Source of the DNA: an uncultured virus (IMG/VR IMGVR_UViG_3300028888_000090)
Taxonomy: Duplodnaviria > Heunggongvirae > Uroviricota > Caudoviricetes > Crassvirales
Strand: one strand, 5' to 3'
Length of the DNA: 64,000 nt
IMG/VR virus record: IMGVR_UViG_3300028888_000090
Positions 1 to 64,000 of this stretch are shown piece after piece. The notes beneath the pieces are model-generated. The model had not been told where the DNA came from and searched no databases. It saw nothing but the letters and a program-made list of their open reading frames with translations. Made by a program: the position numbers and the translations under genes. Within the stretch, counting starts at the first letter, position 1; every line of letters begins with the position of its first letter.

Positions 1-571
1 TCATCTCCTCGCTCATCTTCAACAAAACAAACATTGCTCATACTCAACAAAACAAGGTTCGCTATTCTTCTCATTTCTATGGGATTCTTATAAGACTTTT
101 TAGCATATAAGTCTTTATGAATAGTAGTATTTTGAACTTCTTCTAAATTGTTAATAAATATAAGTGTTACGATAAAAGTACAAATAGTTTATTCAGCATT
201 ATTGATTGTAGTGGTATGAATAGTGTCACTGCTTCTATTATTCTTATTAGACTGCATATTGGTTCTTTACTAGTAAACTCAGTGTTGCAACACTTGAGGT
301 AAAGGGAAGATTAAATGAAACACCATCAGAAACAGCCGAATTACTGCGAGTAATAAGAATAGATGCATCAGTAGAAGTACTAGTGACACTATTTCCTCTA
401 CCACTATTTTCCCTTCTTTTACCATCATGATTTCTCTTCCAACTTCATTCTTACTGTCACAATTAACACTTATTGTACCATTTTGAATAAAGTTTGTTAA
501 ATTATGTTGATGATTATAACCATTTTTGTCATTATTTTAATATTAATTATAAACCAAAAGTTACTGTCATT

Positions 572-727
572 ATGAAATCGTATGTTGCATTATTTGACGC
601 AGACCATAGTTTTATTTATTCTAGACACAATGAAACATTAGAAGATTTTTATAAACGATTAGAATTATGTTTTTCTGATATGTTTTATACTGTTGTAGAA
701 TGTAAACCTGTGTATCCAAAACGTTAA
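572..727 (+). CDS. small hypothetical protein
   Basis: ORF track 494..727; ATG at 572 after an AT-rich leader is the more plausible start; no recognisable motif. Confidence 0.5.
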   Translation: MKSYVALFDADHSFIYSRHNETLEDFYKRLELCFSDMFYTVVECKPVYPKR

Positions 728-1032
728 ACAACGATATAGGTTGAAAATCCTTGAGGATTAATACAATAATCCTCTAAAATGGCACCAATAAGAGAACCTT
801 TACGTGGTGATGCTATAAGTAGTTAAAAACAAAACTAATCTCTTAAATGTTTAATATCGGTTGTTTGGTGCAGTCGGTATAGAGTAATAGTAGAACTAGT
901 AATACTAGAAGAAGCTATCGGCGTACATACAAAAATTCCATAGGATAACAAAAGTACCCTAATACTCTTAATATAGAAATAAATGACCGTTGAGGTCTTA
1001 ATATAATTATTCACTTTTAAATTTTAAGTATT

Positions 1033-1524
1033 ATGACAAACAAGGAAATTATTGCTCAACTGCTGAAGAATGGAGCAAAAGAAGAAAAGAATGTTACAAT
1101 TAAAAATGTAACTGTTACTCCTAAAGAAACTTACACTCGTCTTGGTTTAACTCTTGACAAAGAAGTTAAGGGTTATCGTCAAGCAGAAGATGGTACTTAT
1201 GAAGAAGGTACTACGCGTATTATCTTTGTAAGTTCTTATTCTATTGGCGCACTTCTTAAAGAAGACGATGATGCTGCATTTGCAGCAAATCACCTTATGA
1301 CTCATCCTGATGCTCTTGGCATGATTATGAGTCGTGCTAAGATTGATATAGTTCAACAGAAGGTGGAAGCGGGTTCTGATTATAAGAATCCGTTTGCTTC
1401 AGAAGATAGTGATAGTACTGTGTTTGACCATGATACTATCATTAATCATGTTGTTAATATTTCTCTGAGTGATTTCGGTAAGAAACGCTTGGACAAGTTG
1501 GCAGACATGATGCTCGGTTTCTAA
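1033..1524 (+). CDS. hypothetical early protein (163 aa)
   Basis: Clean ATG ORF with codon style of a highly expressed gene, followed by a strong terminator. Confidence 0.8.
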   Translation: MTNKEIIAQLLKNGAKEEKNVTIKNVTVTPKETYTRLGLTLDKEVKGYRQAEDGTYEEGTTRIIFVSSYSIGALLKEDDDAAFAANHLMTHPDALGMIMSRAKIDIVQQKVEAGSDYKNPFASEDSDSTVFDHDTIINHVVNISLSDFGKKRLDKLADMMLGF

Positions 1525-1530
1525 TCTTAT

Positions 1531-1560
1531 TAGTGGGAGTAGAAATACTCCCACTATTTT
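1531..1560 (+). terminator. intrinsic terminator
   Basis: Perfect 11-bp stem TAGTGGGAGTA/TACTCCCACTA, GAAA loop, then TTTT. Confidence 0.85.
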
Positions 1561-1573
1561 AATTATTGCTACT

Positions 1574-1777
1574 ATGAATAATCCAAATTATAAGAAAGAA
1601 ACAAGATGTGAAGTTACATTAAGTGATGGTAGTATTTGGGATTTTAATCTACCTGAAAATTATGATGTATCTTGTATCATTGACGGTGACATTATTCTTT
1701 TAAGATTAAAAGAAAAAGAAGAAGAACCAAAAAGTAGATTTAAATTTGAAACAGTTAGTACAAATGGAAAAGATTAA
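1574..1777 (+). CDS. hypothetical protein
   Basis: ATG ORF, 67 aa, overlaps the start of the next gene. Confidence 0.65.
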   Translation: MNNPNYKKETRCEVTLSDGSIWDFNLPENYDVSCIIDGDIILLRLKEKEEEPKSRFKFETVSTNGKD

Positions 1778-2108
1778 GACTTTATTAAGTGGATTGTTCT
1801 TCTTATTATTTATGTTGTTTGGTCTATTTATGACAGCAGACGCACAAACAACTTATAAAGAAGAAGGTAATGTTTTTAGTAGTGTTAAAACTACTAAAAC
1901 TGTGACTCCTGATAAGACTCCTTATACTTGGAAAGACTCCAAAGGTAAGGAATATCCTATTTATATTAGTCAAAGTGGATCTTGTTATGTGATTAAGACA
2001 TCTGCTAAGACTGGTAATACTTATAAGCAATATCTTGGTCCTGAGATTTCTATTAAGATTTGTGAAAATCTTGGTAGAAAATATACTGCTAAGACTAAAA
2101 CTAAGTAA
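1764..2108 (+). CDS. putative exported protein with signal peptide
   Basis: MEKIKTLLSGLFFLLFMLFGLFMTADA-QTT: basic N-terminus, hydrophobic core, AxA cleavage motif. Confidence 0.7.
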   Translation: MEKIKTLLSGLFFLLFMLFGLFMTADAQTTYKEEGNVFSSVKTTKTVTPDKTPYTWKDSKGKEYPIYISQSGSCYVIKTSAKTGNTYKQYLGPEISIKICENLGRKYTAKTKTK

Positions 2109-2113
2109 ATCCT

Positions 2114-2149
2114 TTCTACGGGGGAGGTAGAATTATTCTTCCCCCGTAG
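2114..2149. repeat. inverted pair of the TTCTACRGGGG motif (hairpin, possibly also a terminator)
   Basis: CTACGGGGGA (2116-2125) and TCCCCCGTAG (2140-2149). Confidence 0.85.
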
Positions 2150-2169
2150 CAAAGATATTGATTATTTTG

Positions 2170-2177
2170 TATATTTG
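2170..2177 (+). promoter_or_regulatory. Bacteroidota-type -7 promoter element (TAnnTTTG)
   Basis: TATATTTG 19 nt upstream of ATG 2197; no clear -33 element. Confidence 0.5.
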
Positions 2178-2196
2178 CCGTCTAAATTATAATGAT

Positions 2197-2358
2197 ATGA
2201 GTAAATATTATATTGACGGTAGTTGTACAAATGTTACAGATTATGATGTTCTGATTGAATCAGAATATTATAATCGTGATTATGATTATTCGGTTTTTGA
2301 AGAACCGATTGACAATGAAATTAAACTTCAAACAGAATCTGATATTCTGTTTGAATAA
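2197..2358 (+). CDS. small acidic hypothetical protein
   Basis: Within ORF 2158..2358; ATG at 2197. Confidence 0.55.
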   Translation: MSKYYIDGSCTNVTDYDVLIESEYYNRDYDYSVFEEPIDNEIKLQTESDILFE

Positions 2359-2388
2359 CTTTTTATTTAACAATTAAATTTAATTATT

Positions 2389-2772
2389 ATGAAAAGAACA
2401 GAAGCGTCATTGATGAAGATGACAAAGAAAGAGTTAGTGGAGTTAATTCTCCAAGAACAAGTTGAAGATTCTTTGCTTGGGCAAAAGACTAAGCAAGAGC
2501 TTATTGACATTATTCTTCGTAAAGACGATGTTGAAATTCGTCTGAAAGAAACTATTAAGAGTAAAGATGAAGAAATCGATACTCTTAATACTAGACTTGT
2601 CGGCTGTGAAGCTGACATTAACGGTCTTGAACGTATGCGTCAAGATAATCTCAAGTCTATTGAAGAGCTTAAACAAGCTATTAATAGAAAAAGAGTTACT
2701 ATTCGTAGATGGCAAATTGCTTTTAGCATTCTTGCCATTATTTCTATTATTGTTATTGCAGTTATTGCATAA
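2389..2772 (+). CDS. coiled-coil protein with C-terminal membrane anchor
   Basis: Heptad-like charged region, then WQIAFSILAIISIIVIAVIA. Confidence 0.7.
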   Translation: MKRTEASLMKMTKKELVELILQEQVEDSLLGQKTKQELIDIILRKDDVEIRLKETIKSKDEEIDTLNTRLVGCEADINGLERMRQDNLKSIEELKQAINRKRVTIRRWQIAFSILAIISIIVIAVIA

Positions 2773-2787
2773 CATATTCTATTACAT

Positions 2788-2836
2788 AGAGCGTATAGTA
2801 TAGGTGTTTAATTATACCTACATTATACGCTCTTAT
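2788..2836 (+). terminator. hairpin, probable terminator
   Basis: AGAGCGTATAGT..TAGGT pairs with ACCTA..ATTATACGCTCT. Confidence 0.6.
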
Positions 2837-2838
2837 TA

Positions 2839-2928
2839 TGCCCAAGAGTATGCTAAATCCTTTGTCTATTAAGTGATTTTTGAAAAATCATATAACTATA
2901 TGGATAAAGGATTAAACAGCTAAAATCG
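2839..2928. promoter_or_regulatory. tripartite fixed-spacing element, copy 1
   Basis: TGCCC 2839, TATAACTAT 2891, AAATCG 2923. Confidence 0.65.
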
Positions 2929-2949
2929 AAAATTAAAAATTATAAGAAA

Positions 2950-3252
2950 ATGGAAAATAGACTATATAATATTGTAATTAAAGTTGTTGCTATTATGGTA
3001 ACAGTTTTAGCAAGTGTTATACTTGCAACAACTTGGATTGTTTCTTTACCTATTCTTCTAATATATGAATTGATTGTATTTCTTTGTGAACATCTTACAG
3101 GGAATACAACAAATCATAACTACGCTGGTAATAATTTTATAACATATTATAAATCTGTTAAACACATTTATAATAGTATGTTAAATGAAGATAATTTTAA
3201 CATCTTAGAAGAGGATACAAGAGAACCTGATTCTTTTTATCCTTATTATTAA
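2950..3252 (+). CDS. hypothetical membrane protein
   Basis: Long hydrophobic N-terminal stretch. Confidence 0.65.
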   Translation: MENRLYNIVIKVVAIMVTVLASVILATTWIVSLPILLIYELIVFLCEHLTGNTTNHNYAGNNFITYYKSVKHIYNSMLNEDNFNILEEDTREPDSFYPYY

Positions 3253-3258
3253 GATGTT

Positions 3259-3331
3259 GGTCCTATAGCTCAACGGTTAGAGCGTCTGACTCATAATCAG
3301 AGGGTTCTAGGTTCAAATCCTAGTAGGACCA
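3259..3331 (+). tRNA. tRNA with CAT anticodon (probably Ile2/lysidine type, otherwise elongator Met)
   Basis: Acceptor GGTCCTA/TAGGACC, D arm GCTC/GAGC, anticodon arm TCTGA-CTCATAA-TCAGA, T arm CTAGG-TTCAAAT-CCTAG, discriminator A, no encoded CCA. Confidence 0.95.
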
Positions 3332-3450
3332 CTAATAATAGAAGTGAGATTCCTAATGGTTGTACAGCCGATAATTGTATAAGTGCTTTCATAAATATCG
3401 TATTTAATCTTACTTCTATTTGTTTTGTAAATAATTAAAATCATTATATT

Positions 3451-3534
3451 ATGGAAGATGAAATTATAGAACAAGAAGAAGAACCCGAGGATACTAGAGA
3501 ACCAGAACATTGGTATCCTTTTTGTTATTTTTAA
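3451..3534 (+). CDS. putative 27-aa acidic peptide
   Basis: ATG after an AT-rich leader; MEDEIIEQEEEPEDTRRPEHWYPFCYF; resembles the C-terminus of ORF 2950..3252. Confidence 0.45.
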   Translation: MEDEIIEQEEEPEDTREPEHWYPFCYF

Positions 3535-3567
3535 TTAAATTATTATTCACTTAAAATTCGTTGTAAA

Positions 3568-3864
3568 ATGAAAAGAAATCACGAAGAAAACGATTGTGTA
3601 AGAGTTCTTACAAACAAGTGTCATCTTACTATTGATGGCAGAACTAAAACTATTAGAGCTTCTAGAAGTCAAGCTCCGGGTAATAAAGCTTGGGGTCGTA
3701 TTGACTATCTTATGAAAGTTCATGGTTATGTGTTTATGTGGGATAATAGTGTTCTTTTAAGAGCACAAAATCCTGATGATCGTAAACAAACTAATAAAAC
3801 TAAGAAAGTCATCAAAAAGATGAAGAAAGATGATAATCTTGGTAAAACTTCTAAAAAGAGATAA
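3568..3864 (+). CDS. basic hypothetical protein
   Basis: ATG ORF in operon, Lys-rich tail. Confidence 0.7.
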   Translation: MKRNHEENDCVRVLTNKCHLTIDGRTKTIRASRSQAPGNKAWGRIDYLMKVHGYVFMWDNSVLLRAQNPDDRKQTNKTKKVIKKMKKDDNLGKTSKKR

Positions 3865-3866
3865 TT

Positions 3867-4328
3867 ATGGCTACTACAACATTTTCTGGCTTTAGTATTA
3901 GGCCAGTCAAAAAAGTTAGAGCTAAAGTTAGCTCTACACCGATTGTAAAACAGGCTCTTTATTGTAAGCCTGTTTATATTGAAAATACTCTAGTTGCACA
4001 TATTAATACTAAAGGCTTGGATGGTTATGAAAAAGTAACCATCCTCCCCTTTAGCAAAGAATCTTTCGATTTGAAAGGTAAAACTCATATCTTTGCTAGA
4101 GATAAAAACAAAGAAGGTAAATATGTACATATTATTAGAAGTAAGGATACTTCTGAAATGTATCCTGGTGATGAAGAACGATATACTCCTATATGTGAAA
4201 ATTCTATATATAAAGGGTATATAGTTAAACATAATAATGATTTAGTTTTTAATGTTACTGAATACATCAGTACAATAAGAGCTAATGATCTTCTATTAAC
4301 AAAGAATAATATTGAAAATGAACATTAG
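3867..4328 (+). CDS. hypothetical protein
   Basis: ATG ORF tightly packed between neighbours. Confidence 0.75.
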   Translation: MATTTFSGFSIRPVKKVRAKVSSTPIVKQALYCKPVYIENTLVAHINTKGLDGYEKVTILPFSKESFDLKGKTHIFARDKNKEGKYVHIIRSKDTSEMYPGDEERYTPICENSIYKGYIVKHNNDLVFNVTEYISTIRANDLLLTKNNIENEH

Positions 4329-5784
4329 TATAACTTCTCAAAGTAACGGTAAAGACCCAGCTTCTACGCTGGGCTTTACTGATGATCAAAGTAATGCTTA
4401 TAATAGTCTTATAGAATTTATTAATAAACCTTATAATGATAATGATTGTAAGCGTGCACTTACTGGTCCTGCTGGTACTGGTAAGACATATCTTGTTAAA
4501 GCTCTTATTAAAAACTGTAACTTAAGTTACAGTCAGATAGGGCTTGCTGCTCCTACTCATAAAGCTTGTCGTGTTCTACAAGAATCAATTGGTATTAATA
4601 ATGTTAAAACAAACACTTTGCAATCAGATTTAGGTCTTAGACTTAATTTTGATGTTGAGAAGTTTGATATTAATAATCCTCCTTTTGATCCTAAAGGTAG
4701 AATTAAACTTGGTGACTATAAAGTTTATATTGTTGATGAAGCTTCTATGATTAATAGAGGTTTATGTTTATTTCTTGAAAAAACTTGTAGAACTAATAAA
4801 TGTAAACTTATATATATTGGTGATAGTGCTCAGCTTGCCCCTGTAGGAGAGAAATATTCTCCTGCTTTTAGAGCTATTAAATGTAATGCTCTTGAACAGA
4901 TTGTACGACAAGAAGATGATAATCCTATAAGAGAGCTTCTTGATTTATTAAGATTTGATATTCAACATAAGACTTTTACTTTTCTTAATCATATTGCTCA
5001 AAACAAACAATGTTTTGATGAATTTTGTACAAAAGGATATAAGGTTTGCACTAGTACAGAATTCAATGACATAATGATAACTAATTTTAGTGATGAAGCA
5101 ATTACTAAAAATGTTGATTTTGTAAAAGTCATTGGATATACTAATATGGTTGTAAGTAGTTGGAACAAATTTATCAGAAATACTACTATTGAAGATTCTG
5201 ATAAATCTGTTATCACAAAGAATGACCTCATCATTAGTTATACAACTATCGTTAATCAATTTAATGAAATTGTTATAGCTAATTCTGAGGAATATATTCT
5301 TCAAGACGTGGTAAATTATGTGCATCCTACTTATGAACTGAAGGGATTTCTTGTAAGATTTATTGCCATTCATGGAGGTAAAGTTACAAGTCCTTTATTT
5401 GTTCTTGACCATAGTGATTCTTTTACGATTGCTAAATATTGTCAAATATCAAATTCTTTGGTTTCTGCTGCTAAAAGTAGTAGTGTTAAACTCCGTGCTC
5501 AAAAATGGCGCGAATATTATACTTTTAGAGAGAGTTGTCTACTACTTACTAATATTGCCAATCATCAAGGTAAAATAGTTTATCCTAGAGACCTTGATTA
5601 TGGTTTTGCGTTAACTGCTCATAAGTCACAAGGAAGTACGTTTGATACAACTTTAGTTGATGTAAATGATATTGTTTATAATAAATATGGTATTCCATAT
5701 ACTGATGCTGAAGAAATTAATCGTAGACTTTATGTGGCTTGTTCACGTGCTAAAAACAAACTTTATTTAAGATTTGGTAAATGA
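4318..5784 (+). CDS. SF1B helicase (Dda/RecD2-like)
   Basis: Walker A GPAGTGKT, AAPTHKA, Walker B VDEASM, IGDSAQLAPV, TAHKSQGSTF, LYVACSRAK. Confidence 0.92.
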   Translation: MNISITSQSNGKDPASTLGFTDDQSNAYNSLIEFINKPYNDNDCKRALTGPAGTGKTYLVKALIKNCNLSYSQIGLAAPTHKACRVLQESIGINNVKTNTLQSDLGLRLNFDVEKFDINNPPFDPKGRIKLGDYKVYIVDEASMINRGLCLFLEKTCRTNKCKLIYIGDSAQLAPVGEKYSPAFRAIKCNALEQIVRQEDDNPIRELLDLLRFDIQHKTFTFLNHIAQNKQCFDEFCTKGYKVCTSTEFNDIMITNFSDEAITKNVDFVKVIGYTNMVVSSWNKFIRNTTIEDSDKSVITKNDLIISYTTIVNQFNEIVIANSEEYILQDVVNYVHPTYELKGFLVRFIAIHGGKVTSPLFVLDHSDSFTIAKYCQISNSLVSAAKSSSVKLRAQKWREYYTFRESCLLLTNIANHQGKIVYPRDLDYGFALTAHKSQGSTFDTTLVDVNDIVYNKYGIPYTDAEEINRRLYVACSRAKNKLYLRFGK

Positions 5785-5951
5785 GTAAAGAAAAAGAAAA
5801 ATCTATTTTAGAAAGACTTAAAGATTTAAGTGATAAAAAAGGAATACCGCTTGATATTTTAAAACGTAATGTTTATAGTGTTTATGATAGTACTTGTAGT
5901 AAGCAATTAACTCCTAAACAAAAACTTGAAATTTTAGAAGAACTTTTATAA
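5781..5951 (+). CDS. small hypothetical protein (56 aa)
   Basis: ATGA overlap with the helicase stop; read manually, below the ORF-track cut-off. Confidence 0.55.
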   Translation: MSKEKEKSILERLKDLSDKKGIPLDILKRNVYSVYDSTCSKQLTPKQKLEILEELL

Positions 5952-6000
5952 TAAAATTATAATATTATGAATAAGAGTAAGTTTTGTTTATTATACCCAT

Positions 6001-6336
6001 TTGGTGATAATAAAAATAGTAAATATGAGAATAAAAGATTATATAGAATTTGAAAATATTTATCTAAATGATGATTATATTAATTCCGTAGGTTTTTATG
6101 TTTGGTTTCGTAATATACTTAAACTATTAGATTATCTTATGTCTAACTATACTACTGTTGAATATAACTTTAACCCTTATGATTCTATAAAACCATTATT
6201 TATTAATCACGTTTGCGATAAAATAGATAAATATATTCAAGATGAAAATATACGTATAAATCTTAAAAATATTTTACACGAACAATCTAGTTTGAGTGTA
6301 GATATAAAACATTTTGTTATTGATAAAATTAAATAA
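6001..6336 (+). CDS. hypothetical protein
   Basis: ORF track; start uncertain (internal ATG at 6025). Confidence 0.55.
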   Translation: MVIIKIVNMRIKDYIEFENIYLNDDYINSVGFYVWFRNILKLLDYLMSNYTTVEYNFNPYDSIKPLFINHVCDKIDKYIQDENIRINLKNILHEQSSLSVDIKHFVIDKIK

Positions 6337-6338
6337 TT

Positions 6339-6557
6339 ATGACAAGAAATATAAAAATTAAAAATTATCTTGAGGCACATCCTGGTGCCACTGTTGAAGA
6401 TTGGAAAAATCAAAGACATAGAATGCATGTTATGCAAGCTCAAATGACTACTTTTGGTAAACATACAGGTAGTAAATCTAAAAAAGTACTTATGTATCAT
6501 ATTCATAAAATTGATAAAAATCGTAAATCTCTTTTTGATAGATTGTTTAATCAATAA
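6339..6557 (+). CDS. hypothetical protein
   Basis: ATG ORF in operon. Confidence 0.65.
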   Translation: MTRNIKIKNYLEAHPGATVEDWKNQRHRMHVMQAQMTTFGKHTGSKSKKVLMYHIHKIDKNRKSLFDRLFNQ

Positions 6558-6562
6558 TTATT

Positions 6563-7114
6563 ATGACTATATGTGATGATTGTGCTTTAAGACTTTACAA
6601 CACTAAGTCTTATAATCTGCAAGGTATTGGTAATCCCTATAAAGGTAATGTTATTGTTGTACCTAATGTAGATTATAAAGCTTATAAAGGTAAAAGTATG
6701 GATTTTTCTACTCAAGTAGAAATAATTGAAGATGTACTTCACCTTTCTACGGGGGTGGAAGAGTCCAACTTTTATGTTGTTCCTCTTATTAGATGTAATG
6801 AACAAATATCTTGTGAAGTAGATGATGCTACTTATAATAAATGTTTGCAATATTTTGCACATGATGTTCGTAATTATAATTTTAAGAATATTCTTCTTTT
6901 AGGTAATGCTGCCAGAAGGTTTCTTAATATTAACATTCATGAATATCTTGATACTATTATTGTAAGCAAAAATCAAAGAAGATATTTTGTTAATTACTCA
7001 CCACTTGTTAAAAATATTGATGAAACATTGTTTAACACTTTTAGAGATAATCTTATAAAGTGGCATAATAGTGTTAATACTAATTTTTATAATTATAACA
7101 TTAAAATATTATAG
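6563..7114 (+). CDS. uracil-DNA glycosylase-like protein (family 4-like, degenerate motifs)
   Basis: N-terminal CDDCALR, GIGNP, LIRC, later Cys, ILLLGNAA: the layout of Fe-S UDG family 4; canonical GEAPG and HPA motifs not evident. Confidence 0.65.
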   Translation: MTICDDCALRLYNTKSYNLQGIGNPYKGNVIVVPNVDYKAYKGKSMDFSTQVEIIEDVLHLSTGVEESNFYVVPLIRCNEQISCEVDDATYNKCLQYFAHDVRNYNFKNILLLGNAARRFLNINIHEYLDTIIVSKNQRRYFVNYSPLVKNIDETLFNTFRDNLIKWHNSVNTNFYNYNIKIL

Positions 7115-7116
7115 CG

Positions 7117-7614
7117 ATGAGCGAAATAAAAGAAAAATGGAAAACAATTCGTGGACTTCCTAAATATGAAGTTAGTAGTTTAGGTAGTATAAGAATAAAA
7201 GATACTGATAAGCATATAACTCAATTTGTTCGTTTTGGAAAAAACGTTGTTGCTCTTAGTAATAAAAATGGAAAGTATAATCAATATTATGTTGATAATT
7301 TAGTAGCTTATAATTTTTTACCAATTCCTTATAGTATTAGCGAACCTAAAGTTTATCATAAAAATAAAAATTATTTAGATGATAGACTTGAAAATTTGCA
7401 TTTTATGAAAAATGTTAAAACTAATAGTGTTCTAGTAAACATTTATTTATTTAAAAATAATAGATGTTATTTAGTTAGTACCATGTCTTATAGAAGAGCT
7501 AAATCCTATCTTAATTGTAAAGAAGGTGAATTATTGCACGCCCTTGCTCATACTAGTATTATTAAAAATGATGGTAAAGAATACAAAGTTGAATATAGTT
7601 TTAATAAACTTTAA
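7117..7614 (+). CDS. NUMOD4/HNH homing endonuclease-like protein (probably degenerate)
   Basis: EKWKTIRGLPKYEVSSLGSIR (NUMOD4); VDNLVAYNF..VYHKNKNYLDDRLENL. Confidence 0.75.
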   Translation: MSEIKEKWKTIRGLPKYEVSSLGSIRIKDTDKHITQFVRFGKNVVALSNKNGKYNQYYVDNLVAYNFLPIPYSISEPKVYHKNKNYLDDRLENLHFMKNVKTNSVLVNIYLFKNNRCYLVSTMSYRRAKSYLNCKEGELLHALAHTSIIKNDGKEYKVEYSFNKL

Positions 7615-7616
7615 TT

Positions 7617-7808
7617 ATGATTACAACAATAATAGATGATAAACACAAAGAACATAAGATTGTAACTCAACAATATCAAGTTGGTACTTATGTTATTATT
7701 GATAATGATCCTGCTCAACAGTTTGGTCTTCAAACAAGTGAAGTTAAATATCACAAATGGTTAAGAAAACATCATAATTGGATTCCTGATGAAAGTAGTG
7801 TATTATGA
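7617..7808 (+). CDS. hypothetical protein
   Basis: ATG ORF, ATGA-coupled to the next gene. Confidence 0.6.
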   Translation: MITTIIDDKHKEHKIVTQQYQVGTYVIIDNDPAQQFGLQTSEVKYHKWLRKHHNWIPDESSVL

Positions 7809-8032
7809 ATAATGTAATAGAAGATAATATATCTTATAGTGTTATAACTTATACTATAAAATATAGATTTCGTACTCTTCGTGGAAAAGCATCTGCTTGT
7901 AGAAATATTAATAGTTTTTCTCAAGCATTAGTTTTGTATAAAGAACTACTAAATGATGAACAAGTTTGTGACATTGTTGTAGAACGAAAAACTATTGATG
8001 TTTTTGATAATGATAAAGAATTAAAGTTATGA
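7805..8032 (+). CDS. hypothetical protein, paralog of 8268..8495
   Basis: Shares TYTIKYR..LRGK and CDIVVE. Confidence 0.7.
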   Translation: MNNVIEDNISYSVITYTIKYRFRTLRGKASACRNINSFSQALVLYKELLNDEQVCDIVVERKTIDVFDNDKELKL

Positions 8033-8253
8033 TTAAGAAATTTAAAAGAAATAATATTTATAAAATAAGTGCATATAAAAATGAAGAATTAACTGTTTCT
8101 TTAGATGTTTCAAATGTTTCAAATAAATATGACATTGTTAACAAAATTAGACCTTTTACAGACATTCCTGATAAAATTATAGTAGAGGATATAAAAGGAG
8201 ATAAAAATGTTTATAGTGTCAGTTTAACTATAACGTCTAATCCTTATTTATAA
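8029..8253 (+). CDS. hypothetical protein
   Basis: ATGA-coupled ORF. Confidence 0.6.
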   Translation: MIKKFKRNNIYKISAYKNEELTVSLDVSNVSNKYDIVNKIRPFTDIPDKIIVEDIKGDKNVYSVSLTITSNPYL

Positions 8254-8267
8254 TTAAAATAACTATT

Positions 8268-8495
8268 ATGATTGATGAAAAATATATTGTAACTACTACA
8301 ACAACATATACAATAAAATATAGACAACATAGTCTTAGAGGAAAGAGAGAATTTATTAGAGATATAAAAGGTATTTCTATTCTATTAGGTATTCTTAAAC
8401 CAATTCTTGAAGATCCTAATATTTGTGATATTGTTGTAGAAGAAAAAATTATTAATACTCTTGATGAAAAAATGCTACAAAAAGAAATATTATGA
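8268..8495 (+). CDS. hypothetical protein, paralog of 7805..8032
   Basis: Shares TYTIKYR..LRGK and CDIVVE. Confidence 0.7.
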   Translation: MIDEKYIVTTTTTYTIKYRQHSLRGKREFIRDIKGISILLGILKPILEDPNICDIVVEEKIINTLDEKMLQKEIL

Positions 8496-9136
8496 AAGAT
8501 TTTAAAATTAAAGTGATAAAACATAGAAAACCAAGTGTTTTATATGTTAATCCAAGTTTAGAAGATTTGGATGGTGAAATTTGGTATCCTTTAACTCATT
8601 TTGAAAATCTTTATCTTATAAGCAATTATTCTAGAATTAAAAGACTTTCAAGAGTTAAAACAAGTAAAATGGATTCTTTTAGTAAAAGAACCTTTATTGT
8701 AAGACCAAAATTAAATAGAGGCTATCTTCAAGTTGCTTTATCTAAATTTGGAGAATCACCAAAACTTTATTATCTTCATAGACTTGTTGCTGAAACTTTT
8801 ATAGATAATCCTAATAATTATCAATATGTAAATCATAAAGATGAAAATAAATTAAACAATTCTATTGATAATCTTGAATGGTGTACAAAATCTTATAATA
8901 ATTCATATAATGGAAGAGCTATAAAAGCGGCTGCATATAGAAAAATTGATTTATATGTTTATAAATATGACGGTAAAACCAATAGTTTTAAATTTTATAA
9001 GTATTTTGATAAAATATCTGATTGTAAGCTGTTAAGTATTGGATATTCTACTGTTATGAAGTATTTAGATACAAATAAGCCTTATGTTGCTTTAACTAGA
9101 GATATGTATAAATTTTATAGTAATGATAATAAGTGA
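8492..9136 (+). CDS. NUMOD4-HNH homing endonuclease
   Basis: GEIWYPL..YLISNYSRIK (NUMOD4); LHRLVAETF..VNHKDENKLNNSIDNLEWCT..YN (HNH). Confidence 0.9.
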   Translation: MKDFKIKVIKHRKPSVLYVNPSLEDLDGEIWYPLTHFENLYLISNYSRIKRLSRVKTSKMDSFSKRTFIVRPKLNRGYLQVALSKFGESPKLYYLHRLVAETFIDNPNNYQYVNHKDENKLNNSIDNLEWCTKSYNNSYNGRAIKAAAYRKIDLYVYKYDGKTNSFKFYKYFDKISDCKLLSIGYSTVMKYLDTNKPYVALTRDMYKFYSNDNK

Positions 9137-11426
9137 GGCCTTCGATATCGAAGTTTTTATAAATCTTTTCAGTGTTATTTTTGTAGATTTAAAAGATTAT
9201 CTACAAAAATTCGCTGATTGTGTTGATGATAAAAGAAACCCTATTCCAATGACTGAGAAATTATCTGTAGCTGAAATAGAAAAAAGACTTTCAGAAGTTA
9301 AAAGTCATACTTTTTATATAAGTGATACAGATGATTCTCAGTTATTGGAATTAGTTTCTTATATTAATCAGATGCAAGCTGTTTATGAAACTAAAACTAG
9401 TCCTGAAGGAGAAGTTTATCAAGTTCCTATAAGACATGATTTGTTTGGTTTTAATAGTTCAGGTTATGATGATTTGATGATTAAAGCCTTTCTTATGTAT
9501 TATAATAGATTTGATAAAAAATATCTCTGTGAAAAACTCAAAGAAGTTAGTGATAAGATTATTAAACTTCAATCTGATAAATCTGCTTTCTATGAAGATA
9601 AAGAACTTGAAATGATTAGAAAGTATAGATTACCTTATGCCAGTGTTGATGTTCAACAAGTTTATGCTTTGCATTCTGCTGGTGTGAATATTGACAAAGA
9701 AACTGGTGAAAGGCAAAAGTTTGGTAAGGGTCTTAAACAAACTTCTATTAACCTTAAATGGTATAATCTTTTAGATTTTAATCTTCCTCCTATAACAGAA
9801 GAAGAAAATGATGCTTATTATCGTAAAGATATTATTAAATATCACAATTATTCAGTTAAACAATTAAATAGTTTAATTACAAACGATTTTGATAGATATG
9901 TTATGCCACAATATATAAAACCTATGTTGGATTATAATATAAATGATGTCTTTATTGTTTGTGAGATGGTCAGGCTTAAACCTGATGAAATTAAATTACG
10001 ATATAGTATTACTTCTGCTTTCGGTGTAAATGTATTGTGTTCTGCTAGAGCTAATATTGCTGATAAACTAACTACAAAGTTTTATTCTGATATGAGTGGT
10101 TTACATAAAGATAAATTTATTAAACAAAGAACTGAAAGAACTCGTCTTAGTTTTAATAAAATTATATTTCCTCATATTAAGTTTAAAACACCTCAACTTC
10201 AAGCACTTCTTGAAGATATGAAACAAGTAAGTATTTATCATACAAATAAAGATAGCTTTAGTAGAGAAATAACTTTTTATGGTACAACTTATACTTTGGC
10301 TACTGGTGGTATTCATTCAATAGACCCTCCACGTATTTGTAAATCTGATGATACATATCTTTATCTTCATCATGATTATACATCTTATTATCCTAGTATT
10401 ATGATTAGCTATAATATAGCTCCTAAACATCTTCATCAGAAAAGTTTTACGAAAATGATGGCTTTTCTTAAAGATACTAGAGTAAAATGTAAACACGGTG
10501 GTAATGTAAATGTTATCGAAGGTGTACCTAATAAGATTGCCGCTGAAGCTCTTAAGATTGTTATTAATTCTATTTATGGTAAATTAGGTAGCGAACTATT
10601 TTTTCTTTATGATAGATTCGCTCAAATGCAAGTTACTATAAATGGTCAATTAATGACTATGACTCTAATTGAAGAACTTGAACTAAATGGTATTCACGTA
10701 ATTTCTGCAAATACTGATGGTATTGTAATTAAACTTCCACGTGATAAATTTGATATTTATAAAGATATTACAGATAGATGGAATGAGTTTAATAAAATGG
10801 GTGCTGATTATGAAGAGTATGAGGAAATTGTTTCTAGAGATGTCAATAATTATTTTGATGTTCAAAAAGATGGAACAGTTGAATTCAAAGGGGCTCTTGA
10901 CCCTAAACAATATCTTAAAGATTTAAAGAAAGGTTATGATATGCCGGTTGTTGCTCTTGCTGTATATAATTATTTTAGATACAATAAACCTGTTATGCAA
11001 ACATTAAAAGAACATACTGATATTCTTGATTTTTGTAAGACTCAGAATGTTGGTAAACAATTTGATGTTGTGTATGATAAAATAGAAAACGGTGAAGTTA
11101 AGACTGTTAATAGTCAAACTCATGTTAGATTCTATGTATCTATAAAAGGTGTTGTTATTCAAAAACAAGAAAAAACTACAGGTAAAAGACAACGACTTGC
11201 AAGTGGTTTACCAGTTCAAATTCTTAATCGTCTTGATGATTCACCAATTGAAGAGAGAAATATTAATTATAAATATTATTATGATGAAGCTTATAAGATT
11301 ATAGATCCTATTAAGCTTTCTATATCTCCTAATCAAAAAGGAAATAGAAATAATAAATCTCTTAGTGGTAAAGTACTTATTAAAAAATATTCACAACAAT
11401 ATTTAACATTATTTGACGATGAGTAA
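9123..11426 (+). CDS. polB: family B DNA polymerase with 3'-5' exonuclease domain
   Basis: ExoI FDIE, ExoII GFNSSGYD, ExoIII YNINDV; polymerase motifs DYTSYYPS, KIVINSIYGK, ANTDG. Confidence 0.93.
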   Translation: MIISEAFDIEVFINLFSVIFVDLKDYLQKFADCVDDKRNPIPMTEKLSVAEIEKRLSEVKSHTFYISDTDDSQLLELVSYINQMQAVYETKTSPEGEVYQVPIRHDLFGFNSSGYDDLMIKAFLMYYNRFDKKYLCEKLKEVSDKIIKLQSDKSAFYEDKELEMIRKYRLPYASVDVQQVYALHSAGVNIDKETGERQKFGKGLKQTSINLKWYNLLDFNLPPITEEENDAYYRKDIIKYHNYSVKQLNSLITNDFDRYVMPQYIKPMLDYNINDVFIVCEMVRLKPDEIKLRYSITSAFGVNVLCSARANIADKLTTKFYSDMSGLHKDKFIKQRTERTRLSFNKIIFPHIKFKTPQLQALLEDMKQVSIYHTNKDSFSREITFYGTTYTLATGGIHSIDPPRICKSDDTYLYLHHDYTSYYPSIMISYNIAPKHLHQKSFTKMMAFLKDTRVKCKHGGNVNVIEGVPNKIAAEALKIVINSIYGKLGSELFFLYDRFAQMQVTINGQLMTMTLIEELELNGIHVISANTDGIVIKLPRDKFDIYKDITDRWNEFNKMGADYEEYEEIVSRDVNNYFDVQKDGTVEFKGALDPKQYLKDLKKGYDMPVVALAVYNYFRYNKPVMQTLKEHTDILDFCKTQNVGKQFDVVYDKIENGEVKTVNSQTHVRFYVSIKGVVIQKQEKTTGKRQRLASGLPVQILNRLDDSPIEERNINYKYYYDEAYKIIDPIKLSISPNQKGNRNNKSLSGKVLIKKYSQQYLTLFDDE

Positions 11427-11805
11427 ATGTGATTATACAAAACTTAAAAAAGAAGATTTACTTAAACTTCCTTTAAAACCTTTTATTGAAATTAAAACTT
11501 ATGATTGTTTATTAATAGTTCCAACTAGAAGAAAACATGATAGTGGTTGGAGACTAATGGCTATTGTAGGTTGTGATCAAACAGGTCCTATTGAAATAGC
11601 AGGATATTGTGATGATATAAATCTCATTCTTCCAAAATCTAATAAAGTTTATAATAAATTTTCTACTGAATATTATAATGCTGTACATTATGATATGATT
11701 TTATCAAATTGTATTAGATTTTGGAGTAATGGATACAAATTTGTAATAGGTTGTGGTTGTTCTACAACTGATGTTAAACTTATTAAAAGAGAAAACGATG
11801 AGTAG
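11413..11805 (+). CDS. hypothetical protein
   Basis: ORF overlapping the polB end; internal ATG at 11419. Confidence 0.65.
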   Translation: MTMSKCDYTKLKKEDLLKLPLKPFIEIKTYDCLLIVPTRRKHDSGWRLMAIVGCDQTGPIEIAGYCDDINLILPKSNKVYNKFSTEYYNAVHYDMILSNCIRFWSNGYKFVIGCGCSTTDVKLIKRENDE

Positions 11806-12202
11806 AATATCTGAAGATTTTGGACTTGCTCTTGCTAAAGAGTTATGTCCTATTTGTGCTAAAGAAATAGATGGTCCTATTCTTATGGGTACTATTCTTT
11901 TTGAAAAGAATGCACAAAAAGTGAATGAAATGAATGGCAAAGTTATTGGCTGGTCTCCTAAACCATGTCCTGAATGTCAAAAACATATAGATAACGGTGT
12001 TTTCTTTGTTATCGGAATAGATATTGAAAAATCTACCGGTAAAGAAGGCTTATACAGAAGTGGTCACATTGTTGGTCTTAAATCTGATTGTGATTTTGTT
12101 AAATCTTTAACTGAAGAACAAAGGAAACATAATGCTATTTATATGGATTTTAGAGAAATGATTAGATGTGGTATGATTGATATAGAAGAACATGGTGATT
12201 AA
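11798..12202 (+). CDS. zinc-binding hypothetical protein
   Basis: CPIC and CPEC pairs; ATG at 11798. Confidence 0.7.
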   Translation: MSRISEDFGLALAKELCPICAKEIDGPILMGTILFEKNAQKVNEMNGKVIGWSPKPCPECQKHIDNGVFFVIGIDIEKSTGKEGLYRSGHIVGLKSDCDFVKSLTEEQRKHNAIYMDFREMIRCGMIDIEEHGD

Positions 12203-12205
12203 ATT

Positions 12206-13627
12206 ATGGATGCTAGTAAATTATTTACCGATGCTATTAATCATTGGAGAGATGCTAAAGGAATAGGTACTGCACTTATTCCTCCACCTCTTAATGATAA
12301 AATTATGATATTAGGAGTTTTACAACGTATGTATAGTAAAACTTCTGATATTATTTCTCTTATTGTTGTAAATAATTTTACAGAAAGAAGAGAAATTATT
12401 GAATTTTTAACTTCCCAAGAAGATGAGGAAAACAATGCTGAATTTAAAAAACTTATTGATTCTAAGAAAATTAAGATTTTTAGTTCTAATTTTATAGAAA
12501 ATGATAAGTTTAATATGAGAGTTAATGTAGCCATTGTGTATCATTGTGAAGAAATTGGTAACAATGTTTATCGTTTGCTTTCTACTTCTAAATTCCGTCT
12601 TGTTGTTTTAAATCGTCTTAAACTTAGCAATAATGATATTGCTAGATTGTACGCTGTGTGTCCTCTCCTAAGTGATTTCAAACAAAATGAAGTAGATAGT
12701 CTTCGCACTTCTACCCCCGTAGAAGAGATGAGAATAGGTATTGATGTACCTAAAGATACTGATGATTATAAACTTCTACAATATTATGATGAGTTTATTG
12801 CAACTTCTCTTAATATATTTGGAAGTTTTGATAATATTCAGTTAGCTAGAGTTGGTTATGCGAAAGGTAATATATCTGCTACTCAATTTTGTTATAATTT
12901 GGCAACAGAAAACGGTTGGAGTCCTAATCTTGATATGAATATTGAATTAAATGTTCAAATCGATGAATTATATAATCCAGCTAATATTAGAGAACGTGCT
13001 TCTAAAACTTATGAAATTATTCGTAATAGAGGAAGAATGTTAGCTAATTATGACGCTAAATTAGATGAAATCCTTAAAATTGTAAGTGAAAATCTTGATA
13101 AGCATATTCTTATTATCAATAAATATGGTGAATTTGCTGCAAAAGTTACTGATTATCTCAATAATATGCTTCAAAAAGAAGTTTGTGGTAATTATCATGA
13201 TAAAGTTGATCCTATACCTGCTTCAGATGTTAATGGTAATCCTATTTATGTTAAATCTGGAAAAAGTAAAGGTGAACGTAAGATGATTGCTTCTAAAGCT
13301 CAAAAAACTTACAATGAAGAACGTTTTAATCTTGGTATTATTAATGTTTTATCTGCAAGTAATACTCCTGACAAAGAATTAAACATTCCTGTTGATATTA
13401 TTATTATTACTTCTCCACAATGCGAAGATATAGAATCTTATATCTATAGATTATCTAATGTAAGATATACAACAAATGTCATAAAATTATACACTCTATA
13501 TATTAAAGATAGTGTTGAAGAAAAGAAACTTGATGCTAAACAAATTTCTGAAACGCATATTTTAGTAGATGGTGTGGAAAAAAATGAAAAAATTATCGAA
13601 AATTTTGATTTTGTTGTTGTTGATTAG
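12206..13627 (+). CDS. SF2 helicase-like protein, ATPase motifs degenerate
   Basis: Size, position and helicase-C-like layout (HILIINKY..CGNYH..ERFNLGIINVL..KELNIPVDIIII..YTLYIKDSVEE); no GKT or DExH. Confidence 0.6.
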   Translation: MDASKLFTDAINHWRDAKGIGTALIPPPLNDKIMILGVLQRMYSKTSDIISLIVVNNFTERREIIEFLTSQEDEENNAEFKKLIDSKKIKIFSSNFIENDKFNMRVNVAIVYHCEEIGNNVYRLLSTSKFRLVVLNRLKLSNNDIARLYAVCPLLSDFKQNEVDSLRTSTPVEEMRIGIDVPKDTDDYKLLQYYDEFIATSLNIFGSFDNIQLARVGYAKGNISATQFCYNLATENGWSPNLDMNIELNVQIDELYNPANIRERASKTYEIIRNRGRMLANYDAKLDEILKIVSENLDKHILIINKYGEFAAKVTDYLNNMLQKEVCGNYHDKVDPIPASDVNGNPIYVKSGKSKGERKMIASKAQKTYNEERFNLGIINVLSASNTPDKELNIPVDIIIITSPQCEDIESYIYRLSNVRYTTNVIKLYTLYIKDSVEEKKLDAKQISETHILVDGVEKNEKIIENFDFVVVD

Positions 13628-13646
13628 AAAAATTTTTATATCTTTG
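13616..13646 (+). promoter_or_regulatory. Bacteroidota-type housekeeping promoter
   Basis: GTTG-N19-TATCTTTG, 29 nt upstream of ATG 13676. Confidence 0.65.
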
Positions 13647-13675
13647 CTGTGTGAAAAACATGGCTCTTTGGAATA

Positions 13676-14605
13676 ATGAACGAACAAAAAAGTAACGAAA
13701 AAAGTATTGCTTCTACTGGTAGTTCTACTACTGCATTAAGTAGACAAGATGCTAACATTGGTACTGGTTTTAATGCTATTAATCTGTTTGATGAAAAGCA
13801 ACTAGCTGCTGCTGAAATCTTCCTTAAGAAGATGATGGCTACAGATAAAGGTGGTATTAAAAATGTTAATGAGGGTTTAGCTATCCTTATGAGAACACAA
13901 GAACTGCAACTTCCTTTTGCTAGTTGTATTGAGCATATCCACGTAATTAGTGGTAAAACAGGTATTGATGTTCATATTATGAGATCGTTATTATCGAGGG
14001 CAGGAGTAACTTGGGAATGCACTAAAGATTATGCTCCTCAGTATCAGTATACTGACGGTAATACGATTTATATTGAAACACAACTTCCACAATATTGTGT
14101 TAAGTGTCGTACTACTACAGAAGCTGAATCAAAAACTAATGGAGATATAATTGGTGTTTATCCTGTCCGTTGGTATCAAGATCTTAAAGGAAACATCTAT
14201 AATGAATTTCAAATAAGCGATAAATGTGTTCCTGCTATTAATAAGCAACACGCATTAAAACTTGCAGCTGAAGGTAAATTTCCTATTATTAGAGTTCCTG
14301 CTGTTCCTGTTGATTTTGTAACAGAATATAAGTTTACAAGACGTAAACTTGTTCTTGGAGAAAAAGTTGTTACAACAGCTATTTCACATTTTAGTTACAG
14401 TGAAGCCGAAAAAGCAGAACTTCTTACTAAAGAAACTTATAAGAAATATACTAGAATAATGGTTGGTCATAGAGCTTTTGCTTTAGGTGCTAGAGAAATA
14501 GCTGATGATGCGCTTATGGGATGTATGGAAACTTCTGAACTCAAACTCATATCTGATGTTCCTCTAACAGATAGTGATTTTGAAGATGCAGAAGTAATTA
14601 ATTAA
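13676..14605 (+). CDS. RecT/Red-beta-like ssDNA annealing protein
   Basis: ELQLP..CIEHIHVISGK and FSYSEAEKAEL..YKKYTRIM..HRAFALGAR pattern typical of RecT-family phage annealases. Confidence 0.7.
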   Translation: MNEQKSNEKSIASTGSSTTALSRQDANIGTGFNAINLFDEKQLAAAEIFLKKMMATDKGGIKNVNEGLAILMRTQELQLPFASCIEHIHVISGKTGIDVHIMRSLLSRAGVTWECTKDYAPQYQYTDGNTIYIETQLPQYCVKCRTTTEAESKTNGDIIGVYPVRWYQDLKGNIYNEFQISDKCVPAINKQHALKLAAEGKFPIIRVPAVPVDFVTEYKFTRRKLVLGEKVVTTAISHFSYSEAEKAELLTKETYKKYTRIMVGHRAFALGAREIADDALMGCMETSELKLISDVPLTDSDFEDAEVIN

Positions 14606-14689
14606 CAATTTAAATTTAGAGGAAATTAAAGTAGTGATAAACTACGTGTATATTAACTTATTTTTATTAATTTTTAAATTTTTCGTATT

Positions 14690-15484
14690 ATGATTAAATT
14701 TAATGTTTCAATCAATGCTGTTCAAGCAGGTCAGAAATCAAGTACCGTTAATGCTGAACCTCGTCTCATTGCCAATTCTACCCCTGGTAAGTTTCAGGTT
14801 ACTAGTGCCGTAAGTCGTGCTCTTGGTATTTCTGTTGGCGAGAACATTGAATTCTTTAATAATGTTCCGGGTCTTGAGAACTTGGCTAACACTCCTACTC
14901 CGGATGTTGTTGCTTTCTGTGAAGAAAATGGTATTAATCTTAATACTGCAGAAGGTAAGAGAGAGTTTGTTACTCTTTGTACTCAATGGTATATTGCTAA
15001 GGGTCACCAAGAGTTCAACGCTAATGGTACTCCGATTATGACTACTGTTCGTTGTACTAAAGAGGATAAGCTTGAGGCTATTAAGCTTAATGGTGCTGAG
15101 ATGATTCAAGATGAAGAATTTCGTGCTATGTTGATTGAGCGTATTGGTGATGAGAATGCTTCTGATGAGGAACTTATTGCTGCTATTGACGCTGATGATA
15201 TTGAGTCTCCTAAGACTGAGTCTTTCACTGGTTCTAAGACTGCTACTACTGGTACTGCTACTGGTGTTGGCTGTCCTTTGAACTTTACTGATACTAGCAT
15301 TTGGAATGCTATGAAGGCTGATTTGGGTGAGAACAAGGATAAGAAGAATCGTATTTTCAATGTTTGTCTTGACAAACCTGAGACTGTTACCGTAAATAAT
15401 GGTTTTGAGACTGTTGAGGTTACTGCTTATCCTGTTGAGTTTGTGGAAGATACCGATCCTATCGTTAGAGGTAAAGCCGAGTAA
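14690..15484 (+). CDS. conserved hypothetical protein, probably highly expressed
   Basis: Clean ORF with AAG/GAG/AAC-rich codon style, followed by a terminator. Confidence 0.8.
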   Translation: MIKFNVSINAVQAGQKSSTVNAEPRLIANSTPGKFQVTSAVSRALGISVGENIEFFNNVPGLENLANTPTPDVVAFCEENGINLNTAEGKREFVTLCTQWYIAKGHQEFNANGTPIMTTVRCTKEDKLEAIKLNGAEMIQDEEFRAMLIERIGDENASDEELIAAIDADDIESPKTESFTGSKTATTGTATGVGCPLNFTDTSIWNAMKADLGENKDKKNRIFNVCLDKPETVTVNNGFETVEVTAYPVEFVEDTDPIVRGKAE

Positions 15485-15504
15485 TTGTTCGTTCTAACAC
15501 GTGT

Positions 15505-15546
15505 AATAGAGGAGTAAATATAATATTATGTTTACTCCTCTTATTG
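15505..15546 (+). terminator. hairpin terminator
   Basis: AGAGGAGTAAATATA pairs with TATGTTTACTCCTCT. Confidence 0.7.
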
Positions 15547-15581
15547 TCTAATATAATTATAAACTAAAACTTAATTAAGTT

Positions 15582-16502
15582 ATGTCAGAAGAAATTAAGA
15601 ATGGAGCAACTGCAGAAGCTCCTAAAAAAGTTCGTAGAGGTATTAGTAATTCCACCAGAGCTGTCAGTCAACTTAAGTTTCATGACAAAGATGCTGCTCA
15701 AAATGGGTTGTTTCTTGGTCATTTAGAAGAAGTTAAAGTTGATTGGGCTGTTGCTAAAGAAAATACTTCTTTTGCAGGTCTTAAAATGCCTTATTTAACT
15801 TTCCATTTTGTTAGTCAACATACTAAACCTGAAGAACAACGTCATTATTATCACACTATTTTCCCTGTTGAAAGTAATGTTGCTACTATTCCCGGAGGTA
15901 CTGATGAATGGAGAGTTAATAGTATGTTAAGTTTTATTAAACATATGCTCGATATTCTTTATCTTCGTGGTCGTCAATTGACAGAAGCTGAAGAAGATGC
16001 TTTGACTCTTCCTTTCTGTGATTATGATGAAGAAGGTAATTATGTAATGGTTGAACCTCAGGAAGTTCTTGATGGTTATGGCGCAATGTTTGCTAATATT
16101 GTTGCTATGTTCAATGGAACTTTCAATCTTGCTGAAGGTGAAACACCTAAGCCTTGTTACAAAGACGCAAACGGTAAACCTGTTGTTGTTTGGATGAAAC
16201 TTCTTCGTCACAAAAAGACTAAGAAAGGTTGGGTTAATGCAGGTAATAATGGTGAACTTGCATTTGATAGTTTTGTTGGTAATGGTTGTATAGAATTGTT
16301 TAAAGGTCAAGGTACAATGCCTACAGTTCTTCGTCTTGATCCTTCTAAAGAATCTATTACTCCTAAAGAAACTAAGAAAGAGCCTACTATTGGTGGACAA
16401 GCTATGATGGGTGGTGCTGTTATGCCTGGTGCTATGCCTACTGGTATGCCTATGGATAATGGTGCATTTGCTGCTGCTGGTTCAGAAGATATGCCCTTCT
16501 AA
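15582..16502 (+). CDS. putative single-stranded DNA-binding protein
   Basis: Gly/Met/Pro-rich flexible linker and SSB-type acidic C-terminus SEDMPF; lies in the replication module. Confidence 0.6.
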   Translation: MSEEIKNGATAEAPKKVRRGISNSTRAVSQLKFHDKDAAQNGLFLGHLEEVKVDWAVAKENTSFAGLKMPYLTFHFVSQHTKPEEQRHYYHTIFPVESNVATIPGGTDEWRVNSMLSFIKHMLDILYLRGRQLTEAEEDALTLPFCDYDEEGNYVMVEPQEVLDGYGAMFANIVAMFNGTFNLAEGETPKPCYKDANGKPVVVWMKLLRHKKTKKGWVNAGNNGELAFDSFVGNGCIELFKGQGTMPTVLRLDPSKESITPKETKKEPTIGGQAMMGGAVMPGAMPTGMPMDNGAFAAAGSEDMPF

Positions 16503-16530
16503 AAAGTCTTGTAAGTTGTTTGCTAAAGGT

Positions 16531-16574
16531 AATAAAAGGGTAAAGAATAATATGTTCTTCACCCTTTTATTGTT
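16531..16574 (+). terminator. hairpin terminator
   Basis: AATAAAAGGGTAAAGAATA pairs with TGTTCTTCACCCTTTTATT. Confidence 0.7.
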
Positions 16575-16604
16575 TAAAGTTGTTTAAATTATAAAAATAA
16601 TAAT

Positions 16605-17066
16605 ATGTCAAAACCTAAGAAACCTAGTAAGTTTAGTCTTTATCCGTTATATAGGGCTTGGTCTGCTATTAAACAAAGATGTTACAACAAAAACAACAAA
16701 GATTATAAACATTATGGTGCTAAAGGTATAACTATTTGTGACGAATGGAAACATTCATTTAAAACTTTTGAATCTTGGTCTATCGAAAACGGTTATAAAC
16801 AAGGTCTTTCTATAGATAGAATTGATTCTACAAAAAGTTATACTCCTGATAATTGTAGATGGATTCCTTGTAAAGAACAACCTAAAAATAGACAAACTAA
16901 TATTTATGTTAGATATAATGATAAAGTTATGACTATAGGAGAATTTAGTAAAACTATAAAATATTCTTATAATACTATAGTAAAACACCTATATCGACAT
17001 AATAATTTAGATAAATATAATGCTGTTATTGTTCCTTATAAAGAAGCTATAAAAGAACTTAATTAA
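16605..17066 (+). CDS. free-standing HNH-type endonuclease
   Basis: YRAWSAIKQRCYN..YGAKGITICDEW..LSIDRIDS..YTPDNCRW..EQPKNR. Confidence 0.85.
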   Translation: MSKPKKPSKFSLYPLYRAWSAIKQRCYNKNNKDYKHYGAKGITICDEWKHSFKTFESWSIENGYKQGLSIDRIDSTKSYTPDNCRWIPCKEQPKNRQTNIYVRYNDKVMTIGEFSKTIKYSYNTIVKHLYRHNNLDKYNAVIVPYKEAIKELN

Positions 17067-17067
17067 A

Positions 17068-18240
17068 ATGAAAAGAAATGTAAATACTTGCAGGTTAACT
17101 AAAGACTACATTGAATCTAAAATAAGTCAAGTTGCTATAATGGCAAAGTATTTGAACATTCCAATAGAAGTTATTAATAATTGTATAGAACAAGGTCGTC
17201 TAATTAAATCTGTATTCAGAGATGATGACACTAATAATAGTATGGGTTTCGCTTTTAATCGTAAAGGTAGATTAAAAGTTAGAGACTTTGGAGGTGCTGG
17301 ATTTTTTGAAGATGTATATGGCACTGTAGCATACGTTCTTAGTCTTATATGTGATAGAAGAATAGAACCTAATAATAAACAAGATTTTTATTTCATACTT
17401 AAACATATAGCAAATTCATTTAGTGACATAATTGATGGTAAAGCTGTTGATGAATCTTTGGACGAATCAATAGCTAATGCTATTAAAAAAGGTATGAATA
17501 ATAAAACACTAATTGAAATTGTTCCAAGAAGTTGGAATAAAGATGATAAGGCTTATTGGAATAGTTTAGGTGTTAGTCTTGGTTATTTGAACACAAATTT
17601 TGTTATACCTGTTGAACAATATTATCTTAATAGGACTGTTAATACAGATCCTAAATATTATTATAAACCTAAAGATCCTTGCTATGCTTATATGCTTGGT
17701 CAGAATCGTAAAGGTGTTTATCTAATAAAGCTCTATTTTCCTAAAAGAGATAGACACACTGAATTGAAATTTATAACTAATTGTAATATTCTTGAAGGAC
17801 TACTTAATTTAGAGTTAGATAATTATGATTATATTTTAATTACTAAAAGTAGTAAAGATAGACTTGCAATTGGCAACCACTTATACAATCATCCTTTCTA
17901 CAGGGGAGGTGATACACAACTTAATATTGGAGTAATAAATCTTCCAAGTGAAAGCTATCATCTAAAAGAAAATGAATATCAATATCTTATTAGTAAATTA
18001 GCACCAAATGGAGAAATATATTCTCTATTAGATTTTGACAAAACTGGAAGACAAGGTGCTAGATACTTAAAAGAAATGTATGGTATTCCTTATCTTTTTA
18101 TAACTCGTGGTGAATTAGGACTTCCTAATTATGGTTGTAAAGATTTCACTGATTTATACTCTAAATATACAAAAGAAGAAATTAATGATTTTGTAACAAA
18201 AACAATAGAATATGTTGAATACAAAAAGAATAACAAGTAA
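17068..18240 (+). CDS. DNA primase (TOPRIM)
   Basis: SVFRDD..RDFGG N-terminus; ILITKSSKD, LDFDKTG (DxD), KDFTD. Confidence 0.8.
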   Translation: MKRNVNTCRLTKDYIESKISQVAIMAKYLNIPIEVINNCIEQGRLIKSVFRDDDTNNSMGFAFNRKGRLKVRDFGGAGFFEDVYGTVAYVLSLICDRRIEPNNKQDFYFILKHIANSFSDIIDGKAVDESLDESIANAIKKGMNNKTLIEIVPRSWNKDDKAYWNSLGVSLGYLNTNFVIPVEQYYLNRTVNTDPKYYYKPKDPCYAYMLGQNRKGVYLIKLYFPKRDRHTELKFITNCNILEGLLNLELDNYDYILITKSSKDRLAIGNHLYNHPFYRGGDTQLNIGVINLPSESYHLKENEYQYLISKLAPNGEIYSLLDFDKTGRQGARYLKEMYGIPYLFITRGELGLPNYGCKDFTDLYSKYTKEEINDFVTKTIEYVEYKKNNK

Positions 18241-18820
18241 TTGTATTAATTGTCTTCCTATTGCTTGGATTGCTTGTCCGCAAGATAATTACGGAGCTGG
18301 AATTATAATGGCTCCAATTACTGAAGAACAAGAAAAAGCTCTAGATAGTGAAGACATAATTGTTCTAGAAGATCAATATAATAGAACCTTTGTTGTAACA
18401 CCTAAAAATTGTTATGCTTATGGTAAACTAGATTTATCACCTCATAGTGAAGATATTAATAAAATTATAAAAGCTCGATTATTTAGAGGTTTTTATATAA
18501 ATATTGTTTGCTTAACTAATTATAATTACAACTCTCATACAGTTATTTCTGATGTTCCGGGTGGTAGATGGTACGAAACTGATAATGTTGAGAATTATCT
18601 ACCTTTTCTACATGGAAAAATAGGAAAACCTAAAAGAGTTGTTATCTTTAGAAAAGATTTTGATGTTTTAAGTTCTAAAAAGAAAAAGAATAATAATAGA
18701 ACTGCAAATCATAAACATTATGTAGCTTCAAAAGATTACTACAAATCTTATAGTAAAAAGAAAACCGAACTAAAAAGAAAAGCTAAAGTTAGTAATTTAC
18801 AATTTAAAGTTAAAAAGTAA
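18212..18820 (+). CDS. hypothetical protein
   Basis: ATG ORF with basic tail. Confidence 0.7.
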   Translation: MLNTKRITSNCINCLPIAWIACPQDNYGAGIIMAPITEEQEKALDSEDIIVLEDQYNRTFVVTPKNCYAYGKLDLSPHSEDINKIIKARLFRGFYINIVCLTNYNYNSHTVISDVPGGRWYETDNVENYLPFLHGKIGKPKRVVIFRKDFDVLSSKKKKNNNRTANHKHYVASKDYYKSYSKKKTELKRKAKVSNLQFKVKK

Positions 18821-18822
18821 TT

Positions 18823-19320
18823 ATGATTGATTTAAGTTGTTTTAAAGATTGTTTTTTAGAAACAAGTGTTTTTGGTTTAGAATATGCTAAAAATAAAATC
18901 AAAGAAATAGGTTTTAACAATTGGTTTGAAATACAACTTAAAAACTTTCTTGATTGTAGTAAAACTTCTTCTGATGGACGTCGTATGGTTCAAACTAATC
19001 TTCGACAATACAAATCTGAAATTACTATTACTATAAATATGATAGAATCGTATGCTGAAAATAAAGAGTATTATTATGAAAAACTTGTGTCACAACATAA
19101 TTCTAATCTAGAATTTGAAGCAATTAATAGTCTAGCTTATGATGTTAATAGTTTTAATAAAAAGAAAACTGCAACAAAAAGAATTAAAAAAGAACCTATT
19201 CTTTTTGATAATAAACCTAAGAAAGAAACTGCTGCAGAACGTAAACTTAAAGCACATATTGCTAAAATTAATTCATTAAACATTACAATAAAACCTGTAA
19301 GAAATGACAACACTGTATAA
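18823..19320 (+). CDS. hypothetical protein
   Basis: ATG ORF in operon. Confidence 0.7.
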   Translation: MIDLSCFKDCFLETSVFGLEYAKNKIKEIGFNNWFEIQLKNFLDCSKTSSDGRRMVQTNLRQYKSEITITINMIESYAENKEYYYEKLVSQHNSNLEFEAINSLAYDVNSFNKKKTATKRIKKEPILFDNKPKKETAAERKLKAHIAKINSLNITIKPVRNDNTV

Positions 19321-20500
19321 AAGAAATGCTCAAGGTAAACCTATATTTTGGGATATAGACCATGATGCTTTTGGGTATATAATCATCAATCATGGACTTG
19401 TTGGAAAAGTAGGTCATAAAGAAGTTATAAAATCTACTAGAAAAATTGGTCCTGAAATTATATCTATGATTAATGCTAAACGTAAAGAAGGTTATAAAGA
19501 ATTAATCGATCTTTATGATAATGCTCCAAAAGATTTAACTGGTGAAAGTTTACGACAATATTTGAATCTTCATCTACCTAAATATAATACACACGAAGAT
19601 GGAAAATTTATTCCTATGCTTTGTAAAACTCTTCAAGATAATAAACCATTTGAAAAAGGTAGTTACTTTGGTCAATGGAAAATTAATGGAGAAAGGTGTA
19701 TTATAACTGCTACCAGAGGCAATGATTTATTTCAGACTATTAAACTCTTTTATCGTAGTAGAGAAGGAGTTGATTGGACTGATAAATTAAGCTATCTAGA
19801 TGAATACTTGCTCCCCTGTATAGAAGGTGACATATTGGATATGATGATTGAAGAAGGTGTTGGTCTTGATGGAGAACTTTATCTTCCTGGTTATTCTATT
19901 AATGAAATTAATAGTTTTATCAAGAATGTAGAAGTGCCTCAGCATTATAAACTTCAATATTGGTGTTATGATTTATGTATTGAAAATATGAGTGCTGTTA
20001 ATAGAGCTATTGAGCTTTATAAACTTCATAAGTATAGACCTAATATTAAAACTAAAGAAGATCATTTATCCAACAAATCTCCTTTTGTAGTACTTCCTAA
20101 TGAAGGTATATTTGGTATTAAAAGTGCTATCGATGCACGAGATAGATATATTGATTTAGGATTTGAAGGTCTTGTTATTAGAGAAGAATCTGCTGAATAT
20201 CAATTTGGAGGTAAGCGTAATAATTCTATGCTTAAGTTTAAAAAGAAACTTGATGGTTTATTTACAATTATAGCAATTAATGAAGATAAACGTGGACTTC
20301 CAGTGTTTACTCTTAAAAATGATATTAATGATGAAACTTTTGATGCTACTTTAAATGCTACTCAAGAAGACCAAAAGCGTTGGCTATATCTAAATCCTGA
20401 GGCTTATGGTACTATTAAAGCACTTGTTGAATATAGAGAAAGAAGTGGTGTTAAAGAAGTTCCTTTTCATGCTAAAATAATTAAATTATCAGATAAATGA
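19304..20500 (+). CDS. ATP-dependent DNA ligase
   Basis: Motif I QWKINGERC, III GLDGELY, IIIa YWCYD, IV FEGLVIR, V MLKFKK. Confidence 0.9.
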   Translation: MTTLYKRNAQGKPIFWDIDHDAFGYIIINHGLVGKVGHKEVIKSTRKIGPEIISMINAKRKEGYKELIDLYDNAPKDLTGESLRQYLNLHLPKYNTHEDGKFIPMLCKTLQDNKPFEKGSYFGQWKINGERCIITATRGNDLFQTIKLFYRSREGVDWTDKLSYLDEYLLPCIEGDILDMMIEEGVGLDGELYLPGYSINEINSFIKNVEVPQHYKLQYWCYDLCIENMSAVNRAIELYKLHKYRPNIKTKEDHLSNKSPFVVLPNEGIFGIKSAIDARDRYIDLGFEGLVIREESAEYQFGGKRNNSMLKFKKKLDGLFTIIAINEDKRGLPVFTLKNDINDETFDATLNATQEDQKRWLYLNPEAYGTIKALVEYRERSGVKEVPFHAKIIKLSDK

Positions 20501-20853
20501 ATCTTAATGCTTACGATGACATTACAGAAAAAGTAGATAAAACAAAAACTTGGATTGATGTAGATAAACATCTTCTTCTTAGTAGAGAAATTAAATTTAG
20601 AAAATATTATGTTTTAAGTAAAAGATATAATCCTGAATTAAAAGTATATGAATATTATATTATTCTTATTGATTACAAACCTATAGACAGACCTTCTTAT
20701 AATACTAGAAGAGATGATTATGGAAGAGTTAAAATAAGATTGCATGATTTATATACTGATTCTGATTTACAATATCTTGAACATGATACTAATATTTCTA
20801 TTAAACATATTGAAAGTGAAGATGATGGTGATGTATATCAATTAGATATTTGA
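20497..20853 (+). CDS. hypothetical protein
   Basis: ATGA-coupled to the ligase. Confidence 0.75.
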   Translation: MNLNAYDDITEKVDKTKTWIDVDKHLLLSREIKFRKYYVLSKRYNPELKVYEYYIILIDYKPIDRPSYNTRRDDYGRVKIRLHDLYTDSDLQYLEHDTNISIKHIESEDDGDVYQLDI

Positions 20854-20880
20854 TTGGTTGTGGTAGAATGGATTGGAATT

Positions 20881-20925
20881 TGCCCATAGATGAGCCATAG
20901 AGCTTGTCTGTGGGCATTTCTTTTT
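20881..20925 (+). terminator. hairpin terminator overlapping tripartite element copy 2
   Basis: TGCCCATAGATGAGC pairs with GCTTGTCTGTGGGCA, followed by TTTCTTTTT. Confidence 0.7.
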
Positions 20926-20970
20926 GTCGGAATATAATTATACCATTTCAATCTTAATAGCCTTAAATCG
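20881..20970. promoter_or_regulatory. tripartite fixed-spacing element, copy 2
   Basis: TGCCC 20881, TATAATTAT 20933, AAATCG 20965. Confidence 0.65.
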
Positions 20971-20993
20971 CAAATTAAAAAATAAAAGAAAAA

Positions 20994-21025
20994 CTTGGAT
21001 AATCCAAATAAAATTAGTATTTTTG
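20994..21025 (+). promoter_or_regulatory. possible Bacteroidota-type promoter
   Basis: CTTG-N20-TATTTTTG just before ATG 21029. Confidence 0.45.
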
Positions 21026-21028
21026 CTT

Positions 21029-21265
21029 ATGAAAATAGAAAATAAATTTAATGTTGGTGATGAAGTTATGTTTATTTGTAATAATAAAATTAAAATAGGA
21101 CACATTGATGGTATAAAAGTTATGATAAGTAAACATAAAACTAATATCCATTATTATGTATATGGTGCACCAATGGATGAAAATGAATTATTTTGTAACA
21201 AAGAAGAATTATTTAATACAATAGAAAAACAATTAGCAAATGCCAACTCACAAAAAACTTTATAA
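21029..21265 (+). CDS. hypothetical protein
   Basis: MKIENKFNVGDEVMF; ATG within ORF 20924..21265. Confidence 0.65.
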   Translation: MKIENKFNVGDEVMFICNNKIKIGHIDGIKVMISKHKTNIHYYVYGAPMDENELFCNKEELFNTIEKQLANANSQKTL

Positions 21266-21398
21266 ATATATGTCTAACGGTGTTGTCCGTGAAGTATATT
21301 GTACTTACATTGATTATCTTTTTCTTAAACTTTATTATGATGATAACGGTTTAAGCGAAGAAGAGTATAAATATTTTAAAGAACATCAATTTGATTAA
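21240..21398 (+). CDS. small hypothetical protein (52 aa)
   Basis: Read manually; fills the gap between neighbours. Confidence 0.45.
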   Translation: MPTHKKLYKYMSNGVVREVYCTYIDYLFLKLYYDDNGLSEEEYKYFKEHQFD

Positions 21399-21615
21399 GC
21401 TTATGAATAATATAATAGATTGTATTTGTAGAAATCTACCTCACAGTGAAGTTCGTGTCACAAGTCCAACACTTATAAAAGACCAAGAATTTGTAGTTAT
21501 AGGTGTTGATTGTTTTGATACAGATATTCCTATTGTATTAACTAAAAAACTAGACACTAAAAGTCAGTTTCATATACCTTATAATCTTATAGATAAAATA
21601 ATTGTAATTCCTTAA
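21391..21615 (+). CDS. hypothetical protein
   Basis: ORF track; start uncertain. Confidence 0.6.
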   Translation: MIKLMNNIIDCICRNLPHSEVRVTSPTLIKDQEFVVIGVDCFDTDIPIVLTKKLDTKSQFHIPYNLIDKIIVIP

Positions 21616-21626
21616 TTTTAACAAAT

Positions 21627-22598
21627 ATGAAAATAATACATCCTTATGTTGATTTAATTCAACAAGAACCTGGTTTCGATGGTATAATGAAACATATTGA
21701 AAGATGTGGTAGAACTTGTTATAAATCTGAAGATAAAATAACAGATGATTCTGCTGATACTTTTGTAGCTAATCTTATTAAGAATAAACATTATGCTATG
21801 TTAGAACATGGTACTGTTTATTTAGCGTATAAAACTAAATGGTTAGGTGATGATTTTGTTGATAAATATAAAAACAACCATTATTCCGTTGTTAAATTTG
21901 TAGATTGTAGTAAAAAAGATAAAACACCAGATGGTTGGGTTCAACGTGTGTTTTACATTACAACTAATTATAGAGTTCTTGAAGAAAATGGTTGGTTAGA
22001 TGATTTACAATACATTTGTGAACCTACTGAATTTCACGTTCCAAGAATTACTCTTAAATTTATAACTAATATTGGAGTAACTCGTGAGGGAAATCGTATG
22101 CGGGCAAATAGTATTGCTGAAGAAAGTACTAGATATTGTAATTATACTAAAGATAAATTTGGTGGAGAATTAAATATTGTTCCACCTGTTTGGATGTCTG
22201 ATGAAGATAGTGAATATGCTATTAAACATTGGGATCAAGACCAATGGCTAACATATTTATGTGATACTCTTGACACAAGAAATCCTGATTTCTTTAATTG
22301 TGATGCTATTGATTGGTATGGTATGGCTATTGCTTTTGCTGAAATAGCTTATACGCAATTAATTCGTCTTGGTTGGACACCTCAACAAGCTAGAGAAGTT
22401 CTTCCTTTAGCAACTAAATCTGAAGTTGTTTATACTGCTTTTCCTCATCAATGGAAACACTTCTTTGATTTAAGACTCTTTGGCACTACAGGTAAACCTC
22501 ATCCTAATATGCAAGAGATTGCTGAACTTGCACAAGGAGTTCTTGAAGAAAATAATTTGTGGGAATTAATTTATCCAAATACTGATAAAATTCAATAG
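21627..22598 (+). CDS. thyX: flavin-dependent thymidylate synthase
   Basis: GRTCYKS, HYAMLEHG, REGNRMRANSIAEESTRYC, QQAREVLP, FFDLR. Confidence 0.88.
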   Translation: MKIIHPYVDLIQQEPGFDGIMKHIERCGRTCYKSEDKITDDSADTFVANLIKNKHYAMLEHGTVYLAYKTKWLGDDFVDKYKNNHYSVVKFVDCSKKDKTPDGWVQRVFYITTNYRVLEENGWLDDLQYICEPTEFHVPRITLKFITNIGVTREGNRMRANSIAEESTRYCNYTKDKFGGELNIVPPVWMSDEDSEYAIKHWDQDQWLTYLCDTLDTRNPDFFNCDAIDWYGMAIAFAEIAYTQLIRLGWTPQQAREVLPLATKSEVVYTAFPHQWKHFFDLRLFGTTGKPHPNMQEIAELAQGVLEENNLWELIYPNTDKIQ

Positions 22599-22600
22599 TT

Positions 22601-22930
22601 ATGAGTAACGTAATGTATAAAAAAGTAGTTCTTCCTAGTGGAAGAAAAAAGTATGTACCAGTTGGTGTATATGAAAGAGAATTACCTACTGGTATATATT
22701 TTGTAGATATAAGAAAAAATACTAAAAGTACTAGTTCTTGTTCTTATCTTGGAGAACTTTATAAAATTGGTGACCCCAAAGTAATTGATTTAACTGAAAT
22801 TTGTGGTATGCAACAATTAGCTGAAAAAGTTATGGAAACAAAAGAATTTAGAGAACTTATCAGTAAAAGATATAGTATATCAGAAATAGTAGCTAAAGTA
22901 ATAGCAATCATTAATAATTTTAATAAATAA
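22601..22930 (+). CDS. hypothetical protein
   Basis: ATG ORF in operon. Confidence 0.7.
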   Translation: MSNVMYKKVVLPSGRKKYVPVGVYERELPTGIYFVDIRKNTKSTSSCSYLGELYKIGDPKVIDLTEICGMQQLAEKVMETKEFRELISKRYSISEIVAKVIAIINNFNK

Positions 22931-22935
22931 TTATT

Positions 22936-23115
22936 ATGGATGCAGTATATCTTTATGTACTTGATTATAATTTGTGTCAAATACATTGTATTCATCTTGA
23001 TAATGATGATCTCTATGTTGATACAGAAGCACTATTAGAACATTACGGCTTTAATGCTGACGAATGTGAAGCAATGTATTCCGGTGTTGAACTGGAAATT
23101 AATCATATTTATTAA
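22936..23115 (+). CDS. small acidic hypothetical protein (59 aa)
   Basis: Read manually; ATG after AT-rich leader, fills the operon gap. Confidence 0.55.
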   Translation: MDAVYLYVLDYNLCQIHCIHLDNDDLYVDTEALLEHYGFNADECEAMYSGVELEINHIY

Positions 23116-23130
23116 CTTAACTTTTAAATT

Positions 23131-23475
23131 ATGGCTGAATTAACATTTAGTGTTGCAGATGGAATCTGTACTGATGAAGTAAAAAATTTCATCATTGAAA
23201 CCCATCGATGTGTTGACCTTTATGCTAAAAAGAATCACGATTATGGTAATTCTTTTGATAAAGGTATGAGTACTATTGGTATGGCTTATGGTGTTGGACG
23301 ATTATATGACAAGATGAATCGTCTAATTACATTGAGTAATCCTAATCAAAAGCAACAAGTTAATGATGAAAGTATTGATGATACTTTGAGAGATTTAGCT
23401 TGTTATTCTATTATGATGCTTGCTTATCGTAAGAAAGAAATTGAAAATAAACAAAAACAAATTAATTTTGAATAG
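23131..23475 (+). CDS. DUF1599 / nucleotide-modification-associated domain protein
   Basis: KKNHDYGNSF, RLYDKMNRL, ESIDDTLRDLACYSIM. Confidence 0.8.
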   Translation: MAELTFSVADGICTDEVKNFIIETHRCVDLYAKKNHDYGNSFDKGMSTIGMAYGVGRLYDKMNRLITLSNPNQKQQVNDESIDDTLRDLACYSIMMLAYRKKEIENKQKQINFE

Positions 23476-23477
23476 TT

Positions 23478-23756
23478 ATGATTTACATTACAATTATTTT
23501 AGTTGCTATTGTTATAGCAGGTTGTGTATTAGGATATAAATATATTGATGTTAAATTTAATCCTGATATGTATGAACAAGTAGATGTTACAAATGTAACT
23601 CGTATTATAAACAATACTTTAAACAGATGCCACAAGTATGAAATTACTAATGGAGATGATAAATATAAATATTCTATAAATGAACTAGAAGTAGAACGTA
23701 TAATGCGTGATATAGCTTATTCATTAAACATAATGGTAGAAGAAGATTATGAGTAA
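23478..23756 (+). CDS. hypothetical protein with N-terminal membrane anchor
   Basis: MIYITIILVAIVIAGCVLGY. Confidence 0.7.
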   Translation: MIYITIILVAIVIAGCVLGYKYIDVKFNPDMYEQVDVTNVTRIINNTLNRCHKYEITNGDDKYKYSINELEVERIMRDIAYSLNIMVEEDYE

Positions 23757-24489
23757 TATATTTGAATTACAACAAGAATTGCTTGACCTTTTTGATGAAG
23801 TTGAGCAAAATTATGGAGAGCTTACACCAGAATTAGAAGAAAAACTTGCAATAACTCAAGATGAATTTTTAGAAAAAGTAGAAAAATATACTTGTGTAAT
23901 TAAAGATTTAAATATTGAGATGGCAGGTATTAAAGAAGAACAAGCAAGACTTAAAGCATTATATGATAGAAAAGAGAAAACTGTAAATAATCTTAAAAAG
24001 ATTATTATAAATGCAGTTAATCAATTTGGTGCTACTAAGAAATCTGGTGTTAAATATCTTAATTATGGTTTAGGTGAAGTATCTGTTCGTAAATCTGAAG
24101 CTGTAGAGATTAATGATGATCTTGTTAAAGCAGTTGAAATGGAACTTATTGATGCTGCAACATTTAATAAAGAGATAAATCAACTTGATTGTTCAGATCA
24201 TGTGGATCTTACAAGTTTTGTTAAAAAATATAGCAATGATAATAATGTTGCTATTACAACTTCTGAGTTAAATAATGTTGATGTTAATCTTTCTGTCACC
24301 ATTCCTATATCTGATTTATCAAAAGGTGATGGTTATCCTGCGTTAAAAGAAATAGTAAGATATTCGGATACCTATAAATTATCTACTAGTGTTTCTAAAT
24401 CTGCTCTTAAACCTAAACTTAAAGAAAATGGTGCTTGTGCACCTAATCTTGCTAAACTTGTTCAAAATGAATCTTTAATTATTAAATAA
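23749..24489 (+). CDS. siphovirus Gp157-like coiled-coil protein
   Basis: MSNIFELQQE..ELTPE..EKVEKY..IKEEQARLKAL..NLKK..VSVRKSEAVEI. Confidence 0.75.
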   Translation: MSNIFELQQELLDLFDEVEQNYGELTPELEEKLAITQDEFLEKVEKYTCVIKDLNIEMAGIKEEQARLKALYDRKEKTVNNLKKIIINAVNQFGATKKSGVKYLNYGLGEVSVRKSEAVEINDDLVKAVEMELIDAATFNKEINQLDCSDHVDLTSFVKKYSNDNNVAITTSELNNVDVNLSVTIPISDLSKGDGYPALKEIVRYSDTYKLSTSVSKSALKPKLKENGACAPNLAKLVQNESLIIK

Positions 24490-24495
24490 ATTATT

Positions 24496-25584
24496 ATGGC
24501 TAGATATACTGCAAATGGTCTGCCTTGGTCTCATGGTCTAGGTAAAGACGTAAAAGATTGTACAACTGCTCACGAAGTTATGCATAAAGCAGGACTAGAT
24601 TGGGCTGTTAAGAAATGTGAACTTGTTGCTCAAATGCCTTTTATGGTTGGAGCAGATAATCGTCTAACAGATATTGATATTCGTAATGGTGCATTTTCTA
24701 GGGAAGGTTTCATTTATAGAAATCTTCCTGAAGCTTATGCTACTTATCGTACGGATAAGAATATTCCGTTAGGTCTTGTCAAATCTAAATATGAAGTTGT
24801 CCAAAATATGGATGCTTTTAATTTCTTTGATGAAGCTATTGGAATTGATAGTTGTCAGTGGGAATCTGCTGGTGCTATGGGATACGGTCATAAGATTTTT
24901 GTAACTGCTAAAGTTTCTCTTACAACAGAGATTAATCTTAATGGAACTAAAGATCCTATTGAACATTATCTTGTGTTTAGTAATTCTCATGATGGTAGTA
25001 GTAGTTTAACTATTATGTTTACTCCTGTTAGAGTGTTTTGTACTAATTGTTTGAACGCAGGTCTTGATAGAGCTGATAGTTATATTAGGATTAGACACAC
25101 TCAATCATTAAACACTAAACTTCATCAAGGTGCTGAAGTACTTCATCTCGCTTGTGAAAGAGCTAAAGATGCTCAACAACTTTATCAAGCCCTTTATACT
25201 ATCAAAATGAAAGATGAAGAAGTACTTAAATATCTTGCTGATTTAAATCTTACTGAACAAGAAAGACTTCTTCTTAACGAATATGATTCTACTCTTGGTT
25301 ATAAACGTCTTGTTAATAGAGATTATATGACTCTTGAAAAAACTGGTATTTCTACTCGTAAAGCTAATATGATTCAAAACATGTTTGAATATTATATGGA
25401 TGGTATTGGTCAACAACAGATTGCTGGTACTGCTTGGGGTGCTTATAATGCTGTTACTGGATTTTATGCTAACGTTGCTAATCTAGAAGGTCAGAAACGT
25501 ATGGAAAGTCTTTTGTATGGTAATGCTCAAAATGTTATGCAAAAGAGTATTATAGCTGCATATAATATTGCTAAAGCTGCATAA
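24496..25584 (+). CDS. DUF932/DUF945 family protein
   Basis: AGLDWAV, LGLVKSKYEVVQN, NSHDGSSS, TPVRVFCTN, IRHT, GTAWGAYNAVT. Confidence 0.85.
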   Translation: MARYTANGLPWSHGLGKDVKDCTTAHEVMHKAGLDWAVKKCELVAQMPFMVGADNRLTDIDIRNGAFSREGFIYRNLPEAYATYRTDKNIPLGLVKSKYEVVQNMDAFNFFDEAIGIDSCQWESAGAMGYGHKIFVTAKVSLTTEINLNGTKDPIEHYLVFSNSHDGSSSLTIMFTPVRVFCTNCLNAGLDRADSYIRIRHTQSLNTKLHQGAEVLHLACERAKDAQQLYQALYTIKMKDEEVLKYLADLNLTEQERLLLNEYDSTLGYKRLVNRDYMTLEKTGISTRKANMIQNMFEYYMDGIGQQQIAGTAWGAYNAVTGFYANVANLEGQKRMESLLYGNAQNVMQKSIIAAYNIAKAA

Positions 25585-25590
25585 AATAAA

Positions 25591-25791
25591 ATGCTAAAAA
25601 TTACAAATATGATTGCTTGTATCATTATATTACTATTAATGACTTCTGAATTAACAGTGGAACTTGTTAAACATGGACAGCTTAGAGAAGGAATTAATGC
25701 TAGATATAATTTTTGGATAGCTTTAATTTCTTATGCTATTCAAATTGTATTATTTTATTTTGCTGGTCTATTTGATTGTTTTAGTAAATAA
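25591..25791 (+). CDS. small two-TM membrane protein
   Basis: Two hydrophobic segments. Confidence 0.65.
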   Translation: MLKITNMIACIIILLLMTSELTVELVKHGQLREGINARYNFWIALISYAIQIVLFYFAGLFDCFSK

Positions 25792-25793
25792 CA

Positions 25794-25906
25794 AAATATC
25801 ACACTCTTTTCTACGGGGGAGGTTTGTTCTGTCATAAATTCAATTGGTTGTAATATTGTTCATTAAGTTTGTTATACCTCCCCTGTAGAAGGAATGTGTG
25901 ATATTT
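25794..25906. repeat. about 30-bp imperfect inverted repeat built on the TTCTACRGGGG motif
   Basis: AAATATCACACTCTTTTCTACGGGGGAGGT and ACCTCCCCTGTAGAAGGAATGTGTGATATTT, 52-nt spacer. Confidence 0.9.
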
Positions 25907-25946
25907 ATGTTATTACTCCTATTATTGCTAAAAAATTATAAATAAT

Positions 25947-25977
25947 TTTGCATATTACAAATATTGTTATATATTTG
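25947..25977 (+). promoter_or_regulatory. Bacteroidota-type housekeeping promoter
   Basis: Consensus TTTG-N19-TATATTTG upstream of the dUTPase gene. Confidence 0.75.
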
Positions 25978-26019
25978 CCTATACAATTAACTTATATAAA
26001 TAATCAAAATCCTTTTATT

Positions 26020-26484
26020 ATGAGTGATGGAAATAATATTGGAAAACGCCTTCCTATTCCAATTAGAATTAAAAAATTGAATGTTAATGCAGTTATTCCA
26101 AAGTATGCTAAACCTGGTGATGCTTGTGTTGATTTAGTAGCAACATCTTTACTTTATGATGAGGTTAAAGGTTTTATATATGGCACAGGTCTTGCTATGG
26201 AAATCCCAGAAGGTTGGGTTGGTAGAATTTATCCTCGTAGTTCTAATTGTAAAACTGAAGCTTATTTAACAAATAGTGTTGGCAATGTAGATTCTGGATA
26301 TAGAGGAGAAGTTATGGTTGTGTATAAAAATACTGATCAAACTCTTTCTAATCCTCCTTATAAAGTCGGTGATAGAATTGCTCAATTTTGTATTGAAAAA
26401 GTAACGCCTATACACTTTATTGAAGTTGATGAACTTTCTAAAACAGAAAGAGGAGAAGGTGGCTATGGAAGCACAGGAAAATAA
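26020..26484 (+). CDS. dut: trimeric dUTPase
   Basis: ACVDL, YPRSS, GNVDSGYRGE, GDRIAQ, RGEGGYGSTG. Confidence 0.95.
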   Translation: MSDGNNIGKRLPIPIRIKKLNVNAVIPKYAKPGDACVDLVATSLLYDEVKGFIYGTGLAMEIPEGWVGRIYPRSSNCKTEAYLTNSVGNVDSGYRGEVMVVYKNTDQTLSNPPYKVGDRIAQFCIEKVTPIHFIEVDELSKTERGEGGYGSTGK

Positions 26485-26692
26485 TGAAGATGTAAGAAAA
26501 GCTACGATTAAACATTTAGTTGAAGAAGCTAAAAAAGAAAAAAGTAGTGATATCATTATAACAAGATATAAAAGAGAAGTTGATAATTTACATAGAGCTT
26601 TAAGTCGTCTTCAAAAAGATAAAGAACAATTACTTGCTGAGAATATTAGACTTAAAGAACTTCTAAACAAAATAGATAAAATGCTAACTTAA
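26465..26692 (+). CDS. coiled-coil hypothetical protein
   Basis: ATG 26465 within ORF 26420..26692. Confidence 0.6.
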   Translation: MEAQENNEDVRKATIKHLVEEAKKEKSSDIIITRYKREVDNLHRALSRLQKDKEQLLAENIRLKELLNKIDKMLT

Positions 26693-26702
26693 TAATGTTA
26701 TT

Positions 26703-27143
26703 ATGAAACCTTTTGATTTGTTTATAGTAGAATGTGATAGACCGTCCATGTCTTTCGATTATATCGCAGAAGAAATTGAAAGACAATTTGGTGATTATAT
26801 TAATATTACTTTTTTAACTAAAGACGATAATTCTTGTTTTTGTAGAAACTTTGTTCCTGGTAGTATATCATTAATAACATACTTTTATGGTAGTGATTCT
26901 ATAAAAACTGGTTATCAAAAAGCTCAAACAGCAAATAATGGTATTTGTTTATTTTCTTATAATTTATCTTCTGAGTACAAACCTACTTTTGAACATGTAG
27001 ATTGTGAAGATGATATTATTGATAGAATTATAAATGCCTTTTATTCTGGAATTGCTATAGCTAAAGCAATGGATTATGATATTATTGGTGATGATTATAA
27101 ATTAATTACATCCAAATTTAGAGAAGTAAGAAATAACCTTTAA
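26703..27143 (+). CDS. hypothetical protein
   Basis: ATG ORF in operon. Confidence 0.7.
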   Translation: MKPFDLFIVECDRPSMSFDYIAEEIERQFGDYINITFLTKDDNSCFCRNFVPGSISLITYFYGSDSIKTGYQKAQTANNGICLFSYNLSSEYKPTFEHVDCEDDIIDRIINAFYSGIAIAKAMDYDIIGDDYKLITSKFREVRNNL

Positions 27144-27156
27144 ATTAATTAAAATT

Positions 27157-27465
27157 ATGGAAAATTACGTAAAAAGAATGGTAGAAGAACACTCGCAATT
27201 AGTAGTGAGAATTAACAAATTAGACAACTTTTTGTACGGCAATGGTGGTCTTAATGTTCATACTAATATTAAGAATAATAAAACACAAGAAGATTTATTT
27301 AGAAATATGATTGAATTTGCCAACAAGGCTATTCAACTTCGTTCTATGAAAACTTATCTTCTTGCTCTTGAAAGTCGCCTTAACAATGAAGGTATCTTTT
27401 ATGAAGATGGTGAATATCTTGAGAGAATTGCTAAAATTGTAAAAGATGGAAGCAACAAGGAATGA
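27157..27465 (+). CDS. conserved phage protein (crAss001_48-like pattern)
   Basis: YVKRMVEEHSQL..RINKLDNF..QLRSMKTYLLALESR. Confidence 0.65.
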   Translation: MENYVKRMVEEHSQLVVRINKLDNFLYGNGGLNVHTNIKNNKTQEDLFRNMIEFANKAIQLRSMKTYLLALESRLNNEGIFYEDGEYLERIAKIVKDGSNKE

Positions 27466-27721
27466 TATTTATCTTTTTGTTACAGAAGGTTGTGAAGGTT
27501 GTAAAATAGCTAAAAATCTTATTAATAAAGCTATAGACCAAAGTGGTTTAACTATTTATTTAGAAGTTTTTGACAATAGTATATTTACATCCTTATCAAA
27601 ACTTTATAATGTTGATGATTTTCCAACAGCTATTTTTATTAAAAATGGTATGCCTGTTGGAAAGATAGTTGGAACAACAACTGTTGATGAAATAATTAAA
27701 GAAATAAATAGATGTTTTTGA
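27446..27721 (+). CDS. thioredoxin-like protein
   Basis: CEGC active site, YNVDDFPT cis-Pro motif, KNG..GKIVG. Confidence 0.85.
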   Translation: MEATRNDIYLFVTEGCEGCKIAKNLINKAIDQSGLTIYLEVFDNSIFTSLSKLYNVDDFPTAIFIKNGMPVGKIVGTTTVDEIIKEINRCF

Positions 27722-27787
27722 TATACTACTTGTTTTTTTTAACACGTAGTTGTTTTTACCCAAATTTTTTACATACATAGTGGATTG

Positions 27788-27830
27788 AGTACTCCTGATA
27801 GTAGAAATACTATTGGGAGTATTCTTTTTA
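27788..27830 (+). terminator. intrinsic terminator ending the + strand arm
   Basis: GAGTACTCCTGATAGTA-GAAA-TACTATTGGGAGTATTC then TTTTT. Confidence 0.8.
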
Positions 27831-27882
27831 TTGATAGTTGTAAATCGTCACCAACTTGGTGACGGATTGAAATGTGATAATA

Positions 27883-27972
27883 TGCCCGACAACCTATCCA
27901 GCATCTAATATTTGAAGAGATAATTATTTTTAGGTATAATTATTCATCTTTAATGATAAACGCCTAAAATCG
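27883..27972. promoter_or_regulatory. tripartite fixed-spacing element, copy 3
   Basis: TGCCC 27883, TATAATTAT 27935, AAATCG 27967. Confidence 0.65.
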
Positions 27973-28113
27973 GATTTCAAAAATTATAAAAACATAATAG
28001 ATAAATCTTCACCAAAAGTAGTACATTGTTTTTTAATAGGTTTGTCGATGTACTACAAAAGAAGGTTTATCTATTTTTTTTTATTTAATGGTTGTGACAA
28101 GTACGGTACATAT

Positions 28114-28150
28114 AATAAAAGAAGTGCTAGCATTTCTGCCAGCACTTCTT
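28114..28150 (-). terminator. intrinsic terminator of the - strand virion operon
   Basis: On the - strand AAGAAGTGCTGGCA-GAAA-TGCTAGCACTTCTT then TTATT, 44 nt after the RNAP stop. Confidence 0.8.
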
Positions 28151-28194
28151 CAAACAAAAACAGTATCTACATCGCTATCACAGCGAGATATTAT

Positions 28195-31100
28195 TTAATC
28201 TTCATAGTCATCTTCATCGCCTTCAGCCCATTCCATCATATTCTCTACAAGTTTACTATTAAGCATATTCTGACCCATTTTATAATAATGGTTACTTTCA
28301 GTGATTTCAAATATACCTGTATTAATACCACGATAAATAGGTATACGACGTTTTAGACGAACAACAAATTTATTTTGACCAGCAAAACGACCAGAGTGAT
28401 AAGTAGGATCAAATTCATCATCGAAAATCCAATCACTAACGAATCCCATTGTAGAAATTAAATCTTGAAGTCCAGATTGAGCAGCAATAGGAGTACTCCA
28501 AAGTTTCTTCCACTCAGCACCAATACCAATAGGATTAAATTGGAAACTTTCACTAGCAAGACGGTCAGCCTCATATAGTGCTAAGTTGTAAGCAATAGAA
28601 TCTTCCTTATCGTCATCATCGATTGCTCTGAGAGCCATAGCAAGACAGATTGCACTAACAACACCGCAGATATCACCAAAATTACGTCTAATATTTGCTT
28701 TGTCATAGTCAGGAAGAATATTCCAATACATTCCAATATGAGTACAAAAATCAAAGATTTCTTTAAATAGATTTTGAATACTCTTAAGTGCTCCAACTTC
28801 AGCATCACTAAGAGATTTGTCGTGTTTCATCTTTTCTACAGGGGTGGCAAGAAAATGAAGAAGAGATATATAAGAACCTTTTTCTATAGTTCCTCTTTGT
28901 TCATTATACATACCTTTAACACGCCATCTTTTCATCATACCAGGATAAATATGTTTATGATATTGCATAACAAGACTACCATACCATTTTTTCTCAAGTT
29001 GAGCTTGACCAAGTTTATCATAGACACCGTGAATCTTTTTATTAACTGGAATAACCCTACCTCTAAAATCTGCAAGCATCTTATAAGCTTCACTAACAGG
29101 ATTGTTTTTATCAGTAGTATTAAATCCAGCTGTACTTAAAAGACTATCTGGTTTAATTTGCATATAACCTTCATCACTAAGAGAAAGTTGTTCCATCATT
29201 GTAGGAGCTTGTTTAAACTCAGTTTCTAATTGCTTTTGATAATCTTTTCTTCTATTCTTTTTATCAGCATATTCTTTTCTTTGTTCAGGAGTTAATTCAT
29301 ACATAACAAATTCGTGAACAAAATCTTTTTTATACCAAGCATAATCTTTAAGTTTATTAGCATCAGCTTTAGCTTCTTCAATCTTAGCATTAAGTTTGTC
29401 TTTTTGTTCATCACTAATAATAGAATTAAGAATGGCAATTTCCTTTTCTCTAGTATATTCAGCAAAATTCATAAATTTAATTGTAGGTTGATGAGTATGA
29501 GGATCTTCATCTACAAATACACGATGATCATAAAGCATAGCAAATAGAGCACTATTTTGCATAAAATTTTCACCAATAGTTTGGGGAGAATACATGGCTC
29601 TAGTAAATTTATTAAATCCTTTCATAGTAGGATTCTCAACAATTTTACTTTTACCAACTTGTTCATCATAATCAACAACATTGAACCATTTAATAATTGC
29701 ATCAGCTAATGAAGTAGAATCATCATCATCTCTTTTTGCAAATTGAGAAATAATACTACTATTCCAAAGAGCAATTCCTTTAGCCCAAGCTTTACCTCCA
29801 AAATATTCTTTAGCAAAAGATTCAGCAAGAATTTGAGTTGTACCAAGAGTAACGTTTGCAATACCACCACGAATGTTCATCATCATATATTGAGCAGAAG
29901 TAAGACTTTGAAGTCTAGAAGCCCATTTAGTAAGATTATCTTTAGGTTCTTTCCATTGGTCATAAACAAGTCTTCTAACCCAATTCTCATATTGTTTAAT
30001 AAGGTCTGTTTCTTTCTTACTTCTATACTCTGCACTATTCTCAGTAGAATTAGCAAAATCTTTTTCAAAATCACTCATACCTCCATATCTACTTGCATAA
30101 GTTTCAAGTTTCTCAAGAATACGCTTACCTGTAAACAGCATATATTTATTATCTTGAATAGCGTTAAAATGACTAGCTTGAGTAATAAAACTTCTAAGAA
30201 CAGCAGGCCAATCTTGATTAAGAGCTGCTCTATGAGCTTCAACATTTGCTTCTTCTAGTTTCTTAATTTCAGCTTCGTAATCAGCGTTTCGCTTAGCAAA
30301 TTCTTCATCAGATTCATTATCTTTTTTAGTAGGTTCAACAATGTTCTTTTTAGCAGCTTCTTTGTGAACATCTTTTTGGTCTAAAAGACTCAACATAGGC
30401 ATGGCAATAGTTCTATCAGTATCATATCCAACATCTCTAAGAAAATCTTCTTTACCTGTATGATAACTAATCCAACCAAGAGCTTTAAGAAATTCATTTC
30501 CTATAAATTTAGCATCCGTATCAGGAGCCCTATGTTGGGAAGGAAGATAACCCTTATTAAGATAACGCAAACCACTATCAGTATGAACAAGAGAATAAAG
30601 AAGATCTTGTACATAAGTTTTAAGTTGTTTCTCATATTCATTTTGTTTATCAATTTTTGGATTATCATAACCAGTACCAGTTTTATAATTCATAGCGTGA
30701 CCAACACCAGGAACATAATTAGGATTCGTAGCATCATCTCTTACAGTACTTCTAGTGTTTTCCCAAAGAGGCATCCAATCACCTTTATTTCTAGAAGTAT
30801 CTCTGTATGTATAAGTAGTCCAACATCTAATAGGTTCGTAAGTTCTTGTAGAAGGATTCCAAACATGATTTTCATAATACCATTTATTGAAAGCCTCTTT
30901 ACCTTGTTTAGAAACCTCAGCAATCTTTTGATAATAGTATTCAGTAGGGGTAGCTACATAAGTTTTATTAATAAGGTTTATAGCTTCAGTTTTTTCTTTA
31001 TCTATAAATTTATCAGCAACTTCTGCTTTAGGATGCAAAGAACCAAAAAGATAAGGATTAGGAATAACTTTAGTATCAAAACTTTTGGTTTCCTTATTGT

Positions 31101-34100
31101 AAACATCTACAACAAGATAACAACATTGATTCCAAGCTTGAGCATATTTACTATCTTTACCACCAGGACCTTTACCATAAGCAATAGTTTGTTGAGCATC
31201 AAAGATAGCTTTGTCTTCAGGACTTAAATTTTCATCAACATTAGCTTCTCTGAAATCAATAACTGATTTAATTTCTTCATCACTTGCTCCTTCTTTTTTT
31301 CTAGTAGCATGAAGTTGTTGATAAAGATTACCAAGATGTCTTAATTCTGCTCTACCTTCTTCAGTATCTGGAATCCAATCAAGTCGAACTTGTTGATTTT
31401 GATTATCCCAATACTTCTCAAGAATTTGATTAATTTCATTTACTTTAGCATACCATTGTGCATTATCAACACCAGAAGTTTTAAGACCTGCATAGAAAGT
31501 AGGTTTATAAATTACAGTAGAAGGAGTTCCATTCTTAATTAAAGTTCTATCACTAAAGATATTAGAATCATGATAATTTTGTTCTCTAATTTGTTCATCT
31601 TTAATCTTCTTAATATCTTCTTTAGTGAAATCTTTAGCATTAATTACTCCTCTTTCATCTTTAGCTTTATGACCTTCAACAATTCTTTTAAGTTCTGTTC
31701 TAGTTCCTGCTTTACGAAGAACAGAAAAAGCTTTATTTAATTCTGCTCTACCATCATCGTTAATGATAAATTTAGCACTATGAGCAAGCCATTCTTTAGC
31801 AGCAACATAAGCCGGATCTTCCATTAATTCAGACATAGGAACAGTAATGTTTCCATTAGCATCTCTTCTTTCTCTATCATTGATAGTTCTACGGTTTTTA
31901 TCAAGTTCTTCATAAAAACCAAATTCAGCATCTCTTTGAAAATATTCTTTATTAAGGTCAATAACATCTTGAATGTATTGTTTTAATGCTCTTTGATGAG
32001 GAGCACTATACATAATCTTAATTCGTTTTTCTTCATCAGTACCAGTAAGAGGATTGAAATCAGGAGAATACTCTTGTCTAAAATGTTCAACTTTACCAGT
32101 TAAAGGATTGACATAACTATCATCAATAAGACTACTAATTTCTGCAGCAACTTTGTCAAGTTCTTCTTGATAGTAAGGATCAAGATAACCATTTACAGCA
32201 TGACTATAAAGATCTCTACGTCTAGCTTCAAGTTCTTTGTATTTTACAAATATATCAGCATAATTCGGACCTCTTTCTGAAGAACCAGTAAAAGCAGTTT
32301 CATCAGGAGTAGGTTGCTTACCGTGAAGCATAGCATCATCGAGTTCTATTCTTCTTCTATAATAATCATCATCGATTTCTTGATTAATATGAGCAAGTTT
32401 CCATTTATCATATTCGAGTTTAGCTTCAAGATAATCTCTATAACTACCTTCACCATTATTATAAGCATCTCTAGCAGCAATAGATTTATCTCTAAGTTCA
32501 TACATATCTACAAGAAGTTTGGGGTCGTAATTTTGAATAAGACGACCATCTTTATCAACGATATTCTTCCAATCAATCGTAAAACCTCTTTTAGCAGCTT
32601 TGGCTTCAATTTCTTTAAGTTTCTTATCAAACTCTCTTACACGTTGTTGAGCAAGTTTTTGTTTAGCAAAAATATCAGATGTAACTACTTTTGTAATAAT
32701 TTGAAGCATTGTATTAGGAGTTTCTTGCATATCATTAATCCAAGATTCAAGATAATTAGTAGAATAAAAACCGTTAATAACACTAATTAAATCTTGTTTA
32801 ATCAAAGGATTAGTACTATATCTTTTAAGATATTCGTTGGCAAAAAGATTTCTAGCTTCACCAATAATATTACTATTTTGAAGTTCTTGAAGTTTACTTT
32901 TAATTTTATTAAGATAACTTTGAAGATTGCTATCTTGTGCTTTAATATCGAGTTCAAGAACTGACATATTGTTTTCAACAATAGCTTCAGCTTCAAGAAG
33001 AAGTTTTAAAAGTCTATTACGACGTTTAGGATCTTTATAGATAAGGTCGATAACTTCAGGACTATTAACTGCAAGGTAACCGTCTCCACCAGGATCTTTT
33101 ACAAAATATTGAAGTTGGTCAGTAATAGATTCAACACGTTTAGTAATATATTCAGCACCACTTCTAATGATAGTATTCAGATTAGCTTCAATAGATTTCT
33201 TATCACCTGTAATAGTTTTATCTCTCCAATATTGACGAACTCTAATTGTATCTGCATCTGCAGCATCAGCAGTAATAACTCTATTTACACTTTTATAAAT
33301 GTCACCAGCAACATCAGTAACAGTAGCATTTCTACCTTCAGTAAGTCTAGACTTTTTGATAGCAGAAGTTGTTTGAGTTGTAGGTTCTGTATTAGCAGTT
33401 CGTGGTTCTATTGCAAAAATAGGAGTAAGTTGATATTTATAACCTTCTTTATTAGTATCAAGTATTTTAACAATATTATGTTCACGAAGTTCTTCAATTA
33501 TAGCTATATATTTTCTATGTGTTTCATCAATAGTCTTATTTCTTCCTTCTCCGAGATAAGGTTCAATGCTGTTATGAACTTCATCATTAGTTAATTTATA
33601 AATTTTTACAGGTTTTGTCTCAACTGTTGTTTCTCCATTTATAGTATGATTAATATCTAAATATTCTATAAGACCAGCATTTTTACCTGTTCTAAAAATA
33701 TGACGAGTAAGACCTTCATCAGTTATAAACATTGTTTTGTCATTGTTTGCAGCAACAGAATAAAATTTTTGTGCTTCACTAATAACGTGTTCAGGCATAG
33801 GTTTTCTTTCATCAAAAGGAATAGAACCAGCTTTTTTCTGAGTTTCAGCATTAACTTTTTTCTTATAATCAGAAGCTTTATAATTACTTGCAATAACTCC
33901 AATTTTACTTCTATCTACACTAGTTTCTTTTTCAATATCAGAAAGAATTTGTTGATAATATTTAGTACTAAATTGTTTCCAATTAGCAGAATTAGAACTA
34001 AATTCTCCGTGTTCGTTCTCTTCAAGAGGATTTAAAGGATATAAGAAATAACCTTGATTGTTCTTAACAATTCTATAAAGAACTTCATCTTCTTGATCAA

Positions 34101-37100
34101 ATTTAAGCCTTACAAAAGCATTAGTCTTAACATCAGATTCATCACCAACTTTATAAGTAATTTTATATTTATCAAGAAGAGCTTTGTTATCTTCTAAATC
34201 AGGAATAAATATAATGCCATTAGTTTTAGTTAATTCAAAACCTTTCTTATTAACTTTAGTAACACGTTTGAAAGGAATATTAAGAGATTTATAGTGACCT
34301 CTAACATAATCAATGTAAACATTGTTACTAAGACTATCAGAAATAGTTTTAAATTTATTCTTTAACTCTGCAACAACACCAGTACCTGTATAACCCCAAT
34401 CATTATAAAGAACACTATTAGGAATAATTTTACTTATACCTCTCTTACTAATTTTATATCCTTCTACAATAAAAGAATACTTAACTAAATCATAAGCTGC
34501 TAATGCAATAAGAGGGTTTCTATTAGTAAAAGCTTCTTCAAATTGAATATAAGCATCTTCTTTACTAATTGTATCTTCTACAAATTCAATAGTTTGAGTA
34601 CCAGCTTTCTTACCGCTAATGTCTCTAACATTGAAAAGATTTACAATTAGATTGCTAAAAATACCAGCATCTCTGAAATTTTGTTGAATAAAATCAACTT
34701 TCTGAGCAGGAGTTAAACGAGCAAAATTATTAATATCGGTTTGTGTTGGACGAGCTACATCTTTAATGGCAAAATCTACAACTTCTTCAGTACCGTCATC
34801 ATGAGTTATAATCATCGTAGGTTCAGGAGTAGTTCTATAACCAAAAATTCTAGCACGTTCTTCTTCTTTAGCTTGTCTTAGATAAGTTTCGTGTTCTTCA
34901 GGTTGCAAATCTTTTGGAAGAGGAGTAGCCCAAACATTTTTACTAGCACGTTTGTTATAAGTAATAGGAAGAATTAATCTGTCACAATCGTAATATAATG
35001 CAGAAATAACATATTTTTCAAAGTTCTTATATTGAGTTTCAGTAAGTTTAGAATTATTACTAAGGAAATCTCCAAGACCTTTAATAAAAGTTCTAAATTC
35101 TTCAGATTGTGTTTCAAAAAGAGTTCTATTAATAATAACACTAGGAGCAGTAGAGTATTTTAAGAAAGTATTAAGAATACTATAAGCACTATCGTTATTT
35201 TTATTTTGCATATATTTCTCAATTCCTTCTGAAATACCAGGATAAATAGCTTCAAGAATAGATTTATTTTCAACTTTAAGAGCATAATCTTTATTCTTAG
35301 AAAGCATATCGTTTATATCATCAAACACCTTATTAGTAGCATAAATAGATTGTTTAGCACCAAATTTATCAGGATTACAAACTCTAGCAAGATTACCAAC
35401 CTCATCAGCAAGATGTTTAAGCTTATTATATTGAAGAACAACACCAAGGTCAAAAATAAGTCCATCAATTCCTTCTACGGGGGATGTAATATTAGCTTTT
35501 AATTTTTCAGCATCAAAAGGAATGTTTAAATCTTTATCTACAAGAGTTAATTCTTGAATACCTAAAACGCTACGAATTCTATCTCCATATTTTTTATTAA
35601 TAGCATCAAGAACTTCTATAATAGGAGTATATTCTTTAGTTTTAATTCCAAGTTCTTTAGCAATTTGTCTAATAGCTTGAATTATCGGTTTTTGAGTGTC
35701 ATTTACATAAATAGATTTACTGTTATTGTTTTCTCTAATAATTCTAGTAACTCCGTTTTGCATCATAAAAGCAATGGCAGTTTTATAATCAATTCCTAAA
35801 TCAGGAAATAGTTTATAAACACCAAAACTAAAATCATTAACATTAGGTACAGAACCTTCTTTTACAGCATCAAGAATATGAGCAGTTGTTTGAGATGAAT
35901 AAGCAGTAAGAATTTTACCAACAACATTCTTATTATCTAAACTCCAACCAAACATATTATGAGTAATTCTAACTTGTTTCTTATTAGGAATATTAGTTAC
36001 ATTTTTAGCACCATATCTTTTAACAGCATCTTCATAAGAAATAACATCATAAGAATAAACAACATCAATAGATTTTGTGTCATTTACAATAGGTTTTACG
36101 GTATTACAAACAGAACAGAAGTTATCACGAGTAACACTAAAGCCTTTAAGTTTAGCTCCACTCATAGTATCTTCTTGATAATCAGCTTGATCGAGAACAT
36201 TATAAGTACTACGGCCATTTCTTCTATTCATAAAAGTTTCAGATGCTACTTGTTGTAAAGCACCACCAGGATCGTTTTCTTTTTCATTTGGACTATGACT
36301 AATATCTTCAAAGTTAGAACGAGACATTATTTCTTCAAGAGTTTTAGGATTAGAAAGAATATCAAGCATACTTTGAACAATAGCATTATTTCTTTCTTCT
36401 CTAGTCATATCTTCAGCAGATTTTTCTCCACCAGTATATTGTTGAATCTTACCATTTTCATCAATATAAGTTGAGTGCTGGATACCATATACAGAGTCAA
36501 TATCAAAGTCAGAACCTGTTTGAGCAACCCATTCATTAGGAACAACTATTGTAGAACCAAGAGCATCATCGATAAATCCTACAACTCTCATTTTAGCAAT
36601 AGATTGTTTACCTTCAGTAGGAATACGATAACCTATAACATCTTGAAGATTTGCATTATAAAGTTCTTCAAGTAAACTACCAGGTGTAGGTTGACCGTTT
36701 TCTTCTATTTTACCTTTAGGCTTAAGAGTACCATCTGCGTTTCTTCTTTTAAAACTAAAAGCAGAAGCAGGAAGCATAATTTCTACATAATCAACATATT
36801 CACCTTTAGAATTAGTGTGATAACGAAGTTCATTACTATAACTAAATTTATCACCTGTAGCTTTAAAACCTACGTTAGTGATTTGAGCAGCGTGGAAACC
36901 TGGAAGTTTCTGTCTTGTAATAGAATGATTAAATATACTTTGAGCAATACTTTCAAGTTTTTGTCCTACCATGCTCATAAAGTTAGGCATAATAGGATTT
37001 TCATTAGTATCATCCATAGTAACATAATCAAGCATATTACTATCATAGCCAAGTCTAAAAAGTTCAGCTTTAAGTTTATCATAGAAAACAGAAAGTTTAA

Positions 37101-40100
37101 GACCTTTGATTTCAGGTTCACCTTTCTCATTATAAGTTACTTTAGGATTACCGTTTTTATCTAAAGAAAGACCAAGTTCAGTAAATAAATTTCTAGCAGA
37201 TTCCCTAATATTAGAAGTATAACATTCAATAAAACGTTGTTTAAGAGCATAAAGTTCTTTATTAGAAGGATCAATATTATCAAGAATTTTCTTCATAATT
37301 TGAATACCTGCTTTATTTTCTACATCAACGTGTTGAGGAGTTTCTTGTTGAGTATAAAGAAATTCATAAGAATAAAGTTGTTTAGCTCTACCAACTTCAT
37401 TCAAATGTTTAGTGAAGTTACTAGTTCCTTTGCCATTTATTTCATCAATTATATCTTGATGAACTTCTCCAGTTTTAGCATCAAAAATACTAAGAGTGTT
37501 TGTCTTACCTGCTTTAGAAGTTTCTTCAGTATTAAGCTGGTCAATCTCATGTTTCTTCATAAGTTCAGCTACAACTTCTAATTGAGTACCTTTAATAAGT
37601 TGAGGTACTAAAACAAATTCAGCATTTTTAATTTGTCTCGGAGCAAAGATACCAGATGTAACATCATAATTTTGATCATAATAAAAATTCTTTTGAACTT
37701 GAATGAATTCATTAAGTTCAGCACCATTTAATTCTTTTCCTGAAAGAACTTTATCAATAAGATGTTTGTATTTATTAAGTTGACCTCTAGCTGTTATACG
37801 ACGAATCCACTCTTCAAAAGTAATATAAGATTGAGCATCATTTACAGTAGTTTTCTTAAAACCATCCATAAGTTTTTCAGCTTGTGCTCTATCTGTACCA
37901 GCCTTTACAAGAGTATCAACAATAGTATTAAGAGTTTTTTCATTATGAGTTACAGTATTAACAACTGTTACACCAGCAAATTTATCAAATTGTTGAACTG
38001 TTTTACCACCATAAAATTTAGTTGAAGCAAGAGGACTTGCAATAACAGAACGTTCAGTTTTAAAAGTATTAGAAAAATTAGCAATACCATAAGGAACACC
38101 AGAACCTTGTACTTCTTTAGCACGTTTCAGAAAGGTTTGAGCATCTTTATAGAATTTACTATCACCTTCAAATAAATCATTAAAATTATTATAAGCAATT
38201 TGATAGTTAAGTACAAATTCAGCAATATTTTCAGTAGTTAAATTTTTATCACCAATAACATTTTCAAAACTCTCAAGTCTAGTAGAAGCGTCTTTAATTA
38301 AATGTTGAATATATTTATCCAACATCTGATTTATTGCAACATCTTGTTCAGGAGTAATTTCAACATCAATAACTTTACCATTGTTATCAATAATAGTATG
38401 AATAAAGCTACCATCAGCTCCCCCGTAAAGAGGATTGAACAATGCTTGCATTAGTTCTTCACCATAATTTTTAACTGCATTGTCATCTTCATCATAAACA
38501 GTAAATCTATCAGAATGAAAAACATTACCAACAAGTTTTTCTTCACCGTTTTCTTCTTTAATAATTACACCTTTCTTGTGATGATAATTATCATAAGCAC
38601 CATCAATCTCTCTTCCATTATGAGAAAGACCTTCTTGCCATCTTACATTACCATTTTCATCTCTAAGAACAACTCCACCTTTCTTATAAAGAACATTTCC
38701 TTGCTCATCAGTAACATCTTCTGTTGCAGTAACAAAGAATTTATTAAGAGCTGTAGCAGCATCAAGAATTTCTTGTCTAAACATATTTTTAAGTTGTTTA
38801 ATAAGAATATTCTTAGAATTAATTTCTCTTTGAATAAATCCTTCTTTATCAAGTTGTCGATTAATAGCAAAATCTAATTCGTTTTTAACCTCATCAGAAA
38901 GGTTGTTATTATAAATACCTTCAAAATTAGCATTTACAAGCATTCCACCTTGATAAGTACCTTTTAAAAGATAAACATTTTGTTCATTAGTGGAATCTTC
39001 TGATTTATATTGGAACTTAATGGTATATTCTTTACCTTCTTCTAATGTTCTAGTAACCCACTCAGGAAGTTCAACATCATTATCTTTCTTAACAAAATGA
39101 TTAACAACAGTATCAACTCTTCTAATAGTAACAGGCGTTTTATTTACACCAAAAGTTGCAATGTCTCCAGAGAAACCTTTTGCAACCATTTCTTTCTTAA
39201 TATCTTTTATTCTCTCATTAACTTTATCTTTATTAAGAGTTGTGAATAAATTAGAAGCAGAATACTTTGGAGCATAAATTACAAAGTTTTTAGGAGCATC
39301 AGAAGGAGTACGCATAAAATATCCTGCAAAGTTTATATTTTTCGTAACTTTTTTACCACTATTAGTGAAAGAAGCAAATTGACCTGCAAGATAATCTCCT
39401 TTTGAATGTTGAGGATAAGTAATACCTTTCTCTTCATCATAGTTTCTAGCACCATTATAAAGAGCTATTTCAAGTAAATCTTGAGCATATTCTGTAGGAA
39501 CTACAGTATCACCTTGTTTTCTAAATAAACCATAAACTATATCTCCGTCTTCATCTACATGTTCAAGAAGAATATTACTAAAATTATATTGTTGAGATTG
39601 GAATTTGAAAGTACCATATTGTTCAAGAATAGCTTTATTCTTGAGAACTTCCATCGTTCCAGTAAGAAAACTACTATTAATAACGTCAGAAGATTGATTA
39701 CCAAGAGGATTAATAGAGTTATTTTCAACTTTAACTAACGCATAATTTACAAGTAAATCAGATAAAGCAATAGCAGCGTTTTTCTGCTTTTCACTCATAT
39801 AATCTTTAGCATAAAGATCCGTTTCATCTTTAAGTTCAGGAAGAGAATCAGTACGCTCTCCTGCTTGCATCATTTCAAGCTTTTGTTGTCTAATACGTTT
39901 ATTGTTACTTCTAATATCTCTAGCATCATCAAGCATTTTATTATATTTATCTTGACTTTCTTTAGATGCTTCAACACAACTTCTAGCTTGATTAATAAGT
40001 AAACCAATATTATGAATAATATCTACTTCTCCATTTTCTTTTTTATTCTTATAAACAAAATTAGAAATAGAATAATCTTCTAAAGTTGTGTAATAATGTT

Positions 40101-41742
40101 TAAGAATTTCATAAACTTTAGCAACAGCTTTAGTAGCAAACTCTCCATTGGGAGATTTCTTAATATATCTAGAGTTATCACTAAGATATTTTTGAAGATT
40201 GTTTACAAGTTCAATATTGTAATTATAATCTTGTCTAGGAACAGAACTTCTTACAGTATTAAAAAACTCTTGACGAAGAGCATCAAGTTTATTACTTTTC
40301 TTATTACTAATTTCAAGTTTTCTATCAGAACCTTCTTGAATTACATTAACTTTAGCAATTATTTTCTTACCAAAATTAGTATAAAAAGCAAAAGCCGCAG
40401 TCTTATCTGAAGCAAGATAATCAGCAAGATAACTAAAACCGCCAAAACCAGGAAGAGAAGAAGCAATATCTCTAATAGATTGAATGAAAGAATCTACATC
40501 GCTAATATTAGCATAATGATATAAAACAGTAGCACATTTATTAGCATCCATCGTAGTCTTCATTCCAAGACTATTATCTAAGTCATAATCTAATTCACCA
40601 TTTTTACGTTGGTCGCTATTAAGTTGAGGAATAGAATCTAAGAATGCTTTAATATCTTTATTAACATGAGTCATAGCAGAAGCATAAGTACCACTATGAT
40701 CGTACAAAGTAATACTTAAATCTACATCATCGTCAGTAGGAGTTTCTCCTTCAACATTGTTCTCACCCTCGTCTTCAGCAACTGCATCAACTGCATCTTT
40801 TTCGTTTTCATCATTTTCTTCATCACTTCTATCATTACGAAGAAAATCAAGTTTACTATTTAGCATAAGTTCATCAAAATAATCATTAGTGTTCTGATAA
40901 ACTTCTATAAAAGTAGCAGCTAAATTTTGGTCTTGAAGAGAGATATTTTTACCACCAAGAGCGTTATCTATATAATTTCTATCAACAACAGTTATAGGCT
41001 TTCCTTTTTCATCAGGAACAACTTTAAATAATTTCTTTGTAACAACATCAGCAGGTTCACCTGTCTGTAAAACAATTCTAGAAACAAGTTCTTTACGTAA
41101 AGAAGATGTAGCAGCTAATTTATAATATTCGATGTTTTTACTATAAACATCAAAATTACTTTTAATATTATGTGCTTGAAGATGTTCTCTAATAGCTTCA
41201 ACACTTGTAGATTTTCTAATAACAGGTATTAAAGCTTTCTTCTCTTCGTCAGATAATTTAGATTTATTAATTTTATCTACAGCGATAAGTTTTGCTCTAA
41301 CTACTAAATCTTTCTTTCCTTCTTCAGAATCAGGAACAAATCTAAATAAACTTTTAATATGTTGATCAAGAAGAGCGCTAGTAACTACACGTTTACCGTC
41401 AATTCTAGCAGCAGCAGAAGTATAACCATAAGAAGCAATGTTTTCACCAGCTTTAGTAATTCTGCTACTATCTGTCGCACTAGGCACAGATTCTTTATAA
41501 TAATCAAGAATTATATCTCTTAATTGATTTGGATTATCTCCATTAAGATTAACTTCTTTCTTGTATTTATCTTTATACCATTTAGCAAAAGATGCAGATG
41601 GCGTATAAACACCATCTGCATTAATACTATTAGTAACAAGATTTACAATTTGTTGTAATAACTTTCTATTAGTTCCACAATAAGTTTCAAGACTTCTTAA
41701 AGCTGCGGTTTTTTCAAGTTTTAAATCAACGTTACAAGCCAT
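28195..41742 (-). CDS. giant virion-packaged DNA-dependent RNA polymerase (crAss type), 4515 aa
   Basis: GYRIPTEGKQS and QTGSDFDIDSVY (DxDxD at 36496-36510), as in crAss-like and phi14:2 gp66-type RNAPs; size and position next to the tail genes. Confidence 0.9.
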   Translation of the reverse strand: MACNVDLKLEKTAALRSLETYCGTNRKLLQQIVNLVTNSINADGVYTPSASFAKWYKDKYKKEVNLNGDNPNQLRDIILDYYKESVPSATDSSRITKAGENIASYGYTSAAARIDGKRVVTSALLDQHIKSLFRFVPDSEEGKKDLVVRAKLIAVDKINKSKLSDEEKKALIPVIRKSTSVEAIREHLQAHNIKSNFDVYSKNIEYYKLAATSSLRKELVSRIVLQTGEPADVVTKKLFKVVPDEKGKPITVVDRNYIDNALGGKNISLQDQNLAATFIEVYQNTNDYFDELMLNSKLDFLRNDRSDEENDENEKDAVDAVAEDEGENNVEGETPTDDDVDLSITLYDHSGTYASAMTHVNKDIKAFLDSIPQLNSDQRKNGELDYDLDNSLGMKTTMDANKCATVLYHYANISDVDSFIQSIRDIASSLPGFGGFSYLADYLASDKTAAFAFYTNFGKKIIAKVNVIQEGSDRKLEISNKKSNKLDALRQEFFNTVRSSVPRQDYNYNIELVNNLQKYLSDNSRYIKKSPNGEFATKAVAKVYEILKHYYTTLEDYSISNFVYKNKKENGEVDIIHNIGLLINQARSCVEASKESQDKYNKMLDDARDIRSNNKRIRQQKLEMMQAGERTDSLPELKDETDLYAKDYMSEKQKNAAIALSDLLVNYALVKVENNSINPLGNQSSDVINSSFLTGTMEVLKNKAILEQYGTFKFQSQQYNFSNILLEHVDEDGDIVYGLFRKQGDTVVPTEYAQDLLEIALYNGARNYDEEKGITYPQHSKGDYLAGQFASFTNSGKKVTKNINFAGYFMRTPSDAPKNFVIYAPKYSASNLFTTLNKDKVNERIKDIKKEMVAKGFSGDIATFGVNKTPVTIRRVDTVVNHFVKKDNDVELPEWVTRTLEEGKEYTIKFQYKSEDSTNEQNVYLLKGTYQGGMLVNANFEGIYNNNLSDEVKNELDFAINRQLDKEGFIQREINSKNILIKQLKNMFRQEILDAATALNKFFVTATEDVTDEQGNVLYKKGGVVLRDENGNVRWQEGLSHNGREIDGAYDNYHHKKGVIIKEENGEEKLVGNVFHSDRFTVYDEDDNAVKNYGEELMQALFNPLYGGADGSFIHTIIDNNGKVIDVEITPEQDVAINQMLDKYIQHLIKDASTRLESFENVIGDKNLTTENIAEFVLNYQIAYNNFNDLFEGDSKFYKDAQTFLKRAKEVQGSGVPYGIANFSNTFKTERSVIASPLASTKFYGGKTVQQFDKFAGVTVVNTVTHNEKTLNTIVDTLVKAGTDRAQAEKLMDGFKKTTVNDAQSYITFEEWIRRITARGQLNKYKHLIDKVLSGKELNGAELNEFIQVQKNFYYDQNYDVTSGIFAPRQIKNAEFVLVPQLIKGTQLEVVAELMKKHEIDQLNTEETSKAGKTNTLSIFDAKTGEVHQDIIDEINGKGTSNFTKHLNEVGRAKQLYSYEFLYTQQETPQHVDVENKAGIQIMKKILDNIDPSNKELYALKQRFIECYTSNIRESARNLFTELGLSLDKNGNPKVTYNEKGEPEIKGLKLSVFYDKLKAELFRLGYDSNMLDYVTMDDTNENPIMPNFMSMVGQKLESIAQSIFNHSITRQKLPGFHAAQITNVGFKATGDKFSYSNELRYHTNSKGEYVDYVEIMLPASAFSFKRRNADGTLKPKGKIEENGQPTPGSLLEELYNANLQDVIGYRIPTEGKQSIAKMRVVGFIDDALGSTIVVPNEWVAQTGSDFDIDSVYGIQHSTYIDENGKIQQYTGGEKSAEDMTREERNNAIVQSMLDILSNPKTLEEIMSRSNFEDISHSPNEKENDPGGALQQVASETFMNRRNGRSTYNVLDQADYQEDTMSGAKLKGFSVTRDNFCSVCNTVKPIVNDTKSIDVVYSYDVISYEDAVKRYGAKNVTNIPNKKQVRITHNMFGWSLDNKNVVGKILTAYSSQTTAHILDAVKEGSVPNVNDFSFGVYKLFPDLGIDYKTAIAFMMQNGVTRIIRENNNSKSIYVNDTQKPIIQAIRQIAKELGIKTKEYTPIIEVLDAINKKYGDRIRSVLGIQELTLVDKDLNIPFDAEKLKANITSPVEGIDGLIFDLGVVLQYNKLKHLADEVGNLARVCNPDKFGAKQSIYATNKVFDDINDMLSKNKDYALKVENKSILEAIYPGISEGIEKYMQNKNNDSAYSILNTFLKYSTAPSVIINRTLFETQSEEFRTFIKGLGDFLSNNSKLTETQYKNFEKYVISALYYDCDRLILPITYNKRASKNVWATPLPKDLQPEEHETYLRQAKEEERARIFGYRTTPEPTMIITHDDGTEEVVDFAIKDVARPTQTDINNFARLTPAQKVDFIQQNFRDAGIFSNLIVNLFNVRDISGKKAGTQTIEFVEDTISKEDAYIQFEEAFTNRNPLIALAAYDLVKYSFIVEGYKISKRGISKIIPNSVLYNDWGYTGTGVVAELKNKFKTISDSLSNNVYIDYVRGHYKSLNIPFKRVTKVNKKGFELTKTNGIIFIPDLEDNKALLDKYKITYKVGDESDVKTNAFVRLKFDQEDEVLYRIVKNNQGYFLYPLNPLEENEHGEFSSNSANWKQFSTKYYQQILSDIEKETSVDRSKIGVIASNYKASDYKKKVNAETQKKAGSIPFDERKPMPEHVISEAQKFYSVAANNDKTMFITDEGLTRHIFRTGKNAGLIEYLDINHTINGETTVETKPVKIYKLTNDEVHNSIEPYLGEGRNKTIDETHRKYIAIIEELREHNIVKILDTNKEGYKYQLTPIFAIEPRTANTEPTTQTTSAIKKSRLTEGRNATVTDVAGDIYKSVNRVITADAADADTIRVRQYWRDKTITGDKKSIEANLNTIIRSGAEYITKRVESITDQLQYFVKDPGGDGYLAVNSPEVIDLIYKDPKRRNRLLKLLLEAEAIVENNMSVLELDIKAQDSNLQSYLNKIKSKLQELQNSNIIGEARNLFANEYLKRYSTNPLIKQDLISVINGFYSTNYLESWINDMQETPNTMLQIITKVVTSDIFAKQKLAQQRVREFDKKLKEIEAKAAKRGFTIDWKNIVDKDGRLIQNYDPKLLVDMYELRDKSIAARDAYNNGEGSYRDYLEAKLEYDKWKLAHINQEIDDDYYRRRIELDDAMLHGKQPTPDETAFTGSSERGPNYADIFVKYKELEARRRDLYSHAVNGYLDPYYQEELDKVAAEISSLIDDSYVNPLTGKVEHFRQEYSPDFNPLTGTDEEKRIKIMYSAPHQRALKQYIQDVIDLNKEYFQRDAEFGFYEELDKNRRTINDRERRDANGNITVPMSELMEDPAYVAAKEWLAHSAKFIINDDGRAELNKAFSVLRKAGTRTELKRIVEGHKAKDERGVINAKDFTKEDIKKIKDEQIREQNYHDSNIFSDRTLIKNGTPSTVIYKPTFYAGLKTSGVDNAQWYAKVNEINQILEKYWDNQNQQVRLDWIPDTEEGRAELRHLGNLYQQLHATRKKEGASDEEIKSVIDFREANVDENLSPEDKAIFDAQQTIAYGKGPGGKDSKYAQAWNQCCYLVVDVYNKETKSFDTKVIPNPYLFGSLHPKAEVADKFIDKEKTEAINLINKTYVATPTEYYYQKIAEVSKQGKEAFNKWYYENHVWNPSTRTYEPIRCWTTYTYRDTSRNKGDWMPLWENTRSTVRDDATNPNYVPGVGHAMNYKTGTGYDNPKIDKQNEYEKQLKTYVQDLLYSLVHTDSGLRYLNKGYLPSQHRAPDTDAKFIGNEFLKALGWISYHTGKEDFLRDVGYDTDRTIAMPMLSLLDQKDVHKEAAKKNIVEPTKKDNESDEEFAKRNADYEAEIKKLEEANVEAHRAALNQDWPAVLRSFITQASHFNAIQDNKYMLFTGKRILEKLETYASRYGGMSDFEKDFANSTENSAEYRSKKETDLIKQYENWVRRLVYDQWKEPKDNLTKWASRLQSLTSAQYMMMNIRGGIANVTLGTTQILAESFAKEYFGGKAWAKGIALWNSSIISQFAKRDDDDSTSLADAIIKWFNVVDYDEQVGKSKIVENPTMKGFNKFTRAMYSPQTIGENFMQNSALFAMLYDHRVFVDEDPHTHQPTIKFMNFAEYTREKEIAILNSIISDEQKDKLNAKIEEAKADANKLKDYAWYKKDFVHEFVMYELTPEQRKEYADKKNRRKDYQKQLETEFKQAPTMMEQLSLSDEGYMQIKPDSLLSTAGFNTTDKNNPVSEAYKMLADFRGRVIPVNKKIHGVYDKLGQAQLEKKWYGSLVMQYHKHIYPGMMKRWRVKGMYNEQRGTIEKGSYISLLHFLATPVEKMKHDKSLSDAEVGALKSIQNLFKEIFDFCTHIGMYWNILPDYDKANIRRNFGDICGVVSAICLAMALRAIDDDDKEDSIAYNLALYEADRLASESFQFNPIGIGAEWKKLWSTPIAAQSGLQDLISTMGFVSDWIFDDEFDPTYHSGRFAGQNKFVVRLKRRIPIYRGINTGIFEITESNHYYKMGQNMLNSKLVENMMEWAEGDEDDYED

Positions 41743-41772
41743 ATCATTAACATTTAAAATTAAACAATTAAT

Positions 41773-44700
41773 TTACTTACAACTAATACTTATTTCACCA
41801 TTTTCTATTTTATCTATAATTTTTGGTTGTTCCTCAATAGGAAAAGAAGAAATATAGGCAGATATAGATGGTACTGTATTTTCTCTAATTCTGCTATGTT
41901 TGATATTATTATCTGTTTTACTAAATGTACCTACATTATCAGTAGCTGATTTGATTTGATTAGAATTAAATACTACATATTCCATTCCATTTGAATGATT
42001 GATTCCATCATAACCAGCTAGTAAATTATCTAAATCGTTAGTATAAACATCTCCCGCATCAAGATTTCTTATTTTACCAAAAGTAATAAGTCTAATTAAT
42101 CGATTTTTAACTGTAGTACTAAATTTTACGTTAAATGGATTTCTTATATTCAAAAATACATTATAAATTTTACCGTTTTCTTTATAAAGTCTTGTATAAT
42201 TTTCTCCTATTTGTATATCTTTTGAAAAATATACTCCAACTCTATTTTTACGATGTAGATTCGTTTTTATTACATCTGCCGGTAGTTCTTCAGTCCTTGG
42301 ATTAAAAACATCTATATTTGCTTGACCACCATGATAAACAACTAAAGGCTCACCATTCTCATCTACTACTTTAGAAGCGTTAGCAGCATCATTTTCCCAA
42401 TCACCAAACCAATCTTTAAATGCTTTAGTTCTAACTTGTAACCATTGTCTTTCAGTAAGATTAGTAGGATTGCCATTAGGAGCTTTCATAAAAGTGCTAT
42501 CAGCAATAGCTTTATCTTTAATAGATTGCATTTCAGGAGTATAATTAGTAGAAGTTTCTTCTCTAATTCTACTACCAAAAATATCCATATCATCATCGTT
42601 CAATACATCAGCTGCGTCTGATTGAAGAAAATCAAGAAATTCTTCATTTGTTTTTTCAGTAGTTTCTTCAGTATTTTCTTCAAAATTAATTTCTAACTGA
42701 CTATCACTGCTTAAAACATCTCTTAAAAGTTTAAATTCTTTCTCATAAAGAGAACCTTGTTTAATATCTATTCCAATAATCTTTGCCAATAACTTCATTA
42801 TCTTTTGGAATAGACTTTCTTTCTTAGTTTTATCTTCAGTAGAAGTAGTTTCTATATTGTTAAGAGCATTAGCAAGCTCGTTGCTAGTTAAAGTTTCAAC
42901 TAAAAATTCTTCAAGACCTTCTTGATTAAGTTTACCATCAGTATAATATCTAGCTTCATCCCATTTATAAAGATATTTATTTAGTTCTTCATTAGTATTT
43001 TTTTCAGCAAATTCATCAAAAACTTCTCTAATTTGTTCAACATATTTGCTATTTTCTCCAGATAAAAGGATATGCAGTTGTTCGTGAATAAGTTTTTTAG
43101 CAGCTTGTTTACGTTCTTCTATATTATCATTAGTAGCCATTTCTAACCATTCTTTACCTAGAACAACAGTTTTTGCAGGTATTAGAATTTGAGTATCTTC
43201 ATGTAGTAAAGGTCTATCGCTTGTATTAACAAGAGCATTATCCTCGATATTTCTATCTACAAAGATAATATTTTTTGGAAATAACTTGTACTTTTTTTTG
43301 CCAAAACTAAGACTTTTTCTAACTTTTTTACCAAACAATAAATCAGCAAGTTTTTCAGCTTTGTTTTTAATACGTTTACTATTAAGAACATCAAGAATTT
43401 CAGTTTCTCTAGGATTAGCAACAGTTGAAGCAGTTGTAGATTCTTCCACACTTTCTTCTACAGGGGAGGTAGTATCATTACTTATTTTAACATAAAGTTG
43501 TTGATTTGCTCTATAATTATCAGAAATTCTGTTAAAATTACTTCTACCATCAGGAGTAGGTTCAGTTGTAGCAAGTACTAAATCATTATCAAGAACAAAA
43601 TCATTATAAGAAGCAAAAGTAAAATCTCCTTGATTAGGAATAGATACTATGTATTCACCATTAGTACCTCGTTTTGTAAGATATTGTCTTTCAGCATGAC
43701 CTAAATCTGAATTAATAGCTGCAAAACTAAGATTAAAAGTACAACAATGTTCAATAGCATTAATTATTTCTTCAGCTAATTGATTATTATCTAAAATTTG
43801 TCCTGATTTACGAGCAATACCGTCATTCCAAACATCTATATAAACATTCTTATCATTTTTAGACGTTCTATAACTAAAAGTAAAACCTCTAGAATTTCTA
43901 GGATTATCACCAATTGTAATATTAGTTTCTTCTTCAGAATTTGAATCAAAAAATGAAGCAGTAGAATTTGGTTTATTGGTTCCTTGTGTATAAACAGGTA
44001 AAACTTTTCTTAAAAGTGTTTGAAGAGTTTTAGCCTTGTCATCTTGAAACATTTTATCATCACTACAAATTCTACGAATTTCGGAATAGATAGCATTTTT
44101 AATATCTTTAGCAGTTTTACTAATACTGTTAGAATTTACTTTTTGACGAAAAGCGTGAACAAAAGCATGATTACCATCTCTAGCTGGAATAGCAATCCAA
44201 GTACGTCCTTGTTTAGCTTGACTCCATTCATATCTTGTTGAACCGTTAATTCCACCTCCAGCTAAAGTAATAGCATTGTTATCTAAGCATATACCTAGTT
44301 TAACTTTACCTTTATGATTACTACCAATTGCTTTACTTACAGGAAGTTTTTTATCTTGTTTAGTTTCAATTCTATCACCTTCTGTAATTTTATTTACTTC
44401 TACTTCAAGATTTGGGTTTTCTTTAAGTTTTTGAATAAAAACATAACTAGGAGCAACTCTTTCTTTAAACCATTGTTGAATGTCTTGTTGTCTAGCTTCT
44501 AAAATAGAACCATCAAAATTACCACCATTAGCTCTAGTATATTGCCAAACTTTAGCAATACCTTTAAGAAGTTTTTCATAATCAGGAGTATCAACTGTAA
44601 GTTTACTAGCAACAGCTTTCTTAACTTCTTTATTTTCTTTAAATTGTTTAACTAGTTCAGACTTATCACCATTATAATTAGGATCTAAATATTGAAGAAT

Positions 44701-47700
44701 AATATCGTTAAGTTCTTTAACATCAGAATTAGTGGTATCAGTAGCCCATCTTATAAATAAATCTTGAAGTTTACTTTGAATATTTCCACCTTGAACAATT
44801 TTAATATCAGTATTCCAATTGTCATTATCTTGATAAAGAGTACCATCGTTAGAAACTTTTGGATAAGGAAGTGAACCAATTTTTACACCATTAACTGTAA
44901 AAATAAGACCTCTATCTTCTCTTGTAATATCAATTTTATCACCAGGTTGAATATTATCAATAACTTCATAAAACGCTTTTCTAGCATTTTCGTCTCTAGA
45001 AGTTTCAACTTGTCTAAGAACATTAAGATAATCAATACCTAATTGCTGTTCACTAGTGTCAAAACTACTAATATCTTTTCTAAGTCTTTCTTGAACTCTA
45101 TCAGGATTACTATCAGTTACAACATAATTTTTATTATCTTTAACATGCTCAAGAAGACTATTAAGAAGTAATCCAGCAGAAAGTTTATCATTCAAAACTT
45201 TATCACAATATCTGCATAAAGCTTCAATATTGATATATCTTTTACCATTAACTATATCAATACCGACTTCAGAATTAAAAACATCAAGAAGTTTTTGAAC
45301 AGAATCAGAAAACTCTTTTTTAGCTTCTTCATTAGAAGTATTTTCTCTAAGTCTAGAAGATTTAGCAATAACATCTGTAACAGCGTCAACAGATTGAACA
45401 CCTTTACGTTCAGCTAATTTCTTACCTGCTCTAATTACACTTTCAATATCTTCAGTTATAGTTTGACTAGTGTTACCATCAGGTTGATATTTATCATTAA
45501 GTCTTTTTCTAAAATCATCCCAATCAATATCTTTTTTATCTTTAATAGCAGCACTAACTTCAGAAATCATATCTGCATTAGCAAGACTCTTAACATCATT
45601 AGCATCATAAGGTATTTCAGCAGCTTTACTAGTATCTTCAGCAGGTTTCTCTTCTTGAACACCAGCAACTTGCTCTGGAGAAAGTTGAGGATTAACTACC
45701 TCCCCTGTAGAAGCAATTTGTTGCTGTCTTTGTTGTTCATCATCAACAGCATTAGCTTCTGCTTGAGCAGCATTATCAGTAGTTGCAAGGGCTAAAGCAC
45801 CTTTCTCAATAACATTACCTTGTCTATCGATAATAGGTTTTTTAGCAATTATATAATTATCATTAGTTAAATCAACACCTTCTTCTTGAGTAAAAAGATT
45901 AAAGTTATTAAAATGTTTAACATTATTAGTAGTAGAATTAAAAGTAACTTTAAATTGGTCAGGATTATCTGTTGCCATAAAAGTATAATTACCATCTGTA
46001 TCAACAGTTACTTCATCACCAATATTAGCAACATTAAGACCACTTGGATTATTATTTTGGGATTGTGTCGGTTGTGTATTAGTTTGCACTCTATTTGCCT
46101 CTATTTGTGCTTCTTTCTGCCCAATTTCGGTTTGTTGTGCCTCAGTCGATACATTATCCCTATTTTGGTTTTGAGTGCCTAAATCCGCATTTTGAATCGT
46201 GGAAGAATTTTTTATTGTTCTACTATCTTTATCGGCATCTTGTGCAGCTTTAACTGCATCATGAATAGCAAGAATTGAATCTATTTCTACAGCAAGATCT
46301 GAATTAAGTTTTTCAGAAAGATTAAGAGTATCAAGAACTTCATTAAGAAGATTCTTATCATCTTCAGTCATATTTACACCAGTATAATCTAGTGGTTTGC
46401 CATTATATCTTTGAGTAACAAGATTTCTAATATTTTCAGAACCATAAGTATCGGCAAGATGTTCAAGAGTTTTTTTAGAATCAGCAATTTTTTGTTTTCT
46501 AACTTCATTCATATAATTATGAATATAACCAACTTCTTGTTCAACTTCTTCATCATTAAGTTTAATATTAGTACGTTCAGCATCAATCATATATTGCAAT
46601 GAAGCAAGAGTTGCATAAGCTTCACCAAGTTCTTTACTGATATTAGAAATATTAGTTTCGTTTTTAGCTAAAGCTCTAGTCATATTTTGACTAAGAACAT
46701 CTCTAGCACCAAAATGACGTTCTTCGATACCAACAAGTTTGTTATCAAGTTTCTCAAAATATTTAGTATCTTTAGAAAGAAGAGCATTAGTAAAATCTAC
46801 ATATTCTTTTCTACGACCAGTTTCTAAATATTCACCATTAAATTTTTCATAACTAAGACTAGTTTGAATAGCGAAAAGAAGATTCTCAATAGTATTTTCA
46901 GGATTAAGTTCTGCAACTTGTTTTTTAACTACAGCTATATTAGCATCTAATTCTCTAAGTTTTTCTTTACCAGAAATAGAATTAGCAAGTTTTTTATTAT
47001 CAAGAATTGCTTTTTTATCAGCTTCAAGTTGACCAAGTTTCTCGCTTAACCATCTAAGTCTAATAGCTTCTTTATAATTAATATTAGCATCTATTTTATC
47101 ATTTTCTTCAAGATCGTGTTGAAGACTAGTAGCATCTTCACTCCAAGAAGCTAATTGACGTTGAAGATTTTCAACTGTAAGTTGAGCAGCAATATTATTT
47201 CTTGCAATAATCTGAAGATATTCAGTAGGAATATGAGTACCATTTTTAGCATAAATGTTCTTAGAAATAGCATTTAATCTACGAACATTATCATCATATC
47301 TATCTTGAACTTTTTGAATAGCTTCAACATCTTCTCTTTGAATAGCATCAGCTTCTTCTTTAGTAACAATACCTTTATCAATAAGAGCTTGTTTTACATT
47401 ATCATCTTCAAGATATCCTTTAAGCATATCGACAGTACCACTATCCATAGCATTAAGAGCAAGTTCTGTTCTTCTTTGTTCACGAAGAGCTTGAAGATAA
47501 ATTTCTTTCTCTTCTGCACTTATTTCATTATTATCAAGAACTTGTTTTACATTAGCTTGATAATTATTTTCAAGAGCAAGTCTGTTTTCAATACTAGCTT
47601 TAACTCTTTTAACATCAGGAAGTTCCCAAAGTTCTTTCCACTTAGTACTAGCATTTACATCTTCACCCGTTTTTTCATTAGGTTTATTCTTTTTCTTTTC

Positions 47701-49155
47701 ATTCTTTCTTTCAAGAGCAGTTTTAGCTCTAGCTAAACCACTACCAGCACCTTGGAAAACAATACCACCAGCAACACCCCAAAAAGCACTTTCCCAAAGT
47801 TCAGGATTATTCATATATTGTCTAAGACGATTACTAAAAGTAGTATTAGCTTCCATAGAAAGCATAGATTTGCCAACTTCCATACCTTCTTGTTGAGCGA
47901 TATAGTTAACAGCTTCTTCAACACCTTCACTAGCTTGAGCTAATCCTACAGTTCTACCTGCATAAAAAATGTCTCCAATTTTATCAGCAGCTTTTGTACC
48001 AAAACTTTGTTTAGCTACAAGTTCTTCAAGTTCTTGAAGTGTACTATATTTACCAGCAAAACGTCTTGCATTCTTGTCAAGACGTCTAGCAGCAGCACTA
48101 ACTTTACTGTTTCTAAATCCATGAAAAGCTACATTGCGAAGAGCATAAAGTTCAATAATATCAAATACAGTATTTGCATAATCAGCTTTAAAAGTTAAAT
48201 CAGAAGATTGTCTAGCAACAGCTTTGGCTACTTCGTCTTTATTTGAAGTATCTACACCTCTAACTGTATTTTGATTTCTATTTAAAAAGTTGTTATATTC
48301 TTCATCACTCATAGTGTTTAAACTATCAAGAACATCAACATACATATCATTATATACTTGACGAGCTTCTTGATAATTCTCCATAGTTCTACTTAATGCA
48401 GCAGTAGTAGCATTTTTAGCAAAAAGTTTTCCTGTTTCATAAGCTTTTGAAGAAATACCAACACTATGACCTGCTTTATGTGTTCTATCTAATCTTTCAG
48501 CAGTACGTAACCATTTAGCACCAGCTTTAGTTCCTTTAAGAGCAGCTTTACCTGCCATACTTAAAAGCTTTGTACCACCAGCTGCAGGAATTAAAAGACT
48601 CAAAGAAGTAGCAATACTCGGAATGTTTTGCATCCACCAACCAAAATCCGTACTGCTACCAAAACCAGTACCTGGTCTAGAATAAATAGGAGCTACTTCA
48701 TTATTGAATTTATCTTCCCATTCTTCAAGTTTAGCAGAAACAGGATTGCTATAATCGTGATCAGAAACACCAACAGCTTGACCTATAGCATCAAGTAAAT
48801 CAACACCACCTTTTACTACATCAAGTGTTGTATCTACTATAGTTTGACCTATAGCATTACGTAATTTAGCCCAATTAGATTGTACTTCTGCAAGTTGAAA
48901 ATCTAAACTTCCGTTAGCTGCATCTCTAGGATTCCAATGAAGACCTGCTTTTTCATATTTTTTAATATCTTCATAATTAACCCTGTAACCGTTTAGTAAA
49001 TCTTTTTTAACAACATCTACTACAGCATTTTTATCAGCTTCTAGGTCTATAATATCCAAAGTCCTAGGTCCTTTATTTTTCTTGGACCTAGGATTATAAT
49101 CTGGATTAGCAATAGTTATTGTACCGTTATTTTTAATAAACTCATTAAAATCCAT
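41773..49155 (-). CDS. large polyvalent virion (ejected) protein with zincin HExxH motif and C-terminal ART-PolyVal-like domain, 2460 aa
   Basis: Hydrophobic N-terminal helices; LIHEQLH (43072-43086) with downstream EEFLVE; QVRTKAFKDWFGDW..VVDENGEPLVVYHG..GVYFS..VFLNIRNP..GYDGI..EYVVFNSNQIKSA. Confidence 0.8.
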   Translation of the reverse strand: MDFNEFIKNNGTITIANPDYNPRSKKNKGPRTLDIIDLEADKNAVVDVVKKDLLNGYRVNYEDIKKYEKAGLHWNPRDAANGSLDFQLAEVQSNWAKLRNAIGQTIVDTTLDVVKGGVDLLDAIGQAVGVSDHDYSNPVSAKLEEWEDKFNNEVAPIYSRPGTGFGSSTDFGWWMQNIPSIATSLSLLIPAAGGTKLLSMAGKAALKGTKAGAKWLRTAERLDRTHKAGHSVGISSKAYETGKLFAKNATTAALSRTMENYQEARQVYNDMYVDVLDSLNTMSDEEYNNFLNRNQNTVRGVDTSNKDEVAKAVARQSSDLTFKADYANTVFDIIELYALRNVAFHGFRNSKVSAAARRLDKNARRFAGKYSTLQELEELVAKQSFGTKAADKIGDIFYAGRTVGLAQASEGVEEAVNYIAQQEGMEVGKSMLSMEANTTFSNRLRQYMNNPELWESAFWGVAGGIVFQGAGSGLARAKTALERKNEKKKNKPNEKTGEDVNASTKWKELWELPDVKRVKASIENRLALENNYQANVKQVLDNNEISAEEKEIYLQALREQRRTELALNAMDSGTVDMLKGYLEDDNVKQALIDKGIVTKEEADAIQREDVEAIQKVQDRYDDNVRRLNAISKNIYAKNGTHIPTEYLQIIARNNIAAQLTVENLQRQLASWSEDATSLQHDLEENDKIDANINYKEAIRLRWLSEKLGQLEADKKAILDNKKLANSISGKEKLRELDANIAVVKKQVAELNPENTIENLLFAIQTSLSYEKFNGEYLETGRRKEYVDFTNALLSKDTKYFEKLDNKLVGIEERHFGARDVLSQNMTRALAKNETNISNISKELGEAYATLASLQYMIDAERTNIKLNDEEVEQEVGYIHNYMNEVRKQKIADSKKTLEHLADTYGSENIRNLVTQRYNGKPLDYTGVNMTEDDKNLLNEVLDTLNLSEKLNSDLAVEIDSILAIHDAVKAAQDADKDSRTIKNSSTIQNADLGTQNQNRDNVSTEAQQTEIGQKEAQIEANRVQTNTQPTQSQNNNPSGLNVANIGDEVTVDTDGNYTFMATDNPDQFKVTFNSTTNNVKHFNNFNLFTQEEGVDLTNDNYIIAKKPIIDRQGNVIEKGALALATTDNAAQAEANAVDDEQQRQQQIASTGEVVNPQLSPEQVAGVQEEKPAEDTSKAAEIPYDANDVKSLANADMISEVSAAIKDKKDIDWDDFRKRLNDKYQPDGNTSQTITEDIESVIRAGKKLAERKGVQSVDAVTDVIAKSSRLRENTSNEEAKKEFSDSVQKLLDVFNSEVGIDIVNGKRYINIEALCRYCDKVLNDKLSAGLLLNSLLEHVKDNKNYVVTDSNPDRVQERLRKDISSFDTSEQQLGIDYLNVLRQVETSRDENARKAFYEVIDNIQPGDKIDITREDRGLIFTVNGVKIGSLPYPKVSNDGTLYQDNDNWNTDIKIVQGGNIQSKLQDLFIRWATDTTNSDVKELNDIILQYLDPNYNGDKSELVKQFKENKEVKKAVASKLTVDTPDYEKLLKGIAKVWQYTRANGGNFDGSILEARQQDIQQWFKERVAPSYVFIQKLKENPNLEVEVNKITEGDRIETKQDKKLPVSKAIGSNHKGKVKLGICLDNNAITLAGGGINGSTRYEWSQAKQGRTWIAIPARDGNHAFVHAFRQKVNSNSISKTAKDIKNAIYSEIRRICSDDKMFQDDKAKTLQTLLRKVLPVYTQGTNKPNSTASFFDSNSEEETNITIGDNPRNSRGFTFSYRTSKNDKNVYIDVWNDGIARKSGQILDNNQLAEEIINAIEHCCTFNLSFAAINSDLGHAERQYLTKRGTNGEYIVSIPNQGDFTFASYNDFVLDNDLVLATTEPTPDGRSNFNRISDNYRANQQLYVKISNDTTSPVEESVEESTTASTVANPRETEILDVLNSKRIKNKAEKLADLLFGKKVRKSLSFGKKKYKLFPKNIIFVDRNIEDNALVNTSDRPLLHEDTQILIPAKTVVLGKEWLEMATNDNIEERKQAAKKLIHEQLHILLSGENSKYVEQIREVFDEFAEKNTNEELNKYLYKWDEARYYTDGKLNQEGLEEFLVETLTSNELANALNNIETTSTEDKTKKESLFQKIMKLLAKIIGIDIKQGSLYEKEFKLLRDVLSSDSQLEINFEENTEETTEKTNEEFLDFLQSDAADVLNDDDMDIFGSRIREETSTNYTPEMQSIKDKAIADSTFMKAPNGNPTNLTERQWLQVRTKAFKDWFGDWENDAANASKVVDENGEPLVVYHGGQANIDVFNPRTEELPADVIKTNLHRKNRVGVYFSKDIQIGENYTRLYKENGKIYNVFLNIRNPFNVKFSTTVKNRLIRLITFGKIRNLDAGDVYTNDLDNLLAGYDGINHSNGMEYVVFNSNQIKSATDNVGTFSKTDNNIKHSRIRENTVPSISAYISSFPIEEQPKIIDKIENGEISISCK

Positions 49156-49167
49156 AATTGTTGTTCT

Positions 49168-51060
49168 TTAATTTTTAGAATAAACACTATTTCCTCTAAT
49201 TAAATCAATACTCATATAATCATATAATTCATATAGATGTCTGAGTTTTTCAAGAACTTGATATTGAAAATCTTCAGGATGTAAATAAACTCTTTCTCTA
49301 AGTTCAGGATTAAATAAAGCATCAATAGTTTCTTGAGTAGGACCTTTATAATAATTATTACCTTCTAAATCTTCAAAAGGAATATCTCTAAAAAGTTCTT
49401 GTACCGCTTTAATACTAATTTGTTTAACAGCTTGTTCATAACCAGCTTTATTTATTTCTCCTCTTTCATTCATATATCTATATTTCAATCTGCTAGCTTC
49501 TTCTTTAATAAGATCTTCATTAATATCTCTTATAGCTCTTTCTTTAGCATCAGCAGAATTATCCATATAAATTTGATCACCAACATATCTATAAACAATA
49601 CCGTTTTCATCAACGCCTATTTGAGTACCATCTATACTTTCGTGTTTGTATTGATAATCAATCATATTATTCCATTCTTTAACAGCTCTAAGACCAGTGT
49701 CATTGTTCATTTGAGATTCAATCTCTTCAGTAAGAAATCCTGGAATAAATATTTGGATAGGTTTATTAGTATAAGTTCCGCTACCTCTTTTACCTTTGTG
49801 TTCATATAAAGCATCAGGATCGATTGAAATATGAAGACCAACTCTACCTCCAGAAGTTTCACCTAAGTAATGAATTTTACTAGCTGGAACTCCTTTTAAA
49901 ATATTCTTAAATTTATCCCAATCTTCAGGTTTAAGTTTATGTCTTATTTCACTCGAAGCTTCATCATTTTTATCATTAAAGTAATCAGTATAAATTTCAT
50001 AATCTCCATAAGATAGAGCAGCTAATCTACTACGAACATTTACACCTTTTTCTTCTTTCATTCTAGTATTATATTCTTGCCAAGACATTTGACCAGAATT
50101 ATAAAGTTCATCTAAAACGTCAGTTCTATCAGTTTTAATATCAAAAACTTCAGCACTGTAAATTTGAGTATCAACATTAGCTTTATGTTCTATTTGTGTA
50201 GTTCTATTTTTAGCAACATCAACAAGACTATTCATGTGATTAACAATAGCTACATCCCTTGCTTGTCTTGTATAACCAATTTCATTTGTACTAGAATAAG
50301 GCAACGCATATTCAGGAAGATTACTATCTGTTATTTCACCTTTATTATCAAGTCCTGTAATTTTAACTTGATTTTCAGTAAAATATCTACGAGGAATACC
50401 GTTTAAAACTCGTGTACAGCAATCAGCATTTTTATCAAATTCTACTATAACTTTACCTTCTACTTTACGTATTCTCCCACCACGAGCTTCTAATTCTTTT
50501 TCTGTAAGTCCAGCATTAGAAAGCATAGTATAATAATCGTTTTCATCTTTTTTAAGAAAATCTAACCCAAATAAAGATTTTTTATCATTAAACTCAAGTT
50601 TGATTGCTGTAGCTTTTCTATCATTTGTTGAACCTAAAGCATCAAGGTCATCAATATATGCAGCAGCATCAGGATTTGCATCTCTAAATTCTTTATCTGT
50701 TTTATATTTAAGAACAGGTTCTCCTGCAGCATTATTTATAGTTTTGCATCTTAAAGCTTTTAAACCACCTGGTGAAAAAACACTATTAGTAAAATCAACA
50801 GTATTCTCTTCACCTTCAGGTATGTTCTTATAATAGGCTTGAGCTTTACGACCTTCATCTCTAAGTTGAAGAATTCTATTATTAAATTCTGCATCTTTTT
50901 GAGCATCTTTAAATTGATATTGAGACAAATAATCAGCAAGTTCTAAATATTGTTTATTAGCCAAAAGTTGATTAGCTTTTTCTTGACTAAAACGATACTT
51001 ATCTTTCATTTCAAAAGTACCGTGTTTTCCTATATAATTATAATCGTTAAATGTAAGCAT
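49168..51060 (-). CDS. putative virion cargo/internal protein (630 aa)
   Basis: Position between tail genes and RNAP genes; no motif recognised. Confidence 0.6.
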   Translation of the reverse strand: MLTFNDYNYIGKHGTFEMKDKYRFSQEKANQLLANKQYLELADYLSQYQFKDAQKDAEFNNRILQLRDEGRKAQAYYKNIPEGEENTVDFTNSVFSPGGLKALRCKTINNAAGEPVLKYKTDKEFRDANPDAAAYIDDLDALGSTNDRKATAIKLEFNDKKSLFGLDFLKKDENDYYTMLSNAGLTEKELEARGGRIRKVEGKVIVEFDKNADCCTRVLNGIPRRYFTENQVKITGLDNKGEITDSNLPEYALPYSSTNEIGYTRQARDVAIVNHMNSLVDVAKNRTTQIEHKANVDTQIYSAEVFDIKTDRTDVLDELYNSGQMSWQEYNTRMKEEKGVNVRSRLAALSYGDYEIYTDYFNDKNDEASSEIRHKLKPEDWDKFKNILKGVPASKIHYLGETSGGRVGLHISIDPDALYEHKGKRGSGTYTNKPIQIFIPGFLTEEIESQMNNDTGLRAVKEWNNMIDYQYKHESIDGTQIGVDENGIVYRYVGDQIYMDNSADAKERAIRDINEDLIKEEASRLKYRYMNERGEINKAGYEQAVKQISIKAVQELFRDIPFEDLEGNNYYKGPTQETIDALFNPELRERVYLHPEDFQYQVLEKLRHLYELYDYMSIDLIRGNSVYSKN

Positions 51061-51062
51061 AA

Positions 51063-52289
51063 TTATCTTGAACCTTGATTGTTAGTATTTGATGTATATT
51101 TGTTAGTTTCATCAAAGAAACTAATACCTTCAACTCCAGCTTTAACAGCTTTACTCATATCAAAATTACGTCCCATTTCGTTAGAACCAGCACGGGATGT
51201 ATTAAGAGATGGTGATGGATTTTCTGAAGTAAACGTTCCATTACCTGAACCACCACTACTTTTACTATCACCTATAGAACTACTATCACTAAAAACCCAA
51301 TTATATGAAAGATTATCAGCATATAAACCTTGTTCTACTCTTCTAGTAAAATAAGTTATCCAACCGTTTTTATCATTAGTAAGTTTTATATTATTACCAC
51401 CTGTAAGAAGTAAATTTAAACTACTAAATTGTTCTTCTTTAAGCATACGTTCAGTACTACCTTCAGGAAGTTGTTCAATCTCTTCTCTTAATTCTCCAAG
51501 TTTATCCATTTTAACAGAAAAATCTTGAACAAGAGCATCCCAATTATCTCCAAGAAGTTTTTGAGCAGCATTGGCAATAACCTCAGGTTTCATTCTTTCA
51601 TATTGTGTTTCACCACTTGTGGTTATATTAGTAATAGTACCTTGATCATTTAAATTTGTAGTACCTCCACTTTTACCTTTTTCTGGCATATTTAGTTGCT
51701 TTGCAGCAATAAATATGTTTTCCCATTTTAAATCATCAACAGGAGTAAAATTGCTTTTCCAATCTTCAGCTCCTATAATACGACCATTTTCTTCTATATT
51801 AGTATGTTTATAAGGGTTGTTTTTAACCCACCAATTAAATGTATCTTGGTCAATACCATTACCTACTCTCTGTCTTTGTCTTTCATATTCTTGATTATAC
51901 TGAGCATTAGTTCTTATTCTAGCATTCAGTTCAGTATCATTAGCAATATCACCTGCAGCTTCAATTCCTGTTTGCAAAGCTGTTGCATAATCACCAACTT
52001 CTGATGCAGTTTTAATATCATCTTCAATCTTTCTAGCTTTAGCATCAAACCAAGCAAGAGTTTCATCATCTTGATGAAGTTGTTCTCTAGCTTTACCAAG
52101 AGCTTGTTTGACTAAACTTTGTTGAGTTACAGATTTCTCTTTTCTTTCTTCTTGTTTAGCCATTGCTCTTTCTAATATAGAATAATCCTGTTCAACAGGC
52201 TTAAATTCTATAGGAGTGAACACTGTAGGTTGAAAATCTACAGTGTTCAAACTTAATCTATTTCTATTATATTGATTATATCTAGCCAT
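51063..52289 (-). CDS. putative virion cargo/ejection protein (408 aa)
   Basis: Helical coiled-coil N-terminus, Ser/Gly-rich tail, same operon. Confidence 0.6.
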   Translation of the reverse strand: MARYNQYNRNRLSLNTVDFQPTVFTPIEFKPVEQDYSILERAMAKQEERKEKSVTQQSLVKQALGKAREQLHQDDETLAWFDAKARKIEDDIKTASEVGDYATALQTGIEAAGDIANDTELNARIRTNAQYNQEYERQRQRVGNGIDQDTFNWWVKNNPYKHTNIEENGRIIGAEDWKSNFTPVDDLKWENIFIAAKQLNMPEKGKSGGTTNLNDQGTITNITTSGETQYERMKPEVIANAAQKLLGDNWDALVQDFSVKMDKLGELREEIEQLPEGSTERMLKEEQFSSLNLLLTGGNNIKLTNDKNGWITYFTRRVEQGLYADNLSYNWVFSDSSSIGDSKSSGGSGNGTFTSENPSPSLNTSRAGSNEMGRNFDMSKAVKAGVEGISFFDETNKYTSNTNNQGSR

Positions 52290-52295
52290 AATAGT

Positions 52296-54344
52296 TTATG
52301 CTTTATTTAAATTACTTTCACCAAAGGCATCTTCTAATTGTTTAGCCCAAACATCATATTGATTACCTGTACCTTTGTATTTTTTGTAACGCTTATAATA
52401 AATTCTAGCAGTATCTATATCACCGTTTTTAATAGTATAGTTTAAATCATTTTCAGGAGTCCAGCCATATCTACTCATTTTTAATTCGTTTTGCATTTTA
52501 GCATTTGTTGCAAAAGCATTAGCAAAAGCATTACCTCCTGTATTAATGGCATTAGCAAAACCTTGAGCATTAGCAGATCTCATATTAGCTAAAGTAGATT
52601 GTCTTTGAAGAAGAGCATCAGCTCTAGCCTGAGCAGAACCTGTAATTCTTTCATTAGCAATATCGTTATTATATTGAAGCATACTGAGATATGCTTGACC
52701 ATATGCTTGATTTGCTTGAGTATCACGATTGGCGTTTTCATTAGCAACTTGAGTAATACGAGCCATGTTTTCTTGAAGAATACCTTGACGAAGTTTGTCA
52801 GCGTTTGATTCAATTTGAGCAATTCTGTCATTATAGTCAACCTCAGCTCTTGCACTTCTATCTTGAGTGGCTGCAGAACTTAAAGTACCACGATTAATTC
52901 TACCAAGATTTCTCTGAAGAGTTCGTTCCGCTGCACTTCTTTCAGCACCTGTATTAACAATAGGTGCTTGTAATGCAGCCATAGCGTGTGCAGCACGATA
53001 ATCTCTACGATTGAGTAGACTCATATCAATACCTCCTAATCTGCTATAAGCGTCAGCAAGAATATTACCTGCTTGACCATAAGCACCAGCTAATTGTCTT
53101 GCAGCTATAGTATTACCTATTGCACCAATGCCTGCTGCAAGTAAATTAGAACCGGCACTAATACCAGCACCAAGAAGATTTCCTTGAACAGTTGTCATAC
53201 TGCTTCTTCCGCTTCTTGTAGTAGGTCTTGGAGTATTTGAAAATATATCAGTATTTAATACCGGTCTAGTGATAGTAGGAGTCATAGGCATACTTCTTGT
53301 TGTAGGAATGTTATAATCACCTACAGCACCATTCCAATTTGTTGTAGTAGTAAACCAATCCATATTGTTATAAGGAGGTCTGCTGAAATTAAAACCATAA
53401 GCAGCCTTATGTCTACCACCACATTTAAGTTGTCTAGTTCCTGCAACAACTCCTGTTGCAACAGGAGCAAGAAAATCAAGACTTAAATCAGGAGTAATAG
53501 GAATTGCAACAGCAGCTCCAGATGTAGCCATCCTTCTTACAGGGGTATTAGAACTACGCTTACCATCATCACTAATACCATAAATATCTTTAATTCTTTC
53601 TTGAATAGCAAAAGCTTCAAGAGGATCTTGTCCAGCAAGAACTGCTTGTGCAGGATTGTATCCCTTAAGAGAATGTTTACTAATGAATTTTGCATCATTA
53701 GGAGTAACAAGCATTAATTCCCCTTGATTAGAATTCTGATTTCCTTCTCCTTCAATAGTAGAAGAATTAGCAAATCTAATACCTACACCAGTTTTATTTC
53801 TACCACCTTGTGCTTTATGATAATGTTCATGGTCATTACCAACAATTTCATACAAGTCATAACCTTCAGGAGTAGTACCGATAGGAATAACAGAGCCACC
53901 ATCAGTAACTGTAAAAGGAAGATTGCCATTGCTCCCCTGTAGAAGAGATGTACTATTTCTCAACTTCCTTCTAACACTACCACCTCTTTTAACTTGAGTT
54001 CTTGCCATTTCTCTCATTTGATTAGCATTTTGTTGTCCTGCAAGAATTTGAAGATTCATTTGAATATCTTTTTGTAAATCTCTATTACGTTCATTTTGTT
54101 CTTTAGTAAAAGTAAGAGATTTTTCTTGCAAAGCATTATTATTTTCATTTTGTCTTGTTAAAGCATCTGCGTTTGTTTGAGCAGAAGCAGTAACAGCGTC
54201 TGCTTGTTGTTTAGCAGCACTAGCAGTACTAGCAGCATTAATGGCAGCAGCGGCTAAAGTCGCTCCTGCCATAATAGCTCCGTCAATACCAAACTGAGCT
54301 TTTAATCTACTATTTCTAAGTCTATTTCGTTTTGCCATAATCAC
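52296..54344 (-). CDS. putative cargo/ejection protein with membrane-interacting helices (682 aa)
   Basis: Ala/Gly-rich hydrophobic segments (GATLAAAAINAA; LLGAGISAGSNLLAAGIGAIG), Gln/Asn-rich coiled coils, KxGG linkers; directly follows the muzzle-like gene. Confidence 0.65.
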   Translation of the reverse strand: MIMAKRNRLRNSRLKAQFGIDGAIMAGATLAAAAINAASTASAAKQQADAVTASAQTNADALTRQNENNNALQEKSLTFTKEQNERNRDLQKDIQMNLQILAGQQNANQMREMARTQVKRGGSVRRKLRNSTSLLQGSNGNLPFTVTDGGSVIPIGTTPEGYDLYEIVGNDHEHYHKAQGGRNKTGVGIRFANSSTIEGEGNQNSNQGELMLVTPNDAKFISKHSLKGYNPAQAVLAGQDPLEAFAIQERIKDIYGISDDGKRSSNTPVRRMATSGAAVAIPITPDLSLDFLAPVATGVVAGTRQLKCGGRHKAAYGFNFSRPPYNNMDWFTTTTNWNGAVGDYNIPTTRSMPMTPTITRPVLNTDIFSNTPRPTTRSGRSSMTTVQGNLLGAGISAGSNLLAAGIGAIGNTIAARQLAGAYGQAGNILADAYSRLGGIDMSLLNRRDYRAAHAMAALQAPIVNTGAERSAAERTLQRNLGRINRGTLSSAATQDRSARAEVDYNDRIAQIESNADKLRQGILQENMARITQVANENANRDTQANQAYGQAYLSMLQYNNDIANERITGSAQARADALLQRQSTLANMRSANAQGFANAINTGGNAFANAFATNAKMQNELKMSRYGWTPENDLNYTIKNGDIDTARIYYKRYKKYKGTGNQYDVWAKQLEDAFGESNLNKA

Positions 54345-57300
54345 TCATTCTAAATGTTACATTTTCAATTTTAAAATTACGGTTATTAAATATAAGTCTA
54401 AAGACAAAATATTTACCATAGATAAGACTATTTTCTTGTGTTAGATTTTGTCTTTGTGGATACTTGGTTAAATCTACAAGTTTATTAGGACCAATATTAG
54501 GTGCTTGTGTATACTTAAATAAATCAGAATTAGGTGCAGTATAAACATTTCCGTTTTGAATAACATCTCTAAAATAATTTATACTAAAAACACCACAGTT
54601 GTAAGTAGGATATTGCCAAGATTCTTTAACAGCATTAATGTTTGAGTTAGCATCTACATTTCTATATTCTTTAGAAAGTTTTGCTTTACCATTTGCATCA
54701 GTGAGTTCAATAAGATTTGTAGCACAAGAATCTGAGTAAACTCTAAGTTTATCTCCATCATAAAGTCTATTCAATTCTTCTTCAGCTACAAAGTTTAAAC
54801 TATGACCATAATTAAGTATCTCTGAACAAATCCAATTTATATAGTTAAGAACTTTTATTTTTTCATACTCAACATTAGCAATTATATCAATACAAGAAGA
54901 AGCAGCATTTAGTTCTATAGGAAGAGGCATATCTTGTATAGATATAATAGATTGTGTATAACAATTTTGATATGCATTAAAATAACTATTATTGTTAGCT
55001 ATTATTTTATCTGTTACTCTATAAATAGACCAACCAATTAATGTTTCATCAGAATAATTATCATGAACAAAATAAGTATGACGTCTACTATGAAAACCAA
55101 ACTTAAAATCTATATCGTGAATAGAAATAAAAGATTTAGATTTAAAGTTAAAACTAAGACAAACATTGCCTTGATCATTACGAAGATTTACAAAAAATCT
55201 ATCATTAATTTCATCACCAACAAATTGAACATCTGTAGGATTGAGATCATCTATAATTTTTTGAATAGGTTCACTAATATTACCGATTTGTTGTTCACCT
55301 CCAAAAGCATAAATGATTTTAGCTACAGCATCATAGAAAACATAAGCATTAAATGTAACAAGACTTTGTGCTTTATCTTTCAATCCACCATAGCCATATT
55401 GAGCGTCAAATACTTCAGAAATACCACTATTAAAAATATCATTTTCTTGTAGTATTACTTCTTCTTCTTGAGCATTAAGAGTTTTATTATCGCTAAACTT
55501 AAATAACGAATGTTCACAATGAACATAAAGAGTATTAGCAATACCTACTAAATTTGTTATAACTCCTCTGTGTGTAGGAACATTATAATAATCTGTAGCT
55601 TCAAATCTATAAATATATCTATATAGTTCATCTACGTCTACAGCACTGACACGAATAGTATTATCAAATTTAGTTATCTTGTTTGTAGTATATTCTTGAT
55701 ATAATTTTCTAGTATAATCTTTATAAAAACCTTTAAGTTCAAGACTATAACTTGCTAATAAAGAATTAACAAGAGTTATTACTTGCTTTTCACTAGTTTC
55801 ATTATCTTCACCTTCATTTTGAATAGCATAACGTCTTATGATGGGAGTTAAATCACTAGTTAAAGACACATAATTTAAATTATAATTAGAGAATATATAG
55901 GCTTTATTACTATTATGATAAGCTAAAGCTGTTTCTACTAAATCAACATTCAGAGTAGTTCCTGTAATGTCTCTAGTATAAACATCACTTCCAGACACAT
56001 AATATCCATTAGGATCATAACAATATTCTCTAGATAAAGTAACAACTTCACAAAAATATCCCGGACTATTTAGATTAATAAGTTCTGTATAATTAACTGC
56101 TTCAATAGGATTTAACTTAATAAAAGGAGTTACTTTTATAAGTTGTTTATTGTAAGGTTTACCTGTAGAATCAACAATAATCCAACATTTAGTATCTATT
56201 TCAGAATCTCCTTCAGTTGTAAATTCAACATGACCAGAACCACCGAGATACTCTAAAGGATTTGTAGTACTACTTGAATAATAGTTAGCAAAATTAGTTA
56301 ATGTAACACCTTGTGAATTCTTTATAGTAATGTTAGTACTGGTATTATACAGTAAACAATTCAAATCTAAACAATCAACTTTATGTGTTGTTTTATTATT
56401 TGTAGAATTAAAATCATGTTCATAATTATAACCTTGAGCAACATTATTTCCATATTTAGTACAAGAAATAAAACAACTTACATAACCATTTGGACATATG
56501 ATATTGTCAAATTGAGGAACTATAATATAACGATCATCTGTTATTTCTTCAAGTTTGAAATATTGCCCATTATGAGAACCATCTTGATAAACAGCATATT
56601 CTTTCAAATCTGGAGTATACCAAGATAAATCTCCAATATTACTTATATCATAAAGAGTCGTTATTGTACTTAAATTGTTAATTGCTGCATTTATAACCTC
56701 AGCAGGAACATCGTTTAATGCAACAGGTTTATATTGTTTACAATATCTATTAATTTCTTTAGTACCTATATAATAACCATTAGTTACAATACCATTTTGT
56801 GTTACATAGTGAACGTAAAAATCATATTTAGTAAAAGGAAGAAAAGTATTATATTCGTTATATACATAACTAGTTGTTATAACACTAGATTTAATAGCAA
56901 CAGCTACTTTTAGTTGATTGTGACTGACAGTCCGATAATATCTTATGGCAGGAACAACTTCACCAAAATAAGTCATAGTCGTATCTTCAGTCTTTATAGC
57001 ACTGATACTATCAAAATCAACTATAAAAGATATTATTTCTATTTGTGTACCATTGATGTTTATACTAAAATTTCCGTTTGTATTTACACCAACTATACTA
57101 TCTTTTACAGTATCAATTACGCTATCTATTATAGTATCGTAATTTTCATTTGCCAATTCTACAAAAGGAACATATTCTTGTATATCGTATGTATTATTGC
57201 TACTATCAACCGCACTAACTTTTAGAAGTCTAGGTTTTACATTTTCTGTATATGTAACAGGTATACTAGCAGGTTGTGTATTAATAGTTACATCTTCTGA

Positions 57301-58674
57301 AGATATTGTTTCTTTTATTGTTTCTATATTACAATATGCACTATCGCCATAAATAGAACTTATAGCCTGAGTTCCAAAACTAGTATATATTCCATTAACT
57401 TCTCCTCCTAAAGGAACATTATTTAAATAAGCTCCACTTGTTAAATTTATTTCATATAGGTCAAAAGAAATATTTATTTGATTAGCATAACTTTGTAAAT
57501 CAGGATCATTAAAATCAGTTTCAACATAATTAGAAACATACAGTTTATTTTTATGTTGAGCAATATTATTTACATTAAATATGTTATAATTTACTTTAAG
57601 AAGATCATCTATATTTATTTCTTCTATATCAGTTTTATCATAGTCAAAATAAATAGAAACGCTAGAAGCAAGACTCATATCGAAATGTTTCCAACTTCTA
57701 GCAAAAACTCCACCATCTGAAGAAATTATAAAACCTAATTGAAATTCTTCATAATTACTACAATGTTCTGGATAAAGATGCTCTACTGTAAATATGAAAG
57801 AATTATTACTATCTTCATGTAAATCAGTATGCTTTAAAGACCCTTGAAGTGTATCAGTTATTTTTCTACTACCTGCAAAAAGTTCTTTACTACAAGGAAA
57901 CCAATTAGTATAAAAATGTTCTCTAATTTTATATCTAATAAAAAATTGATATACACCAGCAGGAATATTTTTAATATATCTACCAGATAATTTAAGATTA
58001 CTTATAGGTATGTTTGGAGCTTGTGTATAAAAACTTTCATCATCACTCTCAGTACATTTATTAAGATTTATATGTTTAATTGGTATCAGTAAACCTTGAG
58101 GAACATCATATTCACAAATAGTTAAAATGTATTCACCAGTACCATTAACACTTACACAACCGGTAATCTTTTTTCCACCACTATATTTCCAAGAACATTT
58201 AATTATTCTAAATTTATTATATACTTCATCATATTCAAAAATTTTAACCCTATCATTAAAATTAGGAAATAAACTTTTTGCAATACTAGAATCTTGGAAA
58301 AGAACTCCATTTCTTATAACATAACCTGCTGTGTTTACATCAAACGTTGCAGTTTGTCCAGGACCAATAGGATCTCCAACAAATACTTCAGAAGGATATT
58401 CTAAAGCAATAAACTGTCTAGCTTCAACAGAGTCTTTAATATAATTACTTTCTTTAAAGAAATAAATTTTATTATTAAGACCAACAATTTGAGCAATATA
58501 CTTAACAGGAGCATTAACGTCATCTCCTGTATTTGTTTCTATTTCTTCAAGAGAAGTGTCTGGTCCTATAGTACCATCTTTTAATAATCTTATGTTTTTT
58601 GCAAACACAAGACTATTATTATCCACAAGTTGTGGAGTTTTATTTAAATTAAGTTTAGGAACAATTCTAGCCAT
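54322..58674 (-). CDS. tail muzzle / stabilisation protein (crAss type), 1450 aa
   Basis: N-terminal LNLNKTP..FAKNIR, GVYQFFIRY, NKLYVSNY, FDNTIRVS..HRGVITNL..YGYGG, C-terminal IYGKYFVFRLIF; beta-rich; gene order. Confidence 0.7.
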   Translation of the reverse strand: MARIVPKLNLNKTPQLVDNNSLVFAKNIRLLKDGTIGPDTSLEEIETNTGDDVNAPVKYIAQIVGLNNKIYFFKESNYIKDSVEARQFIALEYPSEVFVGDPIGPGQTATFDVNTAGYVIRNGVLFQDSSIAKSLFPNFNDRVKIFEYDEVYNKFRIIKCSWKYSGGKKITGCVSVNGTGEYILTICEYDVPQGLLIPIKHINLNKCTESDDESFYTQAPNIPISNLKLSGRYIKNIPAGVYQFFIRYKIREHFYTNWFPCSKELFAGSRKITDTLQGSLKHTDLHEDSNNSFIFTVEHLYPEHCSNYEEFQLGFIISSDGGVFARSWKHFDMSLASSVSIYFDYDKTDIEEINIDDLLKVNYNIFNVNNIAQHKNKLYVSNYVETDFNDPDLQSYANQINISFDLYEINLTSGAYLNNVPLGGEVNGIYTSFGTQAISSIYGDSAYCNIETIKETISSEDVTINTQPASIPVTYTENVKPRLLKVSAVDSSNNTYDIQEYVPFVELANENYDTIIDSVIDTVKDSIVGVNTNGNFSININGTQIEIISFIVDFDSISAIKTEDTTMTYFGEVVPAIRYYRTVSHNQLKVAVAIKSSVITTSYVYNEYNTFLPFTKYDFYVHYVTQNGIVTNGYYIGTKEINRYCKQYKPVALNDVPAEVINAAINNLSTITTLYDISNIGDLSWYTPDLKEYAVYQDGSHNGQYFKLEEITDDRYIIVPQFDNIICPNGYVSCFISCTKYGNNVAQGYNYEHDFNSTNNKTTHKVDCLDLNCLLYNTSTNITIKNSQGVTLTNFANYYSSSTTNPLEYLGGSGHVEFTTEGDSEIDTKCWIIVDSTGKPYNKQLIKVTPFIKLNPIEAVNYTELINLNSPGYFCEVVTLSREYCYDPNGYYVSGSDVYTRDITGTTLNVDLVETALAYHNSNKAYIFSNYNLNYVSLTSDLTPIIRRYAIQNEGEDNETSEKQVITLVNSLLASYSLELKGFYKDYTRKLYQEYTTNKITKFDNTIRVSAVDVDELYRYIYRFEATDYYNVPTHRGVITNLVGIANTLYVHCEHSLFKFSDNKTLNAQEEEVILQENDIFNSGISEVFDAQYGYGGLKDKAQSLVTFNAYVFYDAVAKIIYAFGGEQQIGNISEPIQKIIDDLNPTDVQFVGDEINDRFFVNLRNDQGNVCLSFNFKSKSFISIHDIDFKFGFHSRRHTYFVHDNYSDETLIGWSIYRVTDKIIANNNSYFNAYQNCYTQSIISIQDMPLPIELNAASSCIDIIANVEYEKIKVLNYINWICSEILNYGHSLNFVAEEELNRLYDGDKLRVYSDSCATNLIELTDANGKAKLSKEYRNVDANSNINAVKESWQYPTYNCGVFSINYFRDVIQNGNVYTAPNSDLFKYTQAPNIGPNKLVDLTKYPQRQNLTQENSLIYGKYFVFRLIFNNRNFKIENVTFRMSDYGKTK

Positions 58675-58677
58675 AAT

Positions 58678-59424
58678 TTATCTTCTAGGATCAAAAGTAC
58701 TATTATAAAAGAAATTCCTCCAACCATCATCATTAGCACTGAGTTCAATAGCAACTGAAGTTGCTGCTTTATTCTTTAGATTAGTCCATTGCATATATGG
58801 ATTAAGAACTGGATTTTGAGCACTTAAACTATAAACTTGATGCTTACTTCCTCTACTAAGATATTTAAAAAGAATATACCAAGAAAGAGCTTCTAAAAGT
58901 AAACCGTTATCAAAAATAAAAGGAACATCACATTCGTAATATTCGTCGTAATATGTTGCTACCTCAAAACTTTCTACAAGAATTTTATCAGTATCATAAT
59001 TTAATTCAATATTATTTCCAGCTATAACAAAATTCTTAGAACAAGGTTTAACAACATTTGCTACTTCTACAGTATTGACCCCGTTTTTATCTTTATCGTT
59101 AAAAACAGCAATTTCGGAACTAGGCTTAAAAGTATCTAATTCCGAACATTTGCAACCACTTTTAACATTTAATCCATTTATTTCACATCCATTAGAATCA
59201 AAAACTCTTATATCAGTAGAATTCAATGCACAAGGAAAATGAGCAATTCTATTATTTACTTGTAGAGTTCTTCTCTTCCTTTCCATAGGAAGACATTTCA
59301 TTTGAGATAGAGCGTCAATAACCCATGCAGCAGCACGAGGTATCCAATCACTTTCACTAATGTTAAAATCGTTATCAACTTTACCTATAAGTCTATCTAA
59401 CGACACTTGCCTTTTGAGTTTCAT
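58678..59424 (-). CDS. tail ring / tubular protein
   Basis: WVIDALSQM..VNNRIAHFPC, DVPFIFDN..LLEALSWYI; immediately upstream of the muzzle gene as in crAss-like phages. Confidence 0.6.
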   Translation of the reverse strand: MKLKRQVSLDRLIGKVDNDFNISESDWIPRAAAWVIDALSQMKCLPMERKRRTLQVNNRIAHFPCALNSTDIRVFDSNGCEINGLNVKSGCKCSELDTFKPSSEIAVFNDKDKNGVNTVEVANVVKPCSKNFVIAGNNIELNYDTDKILVESFEVATYYDEYYECDVPFIFDNGLLLEALSWYILFKYLSRGSKHQVYSLSAQNPVLNPYMQWTNLKNKAATSVAIELSANDDGWRNFFYNSTFDPRR

Positions 59425-60328
59425 TTCTTATAAATTTATTATAAAGTGTATCATCTGCTTCAAGACATAAATATAATTTTGTTCTTATATCTACATCTAT
59501 ATTGCATATTTCATTTTTATCTCCATTAGCTTCTCTAAAAAGATCTGCATTAGTCTTTCCTCTAATCTTGCTACTTCTATAATCTGATGTTGTAAATTTA
59601 AGATTTGCACCATCTTTAACTTTACTATCTAGTAAAGGAAATTCGTATACATATTCTACAGTTTGATAAACTCTTCCGTCTTCAGCTTTATATTCAATAC
59701 CATTAGCTTTACACCATTCAGCTTCTTCTTTATTATAAAGTTTTTTACCTTCTGCAAGAAGTTTTGCTTTTCTTTCTTTAGTAGCTTTAAAATCTATATG
59801 AGGTTTACGTTTAATAATATGACAACGATTAATACAAATCCAACCTGTCATACCAGCAAAAACATATCCGTAACCATCAAGAATAAGTTTCTTTTGAACT
59901 TCAGTATAATATAATTTAAGAAGATTGTTATATTCTTTAAGAGTTATATTAAGAAGTTTATTACAAAAGTCTATGGTTTTATTAGTATCAACTATATCTT
60001 TTTGTGTTTTAGCAAGATTATAAACATCAAAATTTCTACCAATTAGTTCATAATTACCATCACGATTCGCAAGAACACCTTTTGCAACTCTTAAGAAACT
60101 TCCATCTATATACTTATTATCTTTAAATTCTTGATACTTATTAAGATCTATAGGATATTCATTTCTATTTATTGTAAAATCTTTATCAATTGTTTCACGT
60201 AATTCATTTACTTTTTTATATAAACTTTCAAGAAGTCCAATAGCTTCTTCTTTCTTTTGTGTATAAGCATCTTTCATACTTGTATAATACACACGAAAAT
60301 TTGTAGGAGTTTCTTTTACACCAGTCAT
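59393..60328 (-). CDS. putative IHF/HU-like DNA-binding protein with N-terminal extension
   Basis: YYTEVQKKLILDGYGYVFAGMTGWICINR resembles the HU/IHF helix-G-strand-G pattern; crAss-like phages carry IHF-like genes at this position. Confidence 0.45.
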   Translation of the reverse strand: MTGVKETPTNFRVYYTSMKDAYTQKKEEAIGLLESLYKKVNELRETIDKDFTINRNEYPIDLNKYQEFKDNKYIDGSFLRVAKGVLANRDGNYELIGRNFDVYNLAKTQKDIVDTNKTIDFCNKLLNITLKEYNNLLKLYYTEVQKKLILDGYGYVFAGMTGWICINRCHIIKRKPHIDFKATKERKAKLLAEGKKLYNKEEAEWCKANGIEYKAEDGRVYQTVEYVYEFPLLDSKVKDGANLKFTTSDYRSSKIRGKTNADLFREANGDKNEICNIDVDIRTKLYLCLEADDTLYNKFIRNETQKASVVR

Positions 60329-60334
60329 ACCTTA

Positions 60335-61021
60335 TTAAATTACATCTGTATTAATTGAATGTTCATTTGTTTCTCTAAGATTTTGTAGAAAATCTCTTTT
60401 ATATATAATTTCTTTTATTTGACCAATCATATCTTCACTAAGAAGATACTCATTTTCATCCATCGTAACATCCCAACCGGTAGCAACACCATTTTCAACA
60501 TCAATAGGATTAGGATGTTCAAAAGCAGATTCAATTATAATTTTACTAAAATTAATAGGTTTACCACATTGCGGAAAAAGATAAATATAGCCATTGATAT
60601 AATCATATCTAGGCATACTTGAAAGACCTGGAACAGCAGAACTAAATCTAGCAGAAGTTTCCTTAATAAAAGGAATTTCCCTGTTATTCTTAAAACCAAC
60701 AGTAGAAACTCTATCAAAAGGAAGATTATTAACAAGTCTTACAGGTCTAGGAACAAGTTGTTTTGTTCTTTTAACTCTAATAATGTCATCAGTATCAACT
60801 CCTTCAGGATAAGTAATATCACCATCAAGAACATCAATAAGAGATACACGAAATCTTTGTGTAAGAACCTTATCTACATAAGAATGATTCTCATAACTTC
60901 TACGAATAACTTCATTACGAGTTTGAAGAATCAGAAGTTTAATATTTTCTCTAAGTGGGGCGCTATTAGGTTTGCCTACACTATGAGCTATTTCACTAAC
61001 TAAAGCAGCTATACTTGCCAT
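60335..61021 (-). CDS. tail ring protein
   Basis: RTKQLVPRPV, YDYINGYIYL, IESAFEHP, EYLLSEDMIGQIKEII; first gene of the virion operon. Confidence 0.6.
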   Translation of the reverse strand: MASIAALVSEIAHSVGKPNSAPLRENIKLLILQTRNEVIRRSYENHSYVDKVLTQRFRVSLIDVLDGDITYPEGVDTDDIIRVKRTKQLVPRPVRLVNNLPFDRVSTVGFKNNREIPFIKETSARFSSAVPGLSSMPRYDYINGYIYLFPQCGKPINFSKIIIESAFEHPNPIDVENGVATGWDVTMDENEYLLSEDMIGQIKEIIYKRDFLQNLRETNEHSINTDVI

Positions 61022-61050
61022 ACTATTAAGTTTACTATTGATTTGATAAA

Positions 61051-61130
61051 GCTCCCCTGTAGAAGCAAGGTGTGGATTTCGCTGACCAGCAGCACTATCA
61101 ATTAATTCATCATCTTTTCTACGGGGGAGT
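61051..61130. repeat. inverted pair of the TTCTACRGGGG motif in the leader of the virion operon
   Basis: GCTCCCCTGTAGAA 61051-61064 and TTCTACGGGGGAGT 61117-61130, 52-nt spacer. Confidence 0.9.
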
Positions 61131-61173
61131 TATATTACAACTAGATTACTATTACTACTTGATTTAGGATATG

Positions 61174-61204
61174 CAAATATACAATAATTATCCAATCCTG
61201 CAAT
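61174..61204 (-). promoter_or_regulatory. Bacteroidota-type promoter driving the tail/cargo/RNAP operon
   Basis: On the - strand ATTG-N19-TATATTTG. Confidence 0.65.
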
Positions 61205-61264
61205 ATTAAAAGCAATATTTAGAGTAAAAAATCGTAACTGCCTATAAATGAAAGAATTAGGTGC

Positions 61265-61420
61265 TATATATAATATAGTATATATAATTAACAAGGAGAT
61301 AAAATATAAATAATATAATATTCCTTAATATATAAAATATAAATAATAATATAAATATTATTATTTATAATAATATTTATATTATTATTTATATTTTAAT
61401 AATATTTATATACTATTATA
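61265..61420. other. extremely AT-rich, palindrome-rich intergenic tract (candidate unwinding element or origin)
   Basis: Almost pure A/T; 61325-61411 contains no G or C; AT palindromes such as ATAAATAATAATA..TATTATTATTTAT. Confidence 0.5.
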
Positions 61421-61795
61421 CTATATAAATATCTCCATCATTTTCATAGCAATATAACCTATAGTATATGCTGGTTCTTCTCCTTCATCTTTTACATTAT
61501 AAGCACCTAACATAGATTGCTTAATATGTTCAGCTTCGTGAACTATTGAATTAATATAATCTGCAATGCTTCTATGTGCATTAAAAAGCACTACACTAGT
61601 GTCACAATCGGCACTACTTGTAGTAACAGCTTTAGCACTACCTTTTTGCATATTATTTTTAATACTTCTAATCTGAAGTTTACTACAACCAATCTGCGCT
61701 AGATCTTTACTAATAATATGAAAAAGGTTATAGTCTACATTATAATAAACTATAACCTCCCAATAATCATCTATATTAATAGTTCTTCTAATCAT
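61421..61795 (-). CDS. small zincin-like (HExxH) protein
   Basis: NSIVHEAEH and downstream EEPAYTIGYI. Confidence 0.7.
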   Translation of the reverse strand: MIRRTINIDDYWEVIVYYNVDYNLFHIISKDLAQIGCSKLQIRSIKNNMQKGSAKAVTTSSADCDTSVVLFNAHRSIADYINSIVHEAEHIKQSMLGAYNVKDEGEEPAYTIGYIAMKMMEIFI

Positions 61796-62214
61796 AGAAA
61801 TTCATCCCAAGGAATGCCAACACCAAGCCATTTCATATCAGCAATCCAACGATTAAAAACAAGACCTTCACAACCATCCGGGTCATCAAGAGTTTCTTTA
61901 ATATATAGAGCCATGTGTTGATTAGTAGGAACACTGCCTCCAAGATAATCTGCTTTACACATATTAGCTACATAAGTAATATCTTCAAGTTGAGCATATT
62001 TAACTTTAATACTATAAGTATGTAAAACTTGTTCTACCTCCCCTTTAGAAAGGGATTTGATTGGTATCTCGTTCCCTTTATCATCAGTTTTATACATTTG
62101 TGATACAGCAAAATCACAACATTTTTTATTAAAGTGAGGACCATAATGAGATAGATAAATACTAAGATCTTCTGGCATCACTTCATAAGCAGTAAAATTT
62201 TCTCTATTATGCAT
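61792..62214 (-). CDS. conserved hypothetical phage protein
   Basis: YLSHYGPHFNKKCCDFAVSQM, YVANMCKADYLG, DDPDG..FNRWIADM; coupled to its neighbour. Confidence 0.75.
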   Translation of the reverse strand: MHNRENFTAYEVMPEDLSIYLSHYGPHFNKKCCDFAVSQMYKTDDKGNEIPIKSLSKGEVEQVLHTYSIKVKYAQLEDITYVANMCKADYLGGSVPTNQHMALYIKETLDDPDGCEGLVFNRWIADMKWLGVGIPWDEFL

Positions 62215-62229
62215 AATATTATAAATTAA

Positions 62230-62257
62230 GAGGGTAGTAAGAAGTGTTACTACCCTC
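62230..62257 (-). terminator. hairpin between cassette genes
   Basis: Perfect stem GAGGGTAGTAA/TTACTACCCTC. Confidence 0.65.
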
Positions 62258-62266
62258 AGGTTAAAC

Positions 62267-62491
62267 TTACATACGACCTCTACGATAACGACTTCTGCTC
62301 ATACGCTCACTTCTACGTACGCGTCTATCGTCATTAGAATCATCGTAATCATCATCACGATAATCAACGTCTTCATCTTCCATGCATTCTTCTAAAAGAT
62401 CTTCAACATCTTCAATCTCTTCTCTCATTTTTTTAACTTTCTTTAAAAGATGTTTACCATCTTCTTCTTTACGAAATCTCATTATAAGCAT
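62267..62491 (-). CDS. small charged hypothetical protein
   Basis: Acidic block followed by an Arg-rich tail. Confidence 0.7.
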   Translation of the reverse strand: MLIMRFRKEEDGKHLLKKVKKMREEIEDVEDLLEECMEDEDVDYRDDDYDDSNDDRRVRRSERMSRSRYRRGRM

Positions 62492-62510
62492 AATAATTCT
62501 CCTTTCTTTA

Positions 62511-63002
62511 TTAATTGTTTCCAGACTTAGTAGCGTTAATAAATTCTTTCATCATATTTTTATATTCTGCAAGTTCCGCACGAAGAGCTTTAAGTTCTTC
62601 ATTTTCTTGCTTTGCAGCTAATGTTCCATTAAGTTCATCAGCTATAGTAGAATATTGTTCATAAAGTCTTTTTTCAAGTTCGATATTACTAATAGCTCGT
62701 TTCTTTGTATCAACCATTGAATTAACATGAACTTTAAGAGAATCTTTACTATCTGCTAAAATAAAACCTATAGAGCCAAAATCAGCAATCGAAATGTTAC
62801 TGGGCACTTGTTTGAACTCACGATTTTCTCCGTTAATGGTTGCAGAAATATCTACAACCATACAAGGAATTTGAACTCCGTTATTTTTAATATAACTTGG
62901 ATAAGGTGCACTAGTCTTAGTAATTGGAGCTGCAAACAATTTGAAATCTCCTCTTGTATCAAGACCATGAAGAATATTACCTTGTACTAAATTTGAAAAC
63001 AT
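62511..63002 (-). CDS. hypothetical protein with C-terminal coiled coil
   Basis: ATG ORF in cassette. Confidence 0.75.
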   Translation of the reverse strand: MFSNLVQGNILHGLDTRGDFKLFAAPITKTSAPYPSYIKNNGVQIPCMVVDISATINGENREFKQVPSNISIADFGSIGFILADSKDSLKVHVNSMVDTKKRAISNIELEKRLYEQYSTIADELNGTLAAKQENEELKALRAELAEYKNMMKEFINATKSGNN

Positions 63003-63013
63003 AATGATTAATT

Positions 63014-63412
63014 TTAATTGTTAGTATTAGTTTCTGTTGTACTTTGAGTTGCTGCCGGAGCTGCAGGACCAAACGTCATAAGTTGAAGGATATTAGCAAC
63101 TTTATCATAATAGATAAAGTAAATGCCAGCACCAGTGAGTTGTTCAGCCGTAGCAGCTTCTCCACCAACAAGAGTCAAAGGTTGTGTAAATTCATTGGAG
63201 GCGAATAGGATTGGGAGAGTACCTGCTCCATCAGGAAGAGCAGTATTAAGTCTAAACAAAATTGCTCCATTACCATTAAGGAATCTAAAAGCTCTCTTAG
63301 GAATTCCTATTACAACATTGTCAGTATTAACTGTAATATTTGTACTTTCAATCAAAGGAATACCAAGTCTATTCGCAAAATTAAACGGATAATTAGTAGT
63401 AGCACCAAACAT
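63014..63412 (-). CDS. hypothetical beta-rich protein
   Basis: ATG ORF in cassette. Confidence 0.75.
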   Translation of the reverse strand: MFGATTNYPFNFANRLGIPLIESTNITVNTDNVVIGIPKRAFRFLNGNGAILFRLNTALPDGAGTLPILFASNEFTQPLTLVGGEAATAEQLTGAGIYFIYYDKVANILQLMTFGPAAPAATQSTTETNTNN

Positions 63413-63430
63413 AATATTACCTCCTATAGA

Positions 63431-64000
63431 TTAATTGAAGAAACTAGTTTGACCAAAACCACCCATTAAGAAAGGTAGAAGATAAGCAGGAATAGAACCA
63501 CAACCACAGTTGCTACCATTATTAACAGGAGTGTTATTAACAGCAGTCAGGTTAGGATAAGCAACAGGAACAGTATTCGGTTGTTTTGCAGCAATAGCAT
63601 CAATCTTATCATCTAAAGCACGCATAGCAGCATTGAAAGCCTCAGTCTGTTTATCATTACTAATTTGACCACGCAACTGAGTAATAATATCTCCCTGAGT
63701 GTTAATCTTATTCTGCAACTCGCGTTCTTTAAGGTCACAGAACTCTTTAGTAATCATAGCATTCTGATTCAGAATAGCATTCAGAACACTATTGGTATTA
63801 CGCTCATTCTGAGTAGCAAGAGTATTCGTTTGTTGACAAACAGCAAGTTGATCGGCAGCTTCATTCTGAGCAAGTTGCAGACGAATATTAGAATCGTGTG
63901 CAGCCATTTGAGCTTGCAAAGCAGCGGTTTGATTAGCAGTAGCTAATCTGTTCTCACAACAACACTCACAGAGCTGACGAGAAAGGTCTGCATTACCAAG
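63431..64000 (-). CDS. Gln/Asn-rich coiled-coil protein with CECCCE motif (5' end outside the window)
   Basis: Frame is open to the window edge: LGNADLSRQLCECCCENRLATANQ.. Confidence 0.8.
   Translation of the reverse strand, partial: LGNADLSRQLCECCCENRLATANQTAALQAQMAAHDSNIRLQLAQNEAADQLAVCQQTNTLATQNERNTNSVLNAILNQNAMITKEFCDLKERELQNKINTQGDIITQLRGQISNDKQTEAFNAAMRALDDKIDAIAAKQPNTVPVAYPNLTAVNNTPVNNGSNCGCGSIPAYLLPFLMGGFGQTSFFN

Follow-up and report, generated by a model that had tools for sequence, protein, structure and literature searches.

Short oriented words in phages and bacteria

Primase start sites are among the closest described counterparts of the DNA word reported here. Bacterial DnaG primases initiate at the trinucleotides d(CTG), d(CTA) and d(TTA), the sites of the T7 gp4 primase are based on d(GTC), and the ssi signals of plasmids are signals for single-strand initiation. 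Chi (GCTGGTGG) and KOPS (GGGNAGGG) are polar words read by translocases. Localized nicks are a further counterpart, and a study of phage tf is said to have found 14 of them, on one strand. The available text of the reports on nick motifs describes the tf/LUZ24-like word, TACTRTGMC, as over-represented in 61 phages and at least partly coding in 88% of its copies (PMC11780129; PMC3517423), and nick motifs as 'not evenly spread' and mostly, but not only, on the coding strand (PMC11780129).

As far as these texts go, the nick-associated motifs, including those of phiKMV-like phages and T5, are the sole published class that is short, asymmetric, conserved across a diverged phage clade and mainly intragenic. 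The crAss-like word shares all of this, together with TAC followed by a purine and an unsettled function. Nick motifs mark proven nicks, whereas the crAss-like word is at most a candidate nick site.

A genome-wide word in crAss-like phages

The window is the whole 64,000-nt stretch analysed, from an uncultured gut phage of the Crassvirales (IMG/VR IMGVR_UViG_3300028888_000090). A first-pass annotation of it had listed 13 main copies of a G-rich word and seven variants. All 13 main copies were recovered at their places with ends within 1 nt; 11 matched the core 13-mer TTCTACRGGGGWG exactly, and those at 12712-12724(-) and 35473-35485(+) were one base off. Eleven exact matches compare with 0.00 expected from 100 dinucleotide-preserving shuffles, and the 19 matches found at ≤2 mismatches with a shuffle mean of 1.16 (largest 3). 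TTCTACRGGGGWG is the core of an asymmetric ~21-nt word, CAYYTC-TTCTAC-RGGGG-WGST (5' to 3'); the information in aligned copies ended at ~21 nt and the flanks carried no signal. A position weight matrix, for which the top score in shuffled sequence was 10.1 bits, placed 17 sites in the window (Table 1). Four of the seven variants were credible members (2139-2151(-), 19811-19823(-), 38418-38430(-) and 62038-62050(-); scores in Table 1). The other three were unsupported: those at 4044-4056 and 4835-4849 scored <12 bits, and the one at 53535 was recovered neither at ≤2 mismatches nor by the matrix. Much of the G-run content was explained by the word, as had been proposed, since the 17 sites contained 17/33 of the G≥4 runs and 8/8 of the G≥5 runs, both strands counted.

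Table 1. Copies of the word in the window and the gene of the candidate reader. Match refers to TTCTACRGGGGWG; relatives are the six compared genomes, window included, unless named.
Feature	Position	Strand	Context	Match	Bits	Equivalent place in relatives
Word copy	2107..2129	+	Intergenic, 5 nt past stop of ORF 1764-2108	Exact	34.1	
Weaker word copy, TGCTACGGGGGAA	2136..2158	-	Intergenic	2 mismatches	20.5	
Word copy	6738..6760	+	Sense in weakly UDG-like ORF 6563-7114, reads LHLSTGVEE	Exact	26.3	Also occupied in G001, G004, G005 and L161
Word copy	12709..12731	-	Antisense in ORF 12206-13627, gene reads TSTPVEEMR	1 mismatch	28.0	Occupied in 6/6
Putative DNA primase, candidate reader	17068..18240	+	PHROG 12622 'DNA primase', E 1e-58			
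Word copy	17889..17911	+	Sense in primase gene, reads NHPFYRGGD	Exact	30.3	Occupied in 6/6
Weak word copy, CTATACAGGGGAG	19808..19830	-	Antisense in ligase ORF 19304-20500		18.2	Substituted by same-strand site ~1 kb off
Word copy	25802..25824	+	Intergenic	Exact	34.1	
Word copy	25875..25897	-	Intergenic	Exact	34.7	
Word copy	28827..28849	+	Antisense, near 3' end of 4515-aa RNA polymerase ORF	Exact	29.0	G003, G004, G005: same-strand site ~650 nt off, just beyond RNA polymerase ORF stop
Word copy	35466..35488	+	Antisense in RNA polymerase ORF, gene reads ITSPVEGID	1 mismatch	32.1	Occupied in 5/6
Word copy, CTTTACGGGGGAG	38415..38437	-	Sense in RNA polymerase ORF, reads FNPLYGGAD	2 mismatches	23.2	Occupied in 5/6
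Word copy	43449..43471	+	Antisense in 2460-aa ORF 41773-49155	Exact	34.1	Occupied in 6/6
Word copy	45697..45719	-	Sense in 2460-aa ORF 41773-49155, reads QIASTGEVV	Exact	29.7	Window only
Word copy	53929..53951	-	Sense in ORF 52296-54338, reads TSLLQGSNG	Exact	33.3	Occupied in 4/6
Word copy	61049..61071	-	Intergenic, sense, 31 nt upstream of ATG of tail ring protein 2 gene 60335-61021	Exact	30.7	Layout with ring protein 2 recurs in G001
Word copy	61110..61132	+	Intergenic, antisense to both adjoining genes	Exact	31.8	
Weak word copy, TTCTAAAGGGGAG	62035..62057	-	Sense in ORF 61792-62214	1 mismatch	18.3	G004 and G005: strong sites 32-38 nt from equivalent place

Five ~90-kb IMG/VR relatives carried 11, 29, 27, 21 and 19 copies (≤1 mismatch), compared with 0 for a reversed-pattern control, and the ~90-kb genomes held 17-32 word copies each. 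The signal was also present in crAss002, Carjivirus communis and 'Rudgehvirus jaberico', with distinct dialects in the window (CTTCTACGGGGGAG), crAss002 (CTCCTTTAYGGGGGAA), C. communis (CCATCCTCYACGGGGGGTC) and 'R. jaberico' (CTCCTYTACAGGGG), whilst crAss001 had a word of its own (CTTCTGGAG). In each of the five dialects a pyrimidine tract leads into Y-T-(A/G), and a G-rich flank follows. The word of the window is a local dialect of an Intestiviridae-wide signal that includes cultured Bacteroides phages. A literature search found no published description of it, and this real DNA-level signal is apparently undescribed.

Of the copies classified by context, 71/114 (62%) were coding and 43/114 (38%) intergenic, with intergenic DNA making up ~10% of the genome. 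The word ran through genes by using rare codons and tolerated residues. Sense copies were read as STGE (31), FYGG (12) or LRGS (4), and in 23/24 antisense copies the gene read SPVEE; the peptide readings given previously for the window (LSTGV, STPVE, FYRGG, ATPVE, TSPVE, LYGG, ASTGE and LLQG) were correct. So was the remark that the word uses rare G/C-ending codons, as GGG accounted for 2% of Gly, CCC for 2% of Pro, ACG for 3% of Thr and GAG for 11% of Glu codons in the window. In codon-preserving shuffles (200 runs each; amino acids and codon pool kept, intergenic DNA unchanged) the window went from 17 sites to an average of 6.3 (max 8), essentially the six unshuffled intergenic sites, and the counts in G002 and G004 fell from 30 to 9.9 and from 23 to 10.2. 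Across nine groups of shared positions, core columns were 0.9-1.0 identical compared with ~0.4-0.5 (~45%) in the flanks, with no synonymous drift inside the word. At the place in the primase gene, YYYTAYRGGG was kept in 87/90 aligned relatives, two of these in another codon phase; the peptide was PFYGG in most, PLQGSW in 'R. jaberico' and PLRGNL in crAss002, both of these in the other codon phase. Selection thus targets DNA rather than protein. Codon shuffles, synonymous conservation and persistence across relatives together supported the original proposal of a genome-wide cis-acting site system that protein constraint is insufficient to explain.

Persistence was accompanied by partial turnover of positions, as anticipated. 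In six genomes, window included, 91 coding sites formed 47 positional groups, of which three were occupied in 6/6 genomes, three in five, three in four, one in three and six in two, leaving 31 singletons. For 99 equivalent places lacking the word, a same-strand site lay within 1 kb in 41% compared with 28% at random places, a modest difference (P ~0.02) between non-independent pairs. Some places are kept family-wide; where a place is lost, a same-strand substitute tends to lie close by.

Three neighbouring pairs in the window could fold as single strands. The inverted pair 2107-2129(+)/2136-2158(-) gave a hairpin of -14.2 kcal/mol (z -5.2), the convergent pair 25802-25824(+)/25875-25897(-), with ~30-nt arms, folded at -19.4 kcal/mol (z -6.1), and the divergent pair 61049-61071(-)/61110-61132(+) at -15.6 kcal/mol (z -3.8). 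Inverted intergenic pairs with hairpin potential would suit a selfish miniature mobile element (REP/REPIN- or MITE-like). We regard this origin, like that of a by-product of protein or codon constraint, as extremely improbable. Both are contradicted by the short extent of information, the codon shuffles that removed the coding copies, and the conservation of places whose flanks have diverged; moreover, the mostly intragenic copies did not disrupt their genes, and searches of the window revealed no gene resembling a transposase or RAYT.

Strand-wise spacing of the copies

Each strand carried its own evenly spaced series, typically one copy per 5-8 kb. The coefficient of variation (CV) of per-strand gaps was 0.22-0.65 compared with 0.81-0.92 under the null (P < 0.05 in 10/12 strand sets), and 0.29-0.70 in four named relatives (P < 0.01 in 6/8 sets). 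Shuffling strand labels over fixed positions abolished the regularity in 10/10 genomes (P 0-0.02), and 0/5000 pooled shuffles reached the observed value. Same-strand neighbours were never closer than 1350 nt, whereas opposite-strand neighbours came as close as 17 nt, some pairs lying 17-46 nt apart; all 30 neighbour pairs <300 nt apart were opposite-strand. Copies on the same strand are mutually exclusive and placement on the opposite strand is independent. Because the series are separate and even on each strand and exclusion acts on the same strand only, the reader would be strand-specific, which favours a one-strand reader such as a priming or nicking enzyme or a translocating helicase or nuclease.

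The functions first suggested for the word were too wide a list. Strand-acting readers on it are favoured, whilst the per-strand series and same-strand exclusion argue against an orientation-blind duplex site bound by a protein for genome organisation, packaging or marking, as at nucleoid-protein sites. Such a site would recall the USS of Pasteurellaceae and DUS of Neisseriaceae in its two orientations, restricted frames within genes, inverted and hairpin-forming pairs at gene ends and lineage dialects. However, USS and DUS act as duplex in either orientation in bacterial transformation, whereas the word belongs to a lytic phage and forms two series that ignore each other. Regularity would be expected in the combined set, yet the combined gap CV was 0.57-0.85 and regularity depended on the strand labels; close pairs would be wasteful, yet they are common. 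A duplex site is accordingly very unlikely.

Candidate readers of the word

The best reading, to which we assign a probability of roughly 0.38, is that the word may mark fixed points at which RNA-primed (discontinuous) DNA synthesis starts, with a component of the phage's own replication apparatus reading it on a single strand. The pyrimidine tract would be the template of a purine-rich primer (pppAGAAG...), the YT(A/G) step would be the initiation trinucleotide for a DnaG-type primase, and recognition would fall to the lineage-variable, G-rich 3' flank. With both strands evenly covered, neither of them would stay unprimed for long as lagging-strand template. Like primase sites and ssi signals, the word appears strand-specific and suited to a single-stranded template, a primer copied from its pyrimidine template would start with a purine, and Y-T-(A/G) with a 3' purine is common to all five dialects, although a YTR step necessarily arises wherever TA or TG comes after a pyrimidine tract. 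The phage carries a strongly conserved putative primase together with a family B DNA polymerase, an SF1 helicase (RecD/Dda-like) and a ligase. Several points weigh against priming. Primase sites are abundant, whereas the ~21-nt word is sparse, with one copy per 5-8 kb of each strand, and keeps to fixed places; to our knowledge 3-5 bases suffice for DnaG- and T7-type primases, and a requirement for 21 nt would have no precedent. The conserved 5' block varied by dialect (~6-10 nt) and therefore marks no fixed primer length. Finally, a single bidirectional origin would place only half of the sites on the lagging template, yet both strands were covered throughout.

The primase itself is a candidate assignment, based on one PHROG family (Table 1) and on feature look-alikes, whose clusters carry Toprim_2 and Zn_ribbon_DnaG at scores of 0.97-0.98 and serve as a lead only. 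Searches of Pfam, NCBIfam and PDB sequences returned no match. The best 120 of 1611 homologues were all ≥69% identical.

Nicking is a possible but rather unlikely alternative, in which a phage nickase acting on replicating or packaged DNA would leave localized single-strand interruptions at the word, a trait known from T5, phiKMV-like and tf/LUZ24-like phages. Besides the shared features described above, the phage encodes three HNH endonucleases as well as its ligase. The uneven, mostly coding-strand distribution given for nick motifs in the available text (PMC11780129) differs from the equal, regular series found here on both strands. Lasting nicks at both members of the close opposite-strand pairs would nearly sever an AT-rich duplex, yet such pairs were not avoided.

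We consider it unlikely that the word is a phage-private Chi-like signal, read on one strand by a moving helicase-nuclease or recombination machine that switches activity. If so, phage DNA would be spared or repaired and word-less host or competitor DNA degraded. Strand-specific, even coverage of both strands would suit a signal that has to be encountered shortly after a break, in whichever direction; flanks that differ by lineage would suit a private self-mark, and the phage encodes a Gam-like/Gp157 protein in addition to the RecD/Dda-like helicase. Chi and KOPS are likewise G-rich, oriented, selected genome-wide and read by a strand-tracking moving machine. However, they are ≤8 nt (5-8 nt for known Chi sites), replication-skewed and host-read, by RecBCD or AddAB for Chi, whereas the word is longer, phage-lineage-specific and strand-balanced; no nuclease partner for a Chi-type system was identified in the window.

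A promoter-like start for a phage RNA polymerase is distinctly doubtful. The word would then comprise an upstream pyrimidine element, a TA melting step and the start of a transcript beginning GGGGGAG, yielding either short RNAs for priming or transcripts in both sense and antisense. Its layout resembles that of T7, T3 and K11 promoters (..TATA followed by GGGAGA), and T7-class promoters, SP6 included, are also ~20 nt, asymmetric, near-invariant per genome and lineage-specific, with TA preceding a G-run. Intergenic copies were over-represented, and several sense copies preceded the start codons of corresponding genes by 19-57 nt in different genomes, as for ring protein 2. Those promoters, however, run with genes and lie between them, whereas the word was mostly coding and blind to gene direction: 24/71 coding copies were antisense, 16/43 intergenic copies opposed both neighbouring genes, and gene expression offers no rationale for even per-strand spacing. 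No single-subunit RNA polymerase was found in the window. In the available text of a study of phi14:2, the virion RNA polymerase used single-stranded DNA as a template in vitro but did not transcribe double-stranded DNA, whereas no common upstream motif is given for early transcripts and middle promoters are described as sigma70-like and host-read (10.1101/2020.03.07.982082).

The gene at 59393, earlier taken to be IHF-like, gave no family match; its neighbour at 60335-61021, labelled IHF in older records, matched the tail protein family CrAss_Ring_2.

A 21-nt word under selection at the DNA level

The first-pass annotation had proposed that a single G-rich motif recurs throughout this genome, and the counts agree: the 13-mer core TTCTACRGGGGWG occurred exactly 11 times in the window against 0.00 expected, and 19 matches were found at ≤2 mismatches against 1.16 expected. 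Three of the seven variant copies proposed at that stage (4043, 4835 and 53535) were unsupported. A logo of 127 copies from the window and five ~90-kb IMG/VR relatives carried information over ~21 positions (CAYYTC-TTCTAC-RGGGG-WGST), with flanks devoid of information. Scored with the resulting position matrix, real sites reached 17–39 bits compared to a shuffled-sequence maximum of 10.1, giving 17 sites in the window and 19–30 in each relative. The core columns of the matrix, which derives from these very copies, are circular; non-circular support comes from exact-pattern counts and from reversed-pattern controls, which gave 0 matches in all five genomes. A covarying stem in the flanks, hinted at by three individual loci (L035, L036 and L048), was rejected on the lack of logo information outside the ~21 nt across the 127 copies; hairpins were seen at inverted pairs and otherwise only at a few intergenic copies.

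The sites contain 17 of the 33 runs of G≥4 in the window and all eight runs of G≥5, in line with the earlier suggestion that the motif accounts for many of these runs. It had also been suggested that the motif draws on rare codons, and the codons used within the sites (GGG, CCC, ACG and GAG) account for just 2%, 2%, 3% and 11% of the codons for their respective amino acids. When synonymous codons were permuted genome-wide with all protein sequences kept, the number of window sites fell from 17 to a mean of 6.3, equal to the untouched intergenic ones, and equivalent losses were observed in two relatives (G002, 30 to 9.9; G004, 23 to 10.2). Across nine groups of sites shared in position between genomes, core columns were 0.9–1.0 identical at all codon positions, compared to ~0.4–0.5 in the flanks, so the free synonymous drift that would have counted against the first-pass annotation was not observed.

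Although ORF-based locations and frames rest on crude ORF calls, 71 of 114 strict copies (62%) were located inside ORFs, 24 of these antisense, and the remaining 43 were intergenic, in a compartment representing ~10% of the sequence. Sense copies were read as ..STGE.. (31), ..FYGG.. (12) or ..LRGS.. (4), and 23 of the 24 antisense copies as ..SPVEE..; the other antisense frames of the word would encode TAG or an arginine run. The copy inside the candidate primase gene, hereafter the primase place, retained YYYTAYRGGG in 87 of 90 aligned sequences (protein identity 47–100%), of which approximately half are near-identical human-gut sequences and thus not independent. Here the peptide was mostly PFYGG; in 'Rudgehvirus jaberico' (PLQGSW) and crAss002 (PLRGNL) the same DNA word was read in another codon phase. 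In essential genes, such as those of the primase, RNA polymerase and tail proteins, the word takes precedence over codon usage and even over the protein sequence. Together, the codon shuffles, the core-column identity and this change of phase make a protein or codon artefact improbable. The word is a strongly selected, strand-specific signal, with selection acting on the DNA.

The orientation of the word was unrelated to gene direction. RNA starts of a promoter-like kind are a quite improbable reading, as orientation relative to neighbouring genes was mixed, with 24 of 71 in-ORF copies antisense and 16 of 43 intergenic copies oriented against both neighbours. T7-class promoters, in contrast, lie upstream of genes and point in the same direction. 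The same mixed orientation makes an ordinary promoter or terminator unlikely, even though the inverted pairs found at gene ends are predicted to form hairpins.

Conservation, turnover and lineage dialects

The motif persisted among relatives whilst its positions turned over, the pattern for which the first-pass annotation had suggested scanning other Crassvirales. The 91 coding sites of six genomes fell into 47 positional groups, occupied in six (3 groups), five (3), four (3), three (1) or two (6) genomes, with 31 singletons whose equivalent places in the other genomes scored −10 to −40 bits. A same-strand site was found within 1 kb of 41% of 99 empty equivalent places, compared to 28% of random places (P about 0.02, with non-independent pairs). 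The nearest long relative (L161, 70–79% nucleotide identity) shares a stretch with four window sites, of which it keeps three; in place of the fourth it has a same-strand site at a distance of ~1.1 kb.

The word was carried by all five IMG/VR relatives and all four named Intestiviridae genomes, with 0–1 matches in controls. In the latter, the core YYYTAYRGGGG occurred 32 (crAss002), 26 ('R. jaberico'), 17 (cr271_1) and 10 (Carjivirus communis) times, against 0–1 for the reversed pattern, and the top over-represented 9-mers in each genome were parts of the word. Wording differed by lineage: CTCCTTTAYGGGGGAA in crAss002, CCATCCTCYACGGGGGGTC in C. communis and CTCCTYTACAGGGG-AKNTTACA in 'R. jaberico', with cr271_1 sharing the form of the window. 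In crAss001 (Steigviridae) the Intestiviridae core matched twice, compared to four control matches, and this genome carried a word of its own, CTTCTGGAG, found 29 times where 2.0 copies were expected. The signal is thus family-wide with lineage dialects, present in every family member examined and worded otherwise in crAss001. The crAss001 record (L153–L158) also had a large excess of T/A runs, including 71 occurrences of T8 against 5.5 expected. At the primase place, around 50 near-identical human-gut loci (L186–L238) had TTCTACGGGGCGGAT, in which the G-run is interrupted; this form may represent yet another dialect. In one relative, G001 (L118–L122), many copies were weakened or altered (TCTATRGGGGT, CTTTACGGGGGAG) and the sites were split unequally, 14 plus to 7 minus; its dialect may be drifting.

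A mobile repeat is extremely unlikely to explain this distribution, given flanks without information, 62% of copies in genes and places kept across diverged genomes. REP/REPIN or MITE-type repeats differ from the word: they lie between genes as hairpin-forming units, have extended repeat flanks and are accompanied by a transposase of their own. PHROGs and Pfam searches found no transposase or RAYT gene in the window.

Literature searches on crAss phages combined with nicks, evenly spaced dispersed motifs, promoters, the motif strings and the crAss001 word retrieved no published account of the signal among the papers listed, and it is not described in the accessible portions of the phi14:2 RNA polymerase, C. 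communis culturing and Bacteroides cellulosilyticus phage preprints. The word can be used as a sequence marker for lineage assignment, and any recoding or engineering of these genomes must respect it. Family members with the signal include three cultured or culturable phages, permitting direct testing. According to PMC10028833, 'R. jaberico' Bc11 was sequenced with a rapid Nanopore kit.

Strand-wise spacing and candidate functions

Sites of both strands covered the whole genome length, with plus/minus counts of 8/9, 14/7, 17/13, 16/14, 13/10 and 8/11 in the window and its five relatives. Within a strand they were evenly spaced: the coefficient of variation (CV) of per-strand gaps was 0.22–0.65 compared to 0.81–0.92 for random placement (P < 0.05 in 10 of 12 strand sets). 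The four named Intestiviridae gave 0.29–0.70 (P < 0.01 in 6 of 8 sets), and the exact 9-mer alone in crAss001 gave 0.61 (P = 0.08) and 0.46 (P < 0.001). Shuffling strand labels at fixed positions abolished this regularity in all ten genomes (P = 0–0.02; pooled, 0 of 5000 shuffles as regular as observed). Adjacent same-strand sites were never closer than 1350 nt, whereas adjacent opposite-strand sites came as close as 17 nt, with 30 pairs <300 nt apart. The two orientations are therefore mutually blind, and the reader of the word acts on one strand. The shuffle and the same-strand exclusion make binding to duplex DNA by an orientation-blind reader, of the USS/DUS or nucleoid-protein type, very unlikely; USS/DUS-type words are orientation-independent, unlike the spacing observed here.

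We consider the most probable role, at a probability of roughly 0.4, to be that of marking where RNA-primed DNA synthesis starts on a single-stranded template. In this reading the pyrimidine tract would serve as template for a primer beginning with a purine, the Y-T-(A/G) step would be the initiation trinucleotide of a DnaG-type primase, and even coverage of both strands would suit a replisome whose primase is very selective and in which either strand could be the lagging-strand template. Bacterial DnaG enzymes initiate at CTG, CTA or TTA, and primases follow a rule of a Y-T-purine trinucleotide with pyrimidine-rich template 5′ of it. In all five dialects a pyrimidine tract precedes Y-T-(A/G), and a G-rich flank that varies by lineage follows. 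The trinucleotide after the tract was CTA, TTA or CTG in 5/5 dialects, a weak test as any pyrimidine tract followed by TA or TG passes it. As with primase initiation sites elsewhere, the same genome encodes a candidate primase. The gene is strongly conserved, and the domains Toprim_2 and Zn_ribbon_DnaG occur in clusters that resemble it. Sequence searches of Pfam, NCBIfam and PDB, among them a profile search with the primase alignment (A1), returned no match.

Several points speak against priming. To our knowledge, known primases require only 3–5 nt and such sites are abundant, whereas the word has ~21 informative positions and only 17–32 sites per genome. A single bidirectional origin would use just half of the sites, and the primase assignment, drawn from one PHROG family and from such resembling clusters, is thin. 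A broader proposal, on balance doubtful, is that Crassvirales replicate by a hard-wired map, in which a candidate primase or primosome with ~20-nt specificity would start strands only at fixed addresses every 5–8 kb per strand, and a private dialect would blind the machinery to host or competitor DNA. If true, the most abundant human-gut phages would carry a code for self-recognition.

Sites of nicking are an unlikely alternative to priming. Nick motifs in phages T5 and tf occur exclusively or predominantly on a single strand. The closest published class is the nick-associated motif of LUZ24-like phages, which lies mostly on the coding strand (PMC11780129). Like the word, nick-associated phage motifs are short, asymmetric and common to related phages despite low nucleotide identity, but the word occupies both strands along the whole genome. 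Permanent nicks at all sites are also hard to square with opposite-strand pairs 17–46 nt apart in AT-rich DNA; any nicking may instead be transient or partial. A private Chi-like signal is rather improbable, and no RecBCD/AddAB-type helicase-nuclease was recognised in the window by PHROGs or Pfam. Chi sites serve enzymes of that type and show enrichment and skew in the genome that encodes the enzyme. The probability left over by priming and these rivals belongs to a mechanism not yet thought of. Be it priming, nicking or self-marking of DNA, the signal offers a handle on a step in crAss biology that is amenable to bench work.

Gene layout and accompanying features

The window is part of an AT-rich (26–32% G+C) crAss-like phage genome. 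Genes are on the plus strand up to ~27.7 kb; those further on, among them ORFs of 4515 and 2460 aa, are on the minus strand. Pfam matched CrAss_Ring_1, CrAss_Ring_2 and crAss001_48, and PHROGs identified a Dda-like helicase, DNA polymerase, primase, ligase, a Gam-like protein, dUTPase and three HNH endonucleases. The closest named relatives are Intestiviridae, with ring protein 2 identities of 70% to the pig-gut phage cr271_1 and 46–52% to C. communis, crAss002 and 'R. jaberico'. Window DNA, or parts of it, was found in 24 sequencing runs labelled as sheep, bovine or other gut metagenomes.

Genes and RNA noticed in the window
Feature	Position	Strand	Evidence or remark
tRNA-Met (anticodon CAT)	3259–3332	+	Rfam 77.4 bits and ARAGORN; among small early-side ORFs
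Three HNH endonuclease genes	7117–7614, 8492–9136, 16605–17066	+	Two with NUMOD4 motifs
Candidate primase	17068–18240	+	PHROG 12622, E = 1e−58
Thy1 (ThyX-like) protein, DUF1599 'nucleotide modification associated domain 1' protein, dUTPase	21627–23475 and 26020–26484	+	Clustered
ORF matching CrAss_Ring_1	58678–59424		Pfam
Tail ring protein 2	60335–61021	−	Pfam CrAss_Ring_2, E = 1e−47

The tRNA was the only known RNA family recovered in the window by Rfam at gathering thresholds. The HNH endonuclease genes sit in the replication module, one immediately 5′ of the primase gene. The Thy1/DUF1599/dUTPase cluster may hint at modified nucleotide metabolism. Homologues of the tail ring protein 2 gene are labelled 'integration host factor/histone-like protein' in older records; given its CrAss_Ring_2 match, this label is poor evidence for a DNA-binding protein here.

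The two gene blocks converge at ~27.7–28.2 kb (28042–28356 (+) versus 28195–41742 (−)), where GC skew flips sign. In three relatives (G003, G004 and G005) a word copy lay 1–13 nt past the RNA polymerase stop, oriented against that gene; its counterpart in the window (28827–28849) is ~640 nt inside the RNA polymerase gene. Contigs from three runs (X3, X6 and X7) joined 25584/25585 to 25796 via 6–7 other letters, and close relatives therefore exist without the 211-nt intergenic piece 25585–25795. The joint is 13 nt before the word at 25809. A sheep-gut metatranscriptome run (X2) yielded contigs identical to parts of 25500–45499, eight full-length pieces being listed without differing letters; as these are contigs, they do not show transcript ends or strand, and DNA carry-over is possible. 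Across four runs compared to 25500–45499, none of the 40 differences listed (of 1926) fell within the six word sites of that region.
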